A stretch of DNA of 64,000 bases. It comes from Bacilli bacterium (GTDB lineage Bacteria > Bacillota_I > Bacilli_A > RFN20 > CAG-826). Shown piece after piece: positions 1 through 64,000 of the stretch. Positions within the stretch are counted from its first letter, which is position 1, and each line of letters starts with the position of its first letter. Under the pieces are notes generated by a model, which searched no databases, was not told the origin of the DNA, and was given only the letters and a program-made list of their open reading frames with translations. Both the position numbers and the translations under genes were made by a program. The stretch lies in assembly GCA_045597865.1 (NCBI GenBank), contig JAZLKX010000025.1, positions 352,001 through 416,000 on the forward strand, in the 5' to 3' direction.

Positions 1-562
1 TTTCAACGCCTTCTGCTAAACCTGAGTAAAGTGCTAAATCACCACATTTGTTACCCATGACTTCGATAAATGTACATCTTGCGTGTGATGCTGAAGTATC
101 TCTAATTTTATCAACACAATCACAGATTGTATTTTGACAAGTATCAAACCCGATACATTCTTGAGTTGAACAAACATCGTTATCAATTGATGCTGGAATA
201 CCAATTGTGTGAATTCCTTTAGCTGCTAAATCTTTAGCACCTCTATAAGTTCCATCACCACCAATGACAATCAAAGAATCAATTCCGTATGACTCAAGTT
301 GTTTGATAGCCATTTTTTGGATTGCTTCTTCCTTGAATTCTGGAAGTCTAGCAGATCTAAGAATTGTGCCACCTCTATTGATTGTGTCAGAAACAAAGTT
401 TCTGTCAACTGGTTCAATACGGCCTTCAACAAGTCCTTTGAAACCTTCATAGACAACGAACATTTCACAGCCTTGTTTAATTCCTGAACGAACAACAGCA
501 CGAACACAAGCGTTCATGCCTGGTGCGTCACCACCTGAAGTTAAAACTGCAATTTTTGGCAT
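1..562 (-). CDS. pfkA: 6-phosphofructokinase (5' part; runs off window edge)
   Basis: Not in the ORF track. Manual translation from ATG at 562 gives MPKIAVLTSGGDAPGMNACVRAVVR...GGTILRSAR...IGGDGTY...GIPASIDND, the canonical PfkA motifs. AGGAG RBS upstream. Confidence 0.95.
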   Translation of the reverse strand, partial: MPKIAVLTSGGDAPGMNACVRAVVRSGIKQGCEMFVVYEGFKGLVEGRIEPVDRNFVSDTINRGGTILRSARLPEFKEEAIQKMAIKQLESYGIDSLIVIGGDGTYRGAKDLAAKGIHTIGIPASIDNDVCSTQECIGFDTCQNTICDCVDKIRDTSASHARCTFIEVMGNKCGDLALYSGLAEGVE

Positions 563-626
563 AGTTTTATAGCTCCTTTTTCTGAAAGATTAGCAATATA
601 ATAACACAAACAATTTATAAAAAAAT

Positions 627-640
627 TGTAAGTGTTACCA
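627..640. promoter_or_regulatory. cre-like (CcpA/LacI-type) site upstream of pfkA
   Basis: TGTAAGTGTTACCA resembles the cre consensus TGWNANCGNTNWCA with a mismatch in the central CG. Confidence 0.3.
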
Positions 641-649
641 AGTAAAAGA

Positions 650-680
650 AAAATGAGGACATAGTCCTCATTTTATTTTT
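650..680 (-). terminator. Rho-independent terminator after adhE (possibly bidirectional)
   Basis: AAAATGAGGAC-ATA-GTCCTCATTTT perfect stem flanked by A/T runs, just past the adhE stop. Confidence 0.85.
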
Positions 681-692
681 TTCTTATAGGTT

Positions 693-3311
693 TTATAACT
701 TAAAACCTTTATAAGCTTGTTTCAAGATTGCCTTCATATCCTCAACCATTGGAACTCTTGGGTTTGCTGGTGAGCATTGATCTTCGTATGCAAGCATTGC
801 GATTCTGTCTAAGTGTTTATTCCACTCTTTTTCGTCAATGCCACATGCTTTGAAGTTCATATCTAAGCCAATCTCTTTTCCAAGGTCATCACATGCTTCA
901 GCAAGTGATCTAACACCTTCTTCAGGAGTTTTTGCTGGTAAACCAAGAAGTTTTGCGATTTCTTGGTATTTCTTATCTGCACAATAATGATTGTACTTTG
1001 GCCAGACAGCAAGTTTGGTTGGAACTTGACCGTTGTACATAATGACGTGTGGTAAGAGAATGCCACATGCTAAACCGTGTACAACATGGAATTCAGCGCC
1101 TACTTTATGAGCCATAGAGTGGGTCATTCCTAAGAAAGCGTTAGCAAATGCCATACCTGCAATTGTTGCAGCATTGTGCATTTTTTCACGTGCTTCTAAG
1201 TCATTTTTACCATCTTTAACAGCTCTTGGTAAGTACTCAAATACGAGTTGAATAGCCTTTAAGGCTAAACCATCAGTAAAGTCACTTGCCATAACTGAAG
1301 TATAAGCTTCAATAGCGTGAGTTAAGACGTCCATACCAGTCATAGCAGTTGGTCTTGCTGGAAGGTTTGTTGTAAATTCTGGATCAATAATTGCGACAGT
1401 TGGAGTTAAAGCATAGTCTGCAAGAGGATATTTCTTGTTATTTGCTTTATCTGAAATAACTGCGAATGGAGTAACTTCTGAACCTGTACCAGAGGTTGTT
1501 GGAATACAAATTAAACGTGATTTTGCACCAAGCTCTGGGTATTTAAAGGCTCTCTTACGAATGTCCATGAATTTTTGTTTGATATCGTCGAAGTTAACTT
1601 CTGGGTGTTCATAGAACAACCACATACCTTTAGCAGCATCCATGACTGAACCACCACCAAGTGCAATAATTGCATCTGGTTGGAAGATTTTCATCATTTC
1701 AGTACCTTTTCTGACTGTTGAAATATCTGGATCTGGTTCAACATCGCAGAATAACTGCATCGTAACTTTGTTACGTCTCATATTTAATTGGTCTGCGATT
1801 TTCTTAAAGAAACCGAATTGAACCATTGAAGTATCGGTAACAATAAAGACTTTATTTAAATCTTTACAGCTTTGTAAATATTGTATTGAATTGCGTTCGA
1901 AGTAAATCTTACGCGGAACTTTAAACCACTGCACTGTATTTCTCCTTTTGCCAACTTTCTTGACATTTAATAGGTTAACGGCACTTACGTTACCGCCAAT
2001 TGAGTTTTTACCATAACTACCACAACCAAGGGTTAAGCTTGGAAGGAATGAGTTATAAACATTACCAATACCACCAAAGGTGGATGGTGAATTCCAAATG
2101 ATTCTCATAGCTTTACAATTTTCGCCATAAGCATCAGCCATAGCTTGTTCTTTACAATGAATTGAAGCACTATGACCTAGACCATTAAATTCAACCATTT
2201 CAGCAGCGCGTTTAAAGCCTTCTTTATCATCTTTTACCTTGTAAACAGCAAGAACTGGTGAAAGTTTTTCTCTAGACATTGGTTCTTTTGGACCAACCTC
2301 TTTACACTCACAAGCAAGAACTGCTGTATCTTTTGGAACATCAAAACCAGCTTGTTTTGCAATCCAAACGGCAGATTGACCTGCAACAACTGAATTTAAA
2401 CGAGCTTGTTCGACGTCTTTATCTCCTTTTGCATAACCAAATAAGAAACGTGAAAGTTTTGCTTTTTCCTCAGCATTTACAAAGTAAACTTTGAATCTCT
2501 TGAACATTTCAACAGCTTCTTTATAAATTTCTTCATCAATAATTGCGGCTGATTCTGAAGCACAAATCATGCCGTTGTCAAATGCTTTGGAAAGTGTAAT
2601 GTCGTTTACTGCTTGTTCGACATCACAAGATTTATTCATGTATGCAGGAACATTACCTGCGCCAACACCCATTGCTGGTTTACCGCAGCTATAAGCTGCA
2701 TTAACCATTGCGTTACCACCAGTTGCAAGAATTGTTGCAACACCTGGGTGATGCATTAATGCGGTTGTAGCATCCATGCTTGGGTGCTCAATCCATTGAA
2801 TACAATTCTTTGGTGCACCAGCTGCTTCAGCAGCTTCTTTCATAACAATAGCAGCTGCTTTTGAAGATTCTTGTGCACTTGGGTGGAAACCAAAGATAAT
2901 TGGGTTTCTAGTTTTCAAACAAATCAAAGATTTGAAAATAACTGTCGAGGTTGGATTTGTAACAGGAGTAACACCTGCAACAACGCCAATTGGATCTGCT
3001 ATTTCAGTAATACCAGTAACTGGGTCTTCTGAAATAACACCAACAGTCTTAAGGTGTCTCATATTATTTTGAACGTATTCGCAAGCGAATAAATTCTTGG
3101 TGGCTTTGTCTTCAAAGACACCGCGTTTTGTTTCTTCAACTGCTAATTGAGCTAAAGAACCATGATGATCAAGACCTGCGACACAGCATTTTGCAACAAT
3201 GTGGTCTATTTGTTCTTGATCAAGAAGCAAAAACTCATCAAGTGCTTTTTGAGCATTCTTGACAAGAGCATCTACTTCTTCTTGAGGACTTAAAATAGTT
3301 TCTTTTGCCAT
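693..3311 (-). CDS. adhE: bifunctional acetaldehyde-CoA/alcohol dehydrogenase
   Basis: 872 aa. ALDH half (PVTNPTST, GVGAGN, DNGMICASE), linker (TLGCGSYGKNS), Fe-ADH half (GGGSVMD, PTTSGTGSE, HSMAH). Confidence 0.97.
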   Translation of the reverse strand: MAKETILSPQEEVDALVKNAQKALDEFLLLDQEQIDHIVAKCCVAGLDHHGSLAQLAVEETKRGVFEDKATKNLFACEYVQNNMRHLKTVGVISEDPVTGITEIADPIGVVAGVTPVTNPTSTVIFKSLICLKTRNPIIFGFHPSAQESSKAAAIVMKEAAEAAGAPKNCIQWIEHPSMDATTALMHHPGVATILATGGNAMVNAAYSCGKPAMGVGAGNVPAYMNKSCDVEQAVNDITLSKAFDNGMICASESAAIIDEEIYKEAVEMFKRFKVYFVNAEEKAKLSRFLFGYAKGDKDVEQARLNSVVAGQSAVWIAKQAGFDVPKDTAVLACECKEVGPKEPMSREKLSPVLAVYKVKDDKEGFKRAAEMVEFNGLGHSASIHCKEQAMADAYGENCKAMRIIWNSPSTFGGIGNVYNSFLPSLTLGCGSYGKNSIGGNVSAVNLLNVKKVGKRRNTVQWFKVPRKIYFERNSIQYLQSCKDLNKVFIVTDTSMVQFGFFKKIADQLNMRRNKVTMQLFCDVEPDPDISTVRKGTEMMKIFQPDAIIALGGGSVMDAAKGMWLFYEHPEVNFDDIKQKFMDIRKRAFKYPELGAKSRLICIPTTSGTGSEVTPFAVISDKANNKKYPLADYALTPTVAIIDPEFTTNLPARPTAMTGMDVLTHAIEAYTSVMASDFTDGLALKAIQLVFEYLPRAVKDGKNDLEAREKMHNAATIAGMAFANAFLGMTHSMAHKVGAEFHVVHGLACGILLPHVIMYNGQVPTKLAVWPKYNHYCADKKYQEIAKLLGLPAKTPEEGVRSLAEACDDLGKEIGLDMNFKACGIDEKEWNKHLDRIAMLAYEDQCSPANPRVPMVEDMKAILKQAYKGFKL

Positions 3312-3314
3312 ACA

Positions 3315-3941
3315 CTATTCTCCTTTATTTAATTTATGTGAAAGTATTGCAAGAGAAGATGCTAAGTTAACATTTTCTACTACAACACTATCAGGAACAT
3401 CTAAACGTACTGGAACATAGTTCCAAATTCCTTTAATTCCACCTTTAACAAGCTTCTTTGCAACTTGATTTACAACACTTGCAGGAACTGTAAGAATTGC
3501 AATCTTTGCACTTAAAAGTGGTAAGACAGATTCAATTTCTTTCATATCGTAAATGTGCTTATGATTTACTTGTGTGCCAATTAAAGATTTATCGACATCA
3601 AAACCAGCAATGATATCTAAACCATATTTTTCAAAACCTTTATAGTTTAAAAATGCTTGCCCTAAATGACCACAGCCAATAACTACTGCTTTTGTGGAAT
3701 CTTTGTAACCTAAGAAATTTCCAATGTCTTGAATTAATTCAAGAACATCACGTCCTGATTTAGGTTTTCCTTCTTTTGAAGTAACAACTTGGAGATCTTT
3801 TCTAACTTGCTCTTCTGAAAGTTGTAAAGCTCTAGCAATAGCTGGAGCTGAAATATTTTTGACGCCTGAATCTCTTAAAATGAACAAATATCTTAAGTAA
3901 ATTGGGAATCTCTCTAATTGTCTTTTTGAAATCTTTGTCAT
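3315..3941 (-). CDS. rex: redox-sensing transcriptional repressor Rex
   Basis: RFPIYLR, QVRKDL wHTH; Rossmann GCGHLG; GIWNYVP...VENVNL. Directly upstream of adhE. Confidence 0.93.
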   Translation of the reverse strand: MTKISKRQLERFPIYLRYLFILRDSGVKNISAPAIARALQLSEEQVRKDLQVVTSKEGKPKSGRDVLELIQDIGNFLGYKDSTKAVVIGCGHLGQAFLNYKGFEKYGLDIIAGFDVDKSLIGTQVNHKHIYDMKEIESVLPLLSAKIAILTVPASVVNQVAKKLVKGGIKGIWNYVPVRLDVPDSVVVENVNLASSLAILSHKLNKGE

Positions 3942-3979
3942 ATTTATCGGTAATTTTATACTGATTTAACAGCACTAAT

Positions 3980-4009
3980 ATTATACACACGCTATAATAA
4001 ATAAATCAA
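3980..4009 (-). promoter_or_regulatory. sigma-A-type promoter of rex-adhE
   Basis: TTGATT-18 nt-TATAAT on the minus strand. Confidence 0.5.
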
Positions 4010-4034
4010 TATTTTTTTACTGATATATTTTGCT

Positions 4035-4060
4035 AAGAAAAAATCCCAATTAAGGGATTC
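4035..4060 (-). terminator. terminator after ROK gene
   Basis: Minus strand AATCCC-TTAATT-GGGATT followed by a T run, next to the stop at 4063. Confidence 0.7.
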
Positions 4061-4062
4061 TT

Positions 4063-5436
4063 CTATTTTGCTAATGAGGCCGCTGCTATCGATTGCCCTA
4101 CTCTTCGCATGTATTCACTTGGAGTACAAAGATTAATATTTTTATATTCAGGGAACTCAACTTTGAGTGTTTCTTTTGCAGTTTCAAGAATGATGTCTCC
4201 CCCTACATCAGACATAACTCTTCCAAGCAACATCAAGTGTTTAATTTCATAGAATTCAGCGTAGTAAGCAATCGTATATGCAAGATAAACACCAATTGTT
4301 CTAAAGATGTTAAAAACATCTTCATCTCTTTCTTTTGCAAGCTTTTGAACGGCTTTAAGTTTCTCACCAAGACTAATTCCTTCACTAAATTTAACGCCAA
4401 TTTGTTCAGCAAGTCTAATAACTGCATCTTGAGAAAAATATTTACAACCTACACCTACATCATGTGACCACTCATCAAGTGGTGCATTTTCTTGAAAATC
4501 AACTGGGACAAATGCAAGTTCAGATAACCAGCCATTTAAATTGCCATCTTTATTAACGTATCCAACAGCTTCACTTGTACCCATTGCAATGCCTAAAACA
4601 CAATTATCTTTTAGATCTAATGCTCCTGCTAATGCAGTAACATCACCATCATTTGCAATTACATATGGAATCTTATGACCAAGTTCTTTTTCAAGTCTTT
4701 CAATGGTGTTAATATAAACACCTTTTACTCTTTCAAAGTCAGACTTCTTTGTTTTTATAAACAAAGACGAAACCATTGGTCTATTATTAATAATAACTCC
4801 TGCAGTTGAAACTCCGATGTAATCTACATCACCACCAAGTTTATCAATTGAAGTTTTAAACGCCTTGTAAATCTCATCGTAATGGTATTGAACATCTTCT
4901 TGAAGTTTTGGTTGCCATACTACTTCTTCAGAATATATTGTTTTACCATTTAAAACTGCAGATGTTTTTCTATCGCTACCACCAGCATCAAATCCAATAC
5001 GTTTTCCGTTTAAATTACCGCCTAAAGGTACTGAACAAGATTTTTCAGCTGGAATTGTCTCATAAGTGCATTCAACAACTTCTACAGGTCTTTCATAGCA
5101 GGTAGACATGAAATCATAATCAAAAGCTCTTGATCCGATCGGAGAATAGGATGATTTAATTGCTTCAAATACTTCATGAGAACCCGCTATGAAAATTTTA
5201 AATCCTCCTACCAACCAAAGGAGGGATTTAATAAATCTTTCAACAATAAAATTGTTGAGTTTGTCGTTGATACCTAAAGGTAAGATATCAAATTCACGTC
5301 TATAAATATAACCTTGATCTCTTTCAACAGCGATAATAATATGCTGTTTATTTTCAAAAGAAGAAACAAGTTTGTTAAATTCTCTAATTGCAATGATTGC
5401 AGGCTTAAATGTTGGATCTAAAATAGGCTTAATCAT
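4063..5436 (-). CDS. ROK-family sugar kinase-like protein with N-terminal extension
   Basis: IGFDAGGSDRK, ANDGDVTALAG, GIAMGTSEAVG, ELAF motifs; actin-like ATPase fold. Confidence 0.75.
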   Translation of the reverse strand: MIKPILDPTFKPAIIAIREFNKLVSSFENKQHIIIAVERDQGYIYRREFDILPLGINDKLNNFIVERFIKSLLWLVGGFKIFIAGSHEVFEAIKSSYSPIGSRAFDYDFMSTCYERPVEVVECTYETIPAEKSCSVPLGGNLNGKRIGFDAGGSDRKTSAVLNGKTIYSEEVVWQPKLQEDVQYHYDEIYKAFKTSIDKLGGDVDYIGVSTAGVIINNRPMVSSLFIKTKKSDFERVKGVYINTIERLEKELGHKIPYVIANDGDVTALAGALDLKDNCVLGIAMGTSEAVGYVNKDGNLNGWLSELAFVPVDFQENAPLDEWSHDVGVGCKYFSQDAVIRLAEQIGVKFSEGISLGEKLKAVQKLAKERDEDVFNIFRTIGVYLAYTIAYYAEFYEIKHLMLLGRVMSDVGGDIILETAKETLKVEFPEYKNINLCTPSEYMRRVGQSIAAASLAK

Positions 5437-6563
5437 TATCTAACTCTTTCTCCAAGTTTATAAACTTCAGAGACATTAAGGTTCTCATCCAAAATAACTA
5501 AATCAGCAAGCTTGCCAACGGCAATCTCGCCTCTATCAGTTAAATGCAAAGATTTTGCAGCATTATATGAAGAAATTTTAGCAAGTTCACAAAGTGAAAG
5601 ACCGCAAACTTCTTTCATATTTCTAACACCTTTATCCATAGTTAAAAGTGAACCAGCTAATGGACCAGTCTTCAAATATGCTGCACCATTTTTAGCTTCA
5701 CAATCTAATCCGAAAAGCTGGAATTCTTTTATATTTGAATTCTTAATTTTTAAAGCATCGGTAATCATAATAATTCTATCTAATCCCACTACTTTAACAA
5801 ATGTTTTTAAAGTATCATCACAAACATGGATTCTATCGCAAATAAGCTCACAATTTAATTCATCAAAATAGAAAGCTGCATTCATAACACCAGGATTTCT
5901 ATGATGATATGGACTCATAGCGTTATGTGTATGTGTTAAATTGGTTAAACCAGCTTTCATAGCTTCTTCAACATTTTCAAATGTTGCATCGGCATGTCCG
6001 CAGGAACAAACAACGCCAAGCTTCACTGCTTCTTTAATGAATTTACAAGCATTTTTGTACTCAGGTGCTAAAGAAATATAACGAACAAGTCCGTTTGAAC
6101 TTTTACTAAGTTGTTTTAATTCTTTAACATCTGGTTTTCTAATGTATTTTTCGTTTTGAGCACCTTTATACTTAACTGAAATATAAGGTCCTTCTAAATG
6201 AATTCCATAAAGTGATGGATTTTCTTGACTTGCTTTAGCAACATTTTCACAAACCTTAGTTAATGATGCGTTATCACTTGTTAATGTAGTTGCTAAATAG
6301 GTTGTAACGCCTTCATTGTATAGAGATTCTGAAATTTTCTTGTAATCTTCAATGTTTGCATCCATAAAATCAATGCCTGCACTACCATGGACATGAACAT
6401 CAATAAAACCAGGCATAACAATTTTGCCTTTTGCATCTATAGCATTATCTTTTTTAAAGTATCTGCCTTTACAAACTTGGACAATTTTTCCTTTAGAAAA
6501 TTCGATAAAGCCATTTTCAATAACTTCATCTTTTAATACAATTTTTGCATTCTTAATAATCAT
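5436..6563 (-). CDS. nagA: N-acetylglucosamine-6-phosphate deacetylase
   Basis: PGFIDVHVHG, HLEGPY, GHADA, HTHNAM, ITDA, LAGS motifs. Confidence 0.93.
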   Translation of the reverse strand: MIIKNAKIVLKDEVIENGFIEFSKGKIVQVCKGRYFKKDNAIDAKGKIVMPGFIDVHVHGSAGIDFMDANIEDYKKISESLYNEGVTTYLATTLTSDNASLTKVCENVAKASQENPSLYGIHLEGPYISVKYKGAQNEKYIRKPDVKELKQLSKSSNGLVRYISLAPEYKNACKFIKEAVKLGVVCSCGHADATFENVEEAMKAGLTNLTHTHNAMSPYHHRNPGVMNAAFYFDELNCELICDRIHVCDDTLKTFVKVVGLDRIIMITDALKIKNSNIKEFQLFGLDCEAKNGAAYLKTGPLAGSLLTMDKGVRNMKEVCGLSLCELAKISSYNAAKSLHLTDRGEIAVGKLADLVILDENLNVSEVYKLGERVR

Positions 6564-6566
6564 AGA

Positions 6567-7631
6567 TTATTGTCCTCCAATTATTTCGCTGGTGATTTTT
6601 ATATATTTATCAATATTTTCAATAATAGAAGTTGCTAAATTTAATTGGGTTCTAGCTCTATCTAGATTGTGCTCTGGATATTTTGTATGGAAATAAACAT
6701 CACCTTTAAGATAATCTTCAAGAAATCTCATTCCTAGTTCTGTTGAAATAATAAATGGCGCATATGGAAATAATTCTTTTTCCCGTTTAGTTAAAACTGA
6801 TTTTGTCTCGTTAAAATACGATTCTAAATAAGCTTTATAAATATCATAATTGCCAACTACAGTTTCGTAATTTAAAGTATCCTCTTTGTCTCCTGTAAAT
6901 AAGGAACGAAGAGCATCACCAAAATCATAAAGAATTGAACCAGGCATTACTGTGTCTAAATCAATAATGGATCTAAACTTATGAGTTTCTTCATCAAATA
7001 AAGCATTATTGATTTTAGGGTCATTGTGAGTAATGTGAAGTTTTACTTCACCGTTTTCTATTCCATCAGTTATTAATGACAATTTTTCTTTATATTTTTC
7101 AATAATTGCAATTTCTCTTTGAACTTTATTTAACCTGACAATTTTATCTTCTTTGATAGCTACTAGTAAATCATTATAGCGTTTAGGAGTATCGTGGAAA
7201 TGGGGAATAACTTCTCCTAGTTTATTAGCATCTAAATCAGCAAGATTTTTATGGAACTTACCAAAAGCTTCTGCTGCAATTTTTACCATTTCAATACCAT
7301 CTTGTTTTTCGTAGGTTATTGTATAGTCCATAAAACGGTACATTCTAAAGAATTCGCCTTCTTCTTCAACATAGTATTTTCCATTGCAAGCTTTTATCAT
7401 CTGAAGTGTTTCAATGTTTTTATTTTTAAGATGGCTAGTAACTTGGTAAATGTTGTTCATCAAAAGATCAATGTCTTTAAATGCATAGTGATTAATTTTC
7501 TGGATTATAAAATATTCAAACTTTTTTGTTAAGACTAAAAAAGTAGAATTAATATGGCCGTTTCCATATCTTCTATAAGCAACGAAATCTTCGTTTGGTA
7601 GAAATTTATAAAATATTTTAACTAAATCCAT
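6567..7631 (-). CDS. APH/choline-kinase-fold sugar kinase, N-acetylhexosamine 1-kinase-like
   Basis: GNGHINSTF, FHDTPKR, THNDPKINN, IDLDTVMPG, YDFGD. Start moved to MDLVK (7631) to remove the overlap with the upstream gene. Confidence 0.8.
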   Translation of the reverse strand: MDLVKIFYKFLPNEDFVAYRRYGNGHINSTFLVLTKKFEYFIIQKINHYAFKDIDLLMNNIYQVTSHLKNKNIETLQMIKACNGKYYVEEEGEFFRMYRFMDYTITYEKQDGIEMVKIAAEAFGKFHKNLADLDANKLGEVIPHFHDTPKRYNDLLVAIKEDKIVRLNKVQREIAIIEKYKEKLSLITDGIENGEVKLHITHNDPKINNALFDEETHKFRSIIDLDTVMPGSILYDFGDALRSLFTGDKEDTLNYETVVGNYDIYKAYLESYFNETKSVLTKREKELFPYAPFIISTELGMRFLEDYLKGDVYFHTKYPEHNLDRARTQLNLATSIIENIDKYIKITSEIIGGQ

Positions 7632-7638
7632 AAAATAA

Positions 7639-8451
7639 TTATCTAATTTTATAAATAAAATTAATACTTTCTTCAATCCAAGTTCTATTTTGCTTAATTG
7701 AATCAAAATCTGCATCTGCGTTATAAACGTTTCTATTAAAAAGAGATCCACCATGTGGTCCATTTTCAAAAACTAATAATTTGTTATAAACACCATTTTT
7801 TTCAAGTGCTTCAGCAAGCAAATAAGAATGGCTTGTCGGAACGCAAGCATCATTTTTAGTTGTAAAAATAAATGTTGGAGGATAATTTGAATCAACATTT
7901 TCTATAACACTTAATTTTTTAACAAGTTCTTCTTCATTACCAGAAATAATTTCTTTTGTGTGACTATTTGTACTTATGTACATACTAGTAACTGGATAAC
8001 CAAGTATTATTGAATAAGGTTTTAAATAATCTTTTTGAAGATTATAAAATTCTTCAAATTCTTTATATAAGTAAGCATATGAAGCAATTAAATGCCCTCC
8101 AGCAGAAAAACCTGCCATTGAGACTCTTTCTTGATCAATGTTTAAATCAGTACCATTCTTTTTAATGTAATCAAAAAGCACCGCTAATTCTAAATGTGGA
8201 AGATTATACTTTGTAAAGCAAGAATAATGTAGTACAAAACAATTAAAACCTTCAGACGCAAATCTTAAAGCAATTGGTTCGCCTTCACGTTGAGAGCAAA
8301 ACTCATAACCGCCACCGGGAACAATAATCATTGCTGGTCTAGGATCGATGTTAACCTCATAATCCTTATCATTAAGATAAATTTCGACAAATGATTCGCT
8401 TCCAACGTTAAGATTAGTAATTTCTTTGAGCATTAATTTTCTATAATCCAT
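7639..8451 (-). CDS. alpha/beta-hydrolase esterase (BD-FAE/acetylxylan esterase-like)
   Basis: PGGGY oxyanion motif, GFSAGG nucleophile, D..VP, GPHG. Likely start MDYRK. Confidence 0.85.
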   Translation of the reverse strand: MDYRKLMLKEITNLNVGSESFVEIYLNDKDYEVNIDPRPAMIIVPGGGYEFCSQREGEPIALRFASEGFNCFVLHYSCFTKYNLPHLELAVLFDYIKKNGTDLNIDQERVSMAGFSAGGHLIASYAYLYKEFEEFYNLQKDYLKPYSIILGYPVTSMYISTNSHTKEIISGNEEELVKKLSVIENVDSNYPPTFIFTTKNDACVPTSHSYLLAEALEKNGVYNKLLVFENGPHGGSLFNRNVYNADADFDSIKQNRTWIEESINFIYKIR

Positions 8452-8464
8452 ATTTAATCTCTTT

Positions 8465-9214
8465 CTAAAATAATTTTTCTTCATTAATTATCATTTTTTT
8501 ACTTAAAAGTAAAACGCCTAGATACATAACAACAAGTATCACTGGAATTATATTTCCAAGAAAATAAAAACCAATATTTGAAACGCTAGGTACAATCATT
8601 TCAAACAAAATAGAATTAATCACATTAAACAATAAGTGAAATACAGCACACATTTCTATTGAATTTGTTTTGATAAAAATAATTGCAAGCAAAACACCCA
8701 AAGCAAATGTGTAAACAGGAACAATCAAATCATATGGATTGAGTGTTGAAATAAATGTTGTTAGATGGCAAACTGCAAATAATCCTGCAGAAATTAATAT
8801 TTTCTTCCAATTTGAGCCTTCTTCAATATTGTTAATCAATAACAATCTAAAGATAAATTCTTCATTTAAAACAACAAATACTGTTAATAAGATTTTAAGT
8901 AACACTTCTGTAGTATAACTGATATTAATATCAGTTGGAACGAAAGCTAAATACATAAAATTAGATGCTACCACAATGATTGTTGGTGCTAAAATAAACA
9001 TCATTTTTAGATTTCTAGCCTTTAATTTAATGTCAAAATCTGTTTTAAATTTAACAACTAAAAACGAGCAAATCGAAAATAGAATTTGAACTCCAATTCT
9101 ACACCACAAACAAATAACGCTGGAATTACGAATAATGAGTTCAAAAGGAAAACATGCAAACGCTATGTAAAGCAGCATTAAGATTAAAAAATTGTAAATT
9201 CTATTTTTCTTCAT
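8465..9214 (-). CDS. CPBP-family (Rce1/Abi, CAAX-protease-like) intramembrane glutamic endopeptidase
   Basis: Multi-TM protein with EEFIFR, FAVCH and HLLFN, matching the EExxxR / FxxxH / HxxxN motifs. Overlaps the lgt stop. Confidence 0.88.
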   Translation of the reverse strand: MKKNRIYNFLILMLLYIAFACFPFELIIRNSSVICLWCRIGVQILFSICSFLVVKFKTDFDIKLKARNLKMMFILAPTIIVVASNFMYLAFVPTDINISYTTEVLLKILLTVFVVLNEEFIFRLLLINNIEEGSNWKKILISAGLFAVCHLTTFISTLNPYDLIVPVYTFALGVLLAIIFIKTNSIEMCAVFHLLFNVINSILFEMIVPSVSNIGFYFLGNIIPVILVVMYLGVLLLSKKMIINEEKLF

Positions 9215-9947
9215 TTGCTTTCTCGAAATATTTTTTTAATAAAAAATAAAGAGGAATACTAGCTACAAATAAAACAATACACCAAACTTGGCTTGGTGAT
9301 AAAGCAAAAGCAACTCCTCTTTCGTCTCCTCTAAAAAATTCAATTACAAATCTAAAAACTGCATAAGCTGGAATATAAATTAAGAATCCGTATTTGAATT
9401 TGTATTTCAATATTAGGAAAAGTAAAATTCCAAAAAGTACAAATAAAAATATGGACTCAATTAATTGAGTCGGTATTACTTTTCCAACTCCAGGAAATTC
9501 AATTCCGATCCAGCTATCTGTTGGTTTTCCATAGCAACATCCCGCTAAAAAACATCCAATTCTTCCAATGGCGTGCGCAAGCACGATTGAAGCAGGAGCA
9601 ATAATTAAAATATTGCCGAGGCGTAAAGTAGACTTTTTTCTTAAAATAAAGTACGTTCCTAAAAAACCACCTACACCACCAAACAAACCGCCATAGAAAG
9701 TCATTTTCCAAACCCATTTATATTGTTCTTTAAGTGAGATTGCTTCGTAAATGTTTTCAAATATAATTGAAAAAATAATGCCAAAAATTATTGCAAAACA
9801 TGCACAAATCCCTAAATCAATTAATGCAGATTTTTTCTCACCATTTTTCTTTAGAAAAATAACTGCAAGAAATACTGCAGCCAAAATTCCTATGCACATG
9901 CATACTATGTATGATCCATCGTTAATACCAAATAAGTTTGGATACAT
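9201..9947 (-). CDS. lgt: prolipoprotein diacylglyceryl transferase (Cys-rich GRIGCFLAGCCYG variant)
   Basis: FYGG, GRIGCFLAGCCYG, PTQLIES, YAVFRFVIEFFRGD, SQ motifs; about 7 TM. Confidence 0.88.
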   Translation of the reverse strand: MYPNLFGINDGSYIVCMCIGILAAVFLAVIFLKKNGEKKSALIDLGICACFAIIFGIIFSIIFENIYEAISLKEQYKWVWKMTFYGGLFGGVGGFLGTYFILRKKSTLRLGNILIIAPASIVLAHAIGRIGCFLAGCCYGKPTDSWIGIEFPGVGKVIPTQLIESIFLFVLFGILLFLILKYKFKYGFLIYIPAYAVFRFVIEFFRGDERGVAFALSPSQVWCIVLFVASIPLYFLLKKYFEKANEEK

Positions 9948-9969
9948 AATTAGGTCTCCGCTTTAATTC

Positions 9970-10929
9970 CTACTTTCTTTCGAAAACATAATCAATAAAA
10001 TGATTATACTTTTCTCCTGGCTTTAACAACAAATTATCGGCACATGAAATTTGTGGTTCGATAGCAAGTCCTCTTCTTACGTGAAGATTTGAAGTAATTG
10101 TTTCGTAATTATCCGAAAAATTGTCTGTATAAAATACAGATGAATTAAAATCTGTACTAACTTTAAGTAAATATCTATTGTTTTCTAACAAGATCTGAGG
10201 ATTTGCATCTTTATTTAAAAGTAAATAATGATCAACTCCTGAATCGTTTGGTGATTCGCTAATAGCTTTGCTAATCAGTTTCATTTCCCTAAAATCAAGA
10301 AAATCTGGTACTGACAAAATTGTTTTATCTTTTTTAATGTCATTCGATAGCAAAATGAATCTATCAGCATTCACAAATAAACTTAAATTATTAAGATCTG
10401 AATCTCCAAGATTAAAGTAAGTATGAGTTGTTAAAGAAATAGGACAAGTTTTAGATGTTGAAACATCAAAACTAATATTAATTTCATCGTGATTTTTGTA
10501 AATTTTGTAGATTATATTAATTAAAGCATCACCAGGAAAGCCTGATTCTTTGTCTATAGACAAATAGCTATATTTAATTAAAATGCAATCAGATTTTTCT
10601 TCAACAAACGAATTAAAAAACTTTGTAGCAATACCATCATGTCCACCATGTAAAGTATTTGTGCCATCATTACAACTCAAATCATAAGTAACACCGTCAA
10701 CATTTAAAGTGTGATTTCTAATTCTTCCTGCAACACGACCAACGTTTTTTCCAAAACGAACATCTTCATTCAAAAAATCAGCATCGTTTTTAACTTGTGG
10801 AGTCATAACTTCACCACAAAAATAAATTAAGTAAATTGATGCACCAAGATTATTAAAAACGACTTTCAAATTTCTGTTATTGCTAACAGTTATAAATTCC
10901 ATGCCGTTTCTAATATCTTTGCTAATCAT
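9970..10929 (-). CDS. galM: aldose 1-epimerase (mutarotase)
   Basis: GRVAGRI, LHGG, GFPG, THTYFNL, DHY, IEPQ. Confidence 0.85.
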   Translation of the reverse strand: MISKDIRNGMEFITVSNNRNLKVVFNNLGASIYLIYFCGEVMTPQVKNDADFLNEDVRFGKNVGRVAGRIRNHTLNVDGVTYDLSCNDGTNTLHGGHDGIATKFFNSFVEEKSDCILIKYSYLSIDKESGFPGDALINIIYKIYKNHDEINISFDVSTSKTCPISLTTHTYFNLGDSDLNNLSLFVNADRFILLSNDIKKDKTILSVPDFLDFREMKLISKAISESPNDSGVDHYLLLNKDANPQILLENNRYLLKVSTDFNSSVFYTDNFSDNYETITSNLHVRRGLAIEPQISCADNLLLKPGEKYNHFIDYVFERK

Positions 10930-10934
10930 TTGAG

Positions 10935-12170
10935 TTATTTTCTTAATTTAAGAACTTTTTCTTCGTATTTTTTAACTTCTTCAAACCATTCAGCTTCGCC
11001 TAAGACGCCTTGTTTTTCACAATACTCATCCCAAACTTCATTCCATGGTAATGTTTTGATTTCTTCTTGCATAGCAAGAACTTTTGTATGATCGTAAGAA
11101 TCTTGAGCTTCTTTGAGCATATTCCATGGTGTTAAAAGAGCTTTTAGTAAAGCTTTTTCCATATTGCGAGCGCCAATAACAAGTGCTGCAATTCTATTAA
11201 TAGAAGCATCAAAATAATCGAGTCCAATATATGAACGATTTAAGCCTTCGCATTTCACTAATTCATCTGCTACATCTTGTAAATCATCATTAAGTTTTAA
11301 TACATGGTCACTATCCCATCTAACTGGTCTAGAAACATGGAATGCTAAACGCGGGAAGAATGTGAACATTGATGAGATTTTATCTGCAACATTTTCAGTT
11401 GGGTGATAATGTCCTGTATCAAGTAAATTCAAAATTCCACGAGTTGCAGCATAATTTAAGTAGAATTCATTTGATCCTGTTGTGTATGATTCAACACCAA
11501 TACCAAAAACCTTTGATTCTACTGCAACATCCATAACCTTCTTATCATATTTATAACCTGCAAGAATTTCGTCAAGAGACTCTTTGAGTCTTTGTCTTGG
11601 TCCAATTCTATCTGCAGGAACATCTTTAAGTCCATCTGGAATCCAAATGTTCATCAATGAACGTTGGCCAAGTTCTTTACCAAAATATTCAGTGACCTTA
11701 AGTGAATTAATACAATGTTTAATCCAGTAATCTCTTACTTTTTTATCTGGAGAAGAAAGCGACATTCCATCAACAAGCATTGGATGGGAGAAAATTGTTG
11801 GGTTGTAATCAAGTCCCAAACCTCTAGCTTTTGCGTATTCTACCCACTTTTTAAATTGTTCTGGGCCAATATCAGCTCTATCAACAATCTTTCCGGTTTG
11901 ATAAATGGCATGAAGATTAATCTTCTTGCTACCAGGAATGTATTTTAATGCAACGTCTAAATCTTGAGTTAATTCCTCAAAATTACGTGCTTTTCCTGGA
12001 TAATTACCAGTTGTTTGAATACCACCAGTTAATGAACCAGCATTTTCAAAACCTCCAACATCATCAAGCTGCCAACAATGTAAAGAAATCTTTGTCTTAG
12101 CAAGATCTCTCATGGCTTTGTTGACATCAATGCCATACTTTGCAAATTGTTCTTTTACAGCTTTTCTCAT
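10935..12170 (-). CDS. rhaA: L-rhamnose isomerase
   Basis: SLHCWQLDDV, GNYPG, NLHAIY, ESKVFGIG, LDTGHYHP, HVSRPVRWDSDH. Confidence 0.96.
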   Translation of the reverse strand: MRKAVKEQFAKYGIDVNKAMRDLAKTKISLHCWQLDDVGGFENAGSLTGGIQTTGNYPGKARNFEELTQDLDVALKYIPGSKKINLHAIYQTGKIVDRADIGPEQFKKWVEYAKARGLGLDYNPTIFSHPMLVDGMSLSSPDKKVRDYWIKHCINSLKVTEYFGKELGQRSLMNIWIPDGLKDVPADRIGPRQRLKESLDEILAGYKYDKKVMDVAVESKVFGIGVESYTTGSNEFYLNYAATRGILNLLDTGHYHPTENVADKISSMFTFFPRLAFHVSRPVRWDSDHVLKLNDDLQDVADELVKCEGLNRSYIGLDYFDASINRIAALVIGARNMEKALLKALLTPWNMLKEAQDSYDHTKVLAMQEEIKTLPWNEVWDEYCEKQGVLGEAEWFEEVKKYEEKVLKLRK

Positions 12171-12172
12171 AA

Positions 12173-13471
12173 TTAATCCTCTGCTTTCATTTGAACTTTT
12201 ATGTTTCCTAAACTTGTAGCTTCAATTGGAAGAGCAACAACTTTTCTTCCTGTATGCTCTTCAACAAGTTTATTTAAATATTTATTTTTGGCGCCACCAC
12301 CAATTATATAAATATAATTGTAGTGTTTGCCAGTTATATTTTCTAATTCAACGCAAGCCTTACTATATGACTCTGCCATTGAATGATAAATCGAATTAAA
12401 TAAATCAAAATTGTCTTTTGGAGGGTTATCTTTCAAAAGATTTAAAATTGCTTGTTTCATATTTTTAGGTGCAGATAAAGATGGATCATTAACATCGAAA
12501 ATTTCTTTATATGTATTGTTGTCCAAACTCTTTTGCATTATGTAAAAATCTTTGTTTTCTTGTTCACAAACTTGTGTAACAATCCACATACCCATAATGT
12601 TTTTAAGGAACCTGATGTAATCTAAACCGCCTTCATTTGTAAAGTTAGCTGCTAAAGATTTATCTGTACAAATAGGATCTTTTGACTTAATGCCAAAAAG
12701 AGACCAAGTTCCACTACTTAATATAATTCCATCTTCTGAACAATCTATGGCTTCAAATGCGCTGCCTGTATCATGCGATGCACACAATATAACTTTAGTT
12801 TGTCCTCCAACCTCTTTTGCAACTTCTGGCAACAAATTGCCAAGAACAGTTCCAGGTTTTTCAATTTTGTTAAATAATCTTTCTGGAATGCCTAGCTTCT
12901 TAAGAATTTCTAAATCGAATGTTTTATTTTCGGCATTTAATAAAGCGCCAGTTGATTCATTTGTGTATTCATGTGATTTGATACCAGTTAATTTGTATGA
13001 GAAATACGAAGGAAGCATTAAGTAATCTGTTGCATTTTCAAGTCTTCCTTTATTCAAATCATCAAACAATTGATAAATTGTATTAAAAGCAGCGAATTGA
13101 ATTCCTGTATGTTTATATATTTCTTCAAACGACACTACTTCGTGCAATTTTTTAGATGAAAGTATGTTTCGCTTATTTCTATAGGCAAAATAAGGAGGTA
13201 TTTCTTTATCTCCATTCATTAAAACATAATCGACTCCCCAAGTATCTATAGACAAGGATTCGATTTTTCCATATTTAGCAAATGCTTTTTTGATGCCAAT
13301 TTTAATTTCTTCAAAAAACTTTGGAATATTCCAAACAAGCCCATCAGAAGAATCGTCCACTCCAGTTTTAAAACGATGAATTTCTTCTAATATGATTTCG
13401 CCATCCTTTAAATAACCAACAACATGTCGACCACTAGTAGCACCTAAATCAATTGCTAAATAATATTTCAT
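12173..13471 (-). CDS. rhaB: rhamnulokinase
   Basis: LAIDLGATSGR, DTWGVDY, SHDTGSA, SSGTWSL, NFTNEGG, KNIMG. Lies between rhaD and rhaA. Confidence 0.93.
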   Translation of the reverse strand: MKYYLAIDLGATSGRHVVGYLKDGEIILEEIHRFKTGVDDSSDGLVWNIPKFFEEIKIGIKKAFAKYGKIESLSIDTWGVDYVLMNGDKEIPPYFAYRNKRNILSSKKLHEVVSFEEIYKHTGIQFAAFNTIYQLFDDLNKGRLENATDYLMLPSYFSYKLTGIKSHEYTNESTGALLNAENKTFDLEILKKLGIPERLFNKIEKPGTVLGNLLPEVAKEVGGQTKVILCASHDTGSAFEAIDCSEDGIILSSGTWSLFGIKSKDPICTDKSLAANFTNEGGLDYIRFLKNIMGMWIVTQVCEQENKDFYIMQKSLDNNTYKEIFDVNDPSLSAPKNMKQAILNLLKDNPPKDNFDLFNSIYHSMAESYSKACVELENITGKHYNYIYIIGGGAKNKYLNKLVEEHTGRKVVALPIEATSLGNIKVQMKAED

Positions 13472-13472
13472 A

Positions 13473-14291
13473 TTATTTTTCTTTAATAACTCCAGGCATT
13501 ATTTTTAAATTCCAAAGTTTTGCTAAACCTAAAATTACATCATCTGGAATTTCATTAATAACTTTGCCTAATGTAAGCATATAGACTTGGGCTGTCTTCT
13601 CAACAGTTTCAATTAATCCAAATGCTTCATCAATATTACGGCCAACACCATAAATACCATGGTTTGTCCAGGTAACAATTCTGTGTTCTTTCATTTTCTC
13701 TGCTGTGGCATGGCCAATTTCTTCGGTTCCACAAATCATACATGGAAGAACTCCGATACCTTCTGGAAAGACAACAACTGCTTCAGTATTTGTTTTCCAT
13801 AACTTACGTGTAAATTCAATTTCATCTGTCTTCACGCATGCAGTCATACACATTGTGTATGTTGGATGTGTGTGCATAACAATTCTGTTTTCTGGATCAA
13901 TTCCTAAACGAACTGAATGAGACATTAAATGTGCAGGAAATTCAGAGGTAAATCTACCACCATCTTTGTAACCCCAAAGAAGTTTTGCGAAGCAGCCACA
14001 ATCAGAAATCTTAACTAAGCCCAAATTGGTTTCTGGATCATTCTTTACATTCTTAAAATATTTTCCAGTTCCTGTTACTAAGAAGTATTTTCCTCTAACA
14101 TTTTCTGGAGCTTCGAATCCTAATTCAATATCACGAATATATTTTCCACTTTTGAAATATTTGCTTACTTGTTCTTCGGTTAACATGCAAGAAACATTTC
14201 CGCCATTTCTTTCATCCCAACCTTGGCGATACATATTAGCTGTAACATCGCCCATTTCTTTTACAAAAGATGAATTAATAAATTTTTCCAT
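13473..14291 (-). CDS. rhaD: rhamnulose-1-phosphate aldolase
   Basis: GWDERNGGN, VTGTGKYF, TSEFPAH, MHTHP, WTNHG. Confidence 0.95.
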   Translation of the reverse strand: MEKFINSSFVKEMGDVTANMYRQGWDERNGGNVSCMLTEEQVSKYFKSGKYIRDIELGFEAPENVRGKYFLVTGTGKYFKNVKNDPETNLGLVKISDCGCFAKLLWGYKDGGRFTSEFPAHLMSHSVRLGIDPENRIVMHTHPTYTMCMTACVKTDEIEFTRKLWKTNTEAVVVFPEGIGVLPCMICGTEEIGHATAEKMKEHRIVTWTNHGIYGVGRNIDEAFGLIETVEKTAQVYMLTLGKVINEIPDDVILGLAKLWNLKIMPGVIKEK

Positions 14292-14317
14292 TTTGTATTC
14301 CTCTAATATTTGAAATA

Positions 14318-14326
14318 ATTATAACA
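14318..14326 (-). promoter_or_regulatory. extended -10 promoter of the rha operon
   Basis: TGTTATAAT about 27 nt upstream of the rhaD ATG, with a GAGGA RBS between them. Confidence 0.55.
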
Positions 14327-14553
14327 CTTTATATAAATATAAAAGAAATGAAATTGTATTTTTTCGATATTTTATTTTTTTACTTTATGCGTTTAATTGC
14401 TAGCAGATTATTTCGATTTATAACTTTGTTATAGTTTTTAAATAATGCAGTTTTTCTTTTTGAGAACAACTATTTTTTAGTGATAAATATTGTTAATAAA
14501 TATTTAAAAAATGTAATTTTATTTTTACTGGTCATGGTAAAATATTATCAATC

Positions 14554-15198
14554 ATGAAAACAATTGTTTTATTTGGTGACTCAATTACTGATATGGGTAG
14601 ATGGAGAGATGCTGACACTCATGCTTTTTCTTTTGGAGTTGGTTATCCTATTTTCTTAAAAGAAAAATTTGAGCGAAACAACCTTGATGTTAAATTACTA
14701 AATCGTGGTTGTTCAGGCGATTCCACCACCAATTTATTAGGAAGAATTGATGAAGATGTAATTAAAAACAAACCAGATATTGTTTCAATTTTAATTGGAA
14801 CAAATGATGTTTGGCATCTTTATGAAGACGATGAAAGTCATCACGGGAATAGCATCGAGCAATACGAGTCAAATTATAGAAAAATAATTAATACTATAAA
14901 AACAAAATTACCTAATGCAAAAATGTGTTTATTTGGATCATTCTTTGTTCCGGTAAATGTAAACGAGAAAAAAGATTTTTGGGACCACATGAAAAAACTT
15001 TATTCTTATGTAGATGTTGCTGAAAAAGTAGCAAAAGAAAATGGACTTTCGTTTACAAGATTACAACCATTAATAGATGAAGCTACAAAAGACGGAAATG
15101 TTGAAAAAGTTTTATATGATGGTATTCATCCAAATGTAAAAGGATCGGTTATTATAGCCGACACAATCTTCGAACAAATTATAAAATATATAAAATAA
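14554..15198 (+). CDS. SGNH/GDSL esterase
   Basis: GDSITD, NRGCSG, GTND, DGIHP. Confidence 0.9.
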   Translation: MKTIVLFGDSITDMGRWRDADTHAFSFGVGYPIFLKEKFERNNLDVKLLNRGCSGDSTTNLLGRIDEDVIKNKPDIVSILIGTNDVWHLYEDDESHHGNSIEQYESNYRKIINTIKTKLPNAKMCLFGSFFVPVNVNEKKDFWDHMKKLYSYVDVAEKVAKENGLSFTRLQPLIDEATKDGNVEKVLYDGIHPNVKGSVIIADTIFEQIIKYIK

Positions 15199-16389
15199 TT
15201 ATTTTATATCTGATAAAATACGATACGCTGCAGCAGTCCAACCAAGCATGTCTGGTGATTGATATTCGGCATTAGAAATTTTGCCGTTTGTAGCATCGTA
15301 TTTTTCAAATAATTTATGATATTTTTTAAAATTAGAATCAATAACGTTTATAAATTTATTTTTTGTAATTTCTGCTTCTTTTGTTAATCCAACATTCATC
15401 AATGCATCAAAGATAAACAAAGTGAATTCACCCCACATTGTTGGATAATCCCATTGATAAAAGATTGTGTCATCACGTTTTTCACAAACAGTGACGCCAT
15501 ATTCCAAATTTAACTTATCAAATATCTTTTTAGCACCATTCTTATCATTAGAAATTCCAAATAAATATGGGTATAAAGAAATAGCAGAAATGATTGAAGA
15601 AAATTTATTTTCAACAAAGTTGAAATCTAAATAAATTCCATCTTCTGTCAAAAAATATTTATTAATTAAATCTTTTCTATTGTTGGCGAGTTCAGTGTAT
15701 TTTTTAGAGTTAGCATTGTCTCCTAATTCTTTATAGAAATAGGCAATGTTATTTTCAACATCAAACATAATGCAATTAATGTCTAGTTGCAAAAATTTAG
15801 AAATATCAATACGGCTTTCTTTAGTTTTAAAACGCATATTGAAGTCCAAACCACTCTCGGCAATTGCTATAATGTCTTTGCCTATTTTAAGTTGTCCTTC
15901 TCTAGTGTCAGAATATTGCTCTACTCTACAAGCTAAGCCATCATAATGAATTTTAATATCTTCATCGTTTGTATCACATTTATATTCATTTAAGCCAAAT
16001 TTATTTATTCTTTTTGTCATGAAAAATTTATACTCTTTTAATAATGTCGGAAGATATAAATTAAGTATTCCTTTATCTTTCTTAAACTCATAATAATCTC
16101 TAATCATTCTTGAAAAGAATGGAGGCTGAGTTCTATTTAAAAGAGTATTAGCATTTGGCATATAACCAATCTTATTAATAAAATACGCAATGTTATCTAA
16201 ATTGTTTTTTACTTGATCTTCGTAACCATCAAGTAACAAACCTTCGTTAATAAAGTAGTTATCCCAATAATAAAAATCTTTATACATTATCTCTATTGAA
16301 GGAGATGTAAAAGGATAAGGAACACCATTTTGAGGTTCTCTTATAGAGTTTTTCCAATTTTCTTTAATATAATCTAAAACTTCTTTCAT
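15199..16389 (-). CDS. GH37 trehalase-like (alpha/alpha)6 glycoside hydrolase
   Basis: YYWDNYF, RTQPPF, AESGLDFNMRF, QWDYP, FEKYD, GWT. Confidence 0.82.
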   Translation of the reverse strand: MKEVLDYIKENWKNSIREPQNGVPYPFTSPSIEIMYKDFYYWDNYFINEGLLLDGYEDQVKNNLDNIAYFINKIGYMPNANTLLNRTQPPFFSRMIRDYYEFKKDKGILNLYLPTLLKEYKFFMTKRINKFGLNEYKCDTNDEDIKIHYDGLACRVEQYSDTREGQLKIGKDIIAIAESGLDFNMRFKTKESRIDISKFLQLDINCIMFDVENNIAYFYKELGDNANSKKYTELANNRKDLINKYFLTEDGIYLDFNFVENKFSSIISAISLYPYLFGISNDKNGAKKIFDKLNLEYGVTVCEKRDDTIFYQWDYPTMWGEFTLFIFDALMNVGLTKEAEITKNKFINVIDSNFKKYHKLFEKYDATNGKISNAEYQSPDMLGWTAAAYRILSDIK

Positions 16390-16391
16390 AA

Positions 16392-17096
16392 TTATTTGCC
16401 TAATACCTCAATATTTGTTCCGTAAAATATATCTGGATGATTTGATAACTTTTTAAATAGTAAATCCCATTTTTCCCACATTCCGTCAAAAGCATCAGCT
16501 TCATAAGAATGACCCCAAATAGCTAAAACTTGAGGTCTACTTGATTTACTATTTAAAAATTCATCAATTAATTTCTCAAAATCAATTTCAGGATCTAACC
16601 AATAGTATTGATGCCAAATGTATGGATTTTTTGGCATTTTAAATCCAGGTTTTATACATGGTCCAAAAGTTGCGGGACGTGCATAAGAAATTGTGGTTTT
16701 GCTTAAAAGCAAATCGACAAGATGGTTGCTCCACAAACCACCTGGATAAGCCATCCCTGAAACCTTATAACCGACAGCTTTTTCAAGATTCTTTTGATCA
16801 TCATTTATTTCTTTTAAAACTTCTTCATCGCTAAGTTTAGTTAAATCAGGATGATGTAAAGAATGAACCGCAACTTCATGGTCTTTATATCTATTAGCAA
16901 TTTCATCAAGCTTAACAATATTTCTAGTAATCATTTTCCCGTTCATAGGAAAAGACATATCTAAACCTGCAAGACCACTATTTAAATTAAAGGTTCCTTT
17001 TAGGCCATATTTATTCATCATTTCAATTAAACGTATGTCTTGCTGGCATCCATCATCGAAACTGAATGTTATGGCTTTATTTTTGCCGTTCCACAT
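16392..17096 (-). CDS. polysaccharide deacetylase (CE4/NodB-like)
   Basis: TFSFDDG, HEVAVHSLHHP, AYPGG, WGHSYE. Confidence 0.88.
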   Translation of the reverse strand: MWNGKNKAITFSFDDGCQQDIRLIEMMNKYGLKGTFNLNSGLAGLDMSFPMNGKMITRNIVKLDEIANRYKDHEVAVHSLHHPDLTKLSDEEVLKEINDDQKNLEKAVGYKVSGMAYPGGLWSNHLVDLLLSKTTISYARPATFGPCIKPGFKMPKNPYIWHQYYWLDPEIDFEKLIDEFLNSKSSRPQVLAIWGHSYEADAFDGMWEKWDLLFKKLSNHPDIFYGTNIEVLGK

Positions 17097-17098
17097 AA

Positions 17099-18169
17099 TT
17101 ATCTGTCCTTAATTAAAGTGCCTAAAATCATTTGAGCATAAATTCTTGCTAAAAAATCATTTGGGTGATTTACATTGTTTCCAGTCATATCTTTAAATTC
17201 TTTGAATTTAAGCAAATCTAAATGCGTTGTTGTCATATCAACCAAACAAACATTTGGCATATCTATTTCTTTCATTATATTAATAAAATTATGAACGCCA
17301 GATTTATACCATGTAGAATTTGGGTTAGGAACAGTTGTTGAAAGCAAAATAAATTCTGCATTTGGATTAACTTTCATCGTAGAAGAAATCATTGATAATA
17401 AGCGACTCTTAAATTCTTCTGGATCAAGCCAACCATCATTCATACCAAAACCAATTAATACCAAGTCTGGTTTATATTTACAAACATTTTCTTCAACATT
17501 ATCGACGCCCCACTTTGAAGTCATTCCACCAACAGCAGTATTAACATAGTTAATACTTGTTTTGTATATTCTTTCCAATTCATGAGTGACAAGTAACGGG
17601 AAAGAATCCATTTTAGGTTCAATAAAATCGCCCCACTCAGTTCCTGAGGTATTGCAACCAACTGTTATTGAATCTCCATAAAAAAGGAAGGTTGGTTTTT
17701 CTTTATTTAAAAGTTTTTGGATAAACTTAGAAATCTTTTCACCTTGATAAATTGGTTTATTACCATTCCAAATTTCTTTATGTTTATAAGAAACACAAAT
17801 TTGATGATTCATAAAATATGAGCCTTCGCTAAAAGCGAAATATTTATTTTTAATAGATTCAGGAACTTTATCGTTATCAACTGGAATTTCAGCTTTTGGA
17901 TCAGGCTTTTCAATATAATATTTATCAAATTCGATGTAAGGCATTCCTGAATTTGGAAGTCTTTTAATTCCACCGTTTTTTGTCAAAATATAATCTTTGC
18001 CTTCAACGTATTCTATATTTTGACCAAAATTATAAACACCAATTAATTCTTCGATTGGAAAAAGAAAATGAACTTCTCCTTCTTCACCTAAAATTAAAGC
18101 TGTTTCATAAAACGAAACATTTCCTTTATAAAATGGTTTTAAATACAAATCTTCTTTACCAGTAATCAT
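17099..18169 (-). CDS. SGNH/GDSL esterase with N-terminal extension
   Basis: GDSITVG, NTAVGG, GMND, NHPND. Confidence 0.85.
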   Translation of the reverse strand: MITGKEDLYLKPFYKGNVSFYETALILGEEGEVHFLFPIEELIGVYNFGQNIEYVEGKDYILTKNGGIKRLPNSGMPYIEFDKYYIEKPDPKAEIPVDNDKVPESIKNKYFAFSEGSYFMNHQICVSYKHKEIWNGNKPIYQGEKISKFIQKLLNKEKPTFLFYGDSITVGCNTSGTEWGDFIEPKMDSFPLLVTHELERIYKTSINYVNTAVGGMTSKWGVDNVEENVCKYKPDLVLIGFGMNDGWLDPEEFKSRLLSMISSTMKVNPNAEFILLSTTVPNPNSTWYKSGVHNFINIMKEIDMPNVCLVDMTTTHLDLLKFKEFKDMTGNNVNHPNDFLARIYAQMILGTLIKDR

Positions 18170-19914
18170 AATAATTTAATTACTTCCTCAGCAATGTGTT
18201 CATGGCCTTCTTTGGTTAAAATGTAAGCAGGTTCTTTGTTAGTAAAAGGAGTTTTTTTCAAAAATGAATTTAAATTAGAAACATTAATAAAATTAATGTT
18301 AATCTCTTTGCTAACTTCATCAAAGATTTTGTCCACTGCTTCATTTCCTAAAATAGATGAAATAAGAATAACATTAGACACTTCCTTAAAATTATTGATT
18401 AAGTCAATCATATTATCCTTCAATGAATAATCATTTAAATTACATGGCATAAAAAAGTCACCTAATTGAATAATTGTTATATCAGGTTTTTCTTCTTTTA
18501 ATGCGAAAAGTTTATCAATTGTTGGCTTATAGCCAATTTCTCTTTCAAATTTTTCAATATTTTTAACGGTAACGCTGACATTTTTGTGTTGTTTAATGAT
18601 GTGAATCCAATCAGAATCATTTTTATCATACAATAAAGCACTATTTTCACAGCCCCATTTGTTCCATTTAGCTTTTGGTTGATAAGAGAATTTGTTTCCG
18701 AGAACAAGCACTTTCTTATCTCCGTCTTTTAATTCGTATCCTGGAAAAAACTCAATCTCTAGAACTTTTGCCAATGACTTTGATTCTAAAGAATCATAAT
18801 TAGGGTTTGCGTAATTAGCAATCTTTTCAAAAACAGGTTTTGGAAGTAAAGGCGTAAACCAATCAAATTCGTTATAAACTATGCCAAAATTGTTTTCTCC
18901 CTCATTTTCTGGGCGATTTGATAAAGTAAACAATCTAAAAATAAAAACAGTTTCTACCCAAGGAAGTTTTTCTTGGACAACTTCAAAAAGTTTAATGAAA
19001 CGATCACCAATTGCGTTCTTTTGACTTTCTCTACAAAAATCAGACCACCCTGTTTCTGTATACCATACTTTTCTATTTACATCATTATGCTTAAGCATAA
19101 CATTATGTAAATTAATTTGAGTTTGTTCCCAATATTCATTAATTTCAACATCTTTTAAATTGTATGGATGAAAAGAGAATAGTTCAAAGAAATCATCGAC
19201 TTTAGTTGAACCTATCTTTTTTATAGAAGGATACTTTCCAGACTCAATCTTATTATAAATACGATCGATATAATCAGGAGCATATTCTTTGTTCCAAAAA
19301 GATGGGAAAAGCATTTTAGCATCCTTGTTTGCAGCCTTAATGCCCTCATTTGAGTAAAAGTTCAAATCAAGACAAATATCTTCAATTTCATCCATTGTGA
19401 AAATATAATTTTCATTTTCTTTTCGACTTTTTGCTAAATTATAGCCATTTTTATGTAAAAAGGTTCCATCAGTTCCATCTGGTTCATTTGTGGATTCAAA
19501 ATATTCAATTTCAGTAAAATTAGAAGCAATTAAGTAATGAACACTTCTTTGAAGTCTCATAAACTTAACATACATTTCTTTTTCACTTTTTGGGTCAGGA
19601 ACTACCCATGCGTCTGAAGGTTGATATCCTCTAGGATAAACGAATGCCCAATCCAAAAGTAAAAATCTTTCAACACCAGCTTTTTTTAACTTTGTTAAAT
19701 ATGAATTTAATCTGATAATTCCATCAGCCTTAAATTCAACTTGGTTGTTTTCTAAAACATTAATAATTTCAGGTGTTCTAACCCAAACGCGCATTGTTTT
19801 AGCATTTAATTGCTTTGCAAAAAATGCGATATTGTCATCACTTAAGCCTAAATCGCAACCAGGATTTACTTGGCAAGAAACTTCATCAAGACCAAAAAAA
19901 TATTTATTTTTCAT
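18166..19914 (-). CDS. clan GH-A glycoside hydrolase (GH39/GH5-like) fused to a degenerate SGNH domain
   Basis: ESTNEPD acid/base, HPY, YTETGW nucleophile, GENNFG. C-terminal KVLVLGNK...IIQLGD SGNH-like fold. Confidence 0.7.
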   Translation of the reverse strand: MKNKYFFGLDEVSCQVNPGCDLGLSDDNIAFFAKQLNAKTMRVWVRTPEIINVLENNQVEFKADGIIRLNSYLTKLKKAGVERFLLLDWAFVYPRGYQPSDAWVVPDPKSEKEMYVKFMRLQRSVHYLIASNFTEIEYFESTNEPDGTDGTFLHKNGYNLAKSRKENENYIFTMDEIEDICLDLNFYSNEGIKAANKDAKMLFPSFWNKEYAPDYIDRIYNKIESGKYPSIKKIGSTKVDDFFELFSFHPYNLKDVEINEYWEQTQINLHNVMLKHNDVNRKVWYTETGWSDFCRESQKNAIGDRFIKLFEVVQEKLPWVETVFIFRLFTLSNRPENEGENNFGIVYNEFDWFTPLLPKPVFEKIANYANPNYDSLESKSLAKVLEIEFFPGYELKDGDKKVLVLGNKFSYQPKAKWNKWGCENSALLYDKNDSDWIHIIKQHKNVSVTVKNIEKFEREIGYKPTIDKLFALKEEKPDITIIQLGDFFMPCNLNDYSLKDNMIDLINNFKEVSNVILISSILGNEAVDKIFDEVSKEININFINVSNLNSFLKKTPFTNKEPAYILTKEGHEHIAEEVIKLL

Positions 19915-21163
19915 ATGGAGGTATTATGTAGTCATCTCCGTTTATGAATTTAGCATAGTCGATTGCAATTTGTTTTGGTTGACCGGCTAAATTTTTATCT
20001 GGATCATCTGGATTATAAAATAATCCAAAGTTATTTTCACCAACACTAACATTTTGATGAACTAGATTAGTTAATCTAAATACAAATACTGCTTCAACAA
20101 ATGGAAGATTTTCTTTAATAAGTTTTAAAGCATCAATTAAATATTTAGAATTGTCCGCTTTTGTAGTGTTTACGCCGTTGTCTGTCCAACCTAATTCACT
20201 ATAATAAACTGGTTTATCACCATCTCCGTGGTCAATAGCAACTTGGTAAATTTCTTTTTGATAGCCAACCCAATCACCTTTATTTGGATCAGGATTGCCT
20301 GTTGTAACACCTGGATATGGGTGCCAATTCAAAATATCAAAATAATTATCAGGATCTGTATCTGATTTTTCAGTACCATAAGGTAAAGTTTGTGATTCAA
20401 TACCTTGATAAATAAGTTCTAAGAAATGAGGACTACGATCAAGAAGACAAAGTGATATCATTGAACATTTGTTATCTTTGCTAGCTTTTTTAATGCCGCG
20501 TCTTGTGTAATAACAAATATCGCAAACTATGTTTGCCTTTTCATCATCAGTATATAAGAATGCTGCATTTTCTCTTTCAGTTAATCCATAACCATAGCCA
20601 TTTTTATGAATACAAGAAGATGCTTTCAAATCAGGTTCATTTCCTGGTTCAAAATACTTAATCATTGGGAAAAGTTCCGCAAACATTTGGCTGCCTTTTT
20701 CCATCAAATTTAAGAATATTTCATATTCTTCGTGTTCATTCGTTGGATCAGGAACGCAATATAATGTTGTTGGAGCGTATCCATATGGGAATAAGAAAGT
20801 TGTATACATTGCTAAAAAGTTAGTTACACCTTTTCCATCCCTATAAAGTTTATCAACGTGGTCTTTTAAAATTGTATAATAATGGTTGTTTAGCTTTAAA
20901 TCATTGTCTTCAGTAACGGTAAATAAAGCATTAATAGAAACCCAAAGTCTCATGGATTTGCATCCTAGAGCATTAACTCTATCGCCAATCCAATCATTTG
21001 TAATGGCGTAGTCAACACCATCATTTAAATCACCAGATGTTTCACATAATCCATAAAAATATGTGTAATCATAACTTCCTTTGTTTCCGCAAGAACCAAG
21101 CGAAACTAATGAGGTTGCAAGAAGTCCAAAAATAGATAAAGTACGTGTTAATTTATTTTTCAT
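19904..21163 (-). CDS. lipoprotein, clan GH-A glycoside hydrolase (GH39/GH5-like)
   Basis: Lipobox LGSC; EPGNEPD, NWHPY, YSELGW, GENNFG. Paralog of 18166..19914. Confidence 0.75.
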   Translation of the reverse strand: MKNKLTRTLSIFGLLATSLVSLGSCGNKGSYDYTYFYGLCETSGDLNDGVDYAITNDWIGDRVNALGCKSMRLWVSINALFTVTEDNDLKLNNHYYTILKDHVDKLYRDGKGVTNFLAMYTTFLFPYGYAPTTLYCVPDPTNEHEEYEIFLNLMEKGSQMFAELFPMIKYFEPGNEPDLKASSCIHKNGYGYGLTERENAAFLYTDDEKANIVCDICYYTRRGIKKASKDNKCSMISLCLLDRSPHFLELIYQGIESQTLPYGTEKSDTDPDNYFDILNWHPYPGVTTGNPDPNKGDWVGYQKEIYQVAIDHGDGDKPVYYSELGWTDNGVNTTKADNSKYLIDALKLIKENLPFVEAVFVFRLTNLVHQNVSVGENNFGLFYNPDDPDKNLAGQPKQIAIDYAKFINGDDYIIPPYEK

Positions 21164-23849
21164 TTTTTTGTCCTCTCTTTTTGCGCATTAAAAATACAAT
21201 TAGAAATGCTCCAACACCAATAAGAACAACAGCTGCTGCTATACTGGTAGGAATAATCCATGATAAATTATTATTTTTTTGAATTGGATTTCTTTTAACC
21301 CAAGGATCAAAATAATCAAGTTTTGGGTCATAATTCCTTACTGGAATTGTAATATGATTATCTAAATTAAATATCGATAATTCTTTAATGTTTGAGACAC
21401 CGTTTTTAGAAATAATTTCAATTTCAGATTCTTCGTTGATAAATTCAAGCATTTCGTCTAAATTGACAACATTAGAATCAATAAATGCTAAAGGCTTATT
21501 ACCAGAAGCATATCTTAATTCATATTTTGTGCCACAATGTTTTAATTCAAATAAAGAATTTGCAAAAACAAAATCTTTTCCAAGTTCAATTTCTTTAGTT
21601 CCATTTAAATTACTAATAATAATTTTTTTGGAGTTTGAATCTTCTAATGTAATACAGGTATTACCTTGTTTAATTGCTAATTGATTTTCAATTGAAAAGA
21701 CTTTAAATCGAACAATGTTTCCGTTCAATTTGTGTTCAGTTTTTACGCTTCCACCATCATTGATTTTTAGTTTACCATTCAAGACCGATGAATTATTAAG
21801 TGCTAAGCCATCTGCCTTATCGCTAATTGCAAAGTCATGACGAATTGTTTCAGTATAATTTTTTCCAATATAATTGGAATCTTTTAAATCATAATCAAGA
21901 TTTGTTATTGCTAGATTTTTAAGTTTAAAAGAAAGTCCATTTGTACCAAAAACAGCTGCATAACCATCCGTAGTATTATAAACTGCAGATATTTTTGCTT
22001 GTGCAAGTTCACTATCAGGTTGTTCAGCGGTCTTGTAATGCATTTCTATCTTGTTGTTTCTAACAACATAAAGGAAATTTAAAACTGTATTTTTAGTGAA
22101 ATAATTTGTTTTTGGGAATTTATCAACTTCTGCTTGATCAAGTGTAGTTTGTGTTCCTAATGGAACGCAAATACCATTGTAATATTGAATGCCTAATGAA
22201 TTGGCATTCGCATAACCTACTTCGTATGTTTTCTTTCCAACTTGCAAGCCAAGAGCAGCACCATTAAATGCGGCTGAATTACAATCGCTTTGAATGTCCA
22301 CATCAAATCTTGCAATAAAATCTTTATATTTGACTTTTGGACCAAATGCGGATGTAATTGAAGAATTTGAAAATAAAATGTAAGGATCAGCAGCATTCTT
22401 TGCTGAATAAACTGGCATTCTAACTAACGGACCAATGTGCCAATCATGATTTGAAATGAAAAATTCATAAAGAGCACCATATTCATCAAAGCTTTCTTTA
22501 GTTCCGCCAAACGATTGACCAACATCACCACTAGTTCTATCAAGATAAATAGATTTTTCAAAAGAAAAATCATCAACATTTGCACCGACTAGTGAATCAG
22601 TAGATGAACCTAATGTTTTTAAACCAAAATAACCATTTATTTTGTTGGTTTTTCCAGTAACGGAATTAATGCCATCACTAACAATAACACTGCCATCAAA
22701 ATAAACACTTAAACTAGTTGTAATTGATTGTTCAATATTTCCGTCTTCAAAGATGCACTTAGTTTTGTTGTATGAATCGCCATTTGAAGCAACTAAATAA
22801 TAACCTGTATCTGCTTTTTCAATTCCATAAAATAAACCACTTGATTCAATACTATCTTTTGAAATTTCAAAACCAGTTTTTGCTTCTTTTGACATTTCAC
22901 CAAGATAAAAAGTTGATTGTAGTTCATAAAGTTTATTTAACTTGTCGTTATTTGAACTTTCGAAAGGGGTATTGTAGATAAGTGATGAACCAGGTTTAGA
23001 AAGATTGGCTTTGCCAATAATTCCACACGATACATCTTTTTCAGTAAATGTATTAGCGTACCATTCTGCGTCTGCACTACCTGAAGAAGCATAAAGTACA
23101 GTTGATTTAGAAAAATCTTCTTCGCAAACTGTTTTTAAAACACCAGCTTGTTCATGATCATCTTTAACCACGAAACTAAGAAGCTCATTTTTACTTGAAT
23201 AGGCATTGAATGATAAATAGCCTTCAATATTTGGAACAACAATATTTGTTTTGGCGCCAATTTGATTTCCACTTTTATCCTTTACAATGTAATCTAGTAA
23301 AAATGTATTGTCACTTTGACGAGAAAAAGTGAAAGATGCCTTTCTTGAAACAAAAGGAACACTTAATGGAGTAAATGAAGAAGGTTTTCCACCTTCAGTT
23401 GTGTCTTCTTTTAAACCTGCAGCTCCTTGTGTAACGAAATATTGAGTACCTTCACCTGTAAAAACAAAACCATACTGTCCTGATGAAAATGGCGATTTAG
23501 TAGTTGGTTGTCCAACTGCGAATCCTAACCAACCTAAATTGACTAATTGTTGAACATCAAAACTAATTTCAACCTTAGAAACATCACTAGTTACTCTATA
23601 TTTTGAGTAAATTAAACTAGCGCCCCACTCTTGTCCATCAGGAACGATTCTAAGTGAACTATAATCAGAAGCAATTTCTGCATCATGGTTAACCCAATTT
23701 GAATTAATAGATTTATTGTTAAAATCATCCTCAAATTGCTGAACTTCATCAAAAGAAGCTAAAACTTCATTTGAAATTTTAGAAGTAAAAGAAAGAGGAA
23801 TTAGAAGTGATAATGCCAATCCTGAAATAAACAAATATTTCTTTTCCAT
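21153..23849 (-). CDS. secreted, C-terminally TM-anchored multi-beta-sandwich (LamG/ConA-like) protein
   Basis: Signal peptide; repeated 'EDDF...W' jelly-roll-like starts; C-terminal TM plus RKKR. Confidence 0.6.
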   Translation of the reverse strand: MEKKYLFISGLALSLLIPLSFTSKISNEVLASFDEVQQFEDDFNNKSINSNWVNHDAEIASDYSSLRIVPDGQEWGASLIYSKYRVTSDVSKVEISFDVQQLVNLGWLGFAVGQPTTKSPFSSGQYGFVFTGEGTQYFVTQGAAGLKEDTTEGGKPSSFTPLSVPFVSRKASFTFSRQSDNTFLLDYIVKDKSGNQIGAKTNIVVPNIEGYLSFNAYSSKNELLSFVVKDDHEQAGVLKTVCEEDFSKSTVLYASSGSADAEWYANTFTEKDVSCGIIGKANLSKPGSSLIYNTPFESSNNDKLNKLYELQSTFYLGEMSKEAKTGFEISKDSIESSGLFYGIEKADTGYYLVASNGDSYNKTKCIFEDGNIEQSITTSLSVYFDGSVIVSDGINSVTGKTNKINGYFGLKTLGSSTDSLVGANVDDFSFEKSIYLDRTSGDVGQSFGGTKESFDEYGALYEFFISNHDWHIGPLVRMPVYSAKNAADPYILFSNSSITSAFGPKVKYKDFIARFDVDIQSDCNSAAFNGAALGLQVGKKTYEVGYANANSLGIQYYNGICVPLGTQTTLDQAEVDKFPKTNYFTKNTVLNFLYVVRNNKIEMHYKTAEQPDSELAQAKISAVYNTTDGYAAVFGTNGLSFKLKNLAITNLDYDLKDSNYIGKNYTETIRHDFAISDKADGLALNNSSVLNGKLKINDGGSVKTEHKLNGNIVRFKVFSIENQLAIKQGNTCITLEDSNSKKIIISNLNGTKEIELGKDFVFANSLFELKHCGTKYELRYASGNKPLAFIDSNVVNLDEMLEFINEESEIEIISKNGVSNIKELSIFNLDNHITIPVRNYDPKLDYFDPWVKRNPIQKNNNLSWIIPTSIAAAVVLIGVGAFLIVFLMRKKRGQKNEK

Positions 23850-23861
23850 TTTTCTTCCTTC

Positions 23862-24809
23862 CTAGAAAGTTACTTTTGGAGTAAGTTTCTTCATTGTAAA
23901 ACGAATAATTAAAATAAATGGCAACATAAACAAAGACAAAATAAGTCCATATGTAGCTGCAGTAATTAATGTATTAGGGTTTCCGTCTCCAGCACTAACA
24001 GCATTAAAAATTACCATAGGTACTGTAGAAACATTCGGGTTATTACCTGCAATTAACATTGGTTGTAAGTAGAATGCAAATACTGAAGTAACAATTGCTG
24101 TCATCCAAGTTGTAAGTGTTGGCATAACAAGCGGTATTGAGATAGAAAACATTTCTCTAAAGAAGCTACAACCATCGAGTCTAGCAGCTTCTGAAATCTC
24201 ATCTGGAATCTTTTGCATAGCACTATTAATCAAAATAACGTTAGTGCTTAAGCCGTTAACTATACAGAAAACATAAATTAAAGGCCAAATAAGCGTGTTT
24301 TCAGAGTTTATTGATAACCAAGTAGGGTTAGGATTAATTCCTAGCTGTGCAAGAAGTCCTGCAATAGGTCCCACTGTATCACTAGTTACTTTAAACATTT
24401 CGCAATAAGCATCAGTCAAAATAACGATTGATATAATTGATGGTAAATAGAAAATAACTCTATAAATAGGTGTTCCATATGCTTTCTTATAGAATGCATA
24501 AGCAGTAATAATAGCAAATGGAAGAATGATTAAGTTAATAGGAATTGATCTAAATGAGTTCCACCACTGGACTCTAACTTGATCAGAGCCATGGAACAAT
24601 TCATCCAAAATACGACTATAGTTTCCAAAGTTATTCCAAACAAATGACTGACTTCTTTGATTCCAATCGCAGAAAGTCATCTTAATGGTATCAAAATTAA
24701 TGTAAACCCAGAAAACTGCAAAGTTGAAAAATGAAATAGCAAGAAAAGAAACAATGAAAATTGCTTTTTTAACTTTTAACCAATTCACAGATTTCTTTTC
24801 AAGAATCAT
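23862..24809 (-). CDS. carbohydrate ABC transporter permease (MalF-type)
   Basis: FYLPSIIS, EAARLDG EAA loop, about 6 TM. Confidence 0.9.
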   Translation of the reverse strand: MILEKKSVNWLKVKKAIFIVSFLAISFFNFAVFWVYINFDTIKMTFCDWNQRSQSFVWNNFGNYSRILDELFHGSDQVRVQWWNSFRSIPINLIILPFAIITAYAFYKKAYGTPIYRVIFYLPSIISIVILTDAYCEMFKVTSDTVGPIAGLLAQLGINPNPTWLSINSENTLIWPLIYVFCIVNGLSTNVILINSAMQKIPDEISEAARLDGCSFFREMFSISIPLVMPTLTTWMTAIVTSVFAFYLQPMLIAGNNPNVSTVPMVIFNAVSAGDGNPNTLITAATYGLILSLFMLPFILIIRFTMKKLTPKVTF

Positions 24810-24823
24810 TTTATTGTACCTTA

Positions 24824-26458
24824 CTATTCAGCGTATCTGTTTTCAAATTCAGCAAATCCTTTTTTTGCTATAGAATAGGCAGCATTTTCAACGTTGCCAT
24901 CAAAACCGTTGACCATAATGTCAACACCTGAATTTTTACGAAGTTTATCAATGACTGTTGGATATTCAATACCATAAGTCAAAGTTCTTCCAGCATCACC
25001 TTCATAAACATAAACTGGAGAAAGTGTGCCTTCTTCCGCAAATGATTTTCTTGGGAATTTTGAAATTCTATCATCTGCATTGTAATAAATATCAAAAACT
25101 GATTTTTGCCAATTAGAATATTTGAAATTTGGATCGATACTTGATTCAAAATTACGTGCATCATAATCAAATGGACGAATACCACCAGTTTCCTGTGTAA
25201 ATCTGATGCATTGTCTTTCTTCGGTCATGTATTTTAATAAGCCAAATGCTGTATCTTTATGAGGAGCATTTGCTGGAACAAACATAACGTTATCGGTTGT
25301 TAAATATGTAAGTTTTGCAACCTTACCGTCTTCTTTTCTAGTAATTGCACCATCTAATGATGGAACAAACATTGTTTTAATTACTTGTCCAGAAGCATCG
25401 AGTGAATTTTTATATTCGTGTTCAAACCAGTCTCCAGTTAAACATAAGGCTATGTCACCATCTGCAAACTTTGTTTGAACATCTTTAATTGATGCTGCAT
25501 CAGCATTCATAACTGAGTTAATGTATTTTCCATATTGAGATCCATCATCTTCTGTAACAAGTGATTTTACAGCATTTAATGCATCTTGAATTCCACTCCA
25601 TTTGTATTGTTCTGCAGTACTAGCTTTCGCATCAAGTTTCCAGAAATCATCAAATGTACCTTGGCTGGAATATTTGCCTGCGCTTAATTTGTCGTTTGCA
25701 GTACCGTGAAGTTCAGCAAACCAGGTCATTGTCATAAATTCGAACCATTGGGTTCCGTCTTTACCAGCCCAACCAAATTTATCAACTTTCTTTGATGCTG
25801 TAGCATTGTAATTATCAATATCTTTAAAGTAAGTGAAGACATCATTTAATGTTTCTGGTGGTAAAGTCCATTTAGCACCATCAGCTAAGCCTTCAACTGT
25901 ACCGTTTGCGTCATAATGAGTAATTTTTTGAAGTAAAGTTTCATTATAAGCAACTGAACAAGGAATAGCAGCCCATGGAATTCCCCAATAATCTTTACTG
26001 GCTTCTCTTCCTAATTGTTTCTCATAATAAAATCTATTAGCACATGAAGAATCGACATAATCTTTAATTTTTACTTTTGAACCATCCATTTTGGTGATTT
26101 CTTCTTCATACAAACTGCTAAGTCCGGCAATATACCCATCAGAAACAAGCTTCGCTTCTAAGTTATTTGTAATAAGTAAATCTGGGCAATCTCTTTTAGA
26201 TTTAACATAGTTGCCTGCTGTATAAGTGATGTCAGCATCAGCAACTAAACGATAATCTTTGCCTGAAACGATTTGATCAGGTGAAACACCTTTTTGCTCA
26301 GCAAGATATTCTTTTACGAATGTTTCAAGCCAATTTGCACCATATCCACCATCAAAATAGGCAACATAGAATGCATCCCCGCTTTTACCACCACAGCCAC
26401 TTAATGCTGCAAGTGATAAACCAAGTAATGCGACAGATAAGAAATTTCTCTTCTTCAT
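24824..26458 (-). CDS. carbohydrate ABC transporter substrate-binding lipoprotein
   Basis: Start MKKRNF after AAGGAG; lipobox LSGC; GGYG..W; GDWFEHE. Lies between the two permeases. Confidence 0.88.
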   Translation of the reverse strand: MKKRNFLSVALLGLSLAALSGCGGKSGDAFYVAYFDGGYGANWLETFVKEYLAEQKGVSPDQIVSGKDYRLVADADITYTAGNYVKSKRDCPDLLITNNLEAKLVSDGYIAGLSSLYEEEITKMDGSKVKIKDYVDSSCANRFYYEKQLGREASKDYWGIPWAAIPCSVAYNETLLQKITHYDANGTVEGLADGAKWTLPPETLNDVFTYFKDIDNYNATASKKVDKFGWAGKDGTQWFEFMTMTWFAELHGTANDKLSAGKYSSQGTFDDFWKLDAKASTAEQYKWSGIQDALNAVKSLVTEDDGSQYGKYINSVMNADAASIKDVQTKFADGDIALCLTGDWFEHEYKNSLDASGQVIKTMFVPSLDGAITRKEDGKVAKLTYLTTDNVMFVPANAPHKDTAFGLLKYMTEERQCIRFTQETGGIRPFDYDARNFESSIDPNFKYSNWQKSVFDIYYNADDRISKFPRKSFAEEGTLSPVYVYEGDAGRTLTYGIEYPTVIDKLRKNSGVDIMVNGFDGNVENAAYSIAKKGFAEFENRYAE

Positions 26459-26471
26459 AGTAAAACTCTCC

Positions 26472-27374
26472 TTATTTAAGACCTCCACCGAGGCTAATTT
26501 TCATAATTTGTTTTTGGAATATTAAGAAAATGATAACAACAGGTAACATTGAAATAATAATTGCAGCAAAATAAACTGGATAGTTATGAAGAAGTTGGAT
26601 ATTTCCGCCTTTTTCAACTAATGCTTTTATCTTTTCTAGACCTGTTGCGATTGTGTAATAATCACTTCCTAAAAAGATTTTTGGTGTGGCATAGTCGTTC
26701 CATGAACCAATAAAACCTAAAATCCAAAGTGTTCCGATAATACCCATAGCTTGAGGAAGCATAACTTGGAAGAAAATTCTATAATCTCCAGCTCCATCAA
26801 TACGAGCTGCTTCAGCATAGTTATCAGAAATATTTTTAAAAACAGCGTAAACAAGTAAGAAGTTCATACCTGTTCCACCCATAGATAATAAAATTATCGA
26901 ACCAAACGAATTTGTTAAACCCCAGTTATCCAAAAGCATATAAACAGAAGTTGTTGTACCTGCAATTGAAACAATCATTGGAAGTAAATATAAAATATAA
27001 ATAAATCCCCTACCATGGAATTTATATTTAGCCATAACGTATGCAGCTAAAGTTGTTGATAAAACAGATAATGTTGGAGTAATCAAACAAAGTAAAATTG
27101 TGTTAAAAAACATTTCAACAACATTAAACTGATCTAACTGGAATACTGTTGCATAGTTAGAGAACATCCATTTTTGAGGAAAATTCCAAGAATTGATTTT
27201 AAATTCATTAAACCCGTCCTTAAATGAGTTGATGAAAACCCAGAAGAATGGGAATAACAAAATTAAAGAATAAATAGCAAAAATAACAGTAAAAACGATA
27301 AGAACCCTACTGTAAGGTCTTCTCATATGTTTTGTAGTCTTCTTAGCAAAGTTTAATGTTATGTCTTGCTTCAT
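26472..27374 (-). CDS. carbohydrate ABC transporter permease (MalG-type)
   Basis: NSFK, AAYVMAKYKF, EAARIDGAG, WNDY, FQKQIM. Confidence 0.92.
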   Translation of the reverse strand: MKQDITLNFAKKTTKHMRRPYSRVLIVFTVIFAIYSLILLFPFFWVFINSFKDGFNEFKINSWNFPQKWMFSNYATVFQLDQFNVVEMFFNTILLCLITPTLSVLSTTLAAYVMAKYKFHGRGFIYILYLLPMIVSIAGTTTSVYMLLDNWGLTNSFGSIILLSMGGTGMNFLLVYAVFKNISDNYAEAARIDGAGDYRIFFQVMLPQAMGIIGTLWILGFIGSWNDYATPKIFLGSDYYTIATGLEKIKALVEKGGNIQLLHNYPVYFAAIIISMLPVVIIFLIFQKQIMKISLGGGLK

Positions 27375-27461
27375 ATGACTTCCTTGAACTTATTATAATT
27401 GCATATAATTAATTATATAGTTTCTTTTTGCAACAAAATTATCGGTTTTTCGACATTAATA

Positions 27462-28337
27462 CTATCTTTTGATATATTCATTCCACTCAGTATAAGTGTC
27501 TCTATCAATGTGAGATGACTTCTCTTTTCTAAACTTAGCAGGTGTTACATTATATTGCTCTTTGAATACATTAATGAAGTTAGATAAAGTTGTAAATTTT
27601 AATCTATCAACTATTTCACTTAATGAGATATCTGACGTTGCAAGCAATGTTGCTGCTAAAGACAATTTTTCCTTAATAACATATTTTTTAAGCGACATTC
27701 CTAAATACTTTTTGAATTCTCTATTTACGTAGCCATGTGAATAGTGAGTTGTCTTAATTATTTCGCTAATTGGGAGAACTAAAACTTCTTCACTTGCAAT
27801 CGTTCTAAGTAATGCTTTTATCCAAACTGGATAATAATCTTGTTTAATTTGATTTGCGAGAGCTTGAGAAAGCATTAAGATAATGACTCCTTTATGAATG
27901 GAATTCTTTTCATTAGTTATCTCATTATCTCTAAGTAAAGAAAGGATTTCACAAGTTGAAATAATAGCAGATCCACTTAATTCAAACATAAATGGTTCTT
28001 TTGAAAAAAGGATTTTATTAAATAGTTCAGGATCAAGATAATCACAGCATTCTTTAAACAATTTTTCATCTGCGTAAATGTCATGATGTGAATAGGTATC
28101 TTTTGTTTTAATATGATAATCATTCACTTCAAAAGGTCTAACAATAAAAGCTGAACCAGATGTCACTTTTTTAGTAACAAATTTATTTTTGTCTTTTTTG
28201 TAAAAATCAATGCTAGCTTCACCGCGTTCAACAAATGTAATTTTAAAAAATGTATTACAATGAGGTTCTAAAGGTGGTTCTAAAACAACTGAAGTATAAG
28301 GACAATTTTCTATTGTCTTTTTAGTACAAATCATCAT
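27462..28337 (-). CDS. AraC-family transcriptional regulator
   Basis: N-terminal cupin (PHCNTF) and C-terminal double HTH (FKKYLG...FKEQYNVTPAKFR). Confidence 0.9.
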   Translation of the reverse strand: MMICTKKTIENCPYTSVVLEPPLEPHCNTFFKITFVERGEASIDFYKKDKNKFVTKKVTSGSAFIVRPFEVNDYHIKTKDTYSHHDIYADEKLFKECCDYLDPELFNKILFSKEPFMFELSGSAIISTCEILSLLRDNEITNEKNSIHKGVIILMLSQALANQIKQDYYPVWIKALLRTIASEEVLVLPISEIIKTTHYSHGYVNREFKKYLGMSLKKYVIKEKLSLAATLLATSDISLSEIVDRLKFTTLSNFINVFKEQYNVTPAKFRKEKSSHIDRDTYTEWNEYIKR

Positions 28338-29176
28338 AACTCGTTACCTTCTTTCTTTAATCCTTTTTTGTATAATTCAGGAAATGAATCTTTATTTATT
28401 AAAACGTCAAAAGATGATGTTGAAATCAAAAGAATTGCTAAAGCAATTAGTGGTATAACTAACATAGCAATTAATGACGCCACTAATAATAAAATTAAGA
28501 AATTTGGAATTGCAAAAACCAAATTCATAACTAATAAAATTAAACCCACTACTAAATATTGCCAAAAACGAGATACAACTAAAATAAGTGAGTTTTTGAT
28601 TGCGCTCTTAAGTTTTATTTCATACATTGAGCATTCAGAAACGATTGTTAAAACGATTGGAGTTAATAATAAGAACAAAAATCCAGTACAAATTGCAGAG
28701 AAAATAATTGGGACGATTCCTTCAAATCCAAAAATGTACTTACACGAAAAATCAATAATTAGATAAATTAATCCATAGACTGCAGCAATTATTGCAAATT
28801 GACCATAGTTCTTTTTAATTCCTTCAAAATAGTCATCTTTAAACAAGACACCTTCCCCGTAAATCATTTTCTTTAAAACATTACCCATGCCAGATAAATG
28901 CACTGCCACTACAAATAAAGTTAAATACAAACCTACATAGCCTAGAGAAATAATAAGAATTGGATTATCTCCCGCATTAGATGCAAAATAAAGCATTAAA
29001 AAATAAACGACAAAGAATGGTATTAAAAACACTAAAGTTAATAAACCTAACTTTGTTAGATTTCTCCATTCAATTTTAAATATATCAAAAAATTGCAAGA
29101 ATCTAGTTGCAGGTAAATCTTGAGCAGTAAATTCAGGTTTTTGAATTATTTTCCTTTTCTTTTTGTTTTTAGCCAC
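28334..29176 (-). CDS. DUF624/YesL-like integral membrane protein
   Basis: FFDIFK...DYFEGIKKNY...IKNSL pattern; multi-TM; sugar-ABC context. Confidence 0.65.
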   Translation of the reverse strand: MAKNKKKRKIIQKPEFTAQDLPATRFLQFFDIFKIEWRNLTKLGLLTLVFLIPFFVVYFLMLYFASNAGDNPILIISLGYVGLYLTLFVVAVHLSGMGNVLKKMIYGEGVLFKDDYFEGIKKNYGQFAIIAAVYGLIYLIIDFSCKYIFGFEGIVPIIFSAICTGFLFLLLTPIVLTIVSECSMYEIKLKSAIKNSLILVVSRFWQYLVVGLILLVMNLVFAIPNFLILLLVASLIAMLVIPLIALAILLISTSSFDVLINKDSFPELYKKGLKKEGNEL

Positions 29177-29729
29177 GTTTAAATACCTCTAGCAAAGTTT
29201 TAATATAATTTGTTTTACCGTTAGTAATTTCATTTAAATGAACGTCTTCTTTTTTTAAAAAAGCAAAATAATCTTTTGAATCAAAATTAATATAATCAGC
29301 AAAATAAACATCATTGCATTTTAAGCCAAATTCATAATCATAGAACTTGAAATTGTCATCACTTGATAAATAACTTCCCTTTAAATCTTCATAAGGAAAT
29401 CTAGTGTGACTTTCAAAGAAAGTCTTTGGCATAATAACAATGTCTGAAGTTGCTCCTTCTGTATCATATAATGAAGTAATAATTGGTTCTGTTTCTAAAT
29501 ATGAAGAAACTTTAACTTCAAGTAAATCAGGTAATGTTTCTTCAATCTTGGTTTTAATTTTGTCCTTTTGAGCCTCGCCAATAATAAACATAGAGATTTT
29601 TTCAACATCTTTTGGTTTGTTTTTTAATGTGACAAAGAAAGTCACGAAAAGAGGACACAAAATTAAAATGCAAATATATGCAAAGAATTTTTTGGATAAG
29701 TGGCGTTTTAAAGAATATTTAGTTTGCAT
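29169..29729 (-). CDS. hypothetical membrane-anchored extracytoplasmic protein
   Basis: N-terminal TM followed by a soluble domain; overlaps both neighbours. Confidence 0.65.
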   Translation of the reverse strand: MQTKYSLKRHLSKKFFAYICILILCPLFVTFFVTLKNKPKDVEKISMFIIGEAQKDKIKTKIEETLPDLLEVKVSSYLETEPIITSLYDTEGATSDIVIMPKTFFESHTRFPYEDLKGSYLSSDDNFKFYDYEFGLKCNDVYFADYINFDSKDYFAFLKKEDVHLNEITNGKTNYIKTLLEVFKRG

Positions 29730-30198
29730 CTTTGTACCCCACTATATAATCAAATTTTATTATTAAAATTATTTCCTTATTAAGCGGCAAATTTGGTTCA
29801 AATATTTCACTTAATAAGAATCTTCTATTTTCATCTTTAACTAAACACAAAACTTCTCTAACTCTAGAACCATCAGGAAGTGTAATAACATTATCTTTTA
29901 TTTCATTAATTATTGCTTTATAAGTATTTTTAACGCTTCTTTTATATAAAATCTCATATTCATGTGCAATTTTCTTAAAATACCAGAACTTACTGAGCAT
30001 AAGAGCACTGGCAATAAAAAGAAGAGTAAATAAAATCGAGAATATTATCTTGTAGATTACCTGATTATGATAATTAGAAAGAACTAAAGCCAAAACAAAA
30101 GATAACCAAGCTAAAATTTGAAAAGAAATAAGAAAAATCAAATATTTCTTCTTTTGTTTTGTTAATTCGATTAATTCTTCTTGTCTGTATAAGTCCAT
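29719..30198 (-). CDS. hypothetical 2-TM membrane protein
   Basis: Two TM helices plus a small C-terminal domain; operon overlap. Confidence 0.65.
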   Translation of the reverse strand: MDLYRQEELIELTKQKKKYLIFLISFQILAWLSFVLALVLSNYHNQVIYKIIFSILFTLLFIASALMLSKFWYFKKIAHEYEILYKRSVKNTYKAIINEIKDNVITLPDGSRVREVLCLVKDENRRFLLSEIFEPNLPLNKEIILIIKFDYIVGYKDAN

Positions 30199-30920
30199 AC
30201 ACTCTCCAAATAAGTTTGAATTGTTTTGTTCTTACTTTTAATGATTTTAGAACCTGGAACGAATGATTCTTTAATCTTTCCTTCTTCCATATAATAAATA
30301 TCATCACCTAAAAGCATAGCTTCTTCTATGTCGTGAGTTACAAAAATAACTGTTGCGTGTAATTCTTTAAATATTTTCTTAAATTCAGGAATTAGCTCTA
30401 AAGTTAATTTACGATCAAGATTTGAAAAAGGCTCATCAAGAAGATAAAGGATTGGACGTTTAATAATAGCTCTAGCGATGGCTACTCTTTGAGCTTGGCC
30501 TATCGAAATATGTCTAGGTTTTCTTGTTAGACAAGCTTCAATATGAAGCGTTTTTGCTACTTCATTAACTCTTTCTCTAATTTCTTTAGCATCTGAGCCT
30601 CCAGATCTAAGAGGATAAGCAATGTTATTAAAAACGGTCATATGTGGATAAAGACCAAGCGATTGAGATACATAACTAAGCCCTTTATCTGCAATTCCAT
30701 ATTCATTAACATTTATATCATCAAAAAGTAAATCACCATCATGTTCAATTAAACCAATGATTCCTCTAAGAATAGATGTTTTGCCACATCCAGATTCACC
30801 AATTAAAACGCTTATATGGCCATCTAAAAAAGTTGCATTAACCTTATCGACCGCAGTTGCAATTACTTTTTTACGCTTTTTGAATTCGACCGTGAAATTC
30901 TTTAATGTAATGTCAGCCAT
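30171..30920 (-). CDS. ABC transporter ATP-binding protein (MalK/MsmK-like, short)
   Basis: GESGCGKT, LYPHMTV, ISIGQAQR, LLDEPFSNLD, VTHD. Likely start MADIT. Confidence 0.9.
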   Translation of the reverse strand: MADITLKNFTVEFKKRKKVIATAVDKVNATFLDGHISVLIGESGCGKTSILRGIIGLIEHDGDLLFDDINVNEYGIADKGLSYVSQSLGLYPHMTVFNNIAYPLRSGGSDAKEIRERVNEVAKTLHIEACLTRKPRHISIGQAQRVAIARAIIKRPILYLLDEPFSNLDRKLTLELIPEFKKIFKELHATVIFVTHDIEEAMLLGDDIYYMEEGKIKESFVPGSKIIKSKNKTIQTYLESVWTYTDKKN

Positions 30921-31022
30921 AAATAATATAAGCAAATTTTAGTTATAAACTAAATATTATGCTATATCAATTTTCTCATAAAAATGTCGGAAATTCAACC
31001 TTTTAATAAAATTAAATGACAT

Positions 31023-31049
31023 AAAAAAGGGGATCGAAATGACCCCCTA
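31023..31049 (-). terminator. terminator after the 1225-aa surface protein gene
   Basis: Minus strand AGGGGGTC-ATTTC-GATCCCCT followed by TTTTT. Confidence 0.85.
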
Positions 31050-31073
31050 TAAACTATTTTCTACAAAGTAGAA

Positions 31074-34000
31074 TTAGTCTTGTTTTTTCTTAGCGGCAAT
31101 TAATGCAGCGCCAGCGATTGCTAAGCCTGTAACAACAGCGCTTGCAGCAATAACTGAACCACCACAGCCTTTCTTTGGTTCTGGTTGTGGTTCGAGTTTT
31201 GGAATAACCAAACTTTCTGCTGTGCATGCCATCTTATTTGCATCAAAGAGTTGACCGCATTCTGAACAGACATAATGTGCTTTCATTCCTTCTTTTTCAG
31301 TTGTAGCTGCAACTTCTGGAATTAATTCGCCAAGTTTATGTCCTGTTGCTGGGATAACTTCAGTCTTTGTTTCACCACATTCACAAGTGAATGTCTTGAC
31401 ACCATTTTCGGTACATGTTGCTGGTTTAGTAACTTCACCTTCACCCCATTCATGTCCTAATGCTGGATCAACAACTGGTGTTCTTGAAAGTTCTTTACCG
31501 CAGATTGAACAGTAGACAACTTCATCATGTGAACCTGCTTCTGTGCATGTTGGATTAACAACGTGTTCTTTAACAGCTGCTGCAGGTGTATGTGCAACAT
31601 CTTCTTTTGCAAGTTTTCCAGCAGCAAGTTTCCAAGATGCATAAGCATCTGCATCTCCAATTAATATGTTGCCTGCTACATCTTCAAAGTATTTTTCGCA
31701 TGTTTCACAGAAGTAAGCGGCTTTGTAGCCATCTTCCTTACATGTTGCATCTTTACCTGCAACTGGCGACATATCGTGTCCTAATGCTGGATCTGTAACT
31801 GTGTTTCTTGAAAGTTCTTTTTGACAAACTGAACAGTAGACAACTTCATCATGTGAACCTGCTTCTGTACATGTTGGATTAACAACGTTTTCAATAACAG
31901 CTGTTGCAGGTGTGTGTGGAACATCTTCTTTTGCAAGTTTTCCATCACCAAGTCTCCAAATTTCAAGAGCTTCGAAGTCACCAATTAAATCTTCACAATT
32001 CTCATCTTCGTAATAAGCCTTACAATTATTACAATAGTAAGCTTCTTTATAACCATCTTCTTTGCATGTTGCTGGTTCACCATCAATGAATTCAGCATCA
32101 TGTCCGATTGGATCAATATCAATGGTTTTTGTATCAGTACCAAGTGTTGCAAATGTTGCTGTGTATGTGCCAACACCTTTTTGAGTACATGTTGGATCAG
32201 TGGTTACTTCATAAGTAACAACACCTTCTTCAGTAACAAATTCTTCACAACCATCATTTGTGCATTCTTTAGTTGCAGTACATTCAAATCCACCGTCAAT
32301 TGGTTGCCAATCATAAACTGTTTCACCAAATACATGGTCTGGTTTACCAGCTTCAGTATTTGTGTAGCTATCCTTTTCAGTTTGAGCGGTTCCAAGTTCA
32401 GTATTATCAAATGTTACTTCAAAATGACCAGTTTCATAACTATGGCAAGTAGCATTTGTGTCTTTGACATAGTTTGCTTCTTTTTCTTCATATAAAGTTT
32501 CGCCACAGCCGTGTTCACAGGTTGCACTAGCTTTTGCAAGTTTGCCATCCCATGTAACTTCAACTGACCATTCGTGTCCAGTTGCTGGAGTATCTCCTTC
32601 AACTGAATTTGCCTCAGTGCGAGCTGTTCCGAGTGCTGTGTTATCAAATGTTACTTCGTAATGTCCTAAGTTTTTAGAAGTACATGTTGCTTCTGAATCT
32701 TGGACAAATGTGCCATCTTTGGTTTCTGTAATTTGGTGAGACCCATCATGGCTACAAGTCATTGTTGCAGTAGCAGTTTTGCCTTCCCAAGTAACAACTG
32801 GATCACCATAATCATGTCCAAGAGCATTGTTTAATGTAACATTTTCGGTTTGTGTTGCGAATTTTGTATTAGTAAATGTGTATGTGTAATGTCCTGTTTC
32901 GCCATCTTCACATGTAGCAGCACTATCTTGTGAGTATGAGCCTGTAGCAGTCTCAGTTGCAAGAACTTCGTCTTTATCAACACTGCAATATAATGTTGCA
33001 GTTATCTTATGATCTGCTGTTGGTTCACTATAAACGATTTCACCATCAGAGCAATCGGTAAATTTCGCATAGATTGATGTATCGGCATTAATTAATGTAT
33101 TTTCAAAATCAAATAAAGTCGCATATTCACCATCAGCATACCAACCACTAAAATGTGAATTTTCTTTAATTGGATCATCAATTGGAGAAACTTTAGTTCC
33201 AACATCTATGCTTACTTGAGTTTCAACACCGTTTGCGATAAATGTAACTGTTTTTTGTTCAACCCAATCAGCAACTAAAACAATGTCTTTAGTAACAGGA
33301 ACTCCGACAAATGTGTATGGATTACCATCCAATTTCCATCCATTAAATCTATATCCGGTTTTTGTCGGAACTACTGGCTCAGTAGCTGCCATATTTATTG
33401 CAACATATTGATCAGCAACAGAAGTGCCACCTTGAGAATCAAATGTTACTTTTGCTGCTTCTGTAAATGTTCCATTAACAAGTTCATTGTTAAAAGCAAT
33501 AAATTTAAGCTCTGGAAGGGTAGCATCCATGAATTGAGTATCTTTATCAATAGTAACAACGCTTCCTTGTTTTGCAAAACCAGGAGCATATAACGCTAAA
33601 AGATTGGTAGAAAAATAACTAATTAAAGAACCTTCAATGCTTGAAAAAGGAACTCCGTTAAGTTTGATGTGATTGCCTATTTCCTTGCTTGCAAGATTAT
33701 CTTTATGATTACCATCTATGTAATTTGAATTTTTACTAGCAAGATTAGATGTAAATCTTAACATTAAAACATTAGGGTCACCATCATATACTCCAGGCCA
33801 AAAATTAATGTAGTTATTATTTATTGCATCGTATGTTATCGGTCTCTTTCCGATTGACCAACCTCCATCATTATTCACAAAGTTACCAACATAATACAAA
33901 GTTGTAGGAGCAATTTTTGATTCAAAAAGAGTGGTATCTTCAGGAATAACAATCTCTAAGTACTTCAAGCCAGTTCTGGTTTCTATATCATCAAATGAAT

Positions 34001-34751
34001 TATAAGGGATGTAAATATAAGGCATATTAGCAAAGGAACCAACTAAAGCACCATCAATGTCAGCAAGTTTTACACCATTCGCTGTAACTTTATCAAAGAA
34101 ACTTGCAGATTTATCAATTAAAGTGTTAGAAACATTGCTTAAATTTCCACCAGAAACTGTAAAAAGAGCAATAGCCCCATTTGCTCCTGATGCCCATCCG
34201 CCATAATCAATGTTGTTCCAGGTTACACCTGAAATTTCAATTGTTTTTACTTTATCAGCAGGGTAATCAACACTTTTAAATACCAATCCTTTATTAGCAT
34301 CAAACACAAATTCCATTGTAGGAATGAGATAGTTTTGGAATTTAAAACCACCTGTAATTTTTAATGTTGATCCTTCAGTAATATTAGCCTGTGGAATATT
34401 AATAGAAAAATAAGTGCTACCGTTGCTATAATGAATTTTTGAACCTGTAATATTTTGTAATTCAACACCATCTAATTTAAAATAGCTACCTAATGTTGAC
34501 ACCAAATTTGTTTTGTCGATCGCATCTCCTAGAGTTTCGTTAAATTGAAGCAAATATGCATCGCTTTCAGGATATGGATTCCAAGCCGAAGCAATGCCTT
34601 TATAAGTTGCGTAAGGAGTTTGTTCTTCATCAACAGCTTTTGTCATCACTACTTCATTGCCTTTTGATAAAGCGACAGATATTGGAACACTAGCACCAAC
34701 TAATCCCAATGAAGTAAGGACTAATAATTTTGAATATACTTTCTTTTTCAT
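31074..34751 (-). CDS. large cell-surface protein: 3 novel beta domains, InlB B-repeats, Cys/His-rich repeats, KKGCGGS C-terminal sorting signal
   Basis: Signal peptide; AGGAGG RBS; VTFDSQGG...PTKTGYRFNGW B-repeat; ATC..G/CxxC repeats; C-terminal KKGCGGS-TM-KKK. Confidence 0.85.
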   Translation of the reverse strand: MKKKVYSKLLVLTSLGLVGASVPISVALSKGNEVVMTKAVDEEQTPYATYKGIASAWNPYPESDAYLLQFNETLGDAIDKTNLVSTLGSYFKLDGVELQNITGSKIHYSNGSTYFSINIPQANITEGSTLKITGGFKFQNYLIPTMEFVFDANKGLVFKSVDYPADKVKTIEISGVTWNNIDYGGWASGANGAIALFTVSGGNLSNVSNTLIDKSASFFDKVTANGVKLADIDGALVGSFANMPYIYIPYNSFDDIETRTGLKYLEIVIPEDTTLFESKIAPTTLYYVGNFVNNDGGWSIGKRPITYDAINNNYINFWPGVYDGDPNVLMLRFTSNLASKNSNYIDGNHKDNLASKEIGNHIKLNGVPFSSIEGSLISYFSTNLLALYAPGFAKQGSVVTIDKDTQFMDATLPELKFIAFNNELVNGTFTEAAKVTFDSQGGTSVADQYVAINMAATEPVVPTKTGYRFNGWKLDGNPYTFVGVPVTKDIVLVADWVEQKTVTFIANGVETQVSIDVGTKVSPIDDPIKENSHFSGWYADGEYATLFDFENTLINADTSIYAKFTDCSDGEIVYSEPTADHKITATLYCSVDKDEVLATETATGSYSQDSAATCEDGETGHYTYTFTNTKFATQTENVTLNNALGHDYGDPVVTWEGKTATATMTCSHDGSHQITETKDGTFVQDSEATCTSKNLGHYEVTFDNTALGTARTEANSVEGDTPATGHEWSVEVTWDGKLAKASATCEHGCGETLYEEKEANYVKDTNATCHSYETGHFEVTFDNTELGTAQTEKDSYTNTEAGKPDHVFGETVYDWQPIDGGFECTATKECTNDGCEEFVTEEGVVTYEVTTDPTCTQKGVGTYTATFATLGTDTKTIDIDPIGHDAEFIDGEPATCKEDGYKEAYYCNNCKAYYEDENCEDLIGDFEALEIWRLGDGKLAKEDVPHTPATAVIENVVNPTCTEAGSHDEVVYCSVCQKELSRNTVTDPALGHDMSPVAGKDATCKEDGYKAAYFCETCEKYFEDVAGNILIGDADAYASWKLAAGKLAKEDVAHTPAAAVKEHVVNPTCTEAGSHDEVVYCSICGKELSRTPVVDPALGHEWGEGEVTKPATCTENGVKTFTCECGETKTEVIPATGHKLGELIPEVAATTEKEGMKAHYVCSECGQLFDANKMACTAESLVIPKLEPQPEPKKGCGGSVIAASAVVTGLAIAGAALIAAKKKQD
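31455..32100 (-). repeat. intragenic tandem duplication, 324-nt (108-aa) unit, about 2 copies
   Basis: Near-identical GAACAGTAGACAACTTCATCATGTGAACCTGCTTCTGT at about 31507 and 31831; the protein repeats ATCKEDGYK...PTCTEAGSHDEVVYCS. Confidence 0.9.
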
Positions 34752-34772
34752 GTATATCCTCCTTTTAAAATT

Positions 34773-34843
34773 AAGAAAATAAAAACTATTTGATAAAATT
34801 GATCTGCAGTTTCAATCTTTACAAATTCTGTTCATATTTTCTT
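34773..34843 (-). promoter_or_regulatory. long 5'-UTR stem-loop upstream of the 1225-aa gene
   Basis: AAGAAAAUA/UAUUUUCUU, AUUUG/CAAAU and UAAAGAUUGA/UCAAUUUUA pair around a 9-nt loop; ends about 10 nt before the SD. Confidence 0.5.
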
Positions 34844-34895
34844 TGATGAAATAATTGTATTATTTAAATATCTATGAATAAAGTACTCTAAAATT

Positions 34896-34909
34896 TGTAA
34901 GGGTTTACA
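34896..34909. promoter_or_regulatory. cre/LacI-type palindrome
   Basis: TGTAAGGGTTTACA in the divergent intergenic region. Confidence 0.4.
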
Positions 34910-35057
34910 TTAATATAAATTAATACATAGTATTAAAATATAATTGAGTATCAAAAAAAGACAATTGTAGTTAAAAAAATGCAATCGTAAAATTAGTATT
35001 TTATATCGAAAACTAATTAATTTAATTTAAAAAGGTAAGTTGTATAATATTAGGCAA

Positions 35058-36203
35058 ATGAAATGTGAATTTGATTTATTAGAAAACAACCTTAAAACTT
35101 ATATTTCGTCTGGCAAAATTGCAGGCGGAGCTCTTGCGATTGCTATTGGAGAAGACTGTGTCTTTTCAACATATCAAGGTTATGAAGACTTTGAAAATAA
35201 AAAAGTTATTGATGAAAATTCTGTATTTAGACTTGCATCAATGACTAAGCCAGTCACTTCTGCTGCTATTTTAATTTGCCAAGATCAAGGATTACTAGAT
35301 ATTGAAGACAACATTTCTAAATTCTTACCAAAATTTAAACTCATGTATTTAAATGCCGGTGATGAAAAGAATTTAATAAAAGGAAAAGAAATTAATCGTG
35401 AAATAAAAATAGCTGATTTATTAACTCATACAGCAGGATTTGGTGGGTCGCTTGAATCTCCACAATATGATGCAATTCCTTTCATAGAAAGGAACCTAAA
35501 GGATAATGTTGATAAATATGCTTCATTTTTACTTCCAAATAATCCAGGAGAAACTTTTGCATATTCAGGTGTTGTAGGATTTGATATTCTCGCAAGAATT
35601 GTTGAAGTTGCATCCAATATGGATTATGAATCATTCCTTAAAAAATATATCTTTAATCCATTAGGAATGAACTCCACTACATACAAATATAATAAGGATA
35701 ATATTAATCATCAGGTTAAAATGTATAAACACGAAAATAACCAACTTATTTTAAGCGAAAATCAAGAACGCTCATTTGAATGTATTCAACCTGGTGAAGT
35801 AGGCGGAGGAGCCGCCCTTCTTTCAACAATTAATGATTACATCAAATTTGCCATTATGCTTACAAATTATGGTGTTTACAAAGGAAAACGTATTCTTTCT
35901 GAAAAAGCAGTAAGGCAAATGTCCACTGCTTATCTAGATTTAAATAAAACCAAAGGTATTGATATTTATGCTAACTGGGGATTAGGTGTCTTTATTAGAG
36001 GAAGACAAAATCCTGAAGTTAACTTCCATTTAAATCCAGGATCATTCGGATGGTCTGGAGCGTATGGAACCCATTATTTCTCTGATCCATCTTTAAAATT
36101 AACTGTTGTCTATATGCATAACTCCCAAACATATGGAGGAGCTGGTGCAGCACACACAATTGAATTAGAAAAAGATGTCATGAATTTTTTTAAGAAAGCC
36201 TAG
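35058..36203 (+). CDS. serine hydrolase, beta-lactamase class C/EstB family (probable esterase)
   Basis: FRLASMTK (SxxK), LLTHTAG, FAYS, GGAAL, FGWSGAYGT. ATG 35058 preferred over TTG 35040. Confidence 0.88.
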   Translation: MKCEFDLLENNLKTYISSGKIAGGALAIAIGEDCVFSTYQGYEDFENKKVIDENSVFRLASMTKPVTSAAILICQDQGLLDIEDNISKFLPKFKLMYLNAGDEKNLIKGKEINREIKIADLLTHTAGFGGSLESPQYDAIPFIERNLKDNVDKYASFLLPNNPGETFAYSGVVGFDILARIVEVASNMDYESFLKKYIFNPLGMNSTTYKYNKDNINHQVKMYKHENNQLILSENQERSFECIQPGEVGGGAALLSTINDYIKFAIMLTNYGVYKGKRILSEKAVRQMSTAYLDLNKTKGIDIYANWGLGVFIRGRQNPEVNFHLNPGSFGWSGAYGTHYFSDPSLKLTVVYMHNSQTYGGAGAAHTIELEKDVMNFFKKA

Positions 36204-36206
36204 TAA

Positions 36207-37514
36207 TTATAAAAACATTATTAGATATATAGGCATATGTATCAAATTATTTTCTGTCTTAATAATATTTTTGTTTCCAAACACATATCCTTTTTTTAAG
36301 TTGTAAGGCTCTTTGACCAATTTTGGAATAGCTCTAAAATTTGTTTGATCTTTTCCTGATTTAATTTCAATTGCAATAGGAGACATCAAATCATAATCGT
36401 TTAGCAAAAAATCTACTTCTCCAACTTTTTTGCTATCAAAATAATATAGTTCGTGTCCATGTGCAATGAGCTCTGTAGCTGCAACTGTTTCATAAACTGA
36501 ACCTAAATTTACTCCACTATCTGCGTTTAATAAAACGTTAATATTATTTTTATAAAGAATATTAGTTAAAATGCCTACATCATTATAGTAAAGTTTAATG
36601 AGATTTTTGCTCATTGATTCAATCAAAGGGAATTTAGGGTTGCTGATTGACCTAGTTTGAAGTACGATACCAGAAGAGATTAAATAATCAAACTCATCCT
36701 GATATTTTTTTAAGTTTGTATCTTCTTTGTTTTCTATTTTCTTAAATTGAATTCTTTTAACTTTATTCTCCATATAAGAAGGTAGAGAATCAAAGATGTT
36801 TTTAATTTTTAAATTATGTTGTTCATCATATTTTGAAGCATCGTCCTTATAGTAAGCATAAGTATATGTTTGATTTTCTCTACATCGTATAATATTTGGT
36901 TTTAAAAATTCATTTACAGAATCAGGAAGCCCACCACATATTAAATATTGTCTAAACAAATTTAAAAAAGTAACATGAATGTTTTCATAAATTTGTTCTT
37001 TTTTTTCAAAGCATTCTTTTAAATAAGCAATTGTGTCACAACCAACATTATTTGCCCATAAGAACTCCTCGAAATCCAAAGGAAACATTTTTACCTCTTC
37101 AATACTCCCCATTGGAACAAAAACATGTTTTAATGTAATTCCTAGTAAGGAACCAGACGCTATGAAGCGATATCGGCCATCTAGTTTTAAAGATTTTAAT
37201 AGACTAATTAAATGAGGATAAACTTGAATTTCGTCTAAAAATATTATTGTATTATTAATATCACCTAATTTATCTCCATAATCCGCACTTATTTGCAAAT
37301 AAAAAGATTTAACATCAAAAACTTTTTCATATTTTTTGTCACTGTCAAAATCATCTTTTAAATTTATTTCAATATAATTTTCAAAAAAATTTTTTGCGGT
37401 CTCTCTAATTATGAAACTTTTTCCAATCTGTCTTGCGCCAGTTAAAATTAAAATTTTATCATTTTTATTTTTATAATTTTCATTTAATTTTTTTTCAATT
37501 TTTCTTTTAAGCAT
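36207..37514 (-). CDS. AAA_14 ATPase with DUF4143 / C-terminal PD-(D/E)XK-like domain
   Basis: GARQIGKS, FLDEIQ, SGSLLG, PLDFEEF, GGLP, KLYYNDVG, EVDF...IEIKSG. Start MLKRK. Confidence 0.9.
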   Translation of the reverse strand: MLKRKIEKKLNENYKNKNDKILILTGARQIGKSFIIRETAKNFFENYIEINLKDDFDSDKKYEKVFDVKSFYLQISADYGDKLGDINNTIIFLDEIQVYPHLISLLKSLKLDGRYRFIASGSLLGITLKHVFVPMGSIEEVKMFPLDFEEFLWANNVGCDTIAYLKECFEKKEQIYENIHVTFLNLFRQYLICGGLPDSVNEFLKPNIIRCRENQTYTYAYYKDDASKYDEQHNLKIKNIFDSLPSYMENKVKRIQFKKIENKEDTNLKKYQDEFDYLISSGIVLQTRSISNPKFPLIESMSKNLIKLYYNDVGILTNILYKNNINVLLNADSGVNLGSVYETVAATELIAHGHELYYFDSKKVGEVDFLLNDYDLMSPIAIEIKSGKDQTNFRAIPKLVKEPYNLKKGYVFGNKNIIKTENNLIHMPIYLIMFL

Positions 37515-37525
37515 AATGATTCCGT

Positions 37526-37611
37526 CCGATTTTTCTAATTGAATTATACATCGTAAAATCGGTTTTTCCAATAAAATATTCAAAGAAAAATCGGTTTTTC
37601 CAATAAAATAT
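37526..37611. repeat. direct-repeat array (2 x 25 nt plus 1 degenerate copy; period 32-33) overlapping the promoter
   Basis: AAAATCGGTTTTTCCAATAAAATAT at 37555 and 37587; CCGATTTTTCTAAT at 37526. Minus-strand TTGGAA-17-TATAAT lies within the array. Confidence 0.85.
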
Positions 37612-37638
37612 CAAACATAAAAAATAAAAAATTTTAAA

Positions 37639-39051
37639 TTAGTTTGAAAAATATAATTTCCCTTTTGTTTTATTTCCGTTATCTTTAATTAACGATTTAG
37701 AAATTAAATAAATAATTACTTCTCTCATAGTTTTATTGTCGCACTCAAATTTTTCAGCTAAAGAAGAAAGAGAAATACCATTTGATGCTGAAATAACTGC
37801 TAAAACATCTTTAGCATTTAAACTATTGATGTTTATTAAATCTGTTCCATTAGTGAACAATTGAATCAATATTGATTCTGGTATATTTGATTCAGTAATT
37901 ATTGGAAGCGGGAAATTATTTTCTTTGCAAATATTTATAATATTTGGAATCCCGTATCCACTTCTTTGTGAAAACATAAGGAGTCTAAAGTAACGCATTA
38001 TTTCTTTGTTTCTTGGATTTGTGTTACCACCACTTATCATCGCTTCATAACCAATAAGTGATTTTCCAGAATTTTTTATTTCAATTCTATTATTTCCTTT
38101 TTTAACGATAAGACAATTAGTCATAAAAAAATCAATATTAGATATAGCATTAACAAGTGCTTCTTTTATTGCATCCTCAAATGGCTTAGCTGAAGTATCT
38201 ACAACTCCTGTATTAGAAAATTTGTTAGGCACTCCAATTTTTAGTCTGTTAAAAACATTAATAAAAAAATCAAATAAGTTTCCACTCCAATTAAGGTCAA
38301 TTGAAACAAGTCTATAATCCCACCTAGTTGTTTCTGTAAAATTCTCTTGATAATCAACAAAATAATTTGGAAATACTGATGTAATTGAAAGATTATTTGT
38401 AAAAAACAAAACACCAGCGTTTGTCAACAAATATCTATTATTTTGATCTTTTTTAAGAATTCCAACTTTTTTGCAAAATTCCTCATTATCAAATTGAGAA
38501 AAAATATTATTTGGATTATTTGCATTAAAAATGTTTCTAAAAGCTTGAAGAGTTTCAATGTTTATATCATCAAAATTTAGTCCTTTGTTATTTATTTCGC
38601 TATCATTTGATGAATCTATTTTATCATTTAAAAATGATATTAATTCTGACTGACTAATTTTATAATCACCTTCAAAATTTCTTTTATAAGAAAATAAAAT
38701 ATTATTATTTAAATAAAGTGGTTTAGAACCTCTATCTAATTCAGGAACATGAACTTTAATAACTTTATTTTCAATAATTTCAATATCTTCATTTCTAATC
38801 AAATTAGACGAGACTTTTAAAGGATTATTTAAATTATCAAAAATTTCTCTTTTTATTTTTTCAATATTATCAACTCCAGGAACATTTATAATATGTCCTT
38901 TTTGTTCTTCTACACCAAGATAAATATCTCCACCACATGTATTTGCAAATGAAGAATATGTTTCAAAAAAAGACTTTGGTAATTCATTTTTACAAAGTTT
39001 AAATTCAATTCTCTCATTTTCGGTTAATTTTAATAGTTCGTCTAAGTTCAT
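37639..39051 (-). CDS. AlbA_2 (Schlafen-like) + HATPase_c_4 (RecG-C-like) + HTH protein
   Basis: ENERIEFK, SSFANTCGGDIYLGV, EALVNAI, PRNK, GYGI, C-terminal wHTH. Confidence 0.85.
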   Translation of the reverse strand: MNLDELLKLTENERIEFKLCKNELPKSFFETYSSFANTCGGDIYLGVEEQKGHIINVPGVDNIEKIKREIFDNLNNPLKVSSNLIRNEDIEIIENKVIKVHVPELDRGSKPLYLNNNILFSYKRNFEGDYKISQSELISFLNDKIDSSNDSEINNKGLNFDDINIETLQAFRNIFNANNPNNIFSQFDNEEFCKKVGILKKDQNNRYLLTNAGVLFFTNNLSITSVFPNYFVDYQENFTETTRWDYRLVSIDLNWSGNLFDFFINVFNRLKIGVPNKFSNTGVVDTSAKPFEDAIKEALVNAISNIDFFMTNCLIVKKGNNRIEIKNSGKSLIGYEAMISGGNTNPRNKEIMRYFRLLMFSQRSGYGIPNIINICKENNFPLPIITESNIPESILIQLFTNGTDLININSLNAKDVLAVISASNGISLSSLAEKFECDNKTMREVIIYLISKSLIKDNGNKTKGKLYFSN

Positions 39052-39081
39052 TGGTTTTTCCTCGTATATCTATTTTATTAA

Positions 39082-39164
39082 TTATTTAGGGAAATGCAAC
39101 AATTATTTAGGGAAATGACCAATTTATTTAGGGAAAAATTAAACATAAAAATCCCCAAATAAAT
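39082..39164. repeat. direct-repeat array (3 x 13 nt, period 21, plus an inverted degenerate copy) overlapping the promoter
   Basis: TTATTTAGGGAAA at 39082, 39103 and 39124; inverted ATTTATTTGGGGATT at 39150-39164. Minus-strand TTGCAT-16-TAAAAT. Confidence 0.85.
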
Positions 39165-39337
39165 AGTAGAACGGGTAAAAATACAGAAAAATAATGGCTT
39201 TTTTCTTACGATAAGACAAATTTGATTATTCAATTTACACAATAATTTCAACAGGAACCAATATTATTCGAACTTAATCGCTATAAAAAGTTATCATCTC
39301 AAAAAAGGTTTGTTTTTAAATTGATTCTATATTATTT

Positions 39338-40684
39338 TTAAGTATTTTTACTCAAAATAAAAGAAAGTGCGAAATGTGGTATGACAATCTTTCTTTCATT
39401 TATGCCAAAATTTCCATCAATAACCTTATAACCATACGAATCAACATTATTTTTCAAAAAACGATTTAATGATGCACTAGCATTATTTGAAGCTTTTACC
39501 TCAATAGGAATAACTTTTCCATCTCTTTCAATTAAAAATTCAATTTCTTCGTTATCAGAAGGATGGTAATAAAATAAATTAAAATTTAATTTATAAAGAG
39601 TCTCACCAATAATGTTCTCATATATCCCACCTTTAACATTGCCAGTTAAAGTATTTGCCATTATTGCAATTTTACATTCCTTACCATATAAAGCAGTCAA
39701 TAATCCTGTGTCATGAAAGTATAACTTAAATTGTTCAACCTTTTTTTCTCCAACAAGAGGAATATATGCCTCATGAACATTATAAGAAGGCAAAACTAAA
39801 TTCGAATCAATTAACCATTGCACACTATCACCATATTTTTTACTAGTTTGATTTTTTTCAACTACTGAATACTGAAATTTTTTTATTTCTTTTGATAGTT
39901 GTGCAGGAAGTGAATCAAAACATTTTCTAACTTTTATTTTTTCACTTCCAACTGCATGAAAGGCAATGTCTTCTTTATAGTTTTCAATTATTTTATTTTG
40001 CATATCAAAAGCATCATAGTAATTATGCCTTTCATTGAATTTTAAAATCACTTCAGGCATTCCACCAATAACAATATATTCTCTAAACAAGTTTTGATAT
40101 TTTTCTACTATACCTTTATCAATACTTTTTGCTTGAATAATCTCTTCTTTTAATAAGTTGATATTGTTTTTCAATAATCCTTGACTCCAAAGAAACTCCT
40201 CAAAATCTAATGAATAAAGATAATAAATACGCTCATAGCCTACAGGAAGCAAACTGCATTCATCAACTTCTTTGTCATCATTTTCACTATAAATTAATCC
40301 AAGTAAAGAACCTGATGTTATAACATCATACCTAAAATCTTGGGCCATAACTTTTAATGCAGTTCTAGCATTAGAACATTTTTGAATTTCATCAAGAAAA
40401 ATTAATGTCTCACCATCTATAAAATTAACATCAGGAAAATATAAAACTAATTTTTTATAGATTTCTTCCTTATCCAAATTACCATTAAAAATAGCTTTTA
40501 AATCCGATCTATAAGCAAAATTAATTTCAATAAAAGATTTATATTCTTTTCTACCAAACATTTCCACTAAAGTTGTTTTGCCAACTTGTCTTGGACCCCT
40601 TAATGATAAACATTCAGTAATTTTGTTTTGGTTTCTATTTTTTTTCCAATTTAATAAATCGTTGTATGCTTTGCGTTCTAACAT
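39338..40684 (-). CDS. AAA_14 ATPase with DUF4143 / C-terminal PD-(D/E)XK-like domain
   Basis: GPRQVGKT, FLDEIQ, SGSLLG, GGMP, FKLYFHDTG, EIEF...IEVKA. Start MLERK after GGAGG. Confidence 0.9.
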   Translation of the reverse strand: MLERKAYNDLLNWKKNRNQNKITECLSLRGPRQVGKTTLVEMFGRKEYKSFIEINFAYRSDLKAIFNGNLDKEEIYKKLVLYFPDVNFIDGETLIFLDEIQKCSNARTALKVMAQDFRYDVITSGSLLGLIYSENDDKEVDECSLLPVGYERIYYLYSLDFEEFLWSQGLLKNNINLLKEEIIQAKSIDKGIVEKYQNLFREYIVIGGMPEVILKFNERHNYYDAFDMQNKIIENYKEDIAFHAVGSEKIKVRKCFDSLPAQLSKEIKKFQYSVVEKNQTSKKYGDSVQWLIDSNLVLPSYNVHEAYIPLVGEKKVEQFKLYFHDTGLLTALYGKECKIAIMANTLTGNVKGGIYENIIGETLYKLNFNLFYYHPSDNEEIEFLIERDGKVIPIEVKASNNASASLNRFLKNNVDSYGYKVIDGNFGINERKIVIPHFALSFILSKNT

Positions 40685-40697
40685 AGTTAAATCCTCC

Positions 40698-40815
40698 AAA
40701 AGGAATAAAATCGCAACTAAATTATGCTATAAAAGGAATAAAATCGCAACTAGAACTGATAAAAAAGGAATAAAATCGCAACTTAAATTAACGCAAAAAG
40801 GAATAAAATCGCAAC
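40698..40815. repeat. direct-repeat array (4 x 20 nt identical, 12-13-nt variable spacers) overlapping the promoter
   Basis: AAAAGGAATAAAATCGCAAC at 40698, 40731, 40763 and 40796. Minus-strand TTGCGA-17-CATAAT. Confidence 0.92.
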
Positions 40816-40825
40816 AAAATTAAAC

Positions 40826-42121
40826 TTACAAAATATCAGTCCACTTGCTTTCGCCCCATTCGGCAACAAGTTCAAATGAATCATCATCAATACTCCAAGT
40901 GCCGCTTGAAGGAATAACTTCGCCATTATATTTCCAGCAACCGAAGAAATATTCTTCATGAACTGGTGTTTCTAAAACATATGGTTGATCGAATGTAACT
41001 GAAATAATATTTTTGTTAATAACACCACCATTTGGGTCTAATGTTATTGTGTATGTTTTTGCTACTAAAGTAGCATTTACAGTCATATTCTTTAAAATAT
41101 TTGTAAAATCATCAACATCCCAAGAAACTATATAACCAGTCTTTTCTTTAGGAGTAGGAATATCGGTTAATGTTTGTCCTCTTGAAACTGTTTTTGAAAT
41201 AGTTGTTCCATCCCAATTTATAAAAGTAATCACTGGTTTTTCGGTTTCAACCCACTTAGCAATTAATGTAACATTATCTGCAACATTCCAAATTGATTCG
41301 TCTGTATAGATTACACCATCGTATTCCCAACCAATAAAATCAGCATTATCTTTACTTAATGTCATGTCAAGTCCTATACAAGGACTATCGTATGTTAAGG
41401 AAATTGTTGTTTCATCAATATCAAAACCATCAGCATCATATGTAACAACATATGAATTTGCGGTGCAAACTGCATGGACAGTTATATCTTCATTTAAATT
41501 TGTGAAATCTGTTCTGTCCCAACTAACAGTATAGCCAGTCTTTTTAGATGGCTCTGGAATATCAGTTAATGTTGCACCTTTAAATACGTTTTTAATAACT
41601 GAAGATTCGTCTATATCTATAAATGTAACAGTAACTTTTTCAGCTTCTTCAAATTTAGCAGTTAATGTGACATTGCTTGCAACATTCCAAATTGATTTAT
41701 TTGTGTATATAACATCGTTATATTCCCAACCAATGAATGTTGCATATTCTTTTTCAACAGACATATTAAGATTTGAACATTCAGAATCGTAAGTAACTTC
41801 AGCAGTTGTACCATCAACGCTACATCCTGGCGCACAATAAGTAACTGTATATGTGTTTGCGTTTGCGATAGCGTACACCAACATATCTTGTGAAATGTTT
41901 GTGAAATTAGATCTATTCCAAATAACTGTATAACCAGTTTTTGAATTTGGAGTAGGAATATCCGTTAAATTTTCGCCTTCTTTAACTGTTCTAATAACGT
42001 CATCAAAACCAGTTTGTTTAAATGTTATTGTGTATGTTGCTTTCTCTTTAGAACCACAGGATGCTAAAACAACACCAGAAAACAAAAGTGGTAAAAGAAT
42101 AATTAATTTTCTATTTTTCAT
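40826..42121 (-). CDS. lipoprotein made of InlB B-repeat-like (beta-grasp) domains
   Basis: Start MKNRK (ATGA overlap); lipobox LASC; three 133-aa units (399-nt period; LTDIP.P..KTGY.V.W...F.GW.Y). Confidence 0.85.
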   Translation of the reverse strand: MKNRKLIILLPLLFSGVVLASCGSKEKATYTITFKQTGFDDVIRTVKEGENLTDIPTPNSKTGYTVIWNRSNFTNISQDMLVYAIANANTYTVTYCAPGCSVDGTTAEVTYDSECSNLNMSVEKEYATFIGWEYNDVIYTNKSIWNVASNVTLTAKFEEAEKVTVTFIDIDESSVIKNVFKGATLTDIPEPSKKTGYTVSWDRTDFTNLNEDITVHAVCTANSYVVTYDADGFDIDETTISLTYDSPCIGLDMTLSKDNADFIGWEYDGVIYTDESIWNVADNVTLIAKWVETEKPVITFINWDGTTISKTVSRGQTLTDIPTPKEKTGYIVSWDVDDFTNILKNMTVNATLVAKTYTITLDPNGGVINKNIISVTFDQPYVLETPVHEEYFFGCWKYNGEVIPSSGTWSIDDDSFELVAEWGESKWTDIL

Positions 42122-45100
42122 TTTATTTCTCCATTGTGTTTGTCTACACACCAAGGTTCACCATTCTTAAATATAACTGTATAGTATGGGTAATTTTCAT
42201 ATAAAGTTACTGCTGGTAAAGTATATACTTTACAATACACTTTTCCAGTTTCATCTTTTAACTCTTGATATTTTTCAACATGAGTATGACCTTCAAATAC
42301 AGTCATTGGTAAATTGTAACCTTTTAATTCATTCAAAAGTTTTGTTTTAGAAGTTACATCAATATCTTGTAATGCAATATGGCTAATCCAAACAATTCCT
42401 TCAACAGAGCTATCCATTTGATTATTAACTTGATTCTTTAACCAAGCAATTTCTTTATCAGGAATGCCAAATTCAGTACATGGAAGAATATCTGCTGGAT
42501 CATCAGAACCTGTTCTTGTAAATAAAGCATCCACAGCGACAAACATTAAGCTGTCACGTTTAAATACTCCACATGTTCCAATTCCTTCCTCAAATGGTAC
42601 AAAATCAGTAAATTCTGACTTATTTGTATAAGCCACTTCGTGGTTACCGAGTAAGTTGTACATCATTCTAGTGCCTTCAACGTATCCAGAAGCGGTAGAA
42701 TTGTAAATATTTAAACCAGCTTCTTTCATTACACCCATGACATCTAAATAATTGTTCAATGAACCAACCATTGAGTTAACATCATCGCCTAGTGCAACAT
42801 AAAACTTAGAATCTAAAGTTTCATTAAATATTTGTCTTAATTTTGCAAGTGACTTTGTGCAATAGAATCCACCATAATCATTTAAATCATGATGAATATC
42901 AGACATAATTGTTGCTTTATTATATAAAGATGGTTTTGCAAGCATTTCGTTTTCATTTAAATATGAATGTGAAACTTCAAATGCATTATTATCTTTTAAC
43001 TTAATTAAAGTTCCGCCTAAAATTGATGAATTATAATAATCATAAATACCAGTTTTAGTTCCATAAGTATAACGAATACCATTATATAAAATTGAGAAGT
43101 TATTAACGTGGTCGTGTCCTGCGAAAACACCATCAATATTTGCTAATTTAAACGTTGCTTCTAATGAGGTGTTGAAAAGTGACATATTTTCGTTTTTCTG
43201 ACCAAAATCCCCGTCAATTCCTGAATTATCTAGGTTAAATTTCTCATCAGCAGCGTAACCATATTTATTCATATATGCGTTCTTAAAATCTACAGATGGA
43301 ATATGGAAACACGCAAATCCAGGTACTGCTTTTTCATATGCATCATTAACAGACAAAGAAACATTTTTAATCCAATTAATTTGATCATTTGCGAGTCCTG
43401 GGCCTTCTAGACAGCCTTTGCTATCAAGCATATAAATTACACGTCTAATTACACCACTATCATCAATAAGTCCGATTGAGTAGTTTCCATTACCAGAAAG
43501 ATTACCCTTCTTAAACAAGCAATTTTGAGCATTTTCAAATTGTTCACATTGCCAATTAACACCCATCTTAGACTCATTGTCGTGGTTACCAAAAACTGGT
43601 GCCCAAGGAACATTTAGTGATTCCATGAAATTTATAATTTCAGTCAAGATAATTCCCGAATCATCAAATTCACCATAAACAATGTCTCCAGTGAAAAGAA
43701 TTAAATCTGGATTTTCTTTATCAACAAGTTCTTTTACATGGGTTAAGCAGTTTTTATCTAAAGTGCCTCTAGACCACATATCTGTTGCAATAGGATTCAA
43801 ACGATCTTCGCTTCTCTTTTGTGAGGAATCAATAATTTGAGTATCGGTAATTTGAAGAATTCTCATCTCTCTATTACTTGGTATTTCAACCATGAAATCA
43901 ACTAAAGTTGATGCTTTTGCCATTGGAGAAAGTTTAAATTTAAGCATTGATTTGCCCCCCGAAACATCCAAATCGTAATCAACTAATTTGTTTGGAACAC
44001 CACCAACATTCACAATAATTTGTGAACCATCAGTAATCTTTTTATTATTAATTAAAACGTTCTTAATAACTGAAGAACCAGAGACTTGATATTCACCAGT
44101 GCTTTCATTATATGAAAGAATGTATGGAGATTCATAACCAACACATGGGTTTTCTATTTCAATACTATCTTCACTAGTTACAAGAGAAAGAGTTTCATCA
44201 AAGTAATCATCTAAAGCTAAACTTGGAGCACTGCCAATGTCATAATTAGAATAAGCACGTTTTGCTACTTCATAAACGGATCTAGAATGACTTGTAATCT
44301 CATTATCAGCAAATACAATGCATTCATCTAATCCATCAGTAACTTTTAAGTAGCCAATGCCGATGTACTCATCGGCGCGTTTTGAAGAGTCAATACCATC
44401 TAATTGACCAAAATATCTATAAAAACCATCTGTTTCTGCGGTTAAACTATTAACAAAACTAGAATTAACAACCTTTCTATAATCACCGGATGGAGTTTTA
44501 ACAAAATCATTAAAATCATTGAGACCTATGGATGATTTTGAAACAATAAATGTTCCAGTTTCAATATTAGAAACTCCAAAAGTCTTAACTAAATAATCAT
44601 AATTATCCTTACTAATTTTTGACTCAAATCTCATATTAGAAGGATCTGTCATTTTAATTGCTGCACCACTTGTTGTTTCAAAACCAAGTAATGTTGTAAT
44701 AACTTCAGTGTCACTATTAACTGTTAGGCTATCATTTTCTTTGTAAATCTTATCGCCAACTTTAAATGACACTAATTTTTTATCTAAATTATTTTCACTA
44801 AATAAATTAGCATAATATTGTTCATTAAGAACAACTTTATCTTTTTTCTTACAATATTCTACCTTTTTAACGCCATTTATAATGTGTGTTAGTTTAAAGC
44901 TTTCAGCCCACAATCCATCAAACACTGAGAAATGTGTTTCAGGTAATAGGGATGTAAAAAATTCGCATGATTCAACAACTAGTTCATTGTATGAATCCAT
45001 ATTTGGAGCATAAACCCACAAGAATGATGAGCCATAATACATGACTTCAGCACCACTAATATCTTTTAACGCGGTTCCATCAAGTTTGATTTTGCTTCCA

Positions 45101-47655
45101 ATTGGCTCTGAAACAAGATTAACTTCTTTCATTCCACCTTTATCTTCATTAGGAACATTTGAAAGCTTCTTAGAATATGAAAGCAAAACACCATTCTTAC
45201 CTTCATAAACGTCTCTTCCGGTATTGTTCCATAAAATAGAAGAGAAGTTCACTGCTTCAGGTTCTTTATAAAGTGCCCATTGTCCATTTCTTAAAACAAA
45301 CTTAACGTAATCTAAAACTTTGCTTTCAAAATGAGTGCCTTCTAAAACTTCTAAAGTAATTTCACCAGTTAGCGAATTCTGATATTCTTGAGGAATTTGT
45401 ATCTTTAGATACACAGTTCCATGAGCATAGTCAATAACAACGCCAGGAATTTCGCTTAATTTAACACCACTAAGTAAGATTCCTTCACCAGTAGTAGAAA
45501 CAACATCAACTGAATTTGCAGCTGTTCCTAAATTTACATCGTATCTTAATAAGTTGTGATAAACTTTTTTACCACCACTAATATCAATTAACTTATTGTT
45601 ATTTTCATCATTTGCAATTCCTAAACAATTTGCAATTTCTTCAACAGGAACGTATGTTGTAGTCCAACTTCCGTTTCTAAAATAGAATTCAATTGAAGGA
45701 AGAACTGAATCAAAGAATTCACACTCTTCAATGGTTAAAACTCCAGCTTCTGTCATACTTGGATCATAGATAAATAAATAACTTGTTGAGAAATATGCAA
45801 CAATTGCGTTTTCTAATTGAGATACCTTCGTATCACCAATAAAGATATGCTCACCAAAAACACGAGCATAATTAACTTCTTGAACCGCACCATCAATCTC
45901 AGTTTGAATTGCAGATAGGTTTTTATCAAAATCAATAAGTATTCCGTTTTTGCCTTCATAAACACCATAACCAATGTTGTTCCAAATAATACCTCGATAT
46001 GAAACTGGTGTTTTTGCAGTCTTTTCAGTAGTCCATAAGCTTGAACTATTTGCATATAATTTCACTTCTGGAAGAGTAGAATCAAGAAGATGTAAACCAT
46101 TTTCAATTTCTAGAGTTCTATAAGAAATCATATTATCTGCGTAAATAAATAAATAATTTACTTGATAATATGAAACTAATGCACCTGGTAAATCAGATAA
46201 ATTAACACCACCTAAATGGATTTGATTGCCAACAAGCGAAACGAGGTTTGTTGATTTAACGTTTCCATTAAGTTCATACGCAACATTTGATAAACTCTCG
46301 CTAAAGTTAATTAAAATACCTTTTTTACCACCATAAAAGTCATAATCCATATTGTTCCATTCAACTTTTACATAGTCTACAGGAGAATATTCCATTGGTT
46401 TTAAGCACCATAAATCAGTGCCATTGAACGACAAATTAACTTCAGGAAGTGATGAATCTAAGAATTTTGCACCACTTTCAATTCTTAAAGTTCTATACAT
46501 TGACATGTCATCAGCATAAATAAATATGTAGTTTTGAGCGTGATAAGCAATAAAAGCTCCAGGAAGTGATGAAAGTTTTACTCCGCCAAGATAAATATGA
46601 TTTCCAACAGTTAAATATAAATTGTTATCTGCTTTGAGTTCAGGATCAAATTTACTATCATATCTAATTCCGCCATTATACTCAAAAGAACTATCTGAAA
46701 GATTTTTATCAAAGCTAAGAAGTATTCCTTTTCTTCCATGGTAGAAATCATAGTCTAAATTATTCCAAGTAATTGCACTAAAAGTAGGTGAATTATAAGT
46801 TTTTTCGCTAGTGTTCCATTTAGAACTTGCATCATAAGACAACTTAACTTCAGGAAGAGATGCATCTAAAAATATCGTTCCTTCTTCAATTTTTAAAGTT
46901 CTATAAGCTGCCATACAATCAGCATAAACAAACATTAAATTTAGTTGATAGTAAGACACTAAGGCGCCTGGTAAATCAGATAATTTAGCTTCACCCAACA
47001 TAATATGTTTTCCAACTGTTGAAGCAAAATTAGTAGATCTTATTCCACCGTTATATTCGGTTGATTTATTAGATAAATTACCACTAAATTCTAATAAAAG
47101 ACCCTTTTTGCCACCATAAAAATCATAATCTATTTCATTCCATTTAATACTAACAAAGTCGACAGGATTAATTTTTTGCCATTTGTTATTACTTAAAGTG
47201 AAACGGACATTATCTAAAAAGTAATTTTCAAATTTAGTTCCGCTAATAACTTCTAAGGTAGGATTATCGCCTAAAGAGTCTTGGTATTCTTGAGGAATTT
47301 GTACTTTTAAATATTTAGTGCCATGAGCGTAATCTACAATAGCGCCTGGAATCTCACTTAATTTAACTCCAGAAAGCAAAATACCTTGACCAGTAGTTGA
47401 AACAACATTTACTGTGTTTTCTTTATCACCTAAGTCAACATCATACTTTAATAAAGTATGATAAACATTTTTTCCACCAGTAGTAATAAGCTTGTTGTTA
47501 TTTTCATCATTTGCTATTCCTACGCAAGTTGCAACAGGTTCTTCAGCAGTAACTTCAGATGAACCTTTTGAAGGCAACTTTAAAGTAACTAAAATAGAAA
47601 ACATCAAAACAATAGATGGAAATATCGAATATTTAAGTCTTCTTCTAGCAAACAT
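42118..47655 (-). CDS. 1845-aa secreted protein: 7 novel repeat domains plus two calcineurin-like metallophosphoesterase domains
   Basis: Signal peptide; repeats; MPE1 (QITDTQ, TGD, GNHD, FHIP, GHDH); MPE2 (SDIHH, LGD, GNHE, SH, GHTH). Confidence 0.85.
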   Translation of the reverse strand: MFARRRLKYSIFPSIVLMFSILVTLKLPSKGSSEVTAEEPVATCVGIANDENNNKLITTGGKNVYHTLLKYDVDLGDKENTVNVVSTTGQGILLSGVKLSEIPGAIVDYAHGTKYLKVQIPQEYQDSLGDNPTLEVISGTKFENYFLDNVRFTLSNNKWQKINPVDFVSIKWNEIDYDFYGGKKGLLLEFSGNLSNKSTEYNGGIRSTNFASTVGKHIMLGEAKLSDLPGALVSYYQLNLMFVYADCMAAYRTLKIEEGTIFLDASLPEVKLSYDASSKWNTSEKTYNSPTFSAITWNNLDYDFYHGRKGILLSFDKNLSDSSFEYNGGIRYDSKFDPELKADNNLYLTVGNHIYLGGVKLSSLPGAFIAYHAQNYIFIYADDMSMYRTLRIESGAKFLDSSLPEVNLSFNGTDLWCLKPMEYSPVDYVKVEWNNMDYDFYGGKKGILINFSESLSNVAYELNGNVKSTNLVSLVGNQIHLGGVNLSDLPGALVSYYQVNYLFIYADNMISYRTLEIENGLHLLDSTLPEVKLYANSSSLWTTEKTAKTPVSYRGIIWNNIGYGVYEGKNGILIDFDKNLSAIQTEIDGAVQEVNYARVFGEHIFIGDTKVSQLENAIVAYFSTSYLFIYDPSMTEAGVLTIEECEFFDSVLPSIEFYFRNGSWTTTYVPVEEIANCLGIANDENNNKLIDISGGKKVYHNLLRYDVNLGTAANSVDVVSTTGEGILLSGVKLSEIPGVVIDYAHGTVYLKIQIPQEYQNSLTGEITLEVLEGTHFESKVLDYVKFVLRNGQWALYKEPEAVNFSSILWNNTGRDVYEGKNGVLLSYSKKLSNVPNEDKGGMKEVNLVSEPIGSKIKLDGTALKDISGAEVMYYGSSFLWVYAPNMDSYNELVVESCEFFTSLLPETHFSVFDGLWAESFKLTHIINGVKKVEYCKKKDKVVLNEQYYANLFSENNLDKKLVSFKVGDKIYKENDSLTVNSDTEVITTLLGFETTSGAAIKMTDPSNMRFESKISKDNYDYLVKTFGVSNIETGTFIVSKSSIGLNDFNDFVKTPSGDYRKVVNSSFVNSLTAETDGFYRYFGQLDGIDSSKRADEYIGIGYLKVTDGLDECIVFADNEITSHSRSVYEVAKRAYSNYDIGSAPSLALDDYFDETLSLVTSEDSIEIENPCVGYESPYILSYNESTGEYQVSGSSVIKNVLINNKKITDGSQIIVNVGGVPNKLVDYDLDVSGGKSMLKFKLSPMAKASTLVDFMVEIPSNREMRILQITDTQIIDSSQKRSEDRLNPIATDMWSRGTLDKNCLTHVKELVDKENPDLILFTGDIVYGEFDDSGIILTEIINFMESLNVPWAPVFGNHDNESKMGVNWQCEQFENAQNCLFKKGNLSGNGNYSIGLIDDSGVIRRVIYMLDSKGCLEGPGLANDQINWIKNVSLSVNDAYEKAVPGFACFHIPSVDFKNAYMNKYGYAADEKFNLDNSGIDGDFGQKNENMSLFNTSLEATFKLANIDGVFAGHDHVNNFSILYNGIRYTYGTKTGIYDYYNSSILGGTLIKLKDNNAFEVSHSYLNENEMLAKPSLYNKATIMSDIHHDLNDYGGFYCTKSLAKLRQIFNETLDSKFYVALGDDVNSMVGSLNNYLDVMGVMKEAGLNIYNSTASGYVEGTRMMYNLLGNHEVAYTNKSEFTDFVPFEEGIGTCGVFKRDSLMFVAVDALFTRTGSDDPADILPCTEFGIPDKEIAWLKNQVNNQMDSSVEGIVWISHIALQDIDVTSKTKLLNELKGYNLPMTVFEGHTHVEKYQELKDETGKVYCKVYTLPAVTLYENYPYYTVIFKNGEPWCVDKHNGEIK

Positions 47656-47676
47656 ATCAATTCCTCTTTTTAAATT

Positions 47677-50556
47677 TTACTCTATAACTTCAACCGGAAT
47701 AATAATCATTCTAATCTCGTTATTATAATAAGCACTTATTTTAAGTTGTGTTTTGCCTACTTTTGTTGGAGTAAAGGAATTGTCTTCATTTACTTTAAAG
47801 TATGCTGTGACAATTTGACTATCTCCAGATCCGGTAGGATGCTGTCTAGCAAAGTAAGCAATTTTTGCATCACATTCTTCGCCATTAAATAAAGCTTTAA
47901 CACCACTCATCACATAATTTTCACCCATCTTCATTGTAACTTTTTCAGGAGCTTCAATTTCAATAGCGTTATGTGTATAACCTTTTATGGTGTGCTCTAA
48001 ATATGAATCAGCAAACATATGACCTAAATCAATGTAGCATCCCGCATCATAGTGAGCAGTATCAATTAAACTACCGATTGGTTCAAATAAAGTTGTTAAT
48101 CTTTCATCAGTGCTAATATAAATATTATTTTCATCAACGCGTGATTTTTTAATGTCATTAATTTCGGCATCGTGATCCCACATGCCAGATGTTTCATAAA
48201 TACCAGCATCATACAGTTTAAATTTATAAGAAAGGTTGTCCTTAAATCTATTAGTAAAATCACTCATCAAATTATTGAATGAATTTAAATAAAGATTAGT
48301 TGATGTCTCAAAAACAGCATCTGATTCACCTTGCATCCACATAAATGCTTCAATCATTGGAATTGAATTATCCATTTCTGCAATAGCATCAATTGCTTTA
48401 GCAACTTCGCTTTCTAAAAGTCTATACATCCATCCTCTTGTAATTTCAAGTACTGGATCTAAGTCACGACGCCCAGTATTATCAAGACCAGGTTCAAGTT
48501 CATAATCCATTGAAGACGGGGAAAGGAAGTCAAAGTTTAAAGAAAGACCACCATATGCCACCTTAACAATGTATGTTGTTTCATCTGGGAATACCTTTGA
48601 CAAACGATCCGCTAAACCAATTTCAAAGCCAAATGTACCTGCAATGCCCATTGTCTCATAATATCTATCTGCATGTACTTTTTGAAAACCATCAATAAAT
48701 CTTGCTTGTGAATAACCAGTCATCAAGACATTGTCGTATCCGTTATTAATTTCATTAATCTTATCTTCATCAACTGTTTTTGGAAGGTATTCATAGTGTC
48801 CAACGCCTACTGCGTTAGATTGACCTGTCATAACAATAATTCGAGAATTTGCTTTCGGTTTATAGCCACTTATTGATTTATAAACAACATTAATTGAAAC
48901 ATCATCAGTTACAACAAGTGATTCAATTGGATTATATGAATCATCATAAACCTTAAATGTATAACCTTCTTTCTCAAAAATTGAGAAATCAAGCTCTTCT
49001 TCATAATCAACTTCAATTATATCTTCTGGTAAAGAAATACCTGAATATCTAACTGAAACTTTGCATTTTTCTTTAGAAATATAGTCTAAATACATATCAT
49101 TTTGAACTGTATCTACATCAAAATCCCAAAGTTTATCGCCATAATACCAAGCGCCATTTCCAACAGTGTGTGGATTATCAAGTTTTGTGCCTGGTTCAAC
49201 AAGTTTAATTACTGAAGATTCACCAAATTTTCTCATTGTGACTTTAGCTAATCCAGTAAGAGGATCATTGTTTATTTTTCCAGGCTTAAATCCAGTATCA
49301 ATGTTTCCAAGTAAAATCTTACGAATATTTTCACAATCTTCATGTGTCACACTAGTGTGATCGGTAAGATATTTTTCAACTTTTTCTGATAAATTACTAC
49401 CTTCATAATTTGTTTCAAAATAATTGAAATATGACATAAGTCTATTGTAGAAAACAACATTACCCTTTTCGTATCCACCAGTAACTGAATAAAGGGAAAG
49501 CATGAATTCTTTCAAAATCATCTCTTTATCTACACCACAAAGTGCATTTAAAACAAATGATAAGAATCCAGTTCTATCTCTTCCAACAGAACAATGGAAA
49601 TAAACAGGATAATTATCCTTATCGGCAAATACTTTCACTGCTTCGCCAAAGTTTGGAACTAAAGAATCTGGTCCAAAGTAATTAATAAATGTATTGTTAG
49701 TAGGATTATCATAGATATCGTTTGGAGATGGATAATGATAGTAATTTGGTAAATTTAAGAAGTTTTCTGTACCTTCGCCAACTAAACGTAAGTCAACTTC
49801 AGATTTAATTCCTAATTGATTCTTAAATTCATCCTCACCACTTTCGGTGATACCTTCAAGCTTATTTCCTCTATAGACAAGGCCTTCTTTCATTCTTTTG
49901 CTATTATGGCCAACTGAACCGCCAATGTCTCTAGTATTAGAAAGGCCAGAAACTTTAAGTGTTCTAGGAAGATTTGCGACTTCAAAGTTAAAAACATCAG
50001 AATATGCTTTAGATTCATCTTTTAATGTCGCGATTACTTGCCAATAATAATTGGTTGAAGTATATGGGTTATCTAAGATAACTGAGGTTGTATCACCACT
50101 TGTTTCATATTCTCTTTCTATATAAGAAAGATCAGAATCTTGCGAAATGATAACTTTATAGCTCTTTGCGTCTAAATCTGATGTCCATGATAAGACATTA
50201 TTAGTTGGTCTAAATGCATCATATTTTTCATATAAAGAGCGCATGTATTCATTATCATTATAGTGATTTGGGAAATTAGCAATTTCGTCATTATATGGCA
50301 TTAATTCGCCTATTTCAGTTGCTTTTTGCGGATAAGTATTGATTAAATCGTCCATTTCATAAAGCTTGCTAACAGCGTTTGGTAAAAATGAAACAGTTTC
50401 ACCAACACCTGGTTTAGAAGCTCTAATTGATGAAGTTAAATCTTTTGGCGTTCCAGTTTGAGTTGCCTTTAATGACATTACAGTAGTAGGAATAATTGCA
50501 GCAACTAAGCCGCAAGTTAATAAACTAATTCCAATAATAATATTTTTGTTTTTCAT
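47677..50556 (-). CDS. secreted PtpB/LipA-type cysteine phosphatase fused to a SASA (sialate O-acetylesterase/CE6-like) domain
   Basis: NTRDIGG, VYRG, DLR, HCSVGRDRTG; later GQSNA, WMQGESD, DTAHY. Confidence 0.85.
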   Translation of the reverse strand: MKNKNIIIGISLLTCGLVAAIIPTTVMSLKATQTGTPKDLTSSIRASKPGVGETVSFLPNAVSKLYEMDDLINTYPQKATEIGELMPYNDEIANFPNHYNDNEYMRSLYEKYDAFRPTNNVLSWTSDLDAKSYKVIISQDSDLSYIEREYETSGDTTSVILDNPYTSTNYYWQVIATLKDESKAYSDVFNFEVANLPRTLKVSGLSNTRDIGGSVGHNSKRMKEGLVYRGNKLEGITESGEDEFKNQLGIKSEVDLRLVGEGTENFLNLPNYYHYPSPNDIYDNPTNNTFINYFGPDSLVPNFGEAVKVFADKDNYPVYFHCSVGRDRTGFLSFVLNALCGVDKEMILKEFMLSLYSVTGGYEKGNVVFYNRLMSYFNYFETNYEGSNLSEKVEKYLTDHTSVTHEDCENIRKILLGNIDTGFKPGKINNDPLTGLAKVTMRKFGESSVIKLVEPGTKLDNPHTVGNGAWYYGDKLWDFDVDTVQNDMYLDYISKEKCKVSVRYSGISLPEDIIEVDYEEELDFSIFEKEGYTFKVYDDSYNPIESLVVTDDVSINVVYKSISGYKPKANSRIIVMTGQSNAVGVGHYEYLPKTVDEDKINEINNGYDNVLMTGYSQARFIDGFQKVHADRYYETMGIAGTFGFEIGLADRLSKVFPDETTYIVKVAYGGLSLNFDFLSPSSMDYELEPGLDNTGRRDLDPVLEITRGWMYRLLESEVAKAIDAIAEMDNSIPMIEAFMWMQGESDAVFETSTNLYLNSFNNLMSDFTNRFKDNLSYKFKLYDAGIYETSGMWDHDAEINDIKKSRVDENNIYISTDERLTTLFEPIGSLIDTAHYDAGCYIDLGHMFADSYLEHTIKGYTHNAIEIEAPEKVTMKMGENYVMSGVKALFNGEECDAKIAYFARQHPTGSGDSQIVTAYFKVNEDNSFTPTKVGKTQLKISAYYNNEIRMIIIPVEVIE

Positions 50557-50557
50557 A

Positions 50558-53500
50558 TTATTTTTCCTCCTTTCTTCTAACTAATATCAGCAAAGCTGAC
50601 AAGCATGCAGATATTGTTAAAACTAAAGAAGAAGCTAAAATGCTACTTCCACAACCTTTTTTCTCTTCAGGTTCTTCGTTTTTATATTTAATAACTAATT
50701 CAGCATAAGAAACTTCTTTATAAGTTTCCCCATCTTTAACAAAGTATTTATTACAATCATTACAAATGTAATGTTCTTTCATACCATCTTTATCTTTAGT
50801 TGCTTCGACTGCTCCAACATATGTGTAGCTATGAGCAAGTTTTGCAACACTTATTATCTTTGTTTGTTCATTGAAATATGGATTATCAAACGCAACAGAG
50901 TAAGCTATTTGACCTTCTTGAGTGCAAGATGCTTCACGAACAACAGTTTTTGTTGCAACTTTTGTTTCACTAATAACATCATCACAATTCACACAACGAA
51001 TAGAAGCAACACACTCAAATCCACCATCAATTTCTTTCCATTCATATGATGGACCGACATATTCGTGTCCATAAGCCTGAATCACAATTGTTTCTAACTT
51101 AAAGCTACAGGCTTCATCACCATAATAAACACCTGGTTCATTTGCACAGGTCCAGTATTCAGCGGTTCCATCTGTTTCACATGTTGCAGGAACTCCAGCG
51201 TGATGTGTTAAATCATGAGGAGTTTTTGGAATAGACCAATCATCAATTTCATTTAAACCTTCAGAATCACTAAAGTGTTTATGACAGTTTTCGCAGTAAT
51301 AGCATTCAACATTGCCAACTTCATAACATGTTGGATCTTTTGCATCTAAATGAACAATACTGTGATTTGATTTAGGAAGAACTACATCATCTGGATTAAG
51401 TAATTCTCTTCCTTTTGGGTCTGCAAAATAATAGTCACCAAAAATTGGTGAATAATAATAACCAATATTTCCATCTTCAGTACATGTTGCTTCTTTAGGT
51501 TCAACATAAACGTAAGTAATTGAATATTTAACAATAATTGTCACATCCGATGTTACTTCTAATGAATCGATTTTTTCGCCATCAAGATAAACTTCAAATG
51601 TTGTACCTTCAAATTCAAATATATCAAATGGTAAGAAATTGTTTTTCGAAACTAAGAATCTATCATCATCTCTTCTAATACCTTCATATTTTACAATTAC
51701 AGCATAATGAAGAGGGGCTTGTTTAAATTTAGCCTCAAAATGCATATCACCAGTAACGATTCCGGTTTCAAAATCCCATTTATAGCCTTCATAGTACCAA
51801 CCATCAAAGATGTAATCGTATTCTTCATCGTGATATGTACTTGGATTTGCAGGAGGAGTTAATTTACTGCCAACCGGTACTTCAACTGGATCTGCATCTC
51901 CAAAATAAATTTTTGCCATAGAAACATTACTATGAACGTTGATTGTGATTTCCTTAGTTTGAGTTGGATATCCTTCTAATTCATATGTAATAGTTAAATT
52001 CCATACGCCTGCATTATATTTTCCACCGCTAATTGCACCATCTTCATAGTCAAAAGTGATTTTTGATTCAATATCACCATATAAATTTGTTACTTTAGTA
52101 AGATTAGTAAAATCATAAACTGGATCACCTTCATTAAAGTCATATACTGAAATGCCTCCATAATAAATGGAAGGTTTATAAATTGGGAGATCCTTTTTGT
52201 AATCTAAAACACTATCTCCTTGGTCAACACCCCAGATAGCACATTTTCCAGTGCGGTCATTATTTAATTCATAATTAATAACAACTAGGTGATTAATTGC
52301 AATTATAACTGTTGTTTTTACACCACAAACAACTTTAAATTCAAATAAGTAATCAGTATTTGCTTCAAAAGTATAGTTATTGAAAGTTTGAAGAACAGCA
52401 TAGCTGTTTATTTGATCCAAAAGTGTAATGGATTGCCAACCAAATACAATTTGTGCTGTAAAACCATAAAAGCCATCTAATGTTAAAGTTGTTGGATTTG
52501 CTGGATCTACTGTTCCACTATTAATGTTGAACTCTAATTCAACTCCATCTGCAGGTAATTCTGCAAAGATAGCATGAGGTGTAGCTCCAACTTCATAAGG
52601 GAACTTAACCTGTAAATTTGTATTAAAATCAAATGGATCAGTTACTTTAAATGTTTCAAATGCACCACTTTTCCAAGTTGTTCCAGCAAGATAAAGATTT
52701 GTTTCTGGAAGCATGGTATCCATAAATATGGTATTTTCTTCAATATGAAGATTTGGAACTAAATGATCGTTTGTTGGAAGTAAAAGTTCAGCAGGATAAA
52801 CTACGAAAAAATGGTTAGCGCCATGATCGTAACCAACTTTTGTCTTTGGGAACTTATCATGGATTTCTGCAATTGTTAATCCATTAATTGTTAGTTTTGA
52901 ACCAATATCATATGCCAAAGTAGCTTGGTTATCAGAATTAGGAGTTTTATTGTCTGCCAAATAATCGATACCTTCTGTTCCATAATCAAGAATTGTATGG
53001 TAATAGCCAATTTCATTTGGAAGGTTGTTATTATAAGGATTTACTCCAGTGAATGGGAAATGATTATAATCACCAGCCCCTTTTTTAACGGACCATCCAC
53101 CACCTTTTCCTAATTTTCCTTTAAATTCAAAAGTGATTTCAGGAAGATTTACTGAATTAAAATGTAATCCTTTTTCAATTGTAATTGTTGGATATTGATA
53201 CTTGTCTTTATTAGAAAGAGATGTATCAGGTACGTAGAAAAATAATCCATATTTTGGGAAAAGATAACATTTAGAATCTGCCACATCAACTATGTTGACA
53301 CCATTAACTTTTATTAAATGGTCAACAGGATCACCATTGCCGATAAGACCTCTACCAGTATTAACCGTACTGCCAATTACAGTTTCTTCATATGATTTTC
53401 CAACTTCATGGAAGAATGAAAGTAAACAATATCCGTTAAGTGGAGCAGCATCATCTCCTAGTTCACCAGCCCACGCTTGAGACATTGTTGGGGAATAATC

Positions 53501-54100
53501 TCTATTATCCCACTCTATTTTATCAAATTCGCTTTCAACTCTAATAATTGGTTCAGGATCTTTTTGCCAGTTTCCAAAAGTTCCTAATGGTCCTCTATAT
53601 TCAAAGCTATTTCCTTCTACTTGATAGGTTCCATCTATTGACATGCCTTCAAGAACATCAATAGTGAGATAGTCATATTCTTCACCTAAGGTGATACTTG
53701 ATCTTGGAACATAAACATAAAATCCGTTTTGTGGATAGCCACACACAAAAACATCGGTCACTTCCGAGCAATTAATGCCATTAATTAAGATGTGATCTGT
53801 AACATTACAACCAGCGACGCCTGCAGTAATAAGGTTGACATCACTATAGGCTTTACTTGCTATATTCGAAGAATATAGAACCAAAATACAAAAACCTTGA
53901 GTAGGAACGCCACTTTCATTAAATGGACCAGGACCTAATCTAGCATAATCAACGTTATTCCACTCAACTTTTGCACCGCCAATTAAGTCAGTTGCCTGAG
54001 TTTCAAGTGGTTCACTTTTCTTATTGTTTGTTAAAACAAAAGAAGCTGAGAATGTCATTAATAATGACAATGCAATAGTAAGAATGTTTCTTTTTTTCAT
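50558..54100 (-). CDS. cell-surface protein: 3 novel domains, LamG-like, Ig-like, B-repeats, Cys/His-rich repeats, KKGCGSS C-terminal signal
   Basis: Signal peptide; WNNVDY and WDNRDY domains; ATCTEDG repeats; KKGCGSS-TM-RRK. Confidence 0.85.
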   Translation of the reverse strand: MKKRNILTIALSLLMTFSASFVLTNNKKSEPLETQATDLIGGAKVEWNNVDYARLGPGPFNESGVPTQGFCILVLYSSNIASKAYSDVNLITAGVAGCNVTDHILINGINCSEVTDVFVCGYPQNGFYVYVPRSSITLGEEYDYLTIDVLEGMSIDGTYQVEGNSFEYRGPLGTFGNWQKDPEPIIRVESEFDKIEWDNRDYSPTMSQAWAGELGDDAAPLNGYCLLSFFHEVGKSYEETVIGSTVNTGRGLIGNGDPVDHLIKVNGVNIVDVADSKCYLFPKYGLFFYVPDTSLSNKDKYQYPTITIEKGLHFNSVNLPEITFEFKGKLGKGGGWSVKKGAGDYNHFPFTGVNPYNNNLPNEIGYYHTILDYGTEGIDYLADNKTPNSDNQATLAYDIGSKLTINGLTIAEIHDKFPKTKVGYDHGANHFFVVYPAELLLPTNDHLVPNLHIEENTIFMDTMLPETNLYLAGTTWKSGAFETFKVTDPFDFNTNLQVKFPYEVGATPHAIFAELPADGVELEFNINSGTVDPANPTTLTLDGFYGFTAQIVFGWQSITLLDQINSYAVLQTFNNYTFEANTDYLFEFKVVCGVKTTVIIAINHLVVINYELNNDRTGKCAIWGVDQGDSVLDYKKDLPIYKPSIYYGGISVYDFNEGDPVYDFTNLTKVTNLYGDIESKITFDYEDGAISGGKYNAGVWNLTITYELEGYPTQTKEITINVHSNVSMAKIYFGDADPVEVPVGSKLTPPANPSTYHDEEYDYIFDGWYYEGYKWDFETGIVTGDMHFEAKFKQAPLHYAVIVKYEGIRRDDDRFLVSKNNFLPFDIFEFEGTTFEVYLDGEKIDSLEVTSDVTIIVKYSITYVYVEPKEATCTEDGNIGYYYSPIFGDYYFADPKGRELLNPDDVVLPKSNHSIVHLDAKDPTCYEVGNVECYYCENCHKHFSDSEGLNEIDDWSIPKTPHDLTHHAGVPATCETDGTAEYWTCANEPGVYYGDEACSFKLETIVIQAYGHEYVGPSYEWKEIDGGFECVASIRCVNCDDVISETKVATKTVVREASCTQEGQIAYSVAFDNPYFNEQTKIISVAKLAHSYTYVGAVEATKDKDGMKEHYICNDCNKYFVKDGETYKEVSYAELVIKYKNEEPEEKKGCGSSILASSLVLTISACLSALLILVRRKEEK

Positions 54101-54114
54101 ATGACCATTCTCCT

Positions 54115-55740
54115 TTATTTCTTCGTGTAAATAACATTGACGTAAGCATTTCTATTAACTTCGAGTCTAGTTATTTCTTTTCCTGTATCAGATAAAACGA
54201 GCATGTTGTAACCATCAACTTCATACGAAGTAAATTTCACAACATCACCGCTTTTAACATTTAAAACAACATCTTCTTTGTTTTGACCAATAAAGTGAAT
54301 TGTTACAAAGTATGATGAAACATAATCAGCATAAATATAAGTATTATCATTAATTGCATTAGCAAAGCTAAAGCTTCCGTCTTTTGTAAACCATCCAAGT
54401 CCGCTTGAAAGTTCATAAGGAGCAGGAATTATAGCGCCTTTATCAACAAACATTGAAGTATCTTTATGGCCAAGTGTTTTAACATTAACAAAGGCTTTTC
54501 CTTCATAGTTTAAGCTTGCTTTAAATGGTTTAACTTCATGTTCAACGTCAATTTTGCCAGACCAAATGTCTCTAATTTTTTGAATCTCTTCATCAGTTAA
54601 ACCAACATTTGATTCATCTTTTCTTAGGAAATTCTCTGCACCTGACATTAAAGAACTTCCAAATGATTCAATTAAATTGAGCGTTTCATTGACAGGAGCA
54701 AGATTTAAATCAGATAAACCTTTATCATAAGCTCCTGTAACAGACCACATAGAAGTAAAGTAATCATGAATAATATAATCTCTAGAAGCACCTGCTAAGG
54801 CTTGAAGAAGCATTGCTAGTGTTCCTGTTCTATCTCTACCGACAGCACAGTGGAATATAACTGGGTAATTGCTTGGTTCACAAAATACCTTAACTGCTTC
54901 AATCATGCTTTCTCTATTAATTTCGCTAAAACCAGGAGAATATTGAATAATTGTTCTTAAGTAATAATTAGGAAGTTTAGCAGGATTTTTAATTCCTTCA
55001 CCATTTTTTCTTAAGTCTAAATCAGTTTGAATTCCTAAATCATTTAATGCTGATACACCAATTTCGGTAACATCATCTAAACGACCACTTCTGTAGATTA
55101 AACCTTGTTTCATTTCACCAAGTGCGCCTGAAAAGCCACCAACATCGCGTGTATTTGAGACAGTTGGCACGTTAACAGTACGTTTAAAATCGTTTGTTTT
55201 AAAGTCAAAAATTGAAGATTTTACTTCACCATCGTTTGTATGTGCGGTCACTTGCCAGAAATAATGAGTATTAGAGTAAGGATTTTTTATTTCAAAGAAT
55301 TGTTCAGTTAATCCTTTTTCCTCATAAACTGCTTGTGTTAAATCAGCATTTAAGGAAACCGTCACATCATAACTTGTTGCTTTTACATTTGATTTCCATG
55401 TTAGAACGTTATTAGTTGGTTTAAAATCATCCCATTTATCGTATAACGCACGCACATAATCGTGATTATTAGCGTTATTTGCAAATGAAGAAATTTCATT
55501 ATTCATTTCGTATAGATTTTTAAGATTATCAATATCGTTTACGTTAGATTCCCAATATTTTTGAATATCAAGTTGAGCCATACTAATAACAGCACCATCT
55601 TTATGAGATAATGCTTGAATTTTTTCAACGTCAAGAACAATTGCTCCATCAGCAATGCATGTTTCAGCAGCGCGATTAAACCCTAGCGCTGTAAGTAAAA
55701 CTGAAGAAAAGACAACTGGAATTAAAATTTTCTTATTCAT
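54115..55740 (-). CDS. secreted PtpB/LipA-type cysteine phosphatase
   Basis: Start MNKKIL after GGAGG; NTRDVGG, IYRSG, DLR, HCAVGRDRTG. Paralog of the N-terminal half of 47677..50556. Confidence 0.87.
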   Translation of the reverse strand: MNKKILIPVVFSSVLLTALGFNRAAETCIADGAIVLDVEKIQALSHKDGAVISMAQLDIQKYWESNVNDIDNLKNLYEMNNEISSFANNANNHDYVRALYDKWDDFKPTNNVLTWKSNVKATSYDVTVSLNADLTQAVYEEKGLTEQFFEIKNPYSNTHYFWQVTAHTNDGEVKSSIFDFKTNDFKRTVNVPTVSNTRDVGGFSGALGEMKQGLIYRSGRLDDVTEIGVSALNDLGIQTDLDLRKNGEGIKNPAKLPNYYLRTIIQYSPGFSEINRESMIEAVKVFCEPSNYPVIFHCAVGRDRTGTLAMLLQALAGASRDYIIHDYFTSMWSVTGAYDKGLSDLNLAPVNETLNLIESFGSSLMSGAENFLRKDESNVGLTDEEIQKIRDIWSGKIDVEHEVKPFKASLNYEGKAFVNVKTLGHKDTSMFVDKGAIIPAPYELSSGLGWFTKDGSFSFANAINDNTYIYADYVSSYFVTIHFIGQNKEDVVLNVKSGDVVKFTSYEVDGYNMLVLSDTGKEITRLEVNRNAYVNVIYTKK

Positions 55741-58480
55741 GTTCTTTTCCTCCTTTCTTCTTTGAAGAAACAAGCAAGATAACTGCTACTCCCGAAAGTA
55801 AACTAACTATTAAGGATGCTGCAACAACACTTCCTCCACAACCCTTCTTTTCAGGATCAACTGGAGCGGTTGATTTATAAACAAGTTTTGCATTCATATT
55901 TCCAGTTACGGTAATAGAATTGACTTTTTCGTCATTAACATAGGCTTCAAGTGTATAACCATTTTTGTTAAATATTTCTATACTAAGGATTGAACCAGAA
56001 GCAAGATAAATGCTAAATGAACTAGAATCTTCTAATCCCTCTACTGTAAAAGAAACGCAATAAGTATTAATCTCATATTCAAATTTACTAACAAGGTTCA
56101 TATCTTGAACGATGTAGTCATTTTCAAAATCCCATGGTTTTTCATTGAAATACCATCCGATAAAATTATATTTTCCAACTTCGTCCTTTTTTACTGGATC
56201 AGCAATTGGAGCAATATGATCACCAATTTTGTAAATTGATGCATTTTTTTCATCAAATGTAACTGTTACTTCAAGTTTATTTGCAGCAATAACTGTAACG
56301 GTTAATTGAGTTTCATTACCTGACTTATCTTTAGATAAAATAACAACAGCCCATGTTCCTTTGTTAATTTTATTATCACTTAGAGAGCCTTCTGGCCATT
56401 TATATTCAATTAAATTAGAAACATCGCCATCTTTTAAGTCAAAAGCTGTGCATTTATTTGAAAAATCAATTACTTCACTACCAGCAAGTACGCCATAAAT
56501 AGCTTTACCACTATAGTTAAGTACTGGTTTTTTGATATCAGCTCCATAAGAAGCATTCTTTAAGGAAACGGTTCCATCTAATAAAGAAATTGAAAACTTA
56601 TTCTCGAGTTTAGAAATATCTTGTAAAGAAACGTCGTTAATGTGTATATAAACAATATCATCTATTGCTATCGCAATTGATAATTTATCATTATCTATTT
56701 TTGTATAAAACAAAATTGAAAACCATTCATCATAAATAAATGTAGGTAATTCAATTTCTTGTAATGTTACATTCATTTGGGTTGAATCAACTAAGCTTAA
56801 TATATTTCTTCTAAAGCTAACTTTAATTCCGTTTTGTGATTCATTTCCAAATGCAATTAAATCAAATGAGCTATCTTCATTTAAAAGTTTATAATCAAAA
56901 TATAAGTCAAAGTTACTAATTGAAGTATTATTGGTGCCACTAAGTTTTTTGTTGTTTTCATCAAGTGTGGCATTTTTTAGACCAAATACATCTTCAAATG
57001 AAACAGCATTGTCATACTCTTCATCTTCTGGTGTTTCAGGTCTTGTTTTAACCCATTCCCCATTGAATAGGTATAAGTCTGTTTCACCTAACATCGAATC
57101 GTAGAAGATTGTATCATTATCAATGTGAAGATTACACACTTTGTAACCAGGACTTGGTTTTAAAACTGAATTTGGCAAAACTATATAAATATAGCAATAT
57201 CCATGGGCATATGAAACGATTGCATCACCAATTTCAGCTAAAGAAACACCATTTACAAAAATGGATAAACCACAATATGAATATTTGCTGACAAGATTTG
57301 CATCTGCTGGTTCTTTATCATTTTTTAGATAATCAACACCATATTGACCAAATTGAAGAATTGTATGATTATGGGTGCTATTTAATGGAACATTGTTCCA
57401 ACCACCTGCAACATCAGTAAATTCAACATGGTTGTATTCAGATGGGTTTCTTAAGTAAGTCCAACGATCTGTTTCTCCTACCTCACCTCTAAATTCAAAA
57501 GAAATAGCAGGCAAAATTACATTATTAAAGTGAATTCCTTCTTCTAAAGTAATAACTGGGAATTTATATTCATCAGTAAAAGTTAATGAAGAATAAGGCA
57601 AATAGAAATAAAGACCATATTGTGGGAAAAGATAACATTTTGAATCAACAACATCAATAATATTGATGCCATTAACTTTTATCTTTGTATCAATTATTCC
57701 AAAACCAATAACGCCACGGCCTGAAACAGTAGCATCTCCAATAACGGTTTCTTCATATGTTTTTCCTTTTTCATTGAAGAAAACAAGCAAGCAATAGCCA
57801 TTAATTGGCGAACCATTAGCATTTAATTCACCGCTCCATTGTTGACCCATTGTGCTTGAATAGTCTTTGTTATTCCATTCGATTTTAGCAACATCAGCTT
57901 CTTTAAATTCGACTGGCTCAGGATTAATTTCCCAATTTCCAAAAGATTTAAGTAAACCTCTATATTCAAATCTAGTTCCAACAGTCATAGCACTTCCGTC
58001 AATTGACATTCCTTCTAAAACTTCAACTGTTAAATATGGATAATCATCACTAGTGGAAAAACTTGTAGCTGGAACGTAAAGGAAAAAACCATTTGTAGGA
58101 TAAGCATAGACAATAACATCATCTACATCCTTACATTCAACACCATTGATTAAAATATGATCACCAACATTGCAGCCTTCAATGGTTGCGTCTAATAAAT
58201 TTTCAGTAATGTATTCAGAAAGTGAAATATCAGATTTATAAAGTGGCAATAAACAATATCCTTCTTGAGGAATACCGTTTCCATCTCTATTTGCCACCCA
58301 TTGTTTGCCAAAATTTCCGGAATAGTCAACATTGTTCCAAGCAACTTGATCAATATCAACCAATTCTGTATCGTCAGCCTTTACATCTAAAGATTTATTT
58401 TTATTAAAATTTGCAACAAGACTTGCACAAACGCTTAAAAACATTGAGAGAATGAGAATTGAAATTCTTTTTTTGGCCAT
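55733..58480 (-). CDS. cell-surface protein paralogous to 50558..54100, with KKGCGGS C-terminal signal
   Basis: Signal peptide; WNNVDY, WNNKDY, WNNVP domains; DGDVS Ig-like; B-repeat; KKGCGGS-TM-KKK. Confidence 0.85.
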   Translation of the reverse strand: MAKKRISILILSMFLSVCASLVANFNKNKSLDVKADDTELVDIDQVAWNNVDYSGNFGKQWVANRDGNGIPQEGYCLLPLYKSDISLSEYITENLLDATIEGCNVGDHILINGVECKDVDDVIVYAYPTNGFFLYVPATSFSTSDDYPYLTVEVLEGMSIDGSAMTVGTRFEYRGLLKSFGNWEINPEPVEFKEADVAKIEWNNKDYSSTMGQQWSGELNANGSPINGYCLLVFFNEKGKTYEETVIGDATVSGRGVIGFGIIDTKIKVNGINIIDVVDSKCYLFPQYGLYFYLPYSSLTFTDEYKFPVITLEEGIHFNNVILPAISFEFRGEVGETDRWTYLRNPSEYNHVEFTDVAGGWNNVPLNSTHNHTILQFGQYGVDYLKNDKEPADANLVSKYSYCGLSIFVNGVSLAEIGDAIVSYAHGYCYIYIVLPNSVLKPSPGYKVCNLHIDNDTIFYDSMLGETDLYLFNGEWVKTRPETPEDEEYDNAVSFEDVFGLKNATLDENNKKLSGTNNTSISNFDLYFDYKLLNEDSSFDLIAFGNESQNGIKVSFRRNILSLVDSTQMNVTLQEIELPTFIYDEWFSILFYTKIDNDKLSIAIAIDDIVYIHINDVSLQDISKLENKFSISLLDGTVSLKNASYGADIKKPVLNYSGKAIYGVLAGSEVIDFSNKCTAFDLKDGDVSNLIEYKWPEGSLSDNKINKGTWAVVILSKDKSGNETQLTVTVIAANKLEVTVTFDEKNASIYKIGDHIAPIADPVKKDEVGKYNFIGWYFNEKPWDFENDYIVQDMNLVSKFEYEINTYCVSFTVEGLEDSSSFSIYLASGSILSIEIFNKNGYTLEAYVNDEKVNSITVTGNMNAKLVYKSTAPVDPEKKGCGGSVVAASLIVSLLSGVAVILLVSSKKKGGKEHE

Positions 58481-58586
58481 ACGAATACCTCAACTTCTTT
58501 AAATATTATAAACTAATTATAGTTTACCACTTTTATGTCCTTAAAATATAACAATTATTGTTATGAATTGTCATTTTTTTGACTTA

Positions 58587-58634
58587 AAAATGTAAGCGCT
58601 TATTAACAAAACAAGTAAAAAACGCTCACATTTT
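58587..58634 (-). terminator. 15-bp hairpin, probably the terminator of 58673..61651 (arms also resemble cre/LacI operators)
   Basis: Minus-strand AAAAUGUGAGCGUUU pairs with AAGCGCUUACAUUUU; both mismatches are G-U pairs on this strand. Confidence 0.55.
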
Positions 58635-58672
58635 AGTTAATTAATATAGGTACAAGTATTTAATTAAATTAT

Positions 58673-61651
58673 TTAAGATTTTAAGCTTTGCAATAACGCA
58701 TCAATAGTTGATGTATCAGTTTTTCCTGTAAATTGTGTGTAAAGTGTTTTACCCCACTTTTTCAAAGTGAAATCTTTTGCAATAAAACCAAAATTTGGTT
58801 CGCCAGCATCATTCACATCAGTAATTGTGTATGTGTGGCCTTGGTAAGTGGCTTTGCAAGTTTTCTTTGTATAACCAGTTGTTTCAAAATCTAATGAATC
58901 ATAGTCAATTGTTGCTGTAGCAGTAAACTTACCACCACTTGAACCTGTACAAACGATGTTGTAACAACGAATTGCGCTCATATCAGTTATAAACTGATTC
59001 CAAGCATCAAAATCAGTATCTGAAATATTTGTTTGAATTGAAACATTGTATTTGTTTCCAAATGAATACATTCTAAACCACTGTAAAGAATAGAAATAAT
59101 CTAAATCTCTTGCTGCTGGAATAAGTGCATTAATTGCATTTGGAAGAACATCTGATGTTCCAAAATTAATTTTATCGTTAGAAGAATATAAGCCAGTTTC
59201 ATTAATTCCAGCATAATCTGTAAAACCAAATTCAGTTGCAATCATTGGTATAAATTCATCATTGTGATCAACACAAATTTGATGGAATTCATTCATGGAT
59301 GCAACCCAATTAGTAACATAGTTACTATTAAACACCTTTTTAGATCCACTTGTATCATATAAATAGTTCCCGTTTTGAGCAGTTACTGAATCATAAAATA
59401 CGTATGGATGTAAGTTTAAAACTTGGAAATATTCACTTGGTGATTTATTTTGCGATTCGATGTAATCGTAACACAAATCAAGGAATACGCCACCATCTCT
59501 AACTTGAGCCATAGTTCCTTCTGGAACAAAAGAAGGTAATGGATCAAAATCACCAACCACTGCAATAGCAGGAGTCATAACACGGACCTTGCCATTTGTA
59601 GATTCCTTAGCTGCATCTGTAATCATTTCTGAATAATCCATTACATAGCCAACTACTTGGTCTCTATAGTATTTCTCCATTTCCTTGCCAGGATATGCTG
59701 GTGAAATACCTGGAATATAATTTTCTAAATATTCTGGACTCTTTGTGCATGGTCCAAGGTTAATCTCGTTTAACGGTTCAACAAAATCAACATCAAAAGT
59801 ATTAAAAATCTTTTTATAGAATTCTTTGTTTCCGTTAAGCCATCTCTGATATTCTTCAGAATTACATTTTGGGAAAATGTTACTATGTGTAGCAGCTTTT
59901 CCTAATCTAATTGAATCAAACCAGTTTGTTATTTGAGTCTTGTTTGATGCATCTCCTGGAATATAGAAGAACTTATCAGTGTACGAATAAACGAAACCAT
60001 TAACCATAAGGTTAATTTCTTCAATTCCAGCAGCGCGATAAGCGCTTATTGTATCTTGAAGAGCTTTGATAGAGTCTGCTTTAAACTTAACGTTATATGT
60101 TGAGCAATTCTCGTAATCATTCAAATAATTACCATCTAATCTTAATGGATCAACAAGGCCAATTGATGGCCATGCTGAATCAAGCAAGAATGAAGTTGTA
60201 ACCCAAATACGTGCTGTTTTAGCATTAAATTCAGACTGAATTGTAGCATTATTTACATAAGTGTTTTTGGTTGTGGAATTAAAATCACTATAAACATCGT
60301 AGTTTGGTTCAGAGAATCCAAGATTCATTTTTACTTCACTACTAGAAAATTTAACTGTGTCTCTAAAAGCAGAAACATATACGGATTCGCCTTTAGTTAA
60401 TTGTCTATTGTAAGTCTTGCCATTAACAATAAATTGATTAACTTTATTATTAGCAATTACTTTGTAATAGCCGTTTCCATCATAGTTTAAAGTGCAAATA
60501 TCTTTATCAAATGATTCGTTAACTAGTTCATAGTTTTTATCAGTGCTATTTAATGTAACAACAAAGAGCTCATCAAAAACATCTTCATAATCATGTGGAT
60601 CAACATGTAATTTTTCTAATTCATTATGTAATGAGCAGAAATAATCGCCTGTTTGACCATAATAGTTTTTATTATTTATCTTAAGATAACTAACAGGAAT
60701 TAAATCTTGTCTATAATTTTCTTTATCAAGTTTGGCGTCATATTCAAAAGAATAAGTCGTGATTTCTGGTGATTCTACTTCAACTTGGAAAATATGCTCA
60801 TTTAATTCATAGTTTTTATAAGCGTTTAAGCTTTCAGTAGTATTCTCAATATAACTGGAAATACTTGAATATATTGAATCTTCATAAGCATTCTTGTTTA
60901 CTAAGTAAACACCTATATCAAATGGTGTATGAGATAAATCTACTTTTGGATCAACTGAAAACTTTGTTGTAAATCTTAACTGATAACCATCATTATTCAC
61001 AAATTTTGTTTCTTTTAATGTTTCAATTGAAAAATCTCTATCAAGGCACCACTTTCCATTGATTAATGCCAAATCAAATTTGTTAACTTTAGCATCACTA
61101 GGCATTGTTAAATTATTAAAAGAAAGCATTATAAAATCTTGTGCAAGTTGCTTTGCAAAATATTTAATTGGCAATTTTAAAACAAAAGATTTATTGCTTT
61201 CTTTTAATAACTCAACTTTTGGATCATTAAGAGCCAATTCATAGATGGTTTTATTATTAAAAATAATATTATTTCCAATACGTGTTTCTAATGCATAATT
61301 TTTAGATGTAGAATCAGAATCATTAAAAATATCTTTTTCAAAATGTAATACAGTTATTCTTCGAGAGGAAACATTATCTTCTTGCTCTTTTTTATTATTA
61401 AAAACTTCATCAATGTTTGAAAATTCCGATATTACTTCTACTTTTTTTGAAGAATACTTAATTTGGTTAAATGTATTGTGAATAATCTCGCTGGAAGTTA
61501 ATTTTTCTTTGTCAAATTTAGCATGCCCATGGGTTAATATCTTATTTTCAACCGAATTAAACTTATTATTAATTCTATTTTTAGACACAAAAGAACTAGA
61601 AAATGAAGATAAGCTCAATAATAAAATAAGAGGCAATTTAAGCACAAACAT
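58673..61651 (-). CDS. secreted modular clan GH-A glycoside hydrolase (third paralog)
   Basis: Signal peptide; GGAGG RBS; AKTARIWV, EPLNEIN, NLHPY, ATEFGF, WFR, GEPNFG. Confidence 0.72.
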   Translation of the reverse strand: MFVLKLPLILLLSLSSFSSSFVSKNRINNKFNSVENKILTHGHAKFDKEKLTSSEIIHNTFNQIKYSSKKVEVISEFSNIDEVFNNKKEQEDNVSSRRITVLHFEKDIFNDSDSTSKNYALETRIGNNIIFNNKTIYELALNDPKVELLKESNKSFVLKLPIKYFAKQLAQDFIMLSFNNLTMPSDAKVNKFDLALINGKWCLDRDFSIETLKETKFVNNDGYQLRFTTKFSVDPKVDLSHTPFDIGVYLVNKNAYEDSIYSSISSYIENTTESLNAYKNYELNEHIFQVEVESPEITTYSFEYDAKLDKENYRQDLIPVSYLKINNKNYYGQTGDYFCSLHNELEKLHVDPHDYEDVFDELFVVTLNSTDKNYELVNESFDKDICTLNYDGNGYYKVIANNKVNQFIVNGKTYNRQLTKGESVYVSAFRDTVKFSSSEVKMNLGFSEPNYDVYSDFNSTTKNTYVNNATIQSEFNAKTARIWVTTSFLLDSAWPSIGLVDPLRLDGNYLNDYENCSTYNVKFKADSIKALQDTISAYRAAGIEEINLMVNGFVYSYTDKFFYIPGDASNKTQITNWFDSIRLGKAATHSNIFPKCNSEEYQRWLNGNKEFYKKIFNTFDVDFVEPLNEINLGPCTKSPEYLENYIPGISPAYPGKEMEKYYRDQVVGYVMDYSEMITDAAKESTNGKVRVMTPAIAVVGDFDPLPSFVPEGTMAQVRDGGVFLDLCYDYIESQNKSPSEYFQVLNLHPYVFYDSVTAQNGNYLYDTSGSKKVFNSNYVTNWVASMNEFHQICVDHNDEFIPMIATEFGFTDYAGINETGLYSSNDKINFGTSDVLPNAINALIPAARDLDYFYSLQWFRMYSFGNKYNVSIQTNISDTDFDAWNQFITDMSAIRCYNIVCTGSSGGKFTATATIDYDSLDFETTGYTKKTCKATYQGHTYTITDVNDAGEPNFGFIAKDFTLKKWGKTLYTQFTGKTDTSTIDALLQSLKS

Positions 61652-61692
61652 TTATGTTTTTCCTCCAATTTAAAATCACAAGCATTTTCATA

Positions 61693-63291
61693 TTATCCTA
61701 TAATCTCGTATTCAACACCTTGAGGAACTTTAACCGTAAATTTATGATTCTTATATGAGACTTTTATTGTTCCTAATGAGCAAACAAAAGAGACATCAAA
61801 ATAATCTAGATTACCAACAAACGGTTTAATAATAACTCTGTTATTTTTTACACCTTTAAAGCCAACAATGTTTTCAATAATAAATGATACTGGACCACTT
61901 GCCCATCCATGACAAAGTGATTTTCTTAAACCTTTATAACAACCTTCACCACAGTCTGTTAAAAAATTAAATTTTCCATTTGGAAGTTCGTCAATTTTTA
62001 TGCTGTCCTTCCAAGAATAATCAAATTCTTCAAAAAATGTCGTTGCACCAAGATTGACCATAGCCATATTGTAATTTTTAAACATCTTCATAGCTTTTCT
62101 TGGTTCATAATCAAAAATTGAATTTAAGACAAAAATATATGAGAAAGGACTAAAATGTGCCTCTCCATTACGAATAATTGAGTCTGCCAAAGCATTTCTG
62201 TTTCCTCTTGAAGCTAAAAGAGGATAACAATCGAATTGGGAAACATTTAAAACTTCTGGTTCAAATTTTAAAAGCTTAATAATGATACTTTCGTTAATAT
62301 AATCTAGACCAAGTTTTGCTAAAAGTTCTTTGCATTCTTTAAGCACATATAAGTAAAAGCATGGATTAGATTGTTTTGCAAATTCACAGTTTACAGTTCT
62401 CCAATCAATAAAATACGGGAACGAAACTCCACTTACATTATCAAAATCAATTAATCCGCTTGAACTAATTCTTTTACTAATCAATGACAATATTTCTCTT
62501 AAATAAGGTTTTCTTTGTTTTACAAAGACATCAAAACCATTGTGTTTAAAATATTCATTAACACAAGCTAAATACCAAAGGTTATAAGTAGGCATATTTT
62601 GAATATAACTTGGCATTGGATTTGTTTTTTCGATGAAAAGTAAAGTTTTTTTAACTTGACTTATATTTCCGAATAGATAGTTAAGTGATTTTAGCTCTAC
62701 TAACAAATCACCAGCCCATACTAAACGATCTCTTTTAATTCCATCTACAATGTAATCAGTAACACAAAGTTTGGCTGTTCTTGCTGCAACATCAAAAATT
62801 TTGTTTAATTCTTCATCGCTAGATTTAAAATAACCTATTTGTTTTTTTGCTAATTCATACGAAACAGCATTAATGCTGTAAATACGTTGATTTATATCCT
62901 TTGGAAAATCGATTCTTACAAATCTAAAACCAGTATTTCCAAATTCAACATTGGAAAAATCTGGAAGCAAGTATTCGAAATCTCTAGGAGAATGATTGTT
63001 TGTAGAATTGAATTCGCCAACATTAGACATAACTTCAGAAACCGATTCGCCAAATCTAACTCGAATTACGTTTCGATCATTTTGATTTCCGGAACCTTGA
63101 TTTACAATTCTAATTCCGCCGTTAATCTCGACGCCAAAATCTAAAACAATATAGCCACCACCATTACTAGAGAAATTCTTTTCAAACCAAAATGATGGCT
63201 GATCAATATCACACTTTAAAATAGAATCAATAAAATTGAAATTACCTTTATAGTCCAATATTTTTATAGGAAGAAGATATTTCTTTTTCAT
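61693..63291 (-). CDS. alpha-L-rhamnosidase (GH78-like)
   Basis: LDFG, GFRFVRI, DGIKRDRLVWAGD, GATTFFE, SLCHGWASGP. Likely start MKKKY. Confidence 0.85.
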   Translation of the reverse strand: MKKKYLLPIKILDYKGNFNFIDSILKCDIDQPSFWFEKNFSSNGGGYIVLDFGVEINGGIRIVNQGSGNQNDRNVIRVRFGESVSEVMSNVGEFNSTNNHSPRDFEYLLPDFSNVEFGNTGFRFVRIDFPKDINQRIYSINAVSYELAKKQIGYFKSSDEELNKIFDVAARTAKLCVTDYIVDGIKRDRLVWAGDLLVELKSLNYLFGNISQVKKTLLFIEKTNPMPSYIQNMPTYNLWYLACVNEYFKHNGFDVFVKQRKPYLREILSLISKRISSSGLIDFDNVSGVSFPYFIDWRTVNCEFAKQSNPCFYLYVLKECKELLAKLGLDYINESIIIKLLKFEPEVLNVSQFDCYPLLASRGNRNALADSIIRNGEAHFSPFSYIFVLNSIFDYEPRKAMKMFKNYNMAMVNLGATTFFEEFDYSWKDSIKIDELPNGKFNFLTDCGEGCYKGLRKSLCHGWASGPVSFIIENIVGFKGVKNNRVIIKPFVGNLDYFDVSFVCSLGTIKVSYKNHKFTVKVPQGVEYEIIG

Positions 63292-63389
63292 TGAAAATAT
63301 TATCGCATCGCAAAATAAAAGATACAAATCTTTTAGATTATAAGGTTAAATTATTGATAATAGTTGTCAAAAAAATATAAATTTTTTAA

Positions 63390-64000
63390 TTACAAAATTT
63401 TAACAAAAGAATAACGTTTTGGAGCAGCTTTGCTTTCTCCGTTTTCGTCCCAAGTTCCAAATAATTCAAACGAATAAGGACCAACACCCAATTCTTCAAG
63501 AGAATGACTATGATGCGGGCCAAGTAAATTTCTGTTTGAAATAGTTATAACCAAATCAATTTTGTTCTTGCCTTGCATAGCAAATCTTGAAATATCGCAC
63601 TCATTATTGAACATCAGACGCTCAACAAAATTATCATTGACAAACACATCAATCATTTGGAAACGTTTATCAATAAGGAGTTTAGAATTTGCATCTTTTA
63701 CATCAATATATTGGGTTAACTTAATATTGCCTCTGAAGAATGGGAAGCCATCTTCAATTAATGTAGATGTTTTGCCTTTTTGTGAATCTAAATAAAATTC
63801 ATTTCCGACATAACAACCATCTACTTCTTTTAAATCTCCAAAGACACCAAAGTCACCTTCAAGATAAATAGCTTCTATTGTTGTGTCATAAGCTAAACAA
63901 TTCTTTAAACTTTCGGTGACGTTTTCACCAAATAATGCGTAATAAACATCTTCGCTTTCAAAGAAGTCTATTTGCACCACTATTTCATTAATGCCTTTCT
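63390..64000 (-). CDS. C-terminal part of a large glycoside hydrolase (GH106/GH2 beta-sandwich-like); partial
   Basis: The frame stays open to the window edge; EAIYLEGDFGV, GFPFFRG, VFVND, GKN, RNLLGPHH. Confidence 0.6.
   Translation of the reverse strand, partial: KGINEIVVQIDFFESEDVYYALFGENVTESLKNCLAYDTTIEAIYLEGDFGVFGDLKEVDGCYVGNEFYLDSQKGKTSTLIEDGFPFFRGNIKLTQYIDVKDANSKLLIDKRFQMIDVFVNDNFVERLMFNNECDISRFAMQGKNKIDLVITISNRNLLGPHHSHSLEELGVGPYSFELFGTWDENGESKAAPKRYSFVKIL

Follow-up and report, generated by a model that had tools for sequence, protein, structure and literature searches.

How a bacterium might anchor large secreted proteins that end in one and the same cysteine-containing tail is the question raised by the window, the whole stretch of 64,000 nucleotides analysed here. 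Three candidate substrates are encoded in it, all on the minus strand. Candidate 1 (31074..34751, 1225 aa) has a signal peptide, Listeria-Bacteroides repeats and Cys-rich repeats, and candidates 2 (50558..54100, 1180 aa) and 3 (55733..58480, 915 aa) each have a signal peptide and no Pfam domain. The N-termini of all three show a basic and hydrophobic signal-like segment without a lipobox Cys. Their C-terminal signals are EPKKGCGGSVIAAS, EEKKGCGSSILASS and PEKKGCGGSVVAAS, respectively, and the tails consist of KKGCGGSVIAAS, a transmembrane (TM) helix and KKKQD in candidate 1 (about 31077-31175, tail model E 2.7e-18), of KKGCGSSILASS, a TM helix and RRKEEK in candidate 2 (about 50561-50662, E 2.7e-17), and of KKGCGGSVVAAS, a TM helix and KKKGGKEHE in candidate 3 (about 55736-55849, E 1.4e-15). 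In each case, the motif is followed by approximately 20 hydrophobic residues and a K/R-rich end, which is a tripartite layout of short signature motif, TM helix and basic cluster at the extreme C-terminus. The ORF translations thus bear out the earlier note, which had described a common ending of KKGCG[GS]S, membrane helix and basic tail in three large secreted proteins.

Such an ending is hardly accidental. Among all stop-to-stop ORFs of the 1.74-Mb genome (898,575 residues), the core GC[GK][GS][SN] occurs six times, and three of these matches are the window tails, with the core located 31-36 residues from the end, where about 0.03 matches are expected by composition. Two of the remaining matches are ordinary N-terminal lipoboxes. 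Apart from these three, the genome encodes many large surface proteins that end in a plain helix followed by KKK, without any motif. A genome-wide search (completeness 96.9%) gave no match to the sortase domain PF04203, and no LPxTG-type C-terminal signal was found in any ORF of at least 150 aa, in line with the earlier statement that neither appears in the window. No penicillin-binding protein was detected in the genome either, and the host probably is a wall-less member of a lineage of small-genome gut Bacilli.

The tail is found in relatives as well. The motif common to 42 distinct tails from the window and from related genomes is [KN][KN]-G-C-[GK]-G-[SN]-[IV]-x-[AT]-x-S, in which three positions are fixed by selection, as the set was chosen by the pattern GC.G; the first basic residue follows 25 positions past the Cys in 21 of the 42. 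An unselected alignment of 13 rows of tail-model matches has the G, C and S invariant, and the Cys is also invariant in every further tail inspected. Between 1 and 10 tails are present per listed tail-positive genome. In the C-terminal pieces of ten tail-bearing proteins from other genomes, the same tail is combined with unrelated domains, namely GDPD, CBM_X2, BspA-LRR with Flg_new, Flg_new_2, Big_3, a phytase-like domain and Endonuclease_1 with Big_2, and two of the ten have no Pfam match. The tail is modular and is borne by unrelated enzymes and adhesins.

NCBIfam 20.0 was searched with three kinds of query: the complete proteins, their three tails by themselves and, at E<=10, a set of 13 tails. 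No named CTERM model was matched, including the MYXO-, JDVT-, Synerg- and CGP-CTERM models, and only sub-cut-off matches to the hydrophobic part of LPXTG/NPXTG anchors were obtained. Membership in an already named CTERM family had been put forward beforehand as an outcome that would undo the idea, and no NCBIfam 20.0 match above cut-off points to it. Between the Cys and the membrane, I/V follows a set of small residues (G, G/K, S) in the tail, and the N-terminal lipoboxes of the same genome (56 candidate lipoproteins) have L-[AST]-[GS] before the Cys, which makes "mirror-image lipobox", the wording of the earlier note, a fair description of the motif.

The enzymes proposed to act on this tail are encoded by two genes on the minus strand: a 249-aa CPBP/Rce1-like intramembrane glutamic protease (8465..9214; PF02517) that would cleave the tail, and a 248-aa Lgt paralogue of the "GRIGCFLxGCCYG" subfamily (9201..9947; PF01790) that would transfer the lipid to the tail Cys. 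The CPBP start overlaps the Lgt stop by 14 nt, both proteins score above their Pfam cut-offs, and the EExxxR, FxxxH and HxxxN motifs of the protease are intact, so that the overlap of an Lgt homologue with an intact CPBP gene, as first read from the sequence, holds. A search of 27 longer homologues revealed no protein in which Lgt and CPBP are fused. Genes for aldose 1-epimerase, RhaA, an FGGY kinase and a class II aldolase lie on one side of the pair, and esterase, APH kinase and amidohydrolase genes on the other. The nearest tail in the window is 21.9 kb away, in agreement with the distance of more than 20 kb given before. Elsewhere in the genome, a canonical lgt (GRWGNFFNQE) on contig C28 and one lsp are kept for about 56 candidate N-terminal lipoproteins; the paralogue is hence not the only lgt, and the opposite outcome, a genome with this lgt alone, had been named in advance as damaging to the proposal. 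A second CPBP protein in the genome is of a zinc-ribbon type (G000:C25:1344-1628).

The paralogue is an Lgt homologue at the family level (115.2 bits against PF01790, cut-off 24.9) and falls below the NCBIfam equivalog cut-offs of TIGR00544 and NF000778 (52.8 vs 118.9 and 116.7 vs 334 bits, respectively). Its orthologues adjoining CPBP in relatives are 45-58% identical. An alignment to E. coli Lgt 5AZB revealed conservation of the Y26, R143, G154, E202, Y235, R239, E243 and R246 positions, which include the catalytic network of R143, R239, E243, R246 and Y235 (and Y26). R129, R199, E203 and R206 of the paralogue are invariant in six orthologues, and the Y26 position is Y in five of the six. 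Cys occupies the positions of both N146 and E151, Tyr replaces H103, and the head domain is shortened. With the canonical motifs as defined in passages of Mao et al. 2016, the signature G142-RLGNFINGELWG-154 is replaced by GRIGCFLAGCCYG in the window paralogue, the three Cys of which are invariant in the orthologues, and H103-GGL is replaced by FYGGL. According to passages of the same study, H103/HGGL serves in binding of the peptide and E151 in that of the PG head group, and the E. coli mutants H103Y and E151A/Q are inactive. The mechanism of the paralogue must deviate in part from that of canonical Lgt, perhaps in its donor or its chemistry.

The protease (59.1 bits against PF02517, cut-off 22.4) has E118, E119, R123, F146, H150, H193 and N197 invariant across ten orthologues. 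It is far under the cut-offs of the named myxosortases (MrtS 20.5 vs 130 bits; Mrt_core, NF040914, 13 vs 100; MrtC 10 vs 195), with weak sub-cut-off similarity to MrtS in all ten orthologues and to MrtJ in nine of them, and Lns-named models are not among the NCBIfam matches at E<=1. Hydropathy suggests eight helices with the N-terminus inside. The EE motif would then lie in helix 4, in its inner half, whereas the tail Cys is placed at the outer surface, a mismatch that raises doubt about where the cut would fall.

The connection between the tail and the distant gene pair was first called circumstantial, and it is here that comparative genomics has changed the picture. In the genus (g1, 37 genomes), the tail is present in five genomes, the CPBP in the same five, and the Lgt paralogue in those five and in one genome of 45% completeness. 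A 401-genome draw of the same family contains the tail in 107, the CPBP in 132, the Lgt paralogue in 126 and both genes in 110 genomes; tails occur in 99 of the 110 genomes with both genes and in 8 of the 291 without the complete pair, counts that overstate the number of independent events because related genomes are not independent. Both genes, and likewise the CPBP, are present in 99 of the 107 tail-positive genomes, and neither tail nor CPBP in 261 of the 401. Genomes with only one of the genes have tails in 0/22 cases (CPBP only) and 1/16 cases (Lgt only). The genes are adjacent in 102 genomes in four layouts (Lgt>CPBP 55, CPBP>Lgt 28, divergent 15, convergent 4), and three of the eight genomes with an adjacent pair but no tail have a sub-threshold GC[RA]GS[IV]YGS tail about 9 kb from the pair. 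At the order level, the CPBP type occurs in five of eight families. Four of the five genomes tested outside the family have the CPBP adjoining the Lgt paralogue as well as tails, and the fifth has a weak CPBP match only, with neither Lgt paralogue nor tail; the triad is thus seen in three further families, four in all. Among the best 80 genome loci of the GCFLxGCCY Lgt subfamily, this CPBP lies within 10 kb at only the 8 closest, and no tails were found in six genomes that have the subfamily without an adjacent CPBP. Tail genomes thus do carry the matching CPBP/Lgt clade, which had also been set as a test, and the association can now be called strong. It is not free of exceptions, however. G080 (95% complete) has eight good tails, and only the housekeeping lgt and the zinc-ribbon CPBP were seen; G220 (95% complete) has a tail and lacks the pair. 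Another five genomes have tails and neither gene, at a completeness of 70-83%, and G139, with its 10 tails, has a CPBP that seems to be split, one frame being interrupted by six stops.

We think it probable, judging from these sequence comparisons, that tail and gene pair form a previously unnamed Cys-type tripartite C-terminal sorting system, in which lipidation of the Cys would be the task of the paralogue and removal of the helix that of the CPBP. The substrates would be exported via their N-terminal signal peptide and would remain membrane-bound through the C-terminal helix, so oriented that the basic end is inside and G-C-[GK]-G-[SN]-[IV] at the outer membrane surface. The dedicated Lgt paralogue would recognize this lipobox-like motif in a chain direction reversed relative to ordinary lipoproteins and put a lipid, most simply diacylglycerol from a phospholipid, on the invariant Cys. 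We infer that the CPBP partner would subsequently remove helix and basic tail, and the protein would stay anchored by its C-terminal lipid-Cys.

As alternative to this route, the tail could be a CPBP-cut sorting signal the Cys of which is not lipidated by the paralogue; the latter might instead link a lipid to a different residue or to the C-terminus formed by the cut, prepare a lipid carrier, or modify another component of the membrane, for example the protease. Two residues on which E. coli Lgt depends, H103 and E151, are absent from the paralogue, the three invariant Cys of its signature make a different chemistry possible, and the co-occurrence is silent on which residue is modified. However, the tail has a single residue that is both invariant and chemically special, the Cys at the membrane surface, which is of the acceptor type known for Lgt enzymes, the surroundings of this Cys mirror the genome's own lipobox, and the Arg/Glu/Tyr catalytic network is kept, so we consider this alternative unlikely. 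Less likely still is that the tail is a mere conserved membrane anchor, with the Cys for example in a disulfide, that the pair serves N-terminal lipoproteins or another task, such as Lns-like lipoprotein acylation or a bacteriocin-type CPBP role, and that shared ancestry caused the co-occurrence. Motif-free helix-KKK endings in the same genome, the kinship of the genomes, the tails without the pair in G080 and the CPBP protein LnsB, which excerpts from the literature place in S. aureus lipoprotein N-acylation, are compatible with it. Against this stand the coincidence of all three features in the same genomes of patchy genera (5/37 in g1 and, in g40, G369, G378, G384, G393 and G399), the recurrence of the triad in four families, the near absence of tails with one gene type only, the modularity of the tail on unrelated proteins and the adjacency that is kept through four rearranged layouts. 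Similarly improbable is processing by the housekeeping Lgt and/or the zinc-ribbon CPBP with the dedicated pair as accessory or specificity factor, as could be suggested by G080 and G220, where tails occur with only housekeeping genes detectable, and by the processing of a MYXO-CTERM by MrtX in E. coli, whose only Lgt is its own, as described in literature excerpts, since canonical lgt and zinc-ribbon CPBP are present in all genomes checked (G000, G080, G220) and tails nevertheless in only 8/291 genomes lacking paralogue, CPBP or both.

The lipidation and cleavage route favored here has its closest parallel in MYXO-CTERM/MrtX and the JDVT-, Synerg- and CGP-CTERM systems (Haft 2023 preprint; Wall lab, mBio 2025). 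These also combine a signal of invariant Cys, helix and basic cluster on many unrelated secreted proteins with a co-occurring CPBP/Rce1-type glutamic intramembrane protease, and passages of these papers propose Cys lipidation followed by cleavage, as well as an analogy to CAAX processing. The G-C-[GK]-G-[SN]-[IV] signature is different, the basic cluster is Lys-rich here rather than Arg-rich, and the CPBP is below all Mrt cut-offs. The host is a monoderm in which no sortase or penicillin-binding protein was detected, so that, unlike in the MYXO-CTERM group, an outer membrane or type II secretion step is not involved. The chief difference is the dedicated Lgt paralogue encoded beside the protease. 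With canonical Lgt and LspA, the proposed system shares an Lgt-family transferase with the R143/R239/E243/R246/Y235 core, an outer-surface Cys flanked by small residues and then an aliphatic one, and, as proposed, an intramembrane protease that next removes the adjoining helix. It differs in a C-terminal signal of reversed chain direction, in GRIGCFLxGCCYG instead of GRxGNFxNxE, YGGL instead of HGGL and a much shorter head domain, in a CPBP glutamic instead of the aspartic LspA protease as partner, and in that the same genome encodes a normal lgt and lsp at other loci. Eukaryotic and archaeal CAAX processing by prenyltransferase and Rce1 follows the same two-enzyme logic proposed here, with a lipid on a Cys in the C-terminal region and CPBP-family trimming thereafter, but here a helix is part of a long signal, processing would take place outside the cytoplasm, and the candidate transferase is of the Lgt family and not a prenyltransferase.

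In myxobacteria, Lgt is a single essential housekeeping gene, and a role of it in C-terminal sorting is therefore hard to test there. For MYXO-CTERM-type signals, the Cys-modifying enzyme is stated to be unknown and Lgt is named as leading candidate in passages of the myxosortase papers (Haft 2023 preprint; Wall lab, mBio 2025); the text of the Haft 2023 preprint contains neither "Lgt" nor "diacylglyceryl". The candidate described here is a separate, non-housekeeping Lgt paralogue that lies beside the protease and whose presence follows that of the signal in hundreds of genomes, so the three-gene system of tail reporter, lgt paralogue and CPBP could be rebuilt in a laboratory host. The association of pair and tail points to the long-sought lipid-attaching enzyme for such sorting tags. 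We give an even chance to the broader view that the lipid transferases still missing for Cys-type C-terminal signals in general belong to the Lgt family, and that here a specialised paralogue reads the lipobox backwards and, together with the CPBP, makes C-terminal S-diacylglyceryl-Cys proteins. If true, this would be a protein-lipid linkage not yet described in bacteria, a mirror image of Braun-type lipoproteins, and a main way of showing enzymes on the cell surface in a bacterium without detected sortase or penicillin-binding protein. Part of the "GCFLxGCCYG" branch of the Lgt family, which is large and so far unexplained, would also receive a function. For abundant but uncultured gut bacteria, the tail adds a sorting signal that would improve the annotation of surface enzymes and adhesins in this group.

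Three large proteins of the window carry the same signal at their C-terminus, as had been claimed in the earlier note. Their genes, all on the minus strand (31074-34751, 50558-54100 and 55733-58480), encode 915-1225 aa with an N-terminal signal-like segment, and the C-terminus of each protein is formed by a Pro/Glu linker, the motif KKGCG[GS]S[VI][IVL]A[AS]S, a hydrophobic stretch of about 20 residues and a final segment rich in Lys/Arg, in the following called the tail. The five-residue tail core occurs six times among all ORFs of the source genome (G000); three of these are the window tails, 31-36 residues before the stop, where about 0.03 occurrences are expected, and two of the others are ordinary N-terminal lipoboxes. 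The feature formed by these tails and by the Lgt-CPBP gene pair of the same window is real and not a product of chance. Two secreted Y_phosphatase3 proteins (54115-55773 and 47677-50556) are interleaved with the tail proteins; one of them also contains a SASA acetylesterase domain, and the TTG start annotated for 54115-55773 overlaps the tail-coding end of 55733-58480. An 898-aa ORF (21153-23849, minus strand) ends in a plain C-terminal membrane helix with a basic end and has no Cys motif.

The tail could not be assigned to any known anchor. Sortase-type anchoring was rejected, as LPxTG-like tails were not found and a match to PF04203 is missing not only from the window, as noted earlier, but from the whole of G000 (96.9% complete). 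The named CTERM families were likewise rejected, since no CTERM family of NCBIfam 20.0 matched the whole proteins, the three tails alone (E<=10) or 13 tails from four genomes. The sole NCBIfam matches to tails were below cut-off and lay on the hydrophobic part of LPXTG/NPXTG anchors, with the LPXTG_anchor model reaching 9 of 13 tails at a best E of 0.015. A model built from the three window tails matched strongly in three further members of the genus and was rebuilt from 13 tails. The consensus of 42 distinct tails reads [KN][KN]-G-C-[GK]-G-[SN]-[IV]-x-[AT]-x-S, the set having been chosen by the pattern GC.G, which fixes those three positions by construction; G, C and S are invariant in the 13-tail alignment, which was made without pattern selection. 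The first basic residue stands 25 positions past the Cys in 21 of the 42 tails. Ten pieces of tail proteins from relatives include GDPD, CBM_X2, BspA-LRR with Flg_new, Flg_new_2, Big_3, phytase-like and Endonuclease_1 with Big_2 proteins, and two of the ten are without any Pfam match. Such an occurrence on unrelated proteins is the modularity by which sorting signals are recognised.

The pair consists of an LGT-family protein (9201-9947), here the Lgt paralogue, and an intact CPBP/Rce1-like protease (8465-9214), both on the minus strand, and the overlap of the two genes described earlier was found to amount to 14 nt. It is embedded in a same-strand sugar-catabolic run, with aldose 1-epimerase, RhaA, an FGGY kinase and a class II aldolase upstream and an esterase, an APH-type kinase and an amidohydrolase downstream. 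In CPBP, the residues E118, E119, R123, F146, H150, H193 and N197 are kept in 10/10 orthologues, which match several NCBIfam models below cut-off (MrtS 10/10, ABC_perm_CPBP 9/10, MrtJ 9/10, Mrt_core 4/10). Neither the single sequence nor, at E<=10, the profile found a match among PDB sequences. Our own reading of hydropathy and the positive-inside rule, which is not a tool output, suggests eight helices with the N-terminus inside; in this layout helix 4 would carry the EE motif in its inner half, and any placing of the cut relative to the Cys is accordingly tentative. A complex prediction of both proteins, based on the six-sequence Lgt-paralogue profile (A3) and the ten-sequence CPBP profile, scored 0.00 in two runs without controls and says nothing either way. 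PF02517 was found in 0/27 longer homologues of the Lgt paralogue, which is weak evidence in such a search for a Lgt-CPBP fusion, and in seven of these that were inspected the extensions are low-complexity or other membrane segments. Another pairing of a Lgt-like protein and a protease is seen in seven of the longer homologues (P0013-P0018 and P0024; 782-785 aa), which combine LGT and Peptidase_C25 (gingipain-type) domains; in P0011, LGT is joined to signal peptidase II.

A single-sequence search with the Lgt paralogue matched nothing among PDB sequences, and the A3 profile reached E. coli Lgt (5AZB, in which chain numbers are the published numbering + 1). Paralogue GRIGCFLAGCCYG pairs with G142-RLGNFINGELWG-154, FYGG with F-H103-GG, IPTQLIE with H196-PSQLYE and YxxFRFxxEFFR with Y235-GAF-R239-IIV-E243-FF-R246. 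Thus R143, G154, E202, Y235, R239, E243 and R246 (E. coli numbering) are kept, as is the Y26 position in 5/6 orthologues; H103 is changed to Tyr, N146 and E151 are changed to Cys, and the head domain between the signature and PTQL motifs comprises about 15 residues versus about 38. Mao et al. 2016 report that mutation of R143, R239, E243 and R246 is not tolerated, that HGGL is a proposed piece of the peptide-binding site, that E151 binds the phosphatidylglycerol head group and that H103Y and E151A/Q are inactive. The catalytic core is therefore kept, with alterations at exactly the proposed substrate-recognition positions. This fits another acceptor geometry and perhaps another donor, and equally, the same changes mean that the paralogue is not a standard Lgt. 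The stretch GCFLAGCCYGKxTD (A3 positions 132-146), invariant in the paralogue, has a chance-level match (E 0.81) to the active-site stretch CCFVHDCCYGKATD of a snake phospholipase A2 (1PP2); this likeness is probably a coincidence, and the His-Asp is missing.

A comparison of genomes gives strong support to a connection between tail and pair. Among the 37 genomes of the genus, the tail occurs in five (G000, G004, G013, G018 and G042); CPBP is present in exactly these five and adjacent to the Lgt paralogue in each. The paralogue is additionally found in G048 (45% complete), in which no tail was detected; there a close orthologue (G048:C2:27469-28218, L046) is flanked by tyrosine-phosphatase-like and unrelated frames and not by CPBP. 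One draw of 401 family genomes was then profiled (tail model E<=1e-4, CPBP E<=1e-10, Lgt E<=1e-20), giving the tail in 107, CPBP in 132, the Lgt paralogue in 126 and both genes in 110, counts that include related and hence non-independent genomes, for which reason the Fisher value obtained is not to be taken as a probability. In 102 genomes the genes are neighbours, less than 3 kb apart on one contig, with four layouts (Lgt>CPBP 55, CPBP>Lgt 28, divergent 15, convergent 4). Tails are found in 99 of the 110 genomes with both genes (94 adjacent, 5 on separate contigs) and in 8 of the 291 in which one or both are missing; CPBP alone is accompanied by tails in 0 of 22 genomes and the paralogue alone in one of 16 (63% complete). 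Genomes with the signal thus do carry the CPBP and Lgt clade, both genes being present in 99 of 107. Within genera the distribution is patchy, with the three features coinciding in the same genomes: tail, CPBP and Lgt occur in 4, 4 and 5 of the other 36 genomes of the genus, in 5, 7 and 6 of 53 in a second genus (g40), in 8/8 each in a third (g33) and in none in about twenty genera. Tails lie about 4-25 kb from the pair on the same contig in at least 12 genomes, but genomes of 1-2 Mb hold several tails each, so that such proximity is not clearly above chance, and no claim is drawn from it.

Exceptions exist in both directions. Eight genomes have the adjacent pair and no tail above threshold; of five that were searched again, three contain one sub-threshold tail, GC[RA]GS[IV]YGS with helix and RKK; the protein that bears it has Endonuclease_1 and Big_2 domains and is encoded some 9 kb away from the pair. 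Seven family genomes are tail-positive with neither gene. In these, the pair is either hidden in parts of the genome that were not assembled, or housekeeping enzymes are able to take over its role. G225 has a weak tail match, and the other tail-only genomes are 70-83% complete, apart from G080 (8 tails) and G220, both 95% complete and without a detected pair. A lenient new search of five of the seven found nothing beyond a canonical lgt and a CPBP with a zinc ribbon. The latter is known from G000 as its second CPBP (G000:C25:1344-1628, outside the window); its zinc ribbon is an N-terminal CxxC...CxxC, and in G000, G080 and G220 (L152, L150) the gene precedes one and the same conserved frame for a multi-pass membrane protein of about 300 aa. 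As this CPBP is present in genomes without the pair, it looks like a housekeeping gene. The CPBP match of G139, a genome with 10 tails, is split, and one frame contains six stops; a frameshift or a faulty assembly may be the cause.

The association extends beyond the family. A 251-genome draw across the order (families f1-f8, f1 being the family of G000) showed this CPBP type in f1 (28/114), f2 (3/11), f3 (29/67), f7 (5/31) and f8 (4/12), and not in f4 (0/2), f5 (0/12) or f6 (0/1). Five positives outside f1 were examined, and in four of them (f3, f3, f7, f8) the Lgt paralogue lies directly beside CPBP and there are 4, 2, 1 and 7 tails; the fifth (f2, weak CPBP match) showed neither paralogue nor tail. 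The GCFLxGCCY Lgt subfamily itself is widespread, with at least 600 matching stretches (one genome per species) from Lachnospiraceae, Clostridium, Akkermansia, Elusimicrobia, Kiritimatiellae and others. Among the best 80 loci, CPBP lies within 10 kb in the eight closest (43-53% identity; all MAGs titled Bacilli, Bacillales or Candidatus Enteromonas), where it is found on either side of the Lgt gene, downstream or upstream, or on the other strand, and in none of the 72 more distant (L056-L127). Tails occur in 7 of these 8 genomes; a ninth genome, with the Lgt at a contig end, has 4 tails, and six genomes with the subfamily and no adjacent CPBP have none. Some of these genomes are, by identical coordinates, members of the family and order draws and not extra independent cases.

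The genome G000 comprises 1.74 Mb in 58 contigs, with about 34% G+C in the large ones, and we take its lineage to be the gut group called RF39. Eight contigs (C2, C14, C30, C31, C42, C45, C50 and C58) of 1.0-1.8 kb with 59-66% G+C, versus 31-39% in large contigs, are probably bin contamination, reported as 5.4%. A sortase domain was not found, nor was a penicillin-binding transpeptidase domain at 96.9% completeness, an absence short of proof; the organism is therefore probably wall-less, and both absences together suggest a Mollicutes-like cell. A second, housekeeping lgt, for which the earlier note had proposed a check, is present on contig C28 with the canonical GRWGNFFNQE motif, next to uvrA-like, HAD-like and thioredoxin-reductase-like frames, and there is one LspA. 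A simple pattern yields 56 classical lipoprotein candidates. Many other large surface proteins end in KKK or RKK after a plain helix without the motif, which makes the Cys tail a subset of its own; the cell thus has at least three ways of anchoring proteins, by N-terminal lipid, by a plain C-terminal helix and by the Cys tail.

The G000 lipobox has L in 46/56, [AST] in 50/56, [GS] in 52/56, C, and then G in 29/56, where positions -3 to -1 are constrained by the pattern itself. Taken in order from the membrane to the Cys, the tail shows I/V, S/N, G, G/K, C, then G and K/N, and the lipobox in the same direction L, A/S/T, G/S, C, then G. By this comparison the tail is a near mirror image of the lipobox plus one extra small residue, which bears out the mirror-image lipobox postulated earlier with this small deviation. 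The basic end would remain cytoplasmic and the helix would span the membrane, placing the Cys, two or three residues ahead of the helix, at the outer surface, the side on which the active site of Lgt operates in the published E. coli structure (Mao et al. 2016). Given this position and the mirrored lipobox, the most likely route would be that the tail protein is exported, that the paralogue transfers a lipid to the tail Cys, and that CPBP then removes the helix, by analogy with the prenyl-Cys-dependent Rce1 and the MYXO-CTERM model. We infer the chemistry, the order of the steps and the cleavage site; the association of tail, Lgt paralogue and CPBP is observed. We are highly confident that the three are functionally linked and lean with more reserve towards the full mechanism of lipidation followed by cleavage. 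The proposal of a Cys-dependent C-terminal system served by the Lgt-CPBP pair is thereby supported as far as sequence analysis reaches.

Known systems of a Cys-type C-terminal signal with a CPBP protease are of the same general kind. Four Cys-containing C-terminal signals have been linked to CPBP proteases (Haft preprint), and according to a 2025 mBio paper cleavage requires MrtX. The main text of the preprint contains none of the words Lgt, diacylglyceryl, Firmicutes and Bacillota, and full-text searches of the open literature found no paper describing the combination of Lgt paralogue, CPBP and Cys tail. What is added here to the known Cys-type signals is a dedicated Lgt-family partner, and this partner is the element of real interest beyond the known pairings of Cys signal and CPBP protease.

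What the first reader, a model, noticed from the sequence alone, without database searches (positions are those of the whole stretch)
33480..61360. Unrecognised ~120-aa extracellular domain repeated about 17 times across five proteins
Seen: a shared pattern of W[ND]NxDY...(L/I)LxF..NL...N(L/F)...G.HI.(L/I)NGV.(L/I)S.(I/L).GA.V.Y....(L/F)(F/Y).Y.P....L.I..G..F....LP...F....W. By eye there are 7 copies in the 1845-aa protein, ordered A-B-B-B-B-A-B (about 47535-44905; A1 and A2 are similar at DNA level). There are 3 copies each in 31074..34751, 50558..54100 and 55733..58480, and one degenerate copy in the GH at about 61360-61045. The domains always sit N-terminally, away from the anchor. I do not recognise the family. 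Inference: a beta-sandwich that is either a new carbohydrate/polymer-binding module (conserved W/Y) or a cohesin-like assembly module, since it occurs on both enzymes and non-catalytic anchored proteins.
Basis: partly seen in the sequence, partly recalled or inferred. Interest (0 to 1): 0.72.

Follow-up and report, generated by a model that had tools for sequence, protein, structure and literature searches.

The report
New Ig-like repeat on gut-bacterial surface proteins
A previously unnamed, roughly 125-residue immunoglobulin-like domain is repeated 17 times at the outer ends of five secreted or membrane-anchored proteins of a wall-less herbivore-gut bacterium, and most likely serves to hold enzymes and binding proteins onto a polymer they feed on.

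Summary

The family is rare: 148 representatives among 1.84 billion proteins. I found it in no other genome of 200 from the same order or 398 from the phylum sample. Named relatives are Clostridia and Bacilli MAGs, two of them labelled as from ruminant foreguts.

Copies sit directly after a signal peptide, at the free end of the protein. They are fused to metallophosphoesterase, SGNH esterase, tyrosine-phosphatase-like and glycosidase domains, or make up nearly the whole of some C-terminally anchored proteins.

My best reading (about 0.45) is a multivalent polymer- or glycan-binding adhesion module. A passive stalk is less likely. A cohesin-like role is unsupported, since the genome has no dockerin or cohesin. 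This is a new domain family of a known general kind.

The parts
42118..47655 (-). P0001, 1845 aa: signal peptide, 7 repeat copies (A-B-B-B-B-A-B), an unassigned middle region, and two calcineurin-like metallophosphoesterase domains. It has no C-terminal anchor.
   Evidence: ORF; translation; Metallophos E 1.3e-17, 2 stretches; copies
47167..47556 (-). P0001 copy A1 (A-type; begins C-x-G-I-A-N-D-E-N-N-N)
   Evidence: DNA similarity to A2
46783..47187 (-). P0001 copy B1
46378..46812 (-). P0001 copy B2
   Evidence: part of the three-domain model
46000..46404 (-). P0001 copy B3 (the copy modelled alone)
   Evidence: AF2 pLDDT 86.5, pTM 0.82
45628..46029 (-). P0001 copy B4
45253..45645 (-). P0001 copy A2 (A-type)
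44872..45273 (-). P0001 copy B5
31074..34751 (-). P0002, 1225 aa: signal peptide, 3 copies, Listeria-Bacteroides repeats, a Cys-rich region, and a C-terminal KKGCGGS + transmembrane helix + KKK anchor
34254..34634 (-). P0002 copy 1
33882..34265 (-). P0002 copy 2
33441..33863 (-). P0002 copy 3
50558..54100 (-). P0003, 1180 aa: signal peptide, 3 copies, an unassigned middle region, a Cys-rich region, and a C-terminal KKGCGSS + transmembrane anchor
53531..54007 (-). P0003 copy 1 (with insertions)
53066..53545 (-). P0003 copy 2 (with insertions)
52637..53083 (-). P0003 copy 3
55733..58480 (-). P0004, 915 aa: signal peptide, 3 copies, an unassigned middle region, and a C-terminal KKGCGGS + transmembrane anchor
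57896..58384 (-). P0004 copy 1
57434..57919 (-). P0004 copy 2
57017..57451 (-). P0004 copy 3
58673..61651 (-). P0005, 992 aa: signal peptide, one degenerate copy, and a C-terminal domain that resembles clan GH-A glycosidases. That resemblance is a language-model lead only; there is no Pfam or PDB sequence hit.
61043..61426 (-). P0005 degenerate copy (residues 76-203)
   Evidence: enriched HMM 21.8 bits, E 5.1e-5 genome-wide; hhalign P 5.2e-4 over 115 columns; not found by window-only profiles

Best explanation
The repeat is a new sequence family of Ig-like beta-sandwich domains, about 125 aa long. Its signature is V-x-F-x-x-I-x-W-N-N ... L-L-x-[FY] ... G-x-x-I-x-L-N-G-x-x-L-x-x-I-x-G-A-x-[IV]-x-Y-H ... 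P ... L-x-I-x-x-G-T-x-F ... L-P ... W.

The domains form short-linked tandem arrays with a fixed geometry at the free, mature N-terminus of exported proteins. I propose that the array is an adhesion or targeting module. It would bind a polymeric substrate, most likely a glycan or glycopolymer, multivalently. That would keep unanchored enzymes on the substrate: the phosphodiesterase-type P0001, the glycosidase-like P0005, and SGNH esterases and phosphatases in relatives. On the C-terminally membrane-anchored, non-catalytic proteins (P0002-P0004) it would tether the wall-less cell to the same substrate.

Shown: the repeat exists, it has an Ig-like fold, it belongs to no known family, and its position, fusion partners and rarity are as described.

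Inferred: signal-peptide cleavage, rigidity of the array, and any binding or ligand.
For: 1. Position. Copies start right after the signal peptide in all five window proteins and in 115 of 156 family members. Most relatives have canonical A-x-A cleavage sites immediately before the first copy. The genome encodes signal peptidase I and II. The array therefore ends in a free N-terminus. P0001 and P0005 and their relatives have no C-terminal anchor, so there the array cannot be a spacer between an anchor and a payload.

2. Array-only proteins. In the anchored relatives P0028 (10 copies, 88% of 1590 aa), P0038 (10 copies, 85%) and P0071 (8 copies, 77%) the ectodomain is almost nothing but the array. 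The array therefore has a function of its own.

3. Fusion partners. Among 83 relatives scanned with Pfam, 7 carry Metallophos, 3 Lipase_GDSL_2, 1 Y_phosphatase3 and 15 Flg_new. Arrays of up to 12 copies precede a tail like that of P0005. This is the same pattern as binding modules shared between enzymes and surface binding proteins.

4. Context. The window holds an alpha-L-rhamnosidase-like gene, rhamnose catabolism genes (RhaA, FGGY kinase, class II aldolase), GDSL esterases, a polysaccharide deacetylase, a trehalase-like hydrolase, a SASA esterase, a sugar ABC transporter and an AraC regulator. This is a polysaccharide-utilisation-type locus.

5. Cell envelope. The genome lacks a transpeptidase, Mur ligases and sortase (genome 96.9% complete). 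Surface retention must therefore rely on membrane anchors or on binding.

6. Conservation. A conserved Asn/Asp/Tyr-rich loop follows strand 1 (N17 at 91%, N18 at 69%). A-type copies are more conserved among orthologues than B-type copies (41-43% against 28-32% invariant; the catalytic domains are 46-50%).

7. Models. The three-domain model has pLDDT 90.6 and pTM 0.85, which suggests a defined inter-domain arrangement suited to multivalent display.
Against: - No ligand has been tested, and no known carbohydrate-binding family matches by sequence.
- Most conserved positions are hydrophobic core or Gly/Pro/Asn turn residues.
- Copy number varies from 2 to 8 among orthologues with the same catalytic domains, and reaches 12 in the family. 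This is classic for stalks as well as for avidity-based binders.
- P0003 and P0004 have a further unassigned middle region that could be the real binder.
- P0001's own signal peptide lacks a clear A-x-A site. It might stay membrane-embedded, and the array would then be a stalk.
Confidence: 0.45

Rival explanations
1. Passive rigid extender (stalk). The Ig-like array only adds length and stiffness, projecting catalytic or binding domains away from the membrane, like the extender repeats of RTX adhesins or the Big, Rib and G5-E repeats of Gram-positive surface proteins.
For: - The fold is Ig-like and the neighbours are structural tandem-Ig proteins.
- The tandem model has short linkers and a high pTM of 0.85.
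- Copy number varies from 1 to 12.
- Conserved positions are mainly core and turn residues.
- P0001's signal peptide has no obvious A-x-A site. If it is uncleaved, the array lies between the anchor and the enzyme.
Against: - In the C-terminally anchored proteins the array is at the distal free end with nothing beyond it.
- Relatives exist whose ectodomain is almost only the array.
- Most enzyme relatives have canonical cleavage sites directly before copy 1 and no other anchor.
- Signal peptidase I is present.
- P0002 and P0003 already have a separate Cys-rich, membrane-proximal region that looks like the stalk.
Confidence: 0.25
2. Adhesin or coat for a non-glycan target. The arrays bind proteins or cells (host mucosa, other microbes, feed-particle proteins), or they form a protective protein coat on the wall-less cell.
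For: - Array-only anchored proteins with 8-10 copies exist.
- The organism lacks peptidoglycan genes.
- Ig-like tandem arrays are a common adhesin architecture (general knowledge, not tested here).
Against: - The domain is repeatedly fused to esterase, phosphoesterase, phosphatase and glycosidase-like domains.
- It sits in a sugar-utilisation locus.
- It is absent from 200 other genomes of the same small-genome order, including 3 of the same genus. The one genome tested for cell-wall genes is this one, and it lacks them. A general coat would be expected to be more widespread in the lineage.
Confidence: 0.15
3. Cohesin-like or homotypic assembly module. Unanchored enzymes carrying the domain dock onto anchored proteins carrying the same domain, building a cell-surface enzyme complex without cohesin or dockerin.
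For: - The same module sits on unanchored enzymes (P0001, P0005) and on anchored non-catalytic proteins (P0002-P0004) encoded side by side.
- Retaining large secreted enzymes is a real problem for a wall-less, sortase-less cell.
- Sequence-divergent cohesins that only structure reveals have been reported in ruminococci (bioRxiv 10.64898/2026.02.05.704116; I saw the listing and four passages).
Against: - There is no dockerin (PF00404) or cohesin (PF00963) in the genome.
- No cohesin appears among the top 50 structural neighbours of either model.
- Arrays of up to 12 copies on the enzymes themselves are unlike dockerin-type single adaptors.
Confidence: 0.08

Closest known systems
Bacterial Ig-like tandem repeat domains of surface proteins (Pfam Big_1/2/3/13 and similar; extender repeats of RTX adhesins). 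The names are recalled; no membership was detected here.
   Same: An Ig-like beta-sandwich of about 100-130 aa in head-to-tail arrays with short linkers, on exported and anchored proteins, with variable copy number.
   Different: - No Big family matches any of the 16 copies, even at E up to 10.
- The arrays lie at the free N-terminal end rather than between an anchor and a head domain.
- The signature is distinct (W-N-N loop, L-N-G, C-terminal Trp at 97%).
- Small helices are inserted.
Non-catalytic carbohydrate-binding modules and Ig-like X modules of Gram-positive glycan degraders, and the tandem beta-sandwich surface glycan-binding proteins SusE/SusF of Bacteroides. These are recalled as functional analogues.
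   Same: The module is shared between enzymes and non-catalytic, cell-anchored proteins of one sugar-utilisation locus. It sits far from the anchor and is multivalent.
   Different: - No CBM family matches by sequence.
- Ligand binding is untested.
- Arrays of 7-12 copies are unusually long for CBMs.
Cohesin modules of cellulosomes and amylosomes
   Same: A beta-sandwich module on anchored, non-catalytic scaffold-like proteins encoded next to enzymes.
   Different: - There is no dockerin or cohesin in the genome.
- The same module, not a complementary small adaptor, sits on the enzymes.
- No cohesin appears among the top structural neighbours.
C-terminal beta-sandwich of SASA/SGNH carbohydrate esterases (rabbit sialic acid esterase 8f9r_B residues 406-511; Xanthomonas XAC1771 7kmm_B residues 539-638)

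Membership tests
Cohesin (PF00963) / cohesin-dockerin system | Sequence match to the cohesin profile | tested here: not met
   Pfam scan of all 16 copies at E up to 10 gave no cohesin hit. A whole-genome six-frame search with PF00963 gave 0 matches.
Cohesin (PF00963) / cohesin-dockerin system | A dockerin-bearing partner encoded in the same genome | tested here: not met
   PF00404 gave 0 matches in the genome, which is 96.9% complete. The control search rang in 2 of 14 named genomes.
Cohesin (PF00963) / cohesin-dockerin system | Nine-stranded jelly-roll cohesin fold | tested here: inconclusive
Carbohydrate-binding module (any CAZy CBM family) | Sequence membership in a described CBM family | tested here: not met
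   No Pfam CBM family matched any of the 16 copies. PDB profile searches gave a best E of 0.56 and 1.4. CAZy/dbCAN profiles were not available.
Carbohydrate-binding module (any CAZy CBM family) | Demonstrated binding to a carbohydrate | not testable with these tools
   This needs recombinant domains and glycan arrays, affinity gels or ITC.
Bacterial Ig-like domain families (Pfam Big_*) | Sequence match to a Big profile | tested here: not met
   0 of 16 copies match. Two distant relatives (P0071, P0078) show sub-threshold-stretch Big_13 hits outside their repeat copies.
Bacterial Ig-like domain families (Pfam Big_*) | Ig-like beta-sandwich fold in tandem arrays | tested here: met
Listeria-Bacteroides repeat (Flg_new, PF09479) | Sequence match over the repeat copies | tested here: not met
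   The Flg_new hits in P0002 lie at residues 434-494, downstream of the three copies. None of the 16 copies matches.

The most novel reading that the evidence does not exclude
The arrays are a cohesin- and dockerin-independent assembly system. Secreted enzymes (phosphodiesterase, glycosidase, esterases) would be held on a wall-less, sortase-less cell by Ig-array-to-Ig-array contacts with the three C-terminally anchored proteins. This would form a new kind of surface enzyme complex. It may be aimed at phosphodiester-linked, acetylated, rhamnose-containing glycopolymers such as the cell-wall polymers of other bacteria.
Probability: 0.08. Interest if true: 0.8.

Novelty: new variant of a known kind. 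Interest (0 to 1): 0.45.

Why it matters
The domain defines a clean, unannotated family suitable for a new Pfam entry. It has 513 or more copies in 160 or more proteins, and a confident fold prediction. It marks a set of very large exported proteins in herbivore-gut Bacillota, and 57 of 83 scanned relatives have no Pfam annotation at all.

If it binds a glycan, it would be a new CBM family. It would also be a handle for finding the substrate of an unusual enzyme set that combines a metallophosphoesterase, tyrosine-phosphatase-like enzymes, SGNH and SASA esterases and a divergent glycosidase.

It also bears on how peptidoglycan-less gut bacteria keep enzymes and substrates at their surface. If it is only a stalk, it is a routine addition to the list of bacterial Ig-like repeats.

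Tried and rejected
- Pfam on whole proteins and on each of the 16 copies: only chance-level hits to DHDPS, Imm65 and PucR, one copy each, at E 0.07-0.12.
- NCBIfam: nothing for the repeat.
- PDB sequence and profile searches: nothing.
- ESM Atlas on copy B3: best score 0.84, unnamed clusters, recognition value low, so uninformative.
- The search for related loci with alignment A1 failed because it has no conserved stretch. With the B-copy alignment A2 it found 17 pattern matches, none confirmed. Loci were only returned with the alignment of whole P0001 orthologues, A3, and 69 of those 76 loci share only the phosphoesterase domain.
- Complex prediction, P0004 residues 36-490 against P0001 residues 37-292, with alignments: verdict 'no answer', score 0.00 against a mark of 0.32.
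- P0005 and the P0001 catalytic region against PDB sequences: no useful relative, so the substrates remain unknown. P0005 as a 'GH' rests only on an Atlas feature match (0.95 to Asl1-like/Glyco_hydro_cc/DUF5722 clusters) and on motifs read by eye.
- Literature: three full-text searches found no description of this domain. They were 'Firmicu-CTERM', 'Listeria-Bacteroides repeat' with 'carbohydrate-binding' and 'rumen', and 'RF39' with 'cell wall', 'surface proteins' and 'polysaccharide utilization'. An unnamed domain cannot really be searched by words, so this is weak evidence that it is absent from print.
- I could not read model coordinates. Solvent exposure of the conserved Trp, Asn and Tyr residues and the end-to-end length of the array were therefore not measured.
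Full report
**1. Is the repeat there?**

The region holds a run of minus-strand genes. I translated six of them.

A profile built only from the five W-N-N-type copies of the 1845-aa protein P0001 was searched against all 153 six-frame ORFs of at least 60 aa in the window. It found seven stretches in P0001. It also hit P0002 at E 4.1e-35, P0003 at 1.1e-13 and P0004 at 2e-13, while the best unrelated ORF scored E 1.4.

Three rounds of iteration gave 16 full-length copies at i-E 1e-28 to 1e-46, with the next ORF at 0.036. Coordinates are and the alignment (A1, 20-54% identity to the first copy). The order in P0001 is A-B-B-B-B-A-B. The two A copies are also similar as DNA: 241 nt at 71% and 61 nt at 82%.

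The same 16 places, and no others, are found in the whole 1.74-Mb genome.

**2. The 17th copy**

Window-only profiles miss P0005. With A1, hhalign gives only 38 columns, at P 0.007 and probability 5.5%.

I then built a profile from 513 copies in 160 proteins returned by the database searches. It hits P0005 residues 76-203 over profile positions 9-124 at 21.8 bits. Against all 5815 six-frame ORFs of the genome this is E 5.1e-5, and the next hit is 0.76.

hhalign with a 55-row alignment (A6) aligns 115 columns in register, at P 5.2e-4 and probability 31%: FNN under WNN, ITVLHF under LLxF, IGNNIIFNNKTIYEL under IGxxIxLNGVxLSxI, and GKW under the terminal Trp.

Many relatives place long arrays of this domain in front of a C-terminal tail like that of P0005. 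I accept the 17th copy as real but degenerate.

**3. What is the domain?**

- No copy matches Pfam at E up to 10, beyond three single chance hits at E 0.07-0.12.
- NCBIfam has nothing for the repeat.
- PDB profile searches give a best E of 0.56 with A1 and 1.4 with A6.
- AlphaFold2 on copy B3 with the 16-row alignment gives pLDDT 86.5 and pTM 0.82. The model has about nine strands and two short helices.
- Foldseek against the PDB finds nothing at E 1e-3 or better.

The conclusion is an Ig-like beta-sandwich that forms arrays with a defined inter-domain geometry. That geometry is inferred from pTM, because I could not inspect coordinates. There is no detectable relative of known function.

Over the 513 copies the most conserved positions are W120 (97%), G60 (94%), N17 (91%), then W16, N18, P84, G99 and a regular pattern of hydrophobic residues.

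**4. Where else is it?**

A profile search of 1.84 billion representative proteins finds only 148 at E 1e-3 or better, of which 47 are at 1e-30 or better.

A word-indexed search with the P0001 array finds 35 proteins. One is 94% identical and the rest are 25-64% identical. Almost all are unnamed metagenome proteins. The few names given are 'hypothetical protein' or 'metallophosphoesterase [Clostridia bacterium]'.

Sampling genomes by lineage gave these results:
- In 200 other genomes of the same order, including 3 of the same genus, I found no copy.
- In 398 scored genomes of the phylum sample I found none either; 2 genomes were not scored.
- Among species-representative genomes, 76 loci share the P0001 phosphoesterase domain, but only 7 carry the repeat. 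Those seven are a Clostridiales MAG, three Candidatus Scatosoma MAGs, two Clostridia MAGs whose titles name water-buffalo rumen and goat reticulum, and one Bacilli MAG.
- P0005-like proteins occur in 1 of 60 same-family genomes, at 28% identity. The neighbouring rhamnose isomerase occurs in 16 of 60, at up to 88% identity.

The domain-bearing genes are thus an accessory, probably laterally exchanged set within herbivore-gut Bacillota. That last point is an inference.

**5. Architecture**

I examined 180 proteins with at least one copy. This set includes the window's five, and the database sets overlap and contain fragments.
- Copy number runs from 1 to 12.
- 156 proteins have a Met start and a hydrophobic N-terminus. 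In 115 of these the first copy begins within 120 residues.
- 75 have a hydrophobic C-terminal segment, and 42 also have a G-C-[GS]-[GSA]-type motif before it.
- Most signal peptides end in canonical A-x-A sites just before copy 1.
- Pfam partners among 83 relatives are Metallophos (7), Lipase_GDSL_2 (3), Y_phosphatase3 (1), Flg_new (15) and Big_13 fragments (2). The other 57 have no family at all.
- Some anchored relatives are almost pure array: P0028 has 10 copies covering 88% of its length, and P0038 has 10 copies covering 85%.

**6. The host cell**

The genome is 96.9% complete. It has no transpeptidase, Mur ligase or sortase. It does have signal peptidases I and II and Lgt. Exported proteins can therefore stay on the cell only through membrane anchors or by binding something.

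**7. Mechanism**

The array always ends in a free N-terminus. On P0001, P0005 and their relatives there is no anchor at either end once the signal peptide is cleaved. On P0002-P0004 the array is the part farthest from the C-terminal helix, and a separate Cys-rich region lies next to the membrane in P0002 and P0003. A passive spacer needs something at both ends, and here one end is free. Array-only proteins also exist.

This is why I favour a binding role. The locus is of the sugar-utilisation type: a rhamnosidase-like gene, rhamnose catabolism, esterases, a deacetylase, an ABC transporter and AraC. The fusion partners are hydrolases of ester, phosphoester and glycosidic bonds. A glycan or glycopolymer is therefore the most likely ligand.

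A-type copies are somewhat more conserved among four seven-copy orthologues than B-type copies: 41-43% against 28-32% invariant, with the catalytic domains at 46-50%. Eight-copy orthologues read A-B-B-A-B-B-A-B (consensus). The A copies may thus be the specific binders and the B copies mainly spacers. This is a hypothesis.

None of the binding is shown.

**8. Rivals**
- Stalk (0.25). It fits the fold and the variable copy number, but not the free-end position. It would revive if the signal sequences are uncleaved, and P0001's own lacks a clear A-x-A site.
- Non-glycan adhesin or coat (0.15).
- Cohesin-like assembly (0.08). The genome has no dockerin or cohesin and the structural neighbours include no cohesin. 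It is not excluded, because divergent cohesins can escape sequence searches (bioRxiv 10.64898/2026.02.05.704116; I saw the listing and four passages only).

The one complex prediction I ran gave no verdict. It is reported only under Tried and rejected.

**9. Verdict**

This is a genuine, rare and so far unannotated domain family with a common fold: a new variant of the known class of Ig-like surface repeats. Its value is as a candidate new binding-module family and as a marker of an uncharacterised exported enzyme set. Interest is 0.45.

Noticed in passing
window 31077-31175, 50561-50662, 55736-55849 (minus strand; C-termini of P0002, P0003, P0004): All three anchored proteins end in the same tail: KKGCG[GS]S, then about 20 hydrophobic residues, then a K/R cluster. 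In this genome only these three proteins have it, plus one doubtful case on contig C49. A similar tail with a Cys occurs in at least 42 of 180 family members. It looks like a C-terminal sorting or lipidation signal with an invariant Cys, in an organism without sortase. The resemblance to MYXO-CTERM or GlyGly-CTERM type signals is recalled, not tested.
   Followed up: partly
window 31200-33050 (P0002 residues about 567-1196) and 50650-51480 (P0003 residues about 873-1166): The membrane-proximal regions are rich in Cys: 31 Cys in P0002 between residues 567 and 1196. They contain recurring C-K/T-E-D/N-G ... C-x-x-C motifs. Pfam gives only a sub-threshold zf-BED hit. This is probably a zinc- or disulfide-stabilised stalk of repeated small modules.
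   Followed up: partly
window 47677-50556 (P0006) and 54115-55773: There are two exported tyrosine-phosphatase-family (Y_phosphatase3) proteins. One is fused to a SASA carbohydrate/sialate O-acetylesterase domain, and its N-terminus may contain a lipobox. Together with the double metallophosphoesterase P0001, this suggests that the locus attacks a phosphorylated and acetylated polymer.
   Followed up: no
window 36207-40699: Two AAA_14/DUF4143 ATPase genes and a Schlafen AlbA_2/HATPase_c_4 gene lie between P0002 and P0001, with a beta-lactamase-family gene on the opposite strand at 35040-36203. They interrupt the surface-protein cluster and look like mobile or defence-type insertions.
   Followed up: no
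window 18166-23849 and 24824-26488: Three large ORFs (582, 419 and 898 aa) next to the sugar ABC transporter have no Pfam or NCBIfam family. The 554-aa ORF resembles a solute-binding protein only weakly (NgcE-like, E 5.4e-5).
   Followed up: no
window 58673-60360 (P0005 residues about 430-992): The catalytic part of the putative glycosidase has no Pfam, NCBIfam or PDB sequence hit. Only a language-model feature match links it to glycosidases (0.95 to Asl1-like / Glyco_hydro_cc / DUF5722 clusters). It may be a divergent clan GH-A family worth separate study.
   Followed up: partly
whole genome G000: The bin is 1.74 Mb with 5.4% contamination, while same-genus genomes are 1.1-1.2 Mb. Earlier notes of this scan place jumbo-phage contigs in the same bin. 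The window's contig (C25, 433 kb) carries lspA, and another contig (C57) carries signal peptidase I.
   Followed up: no
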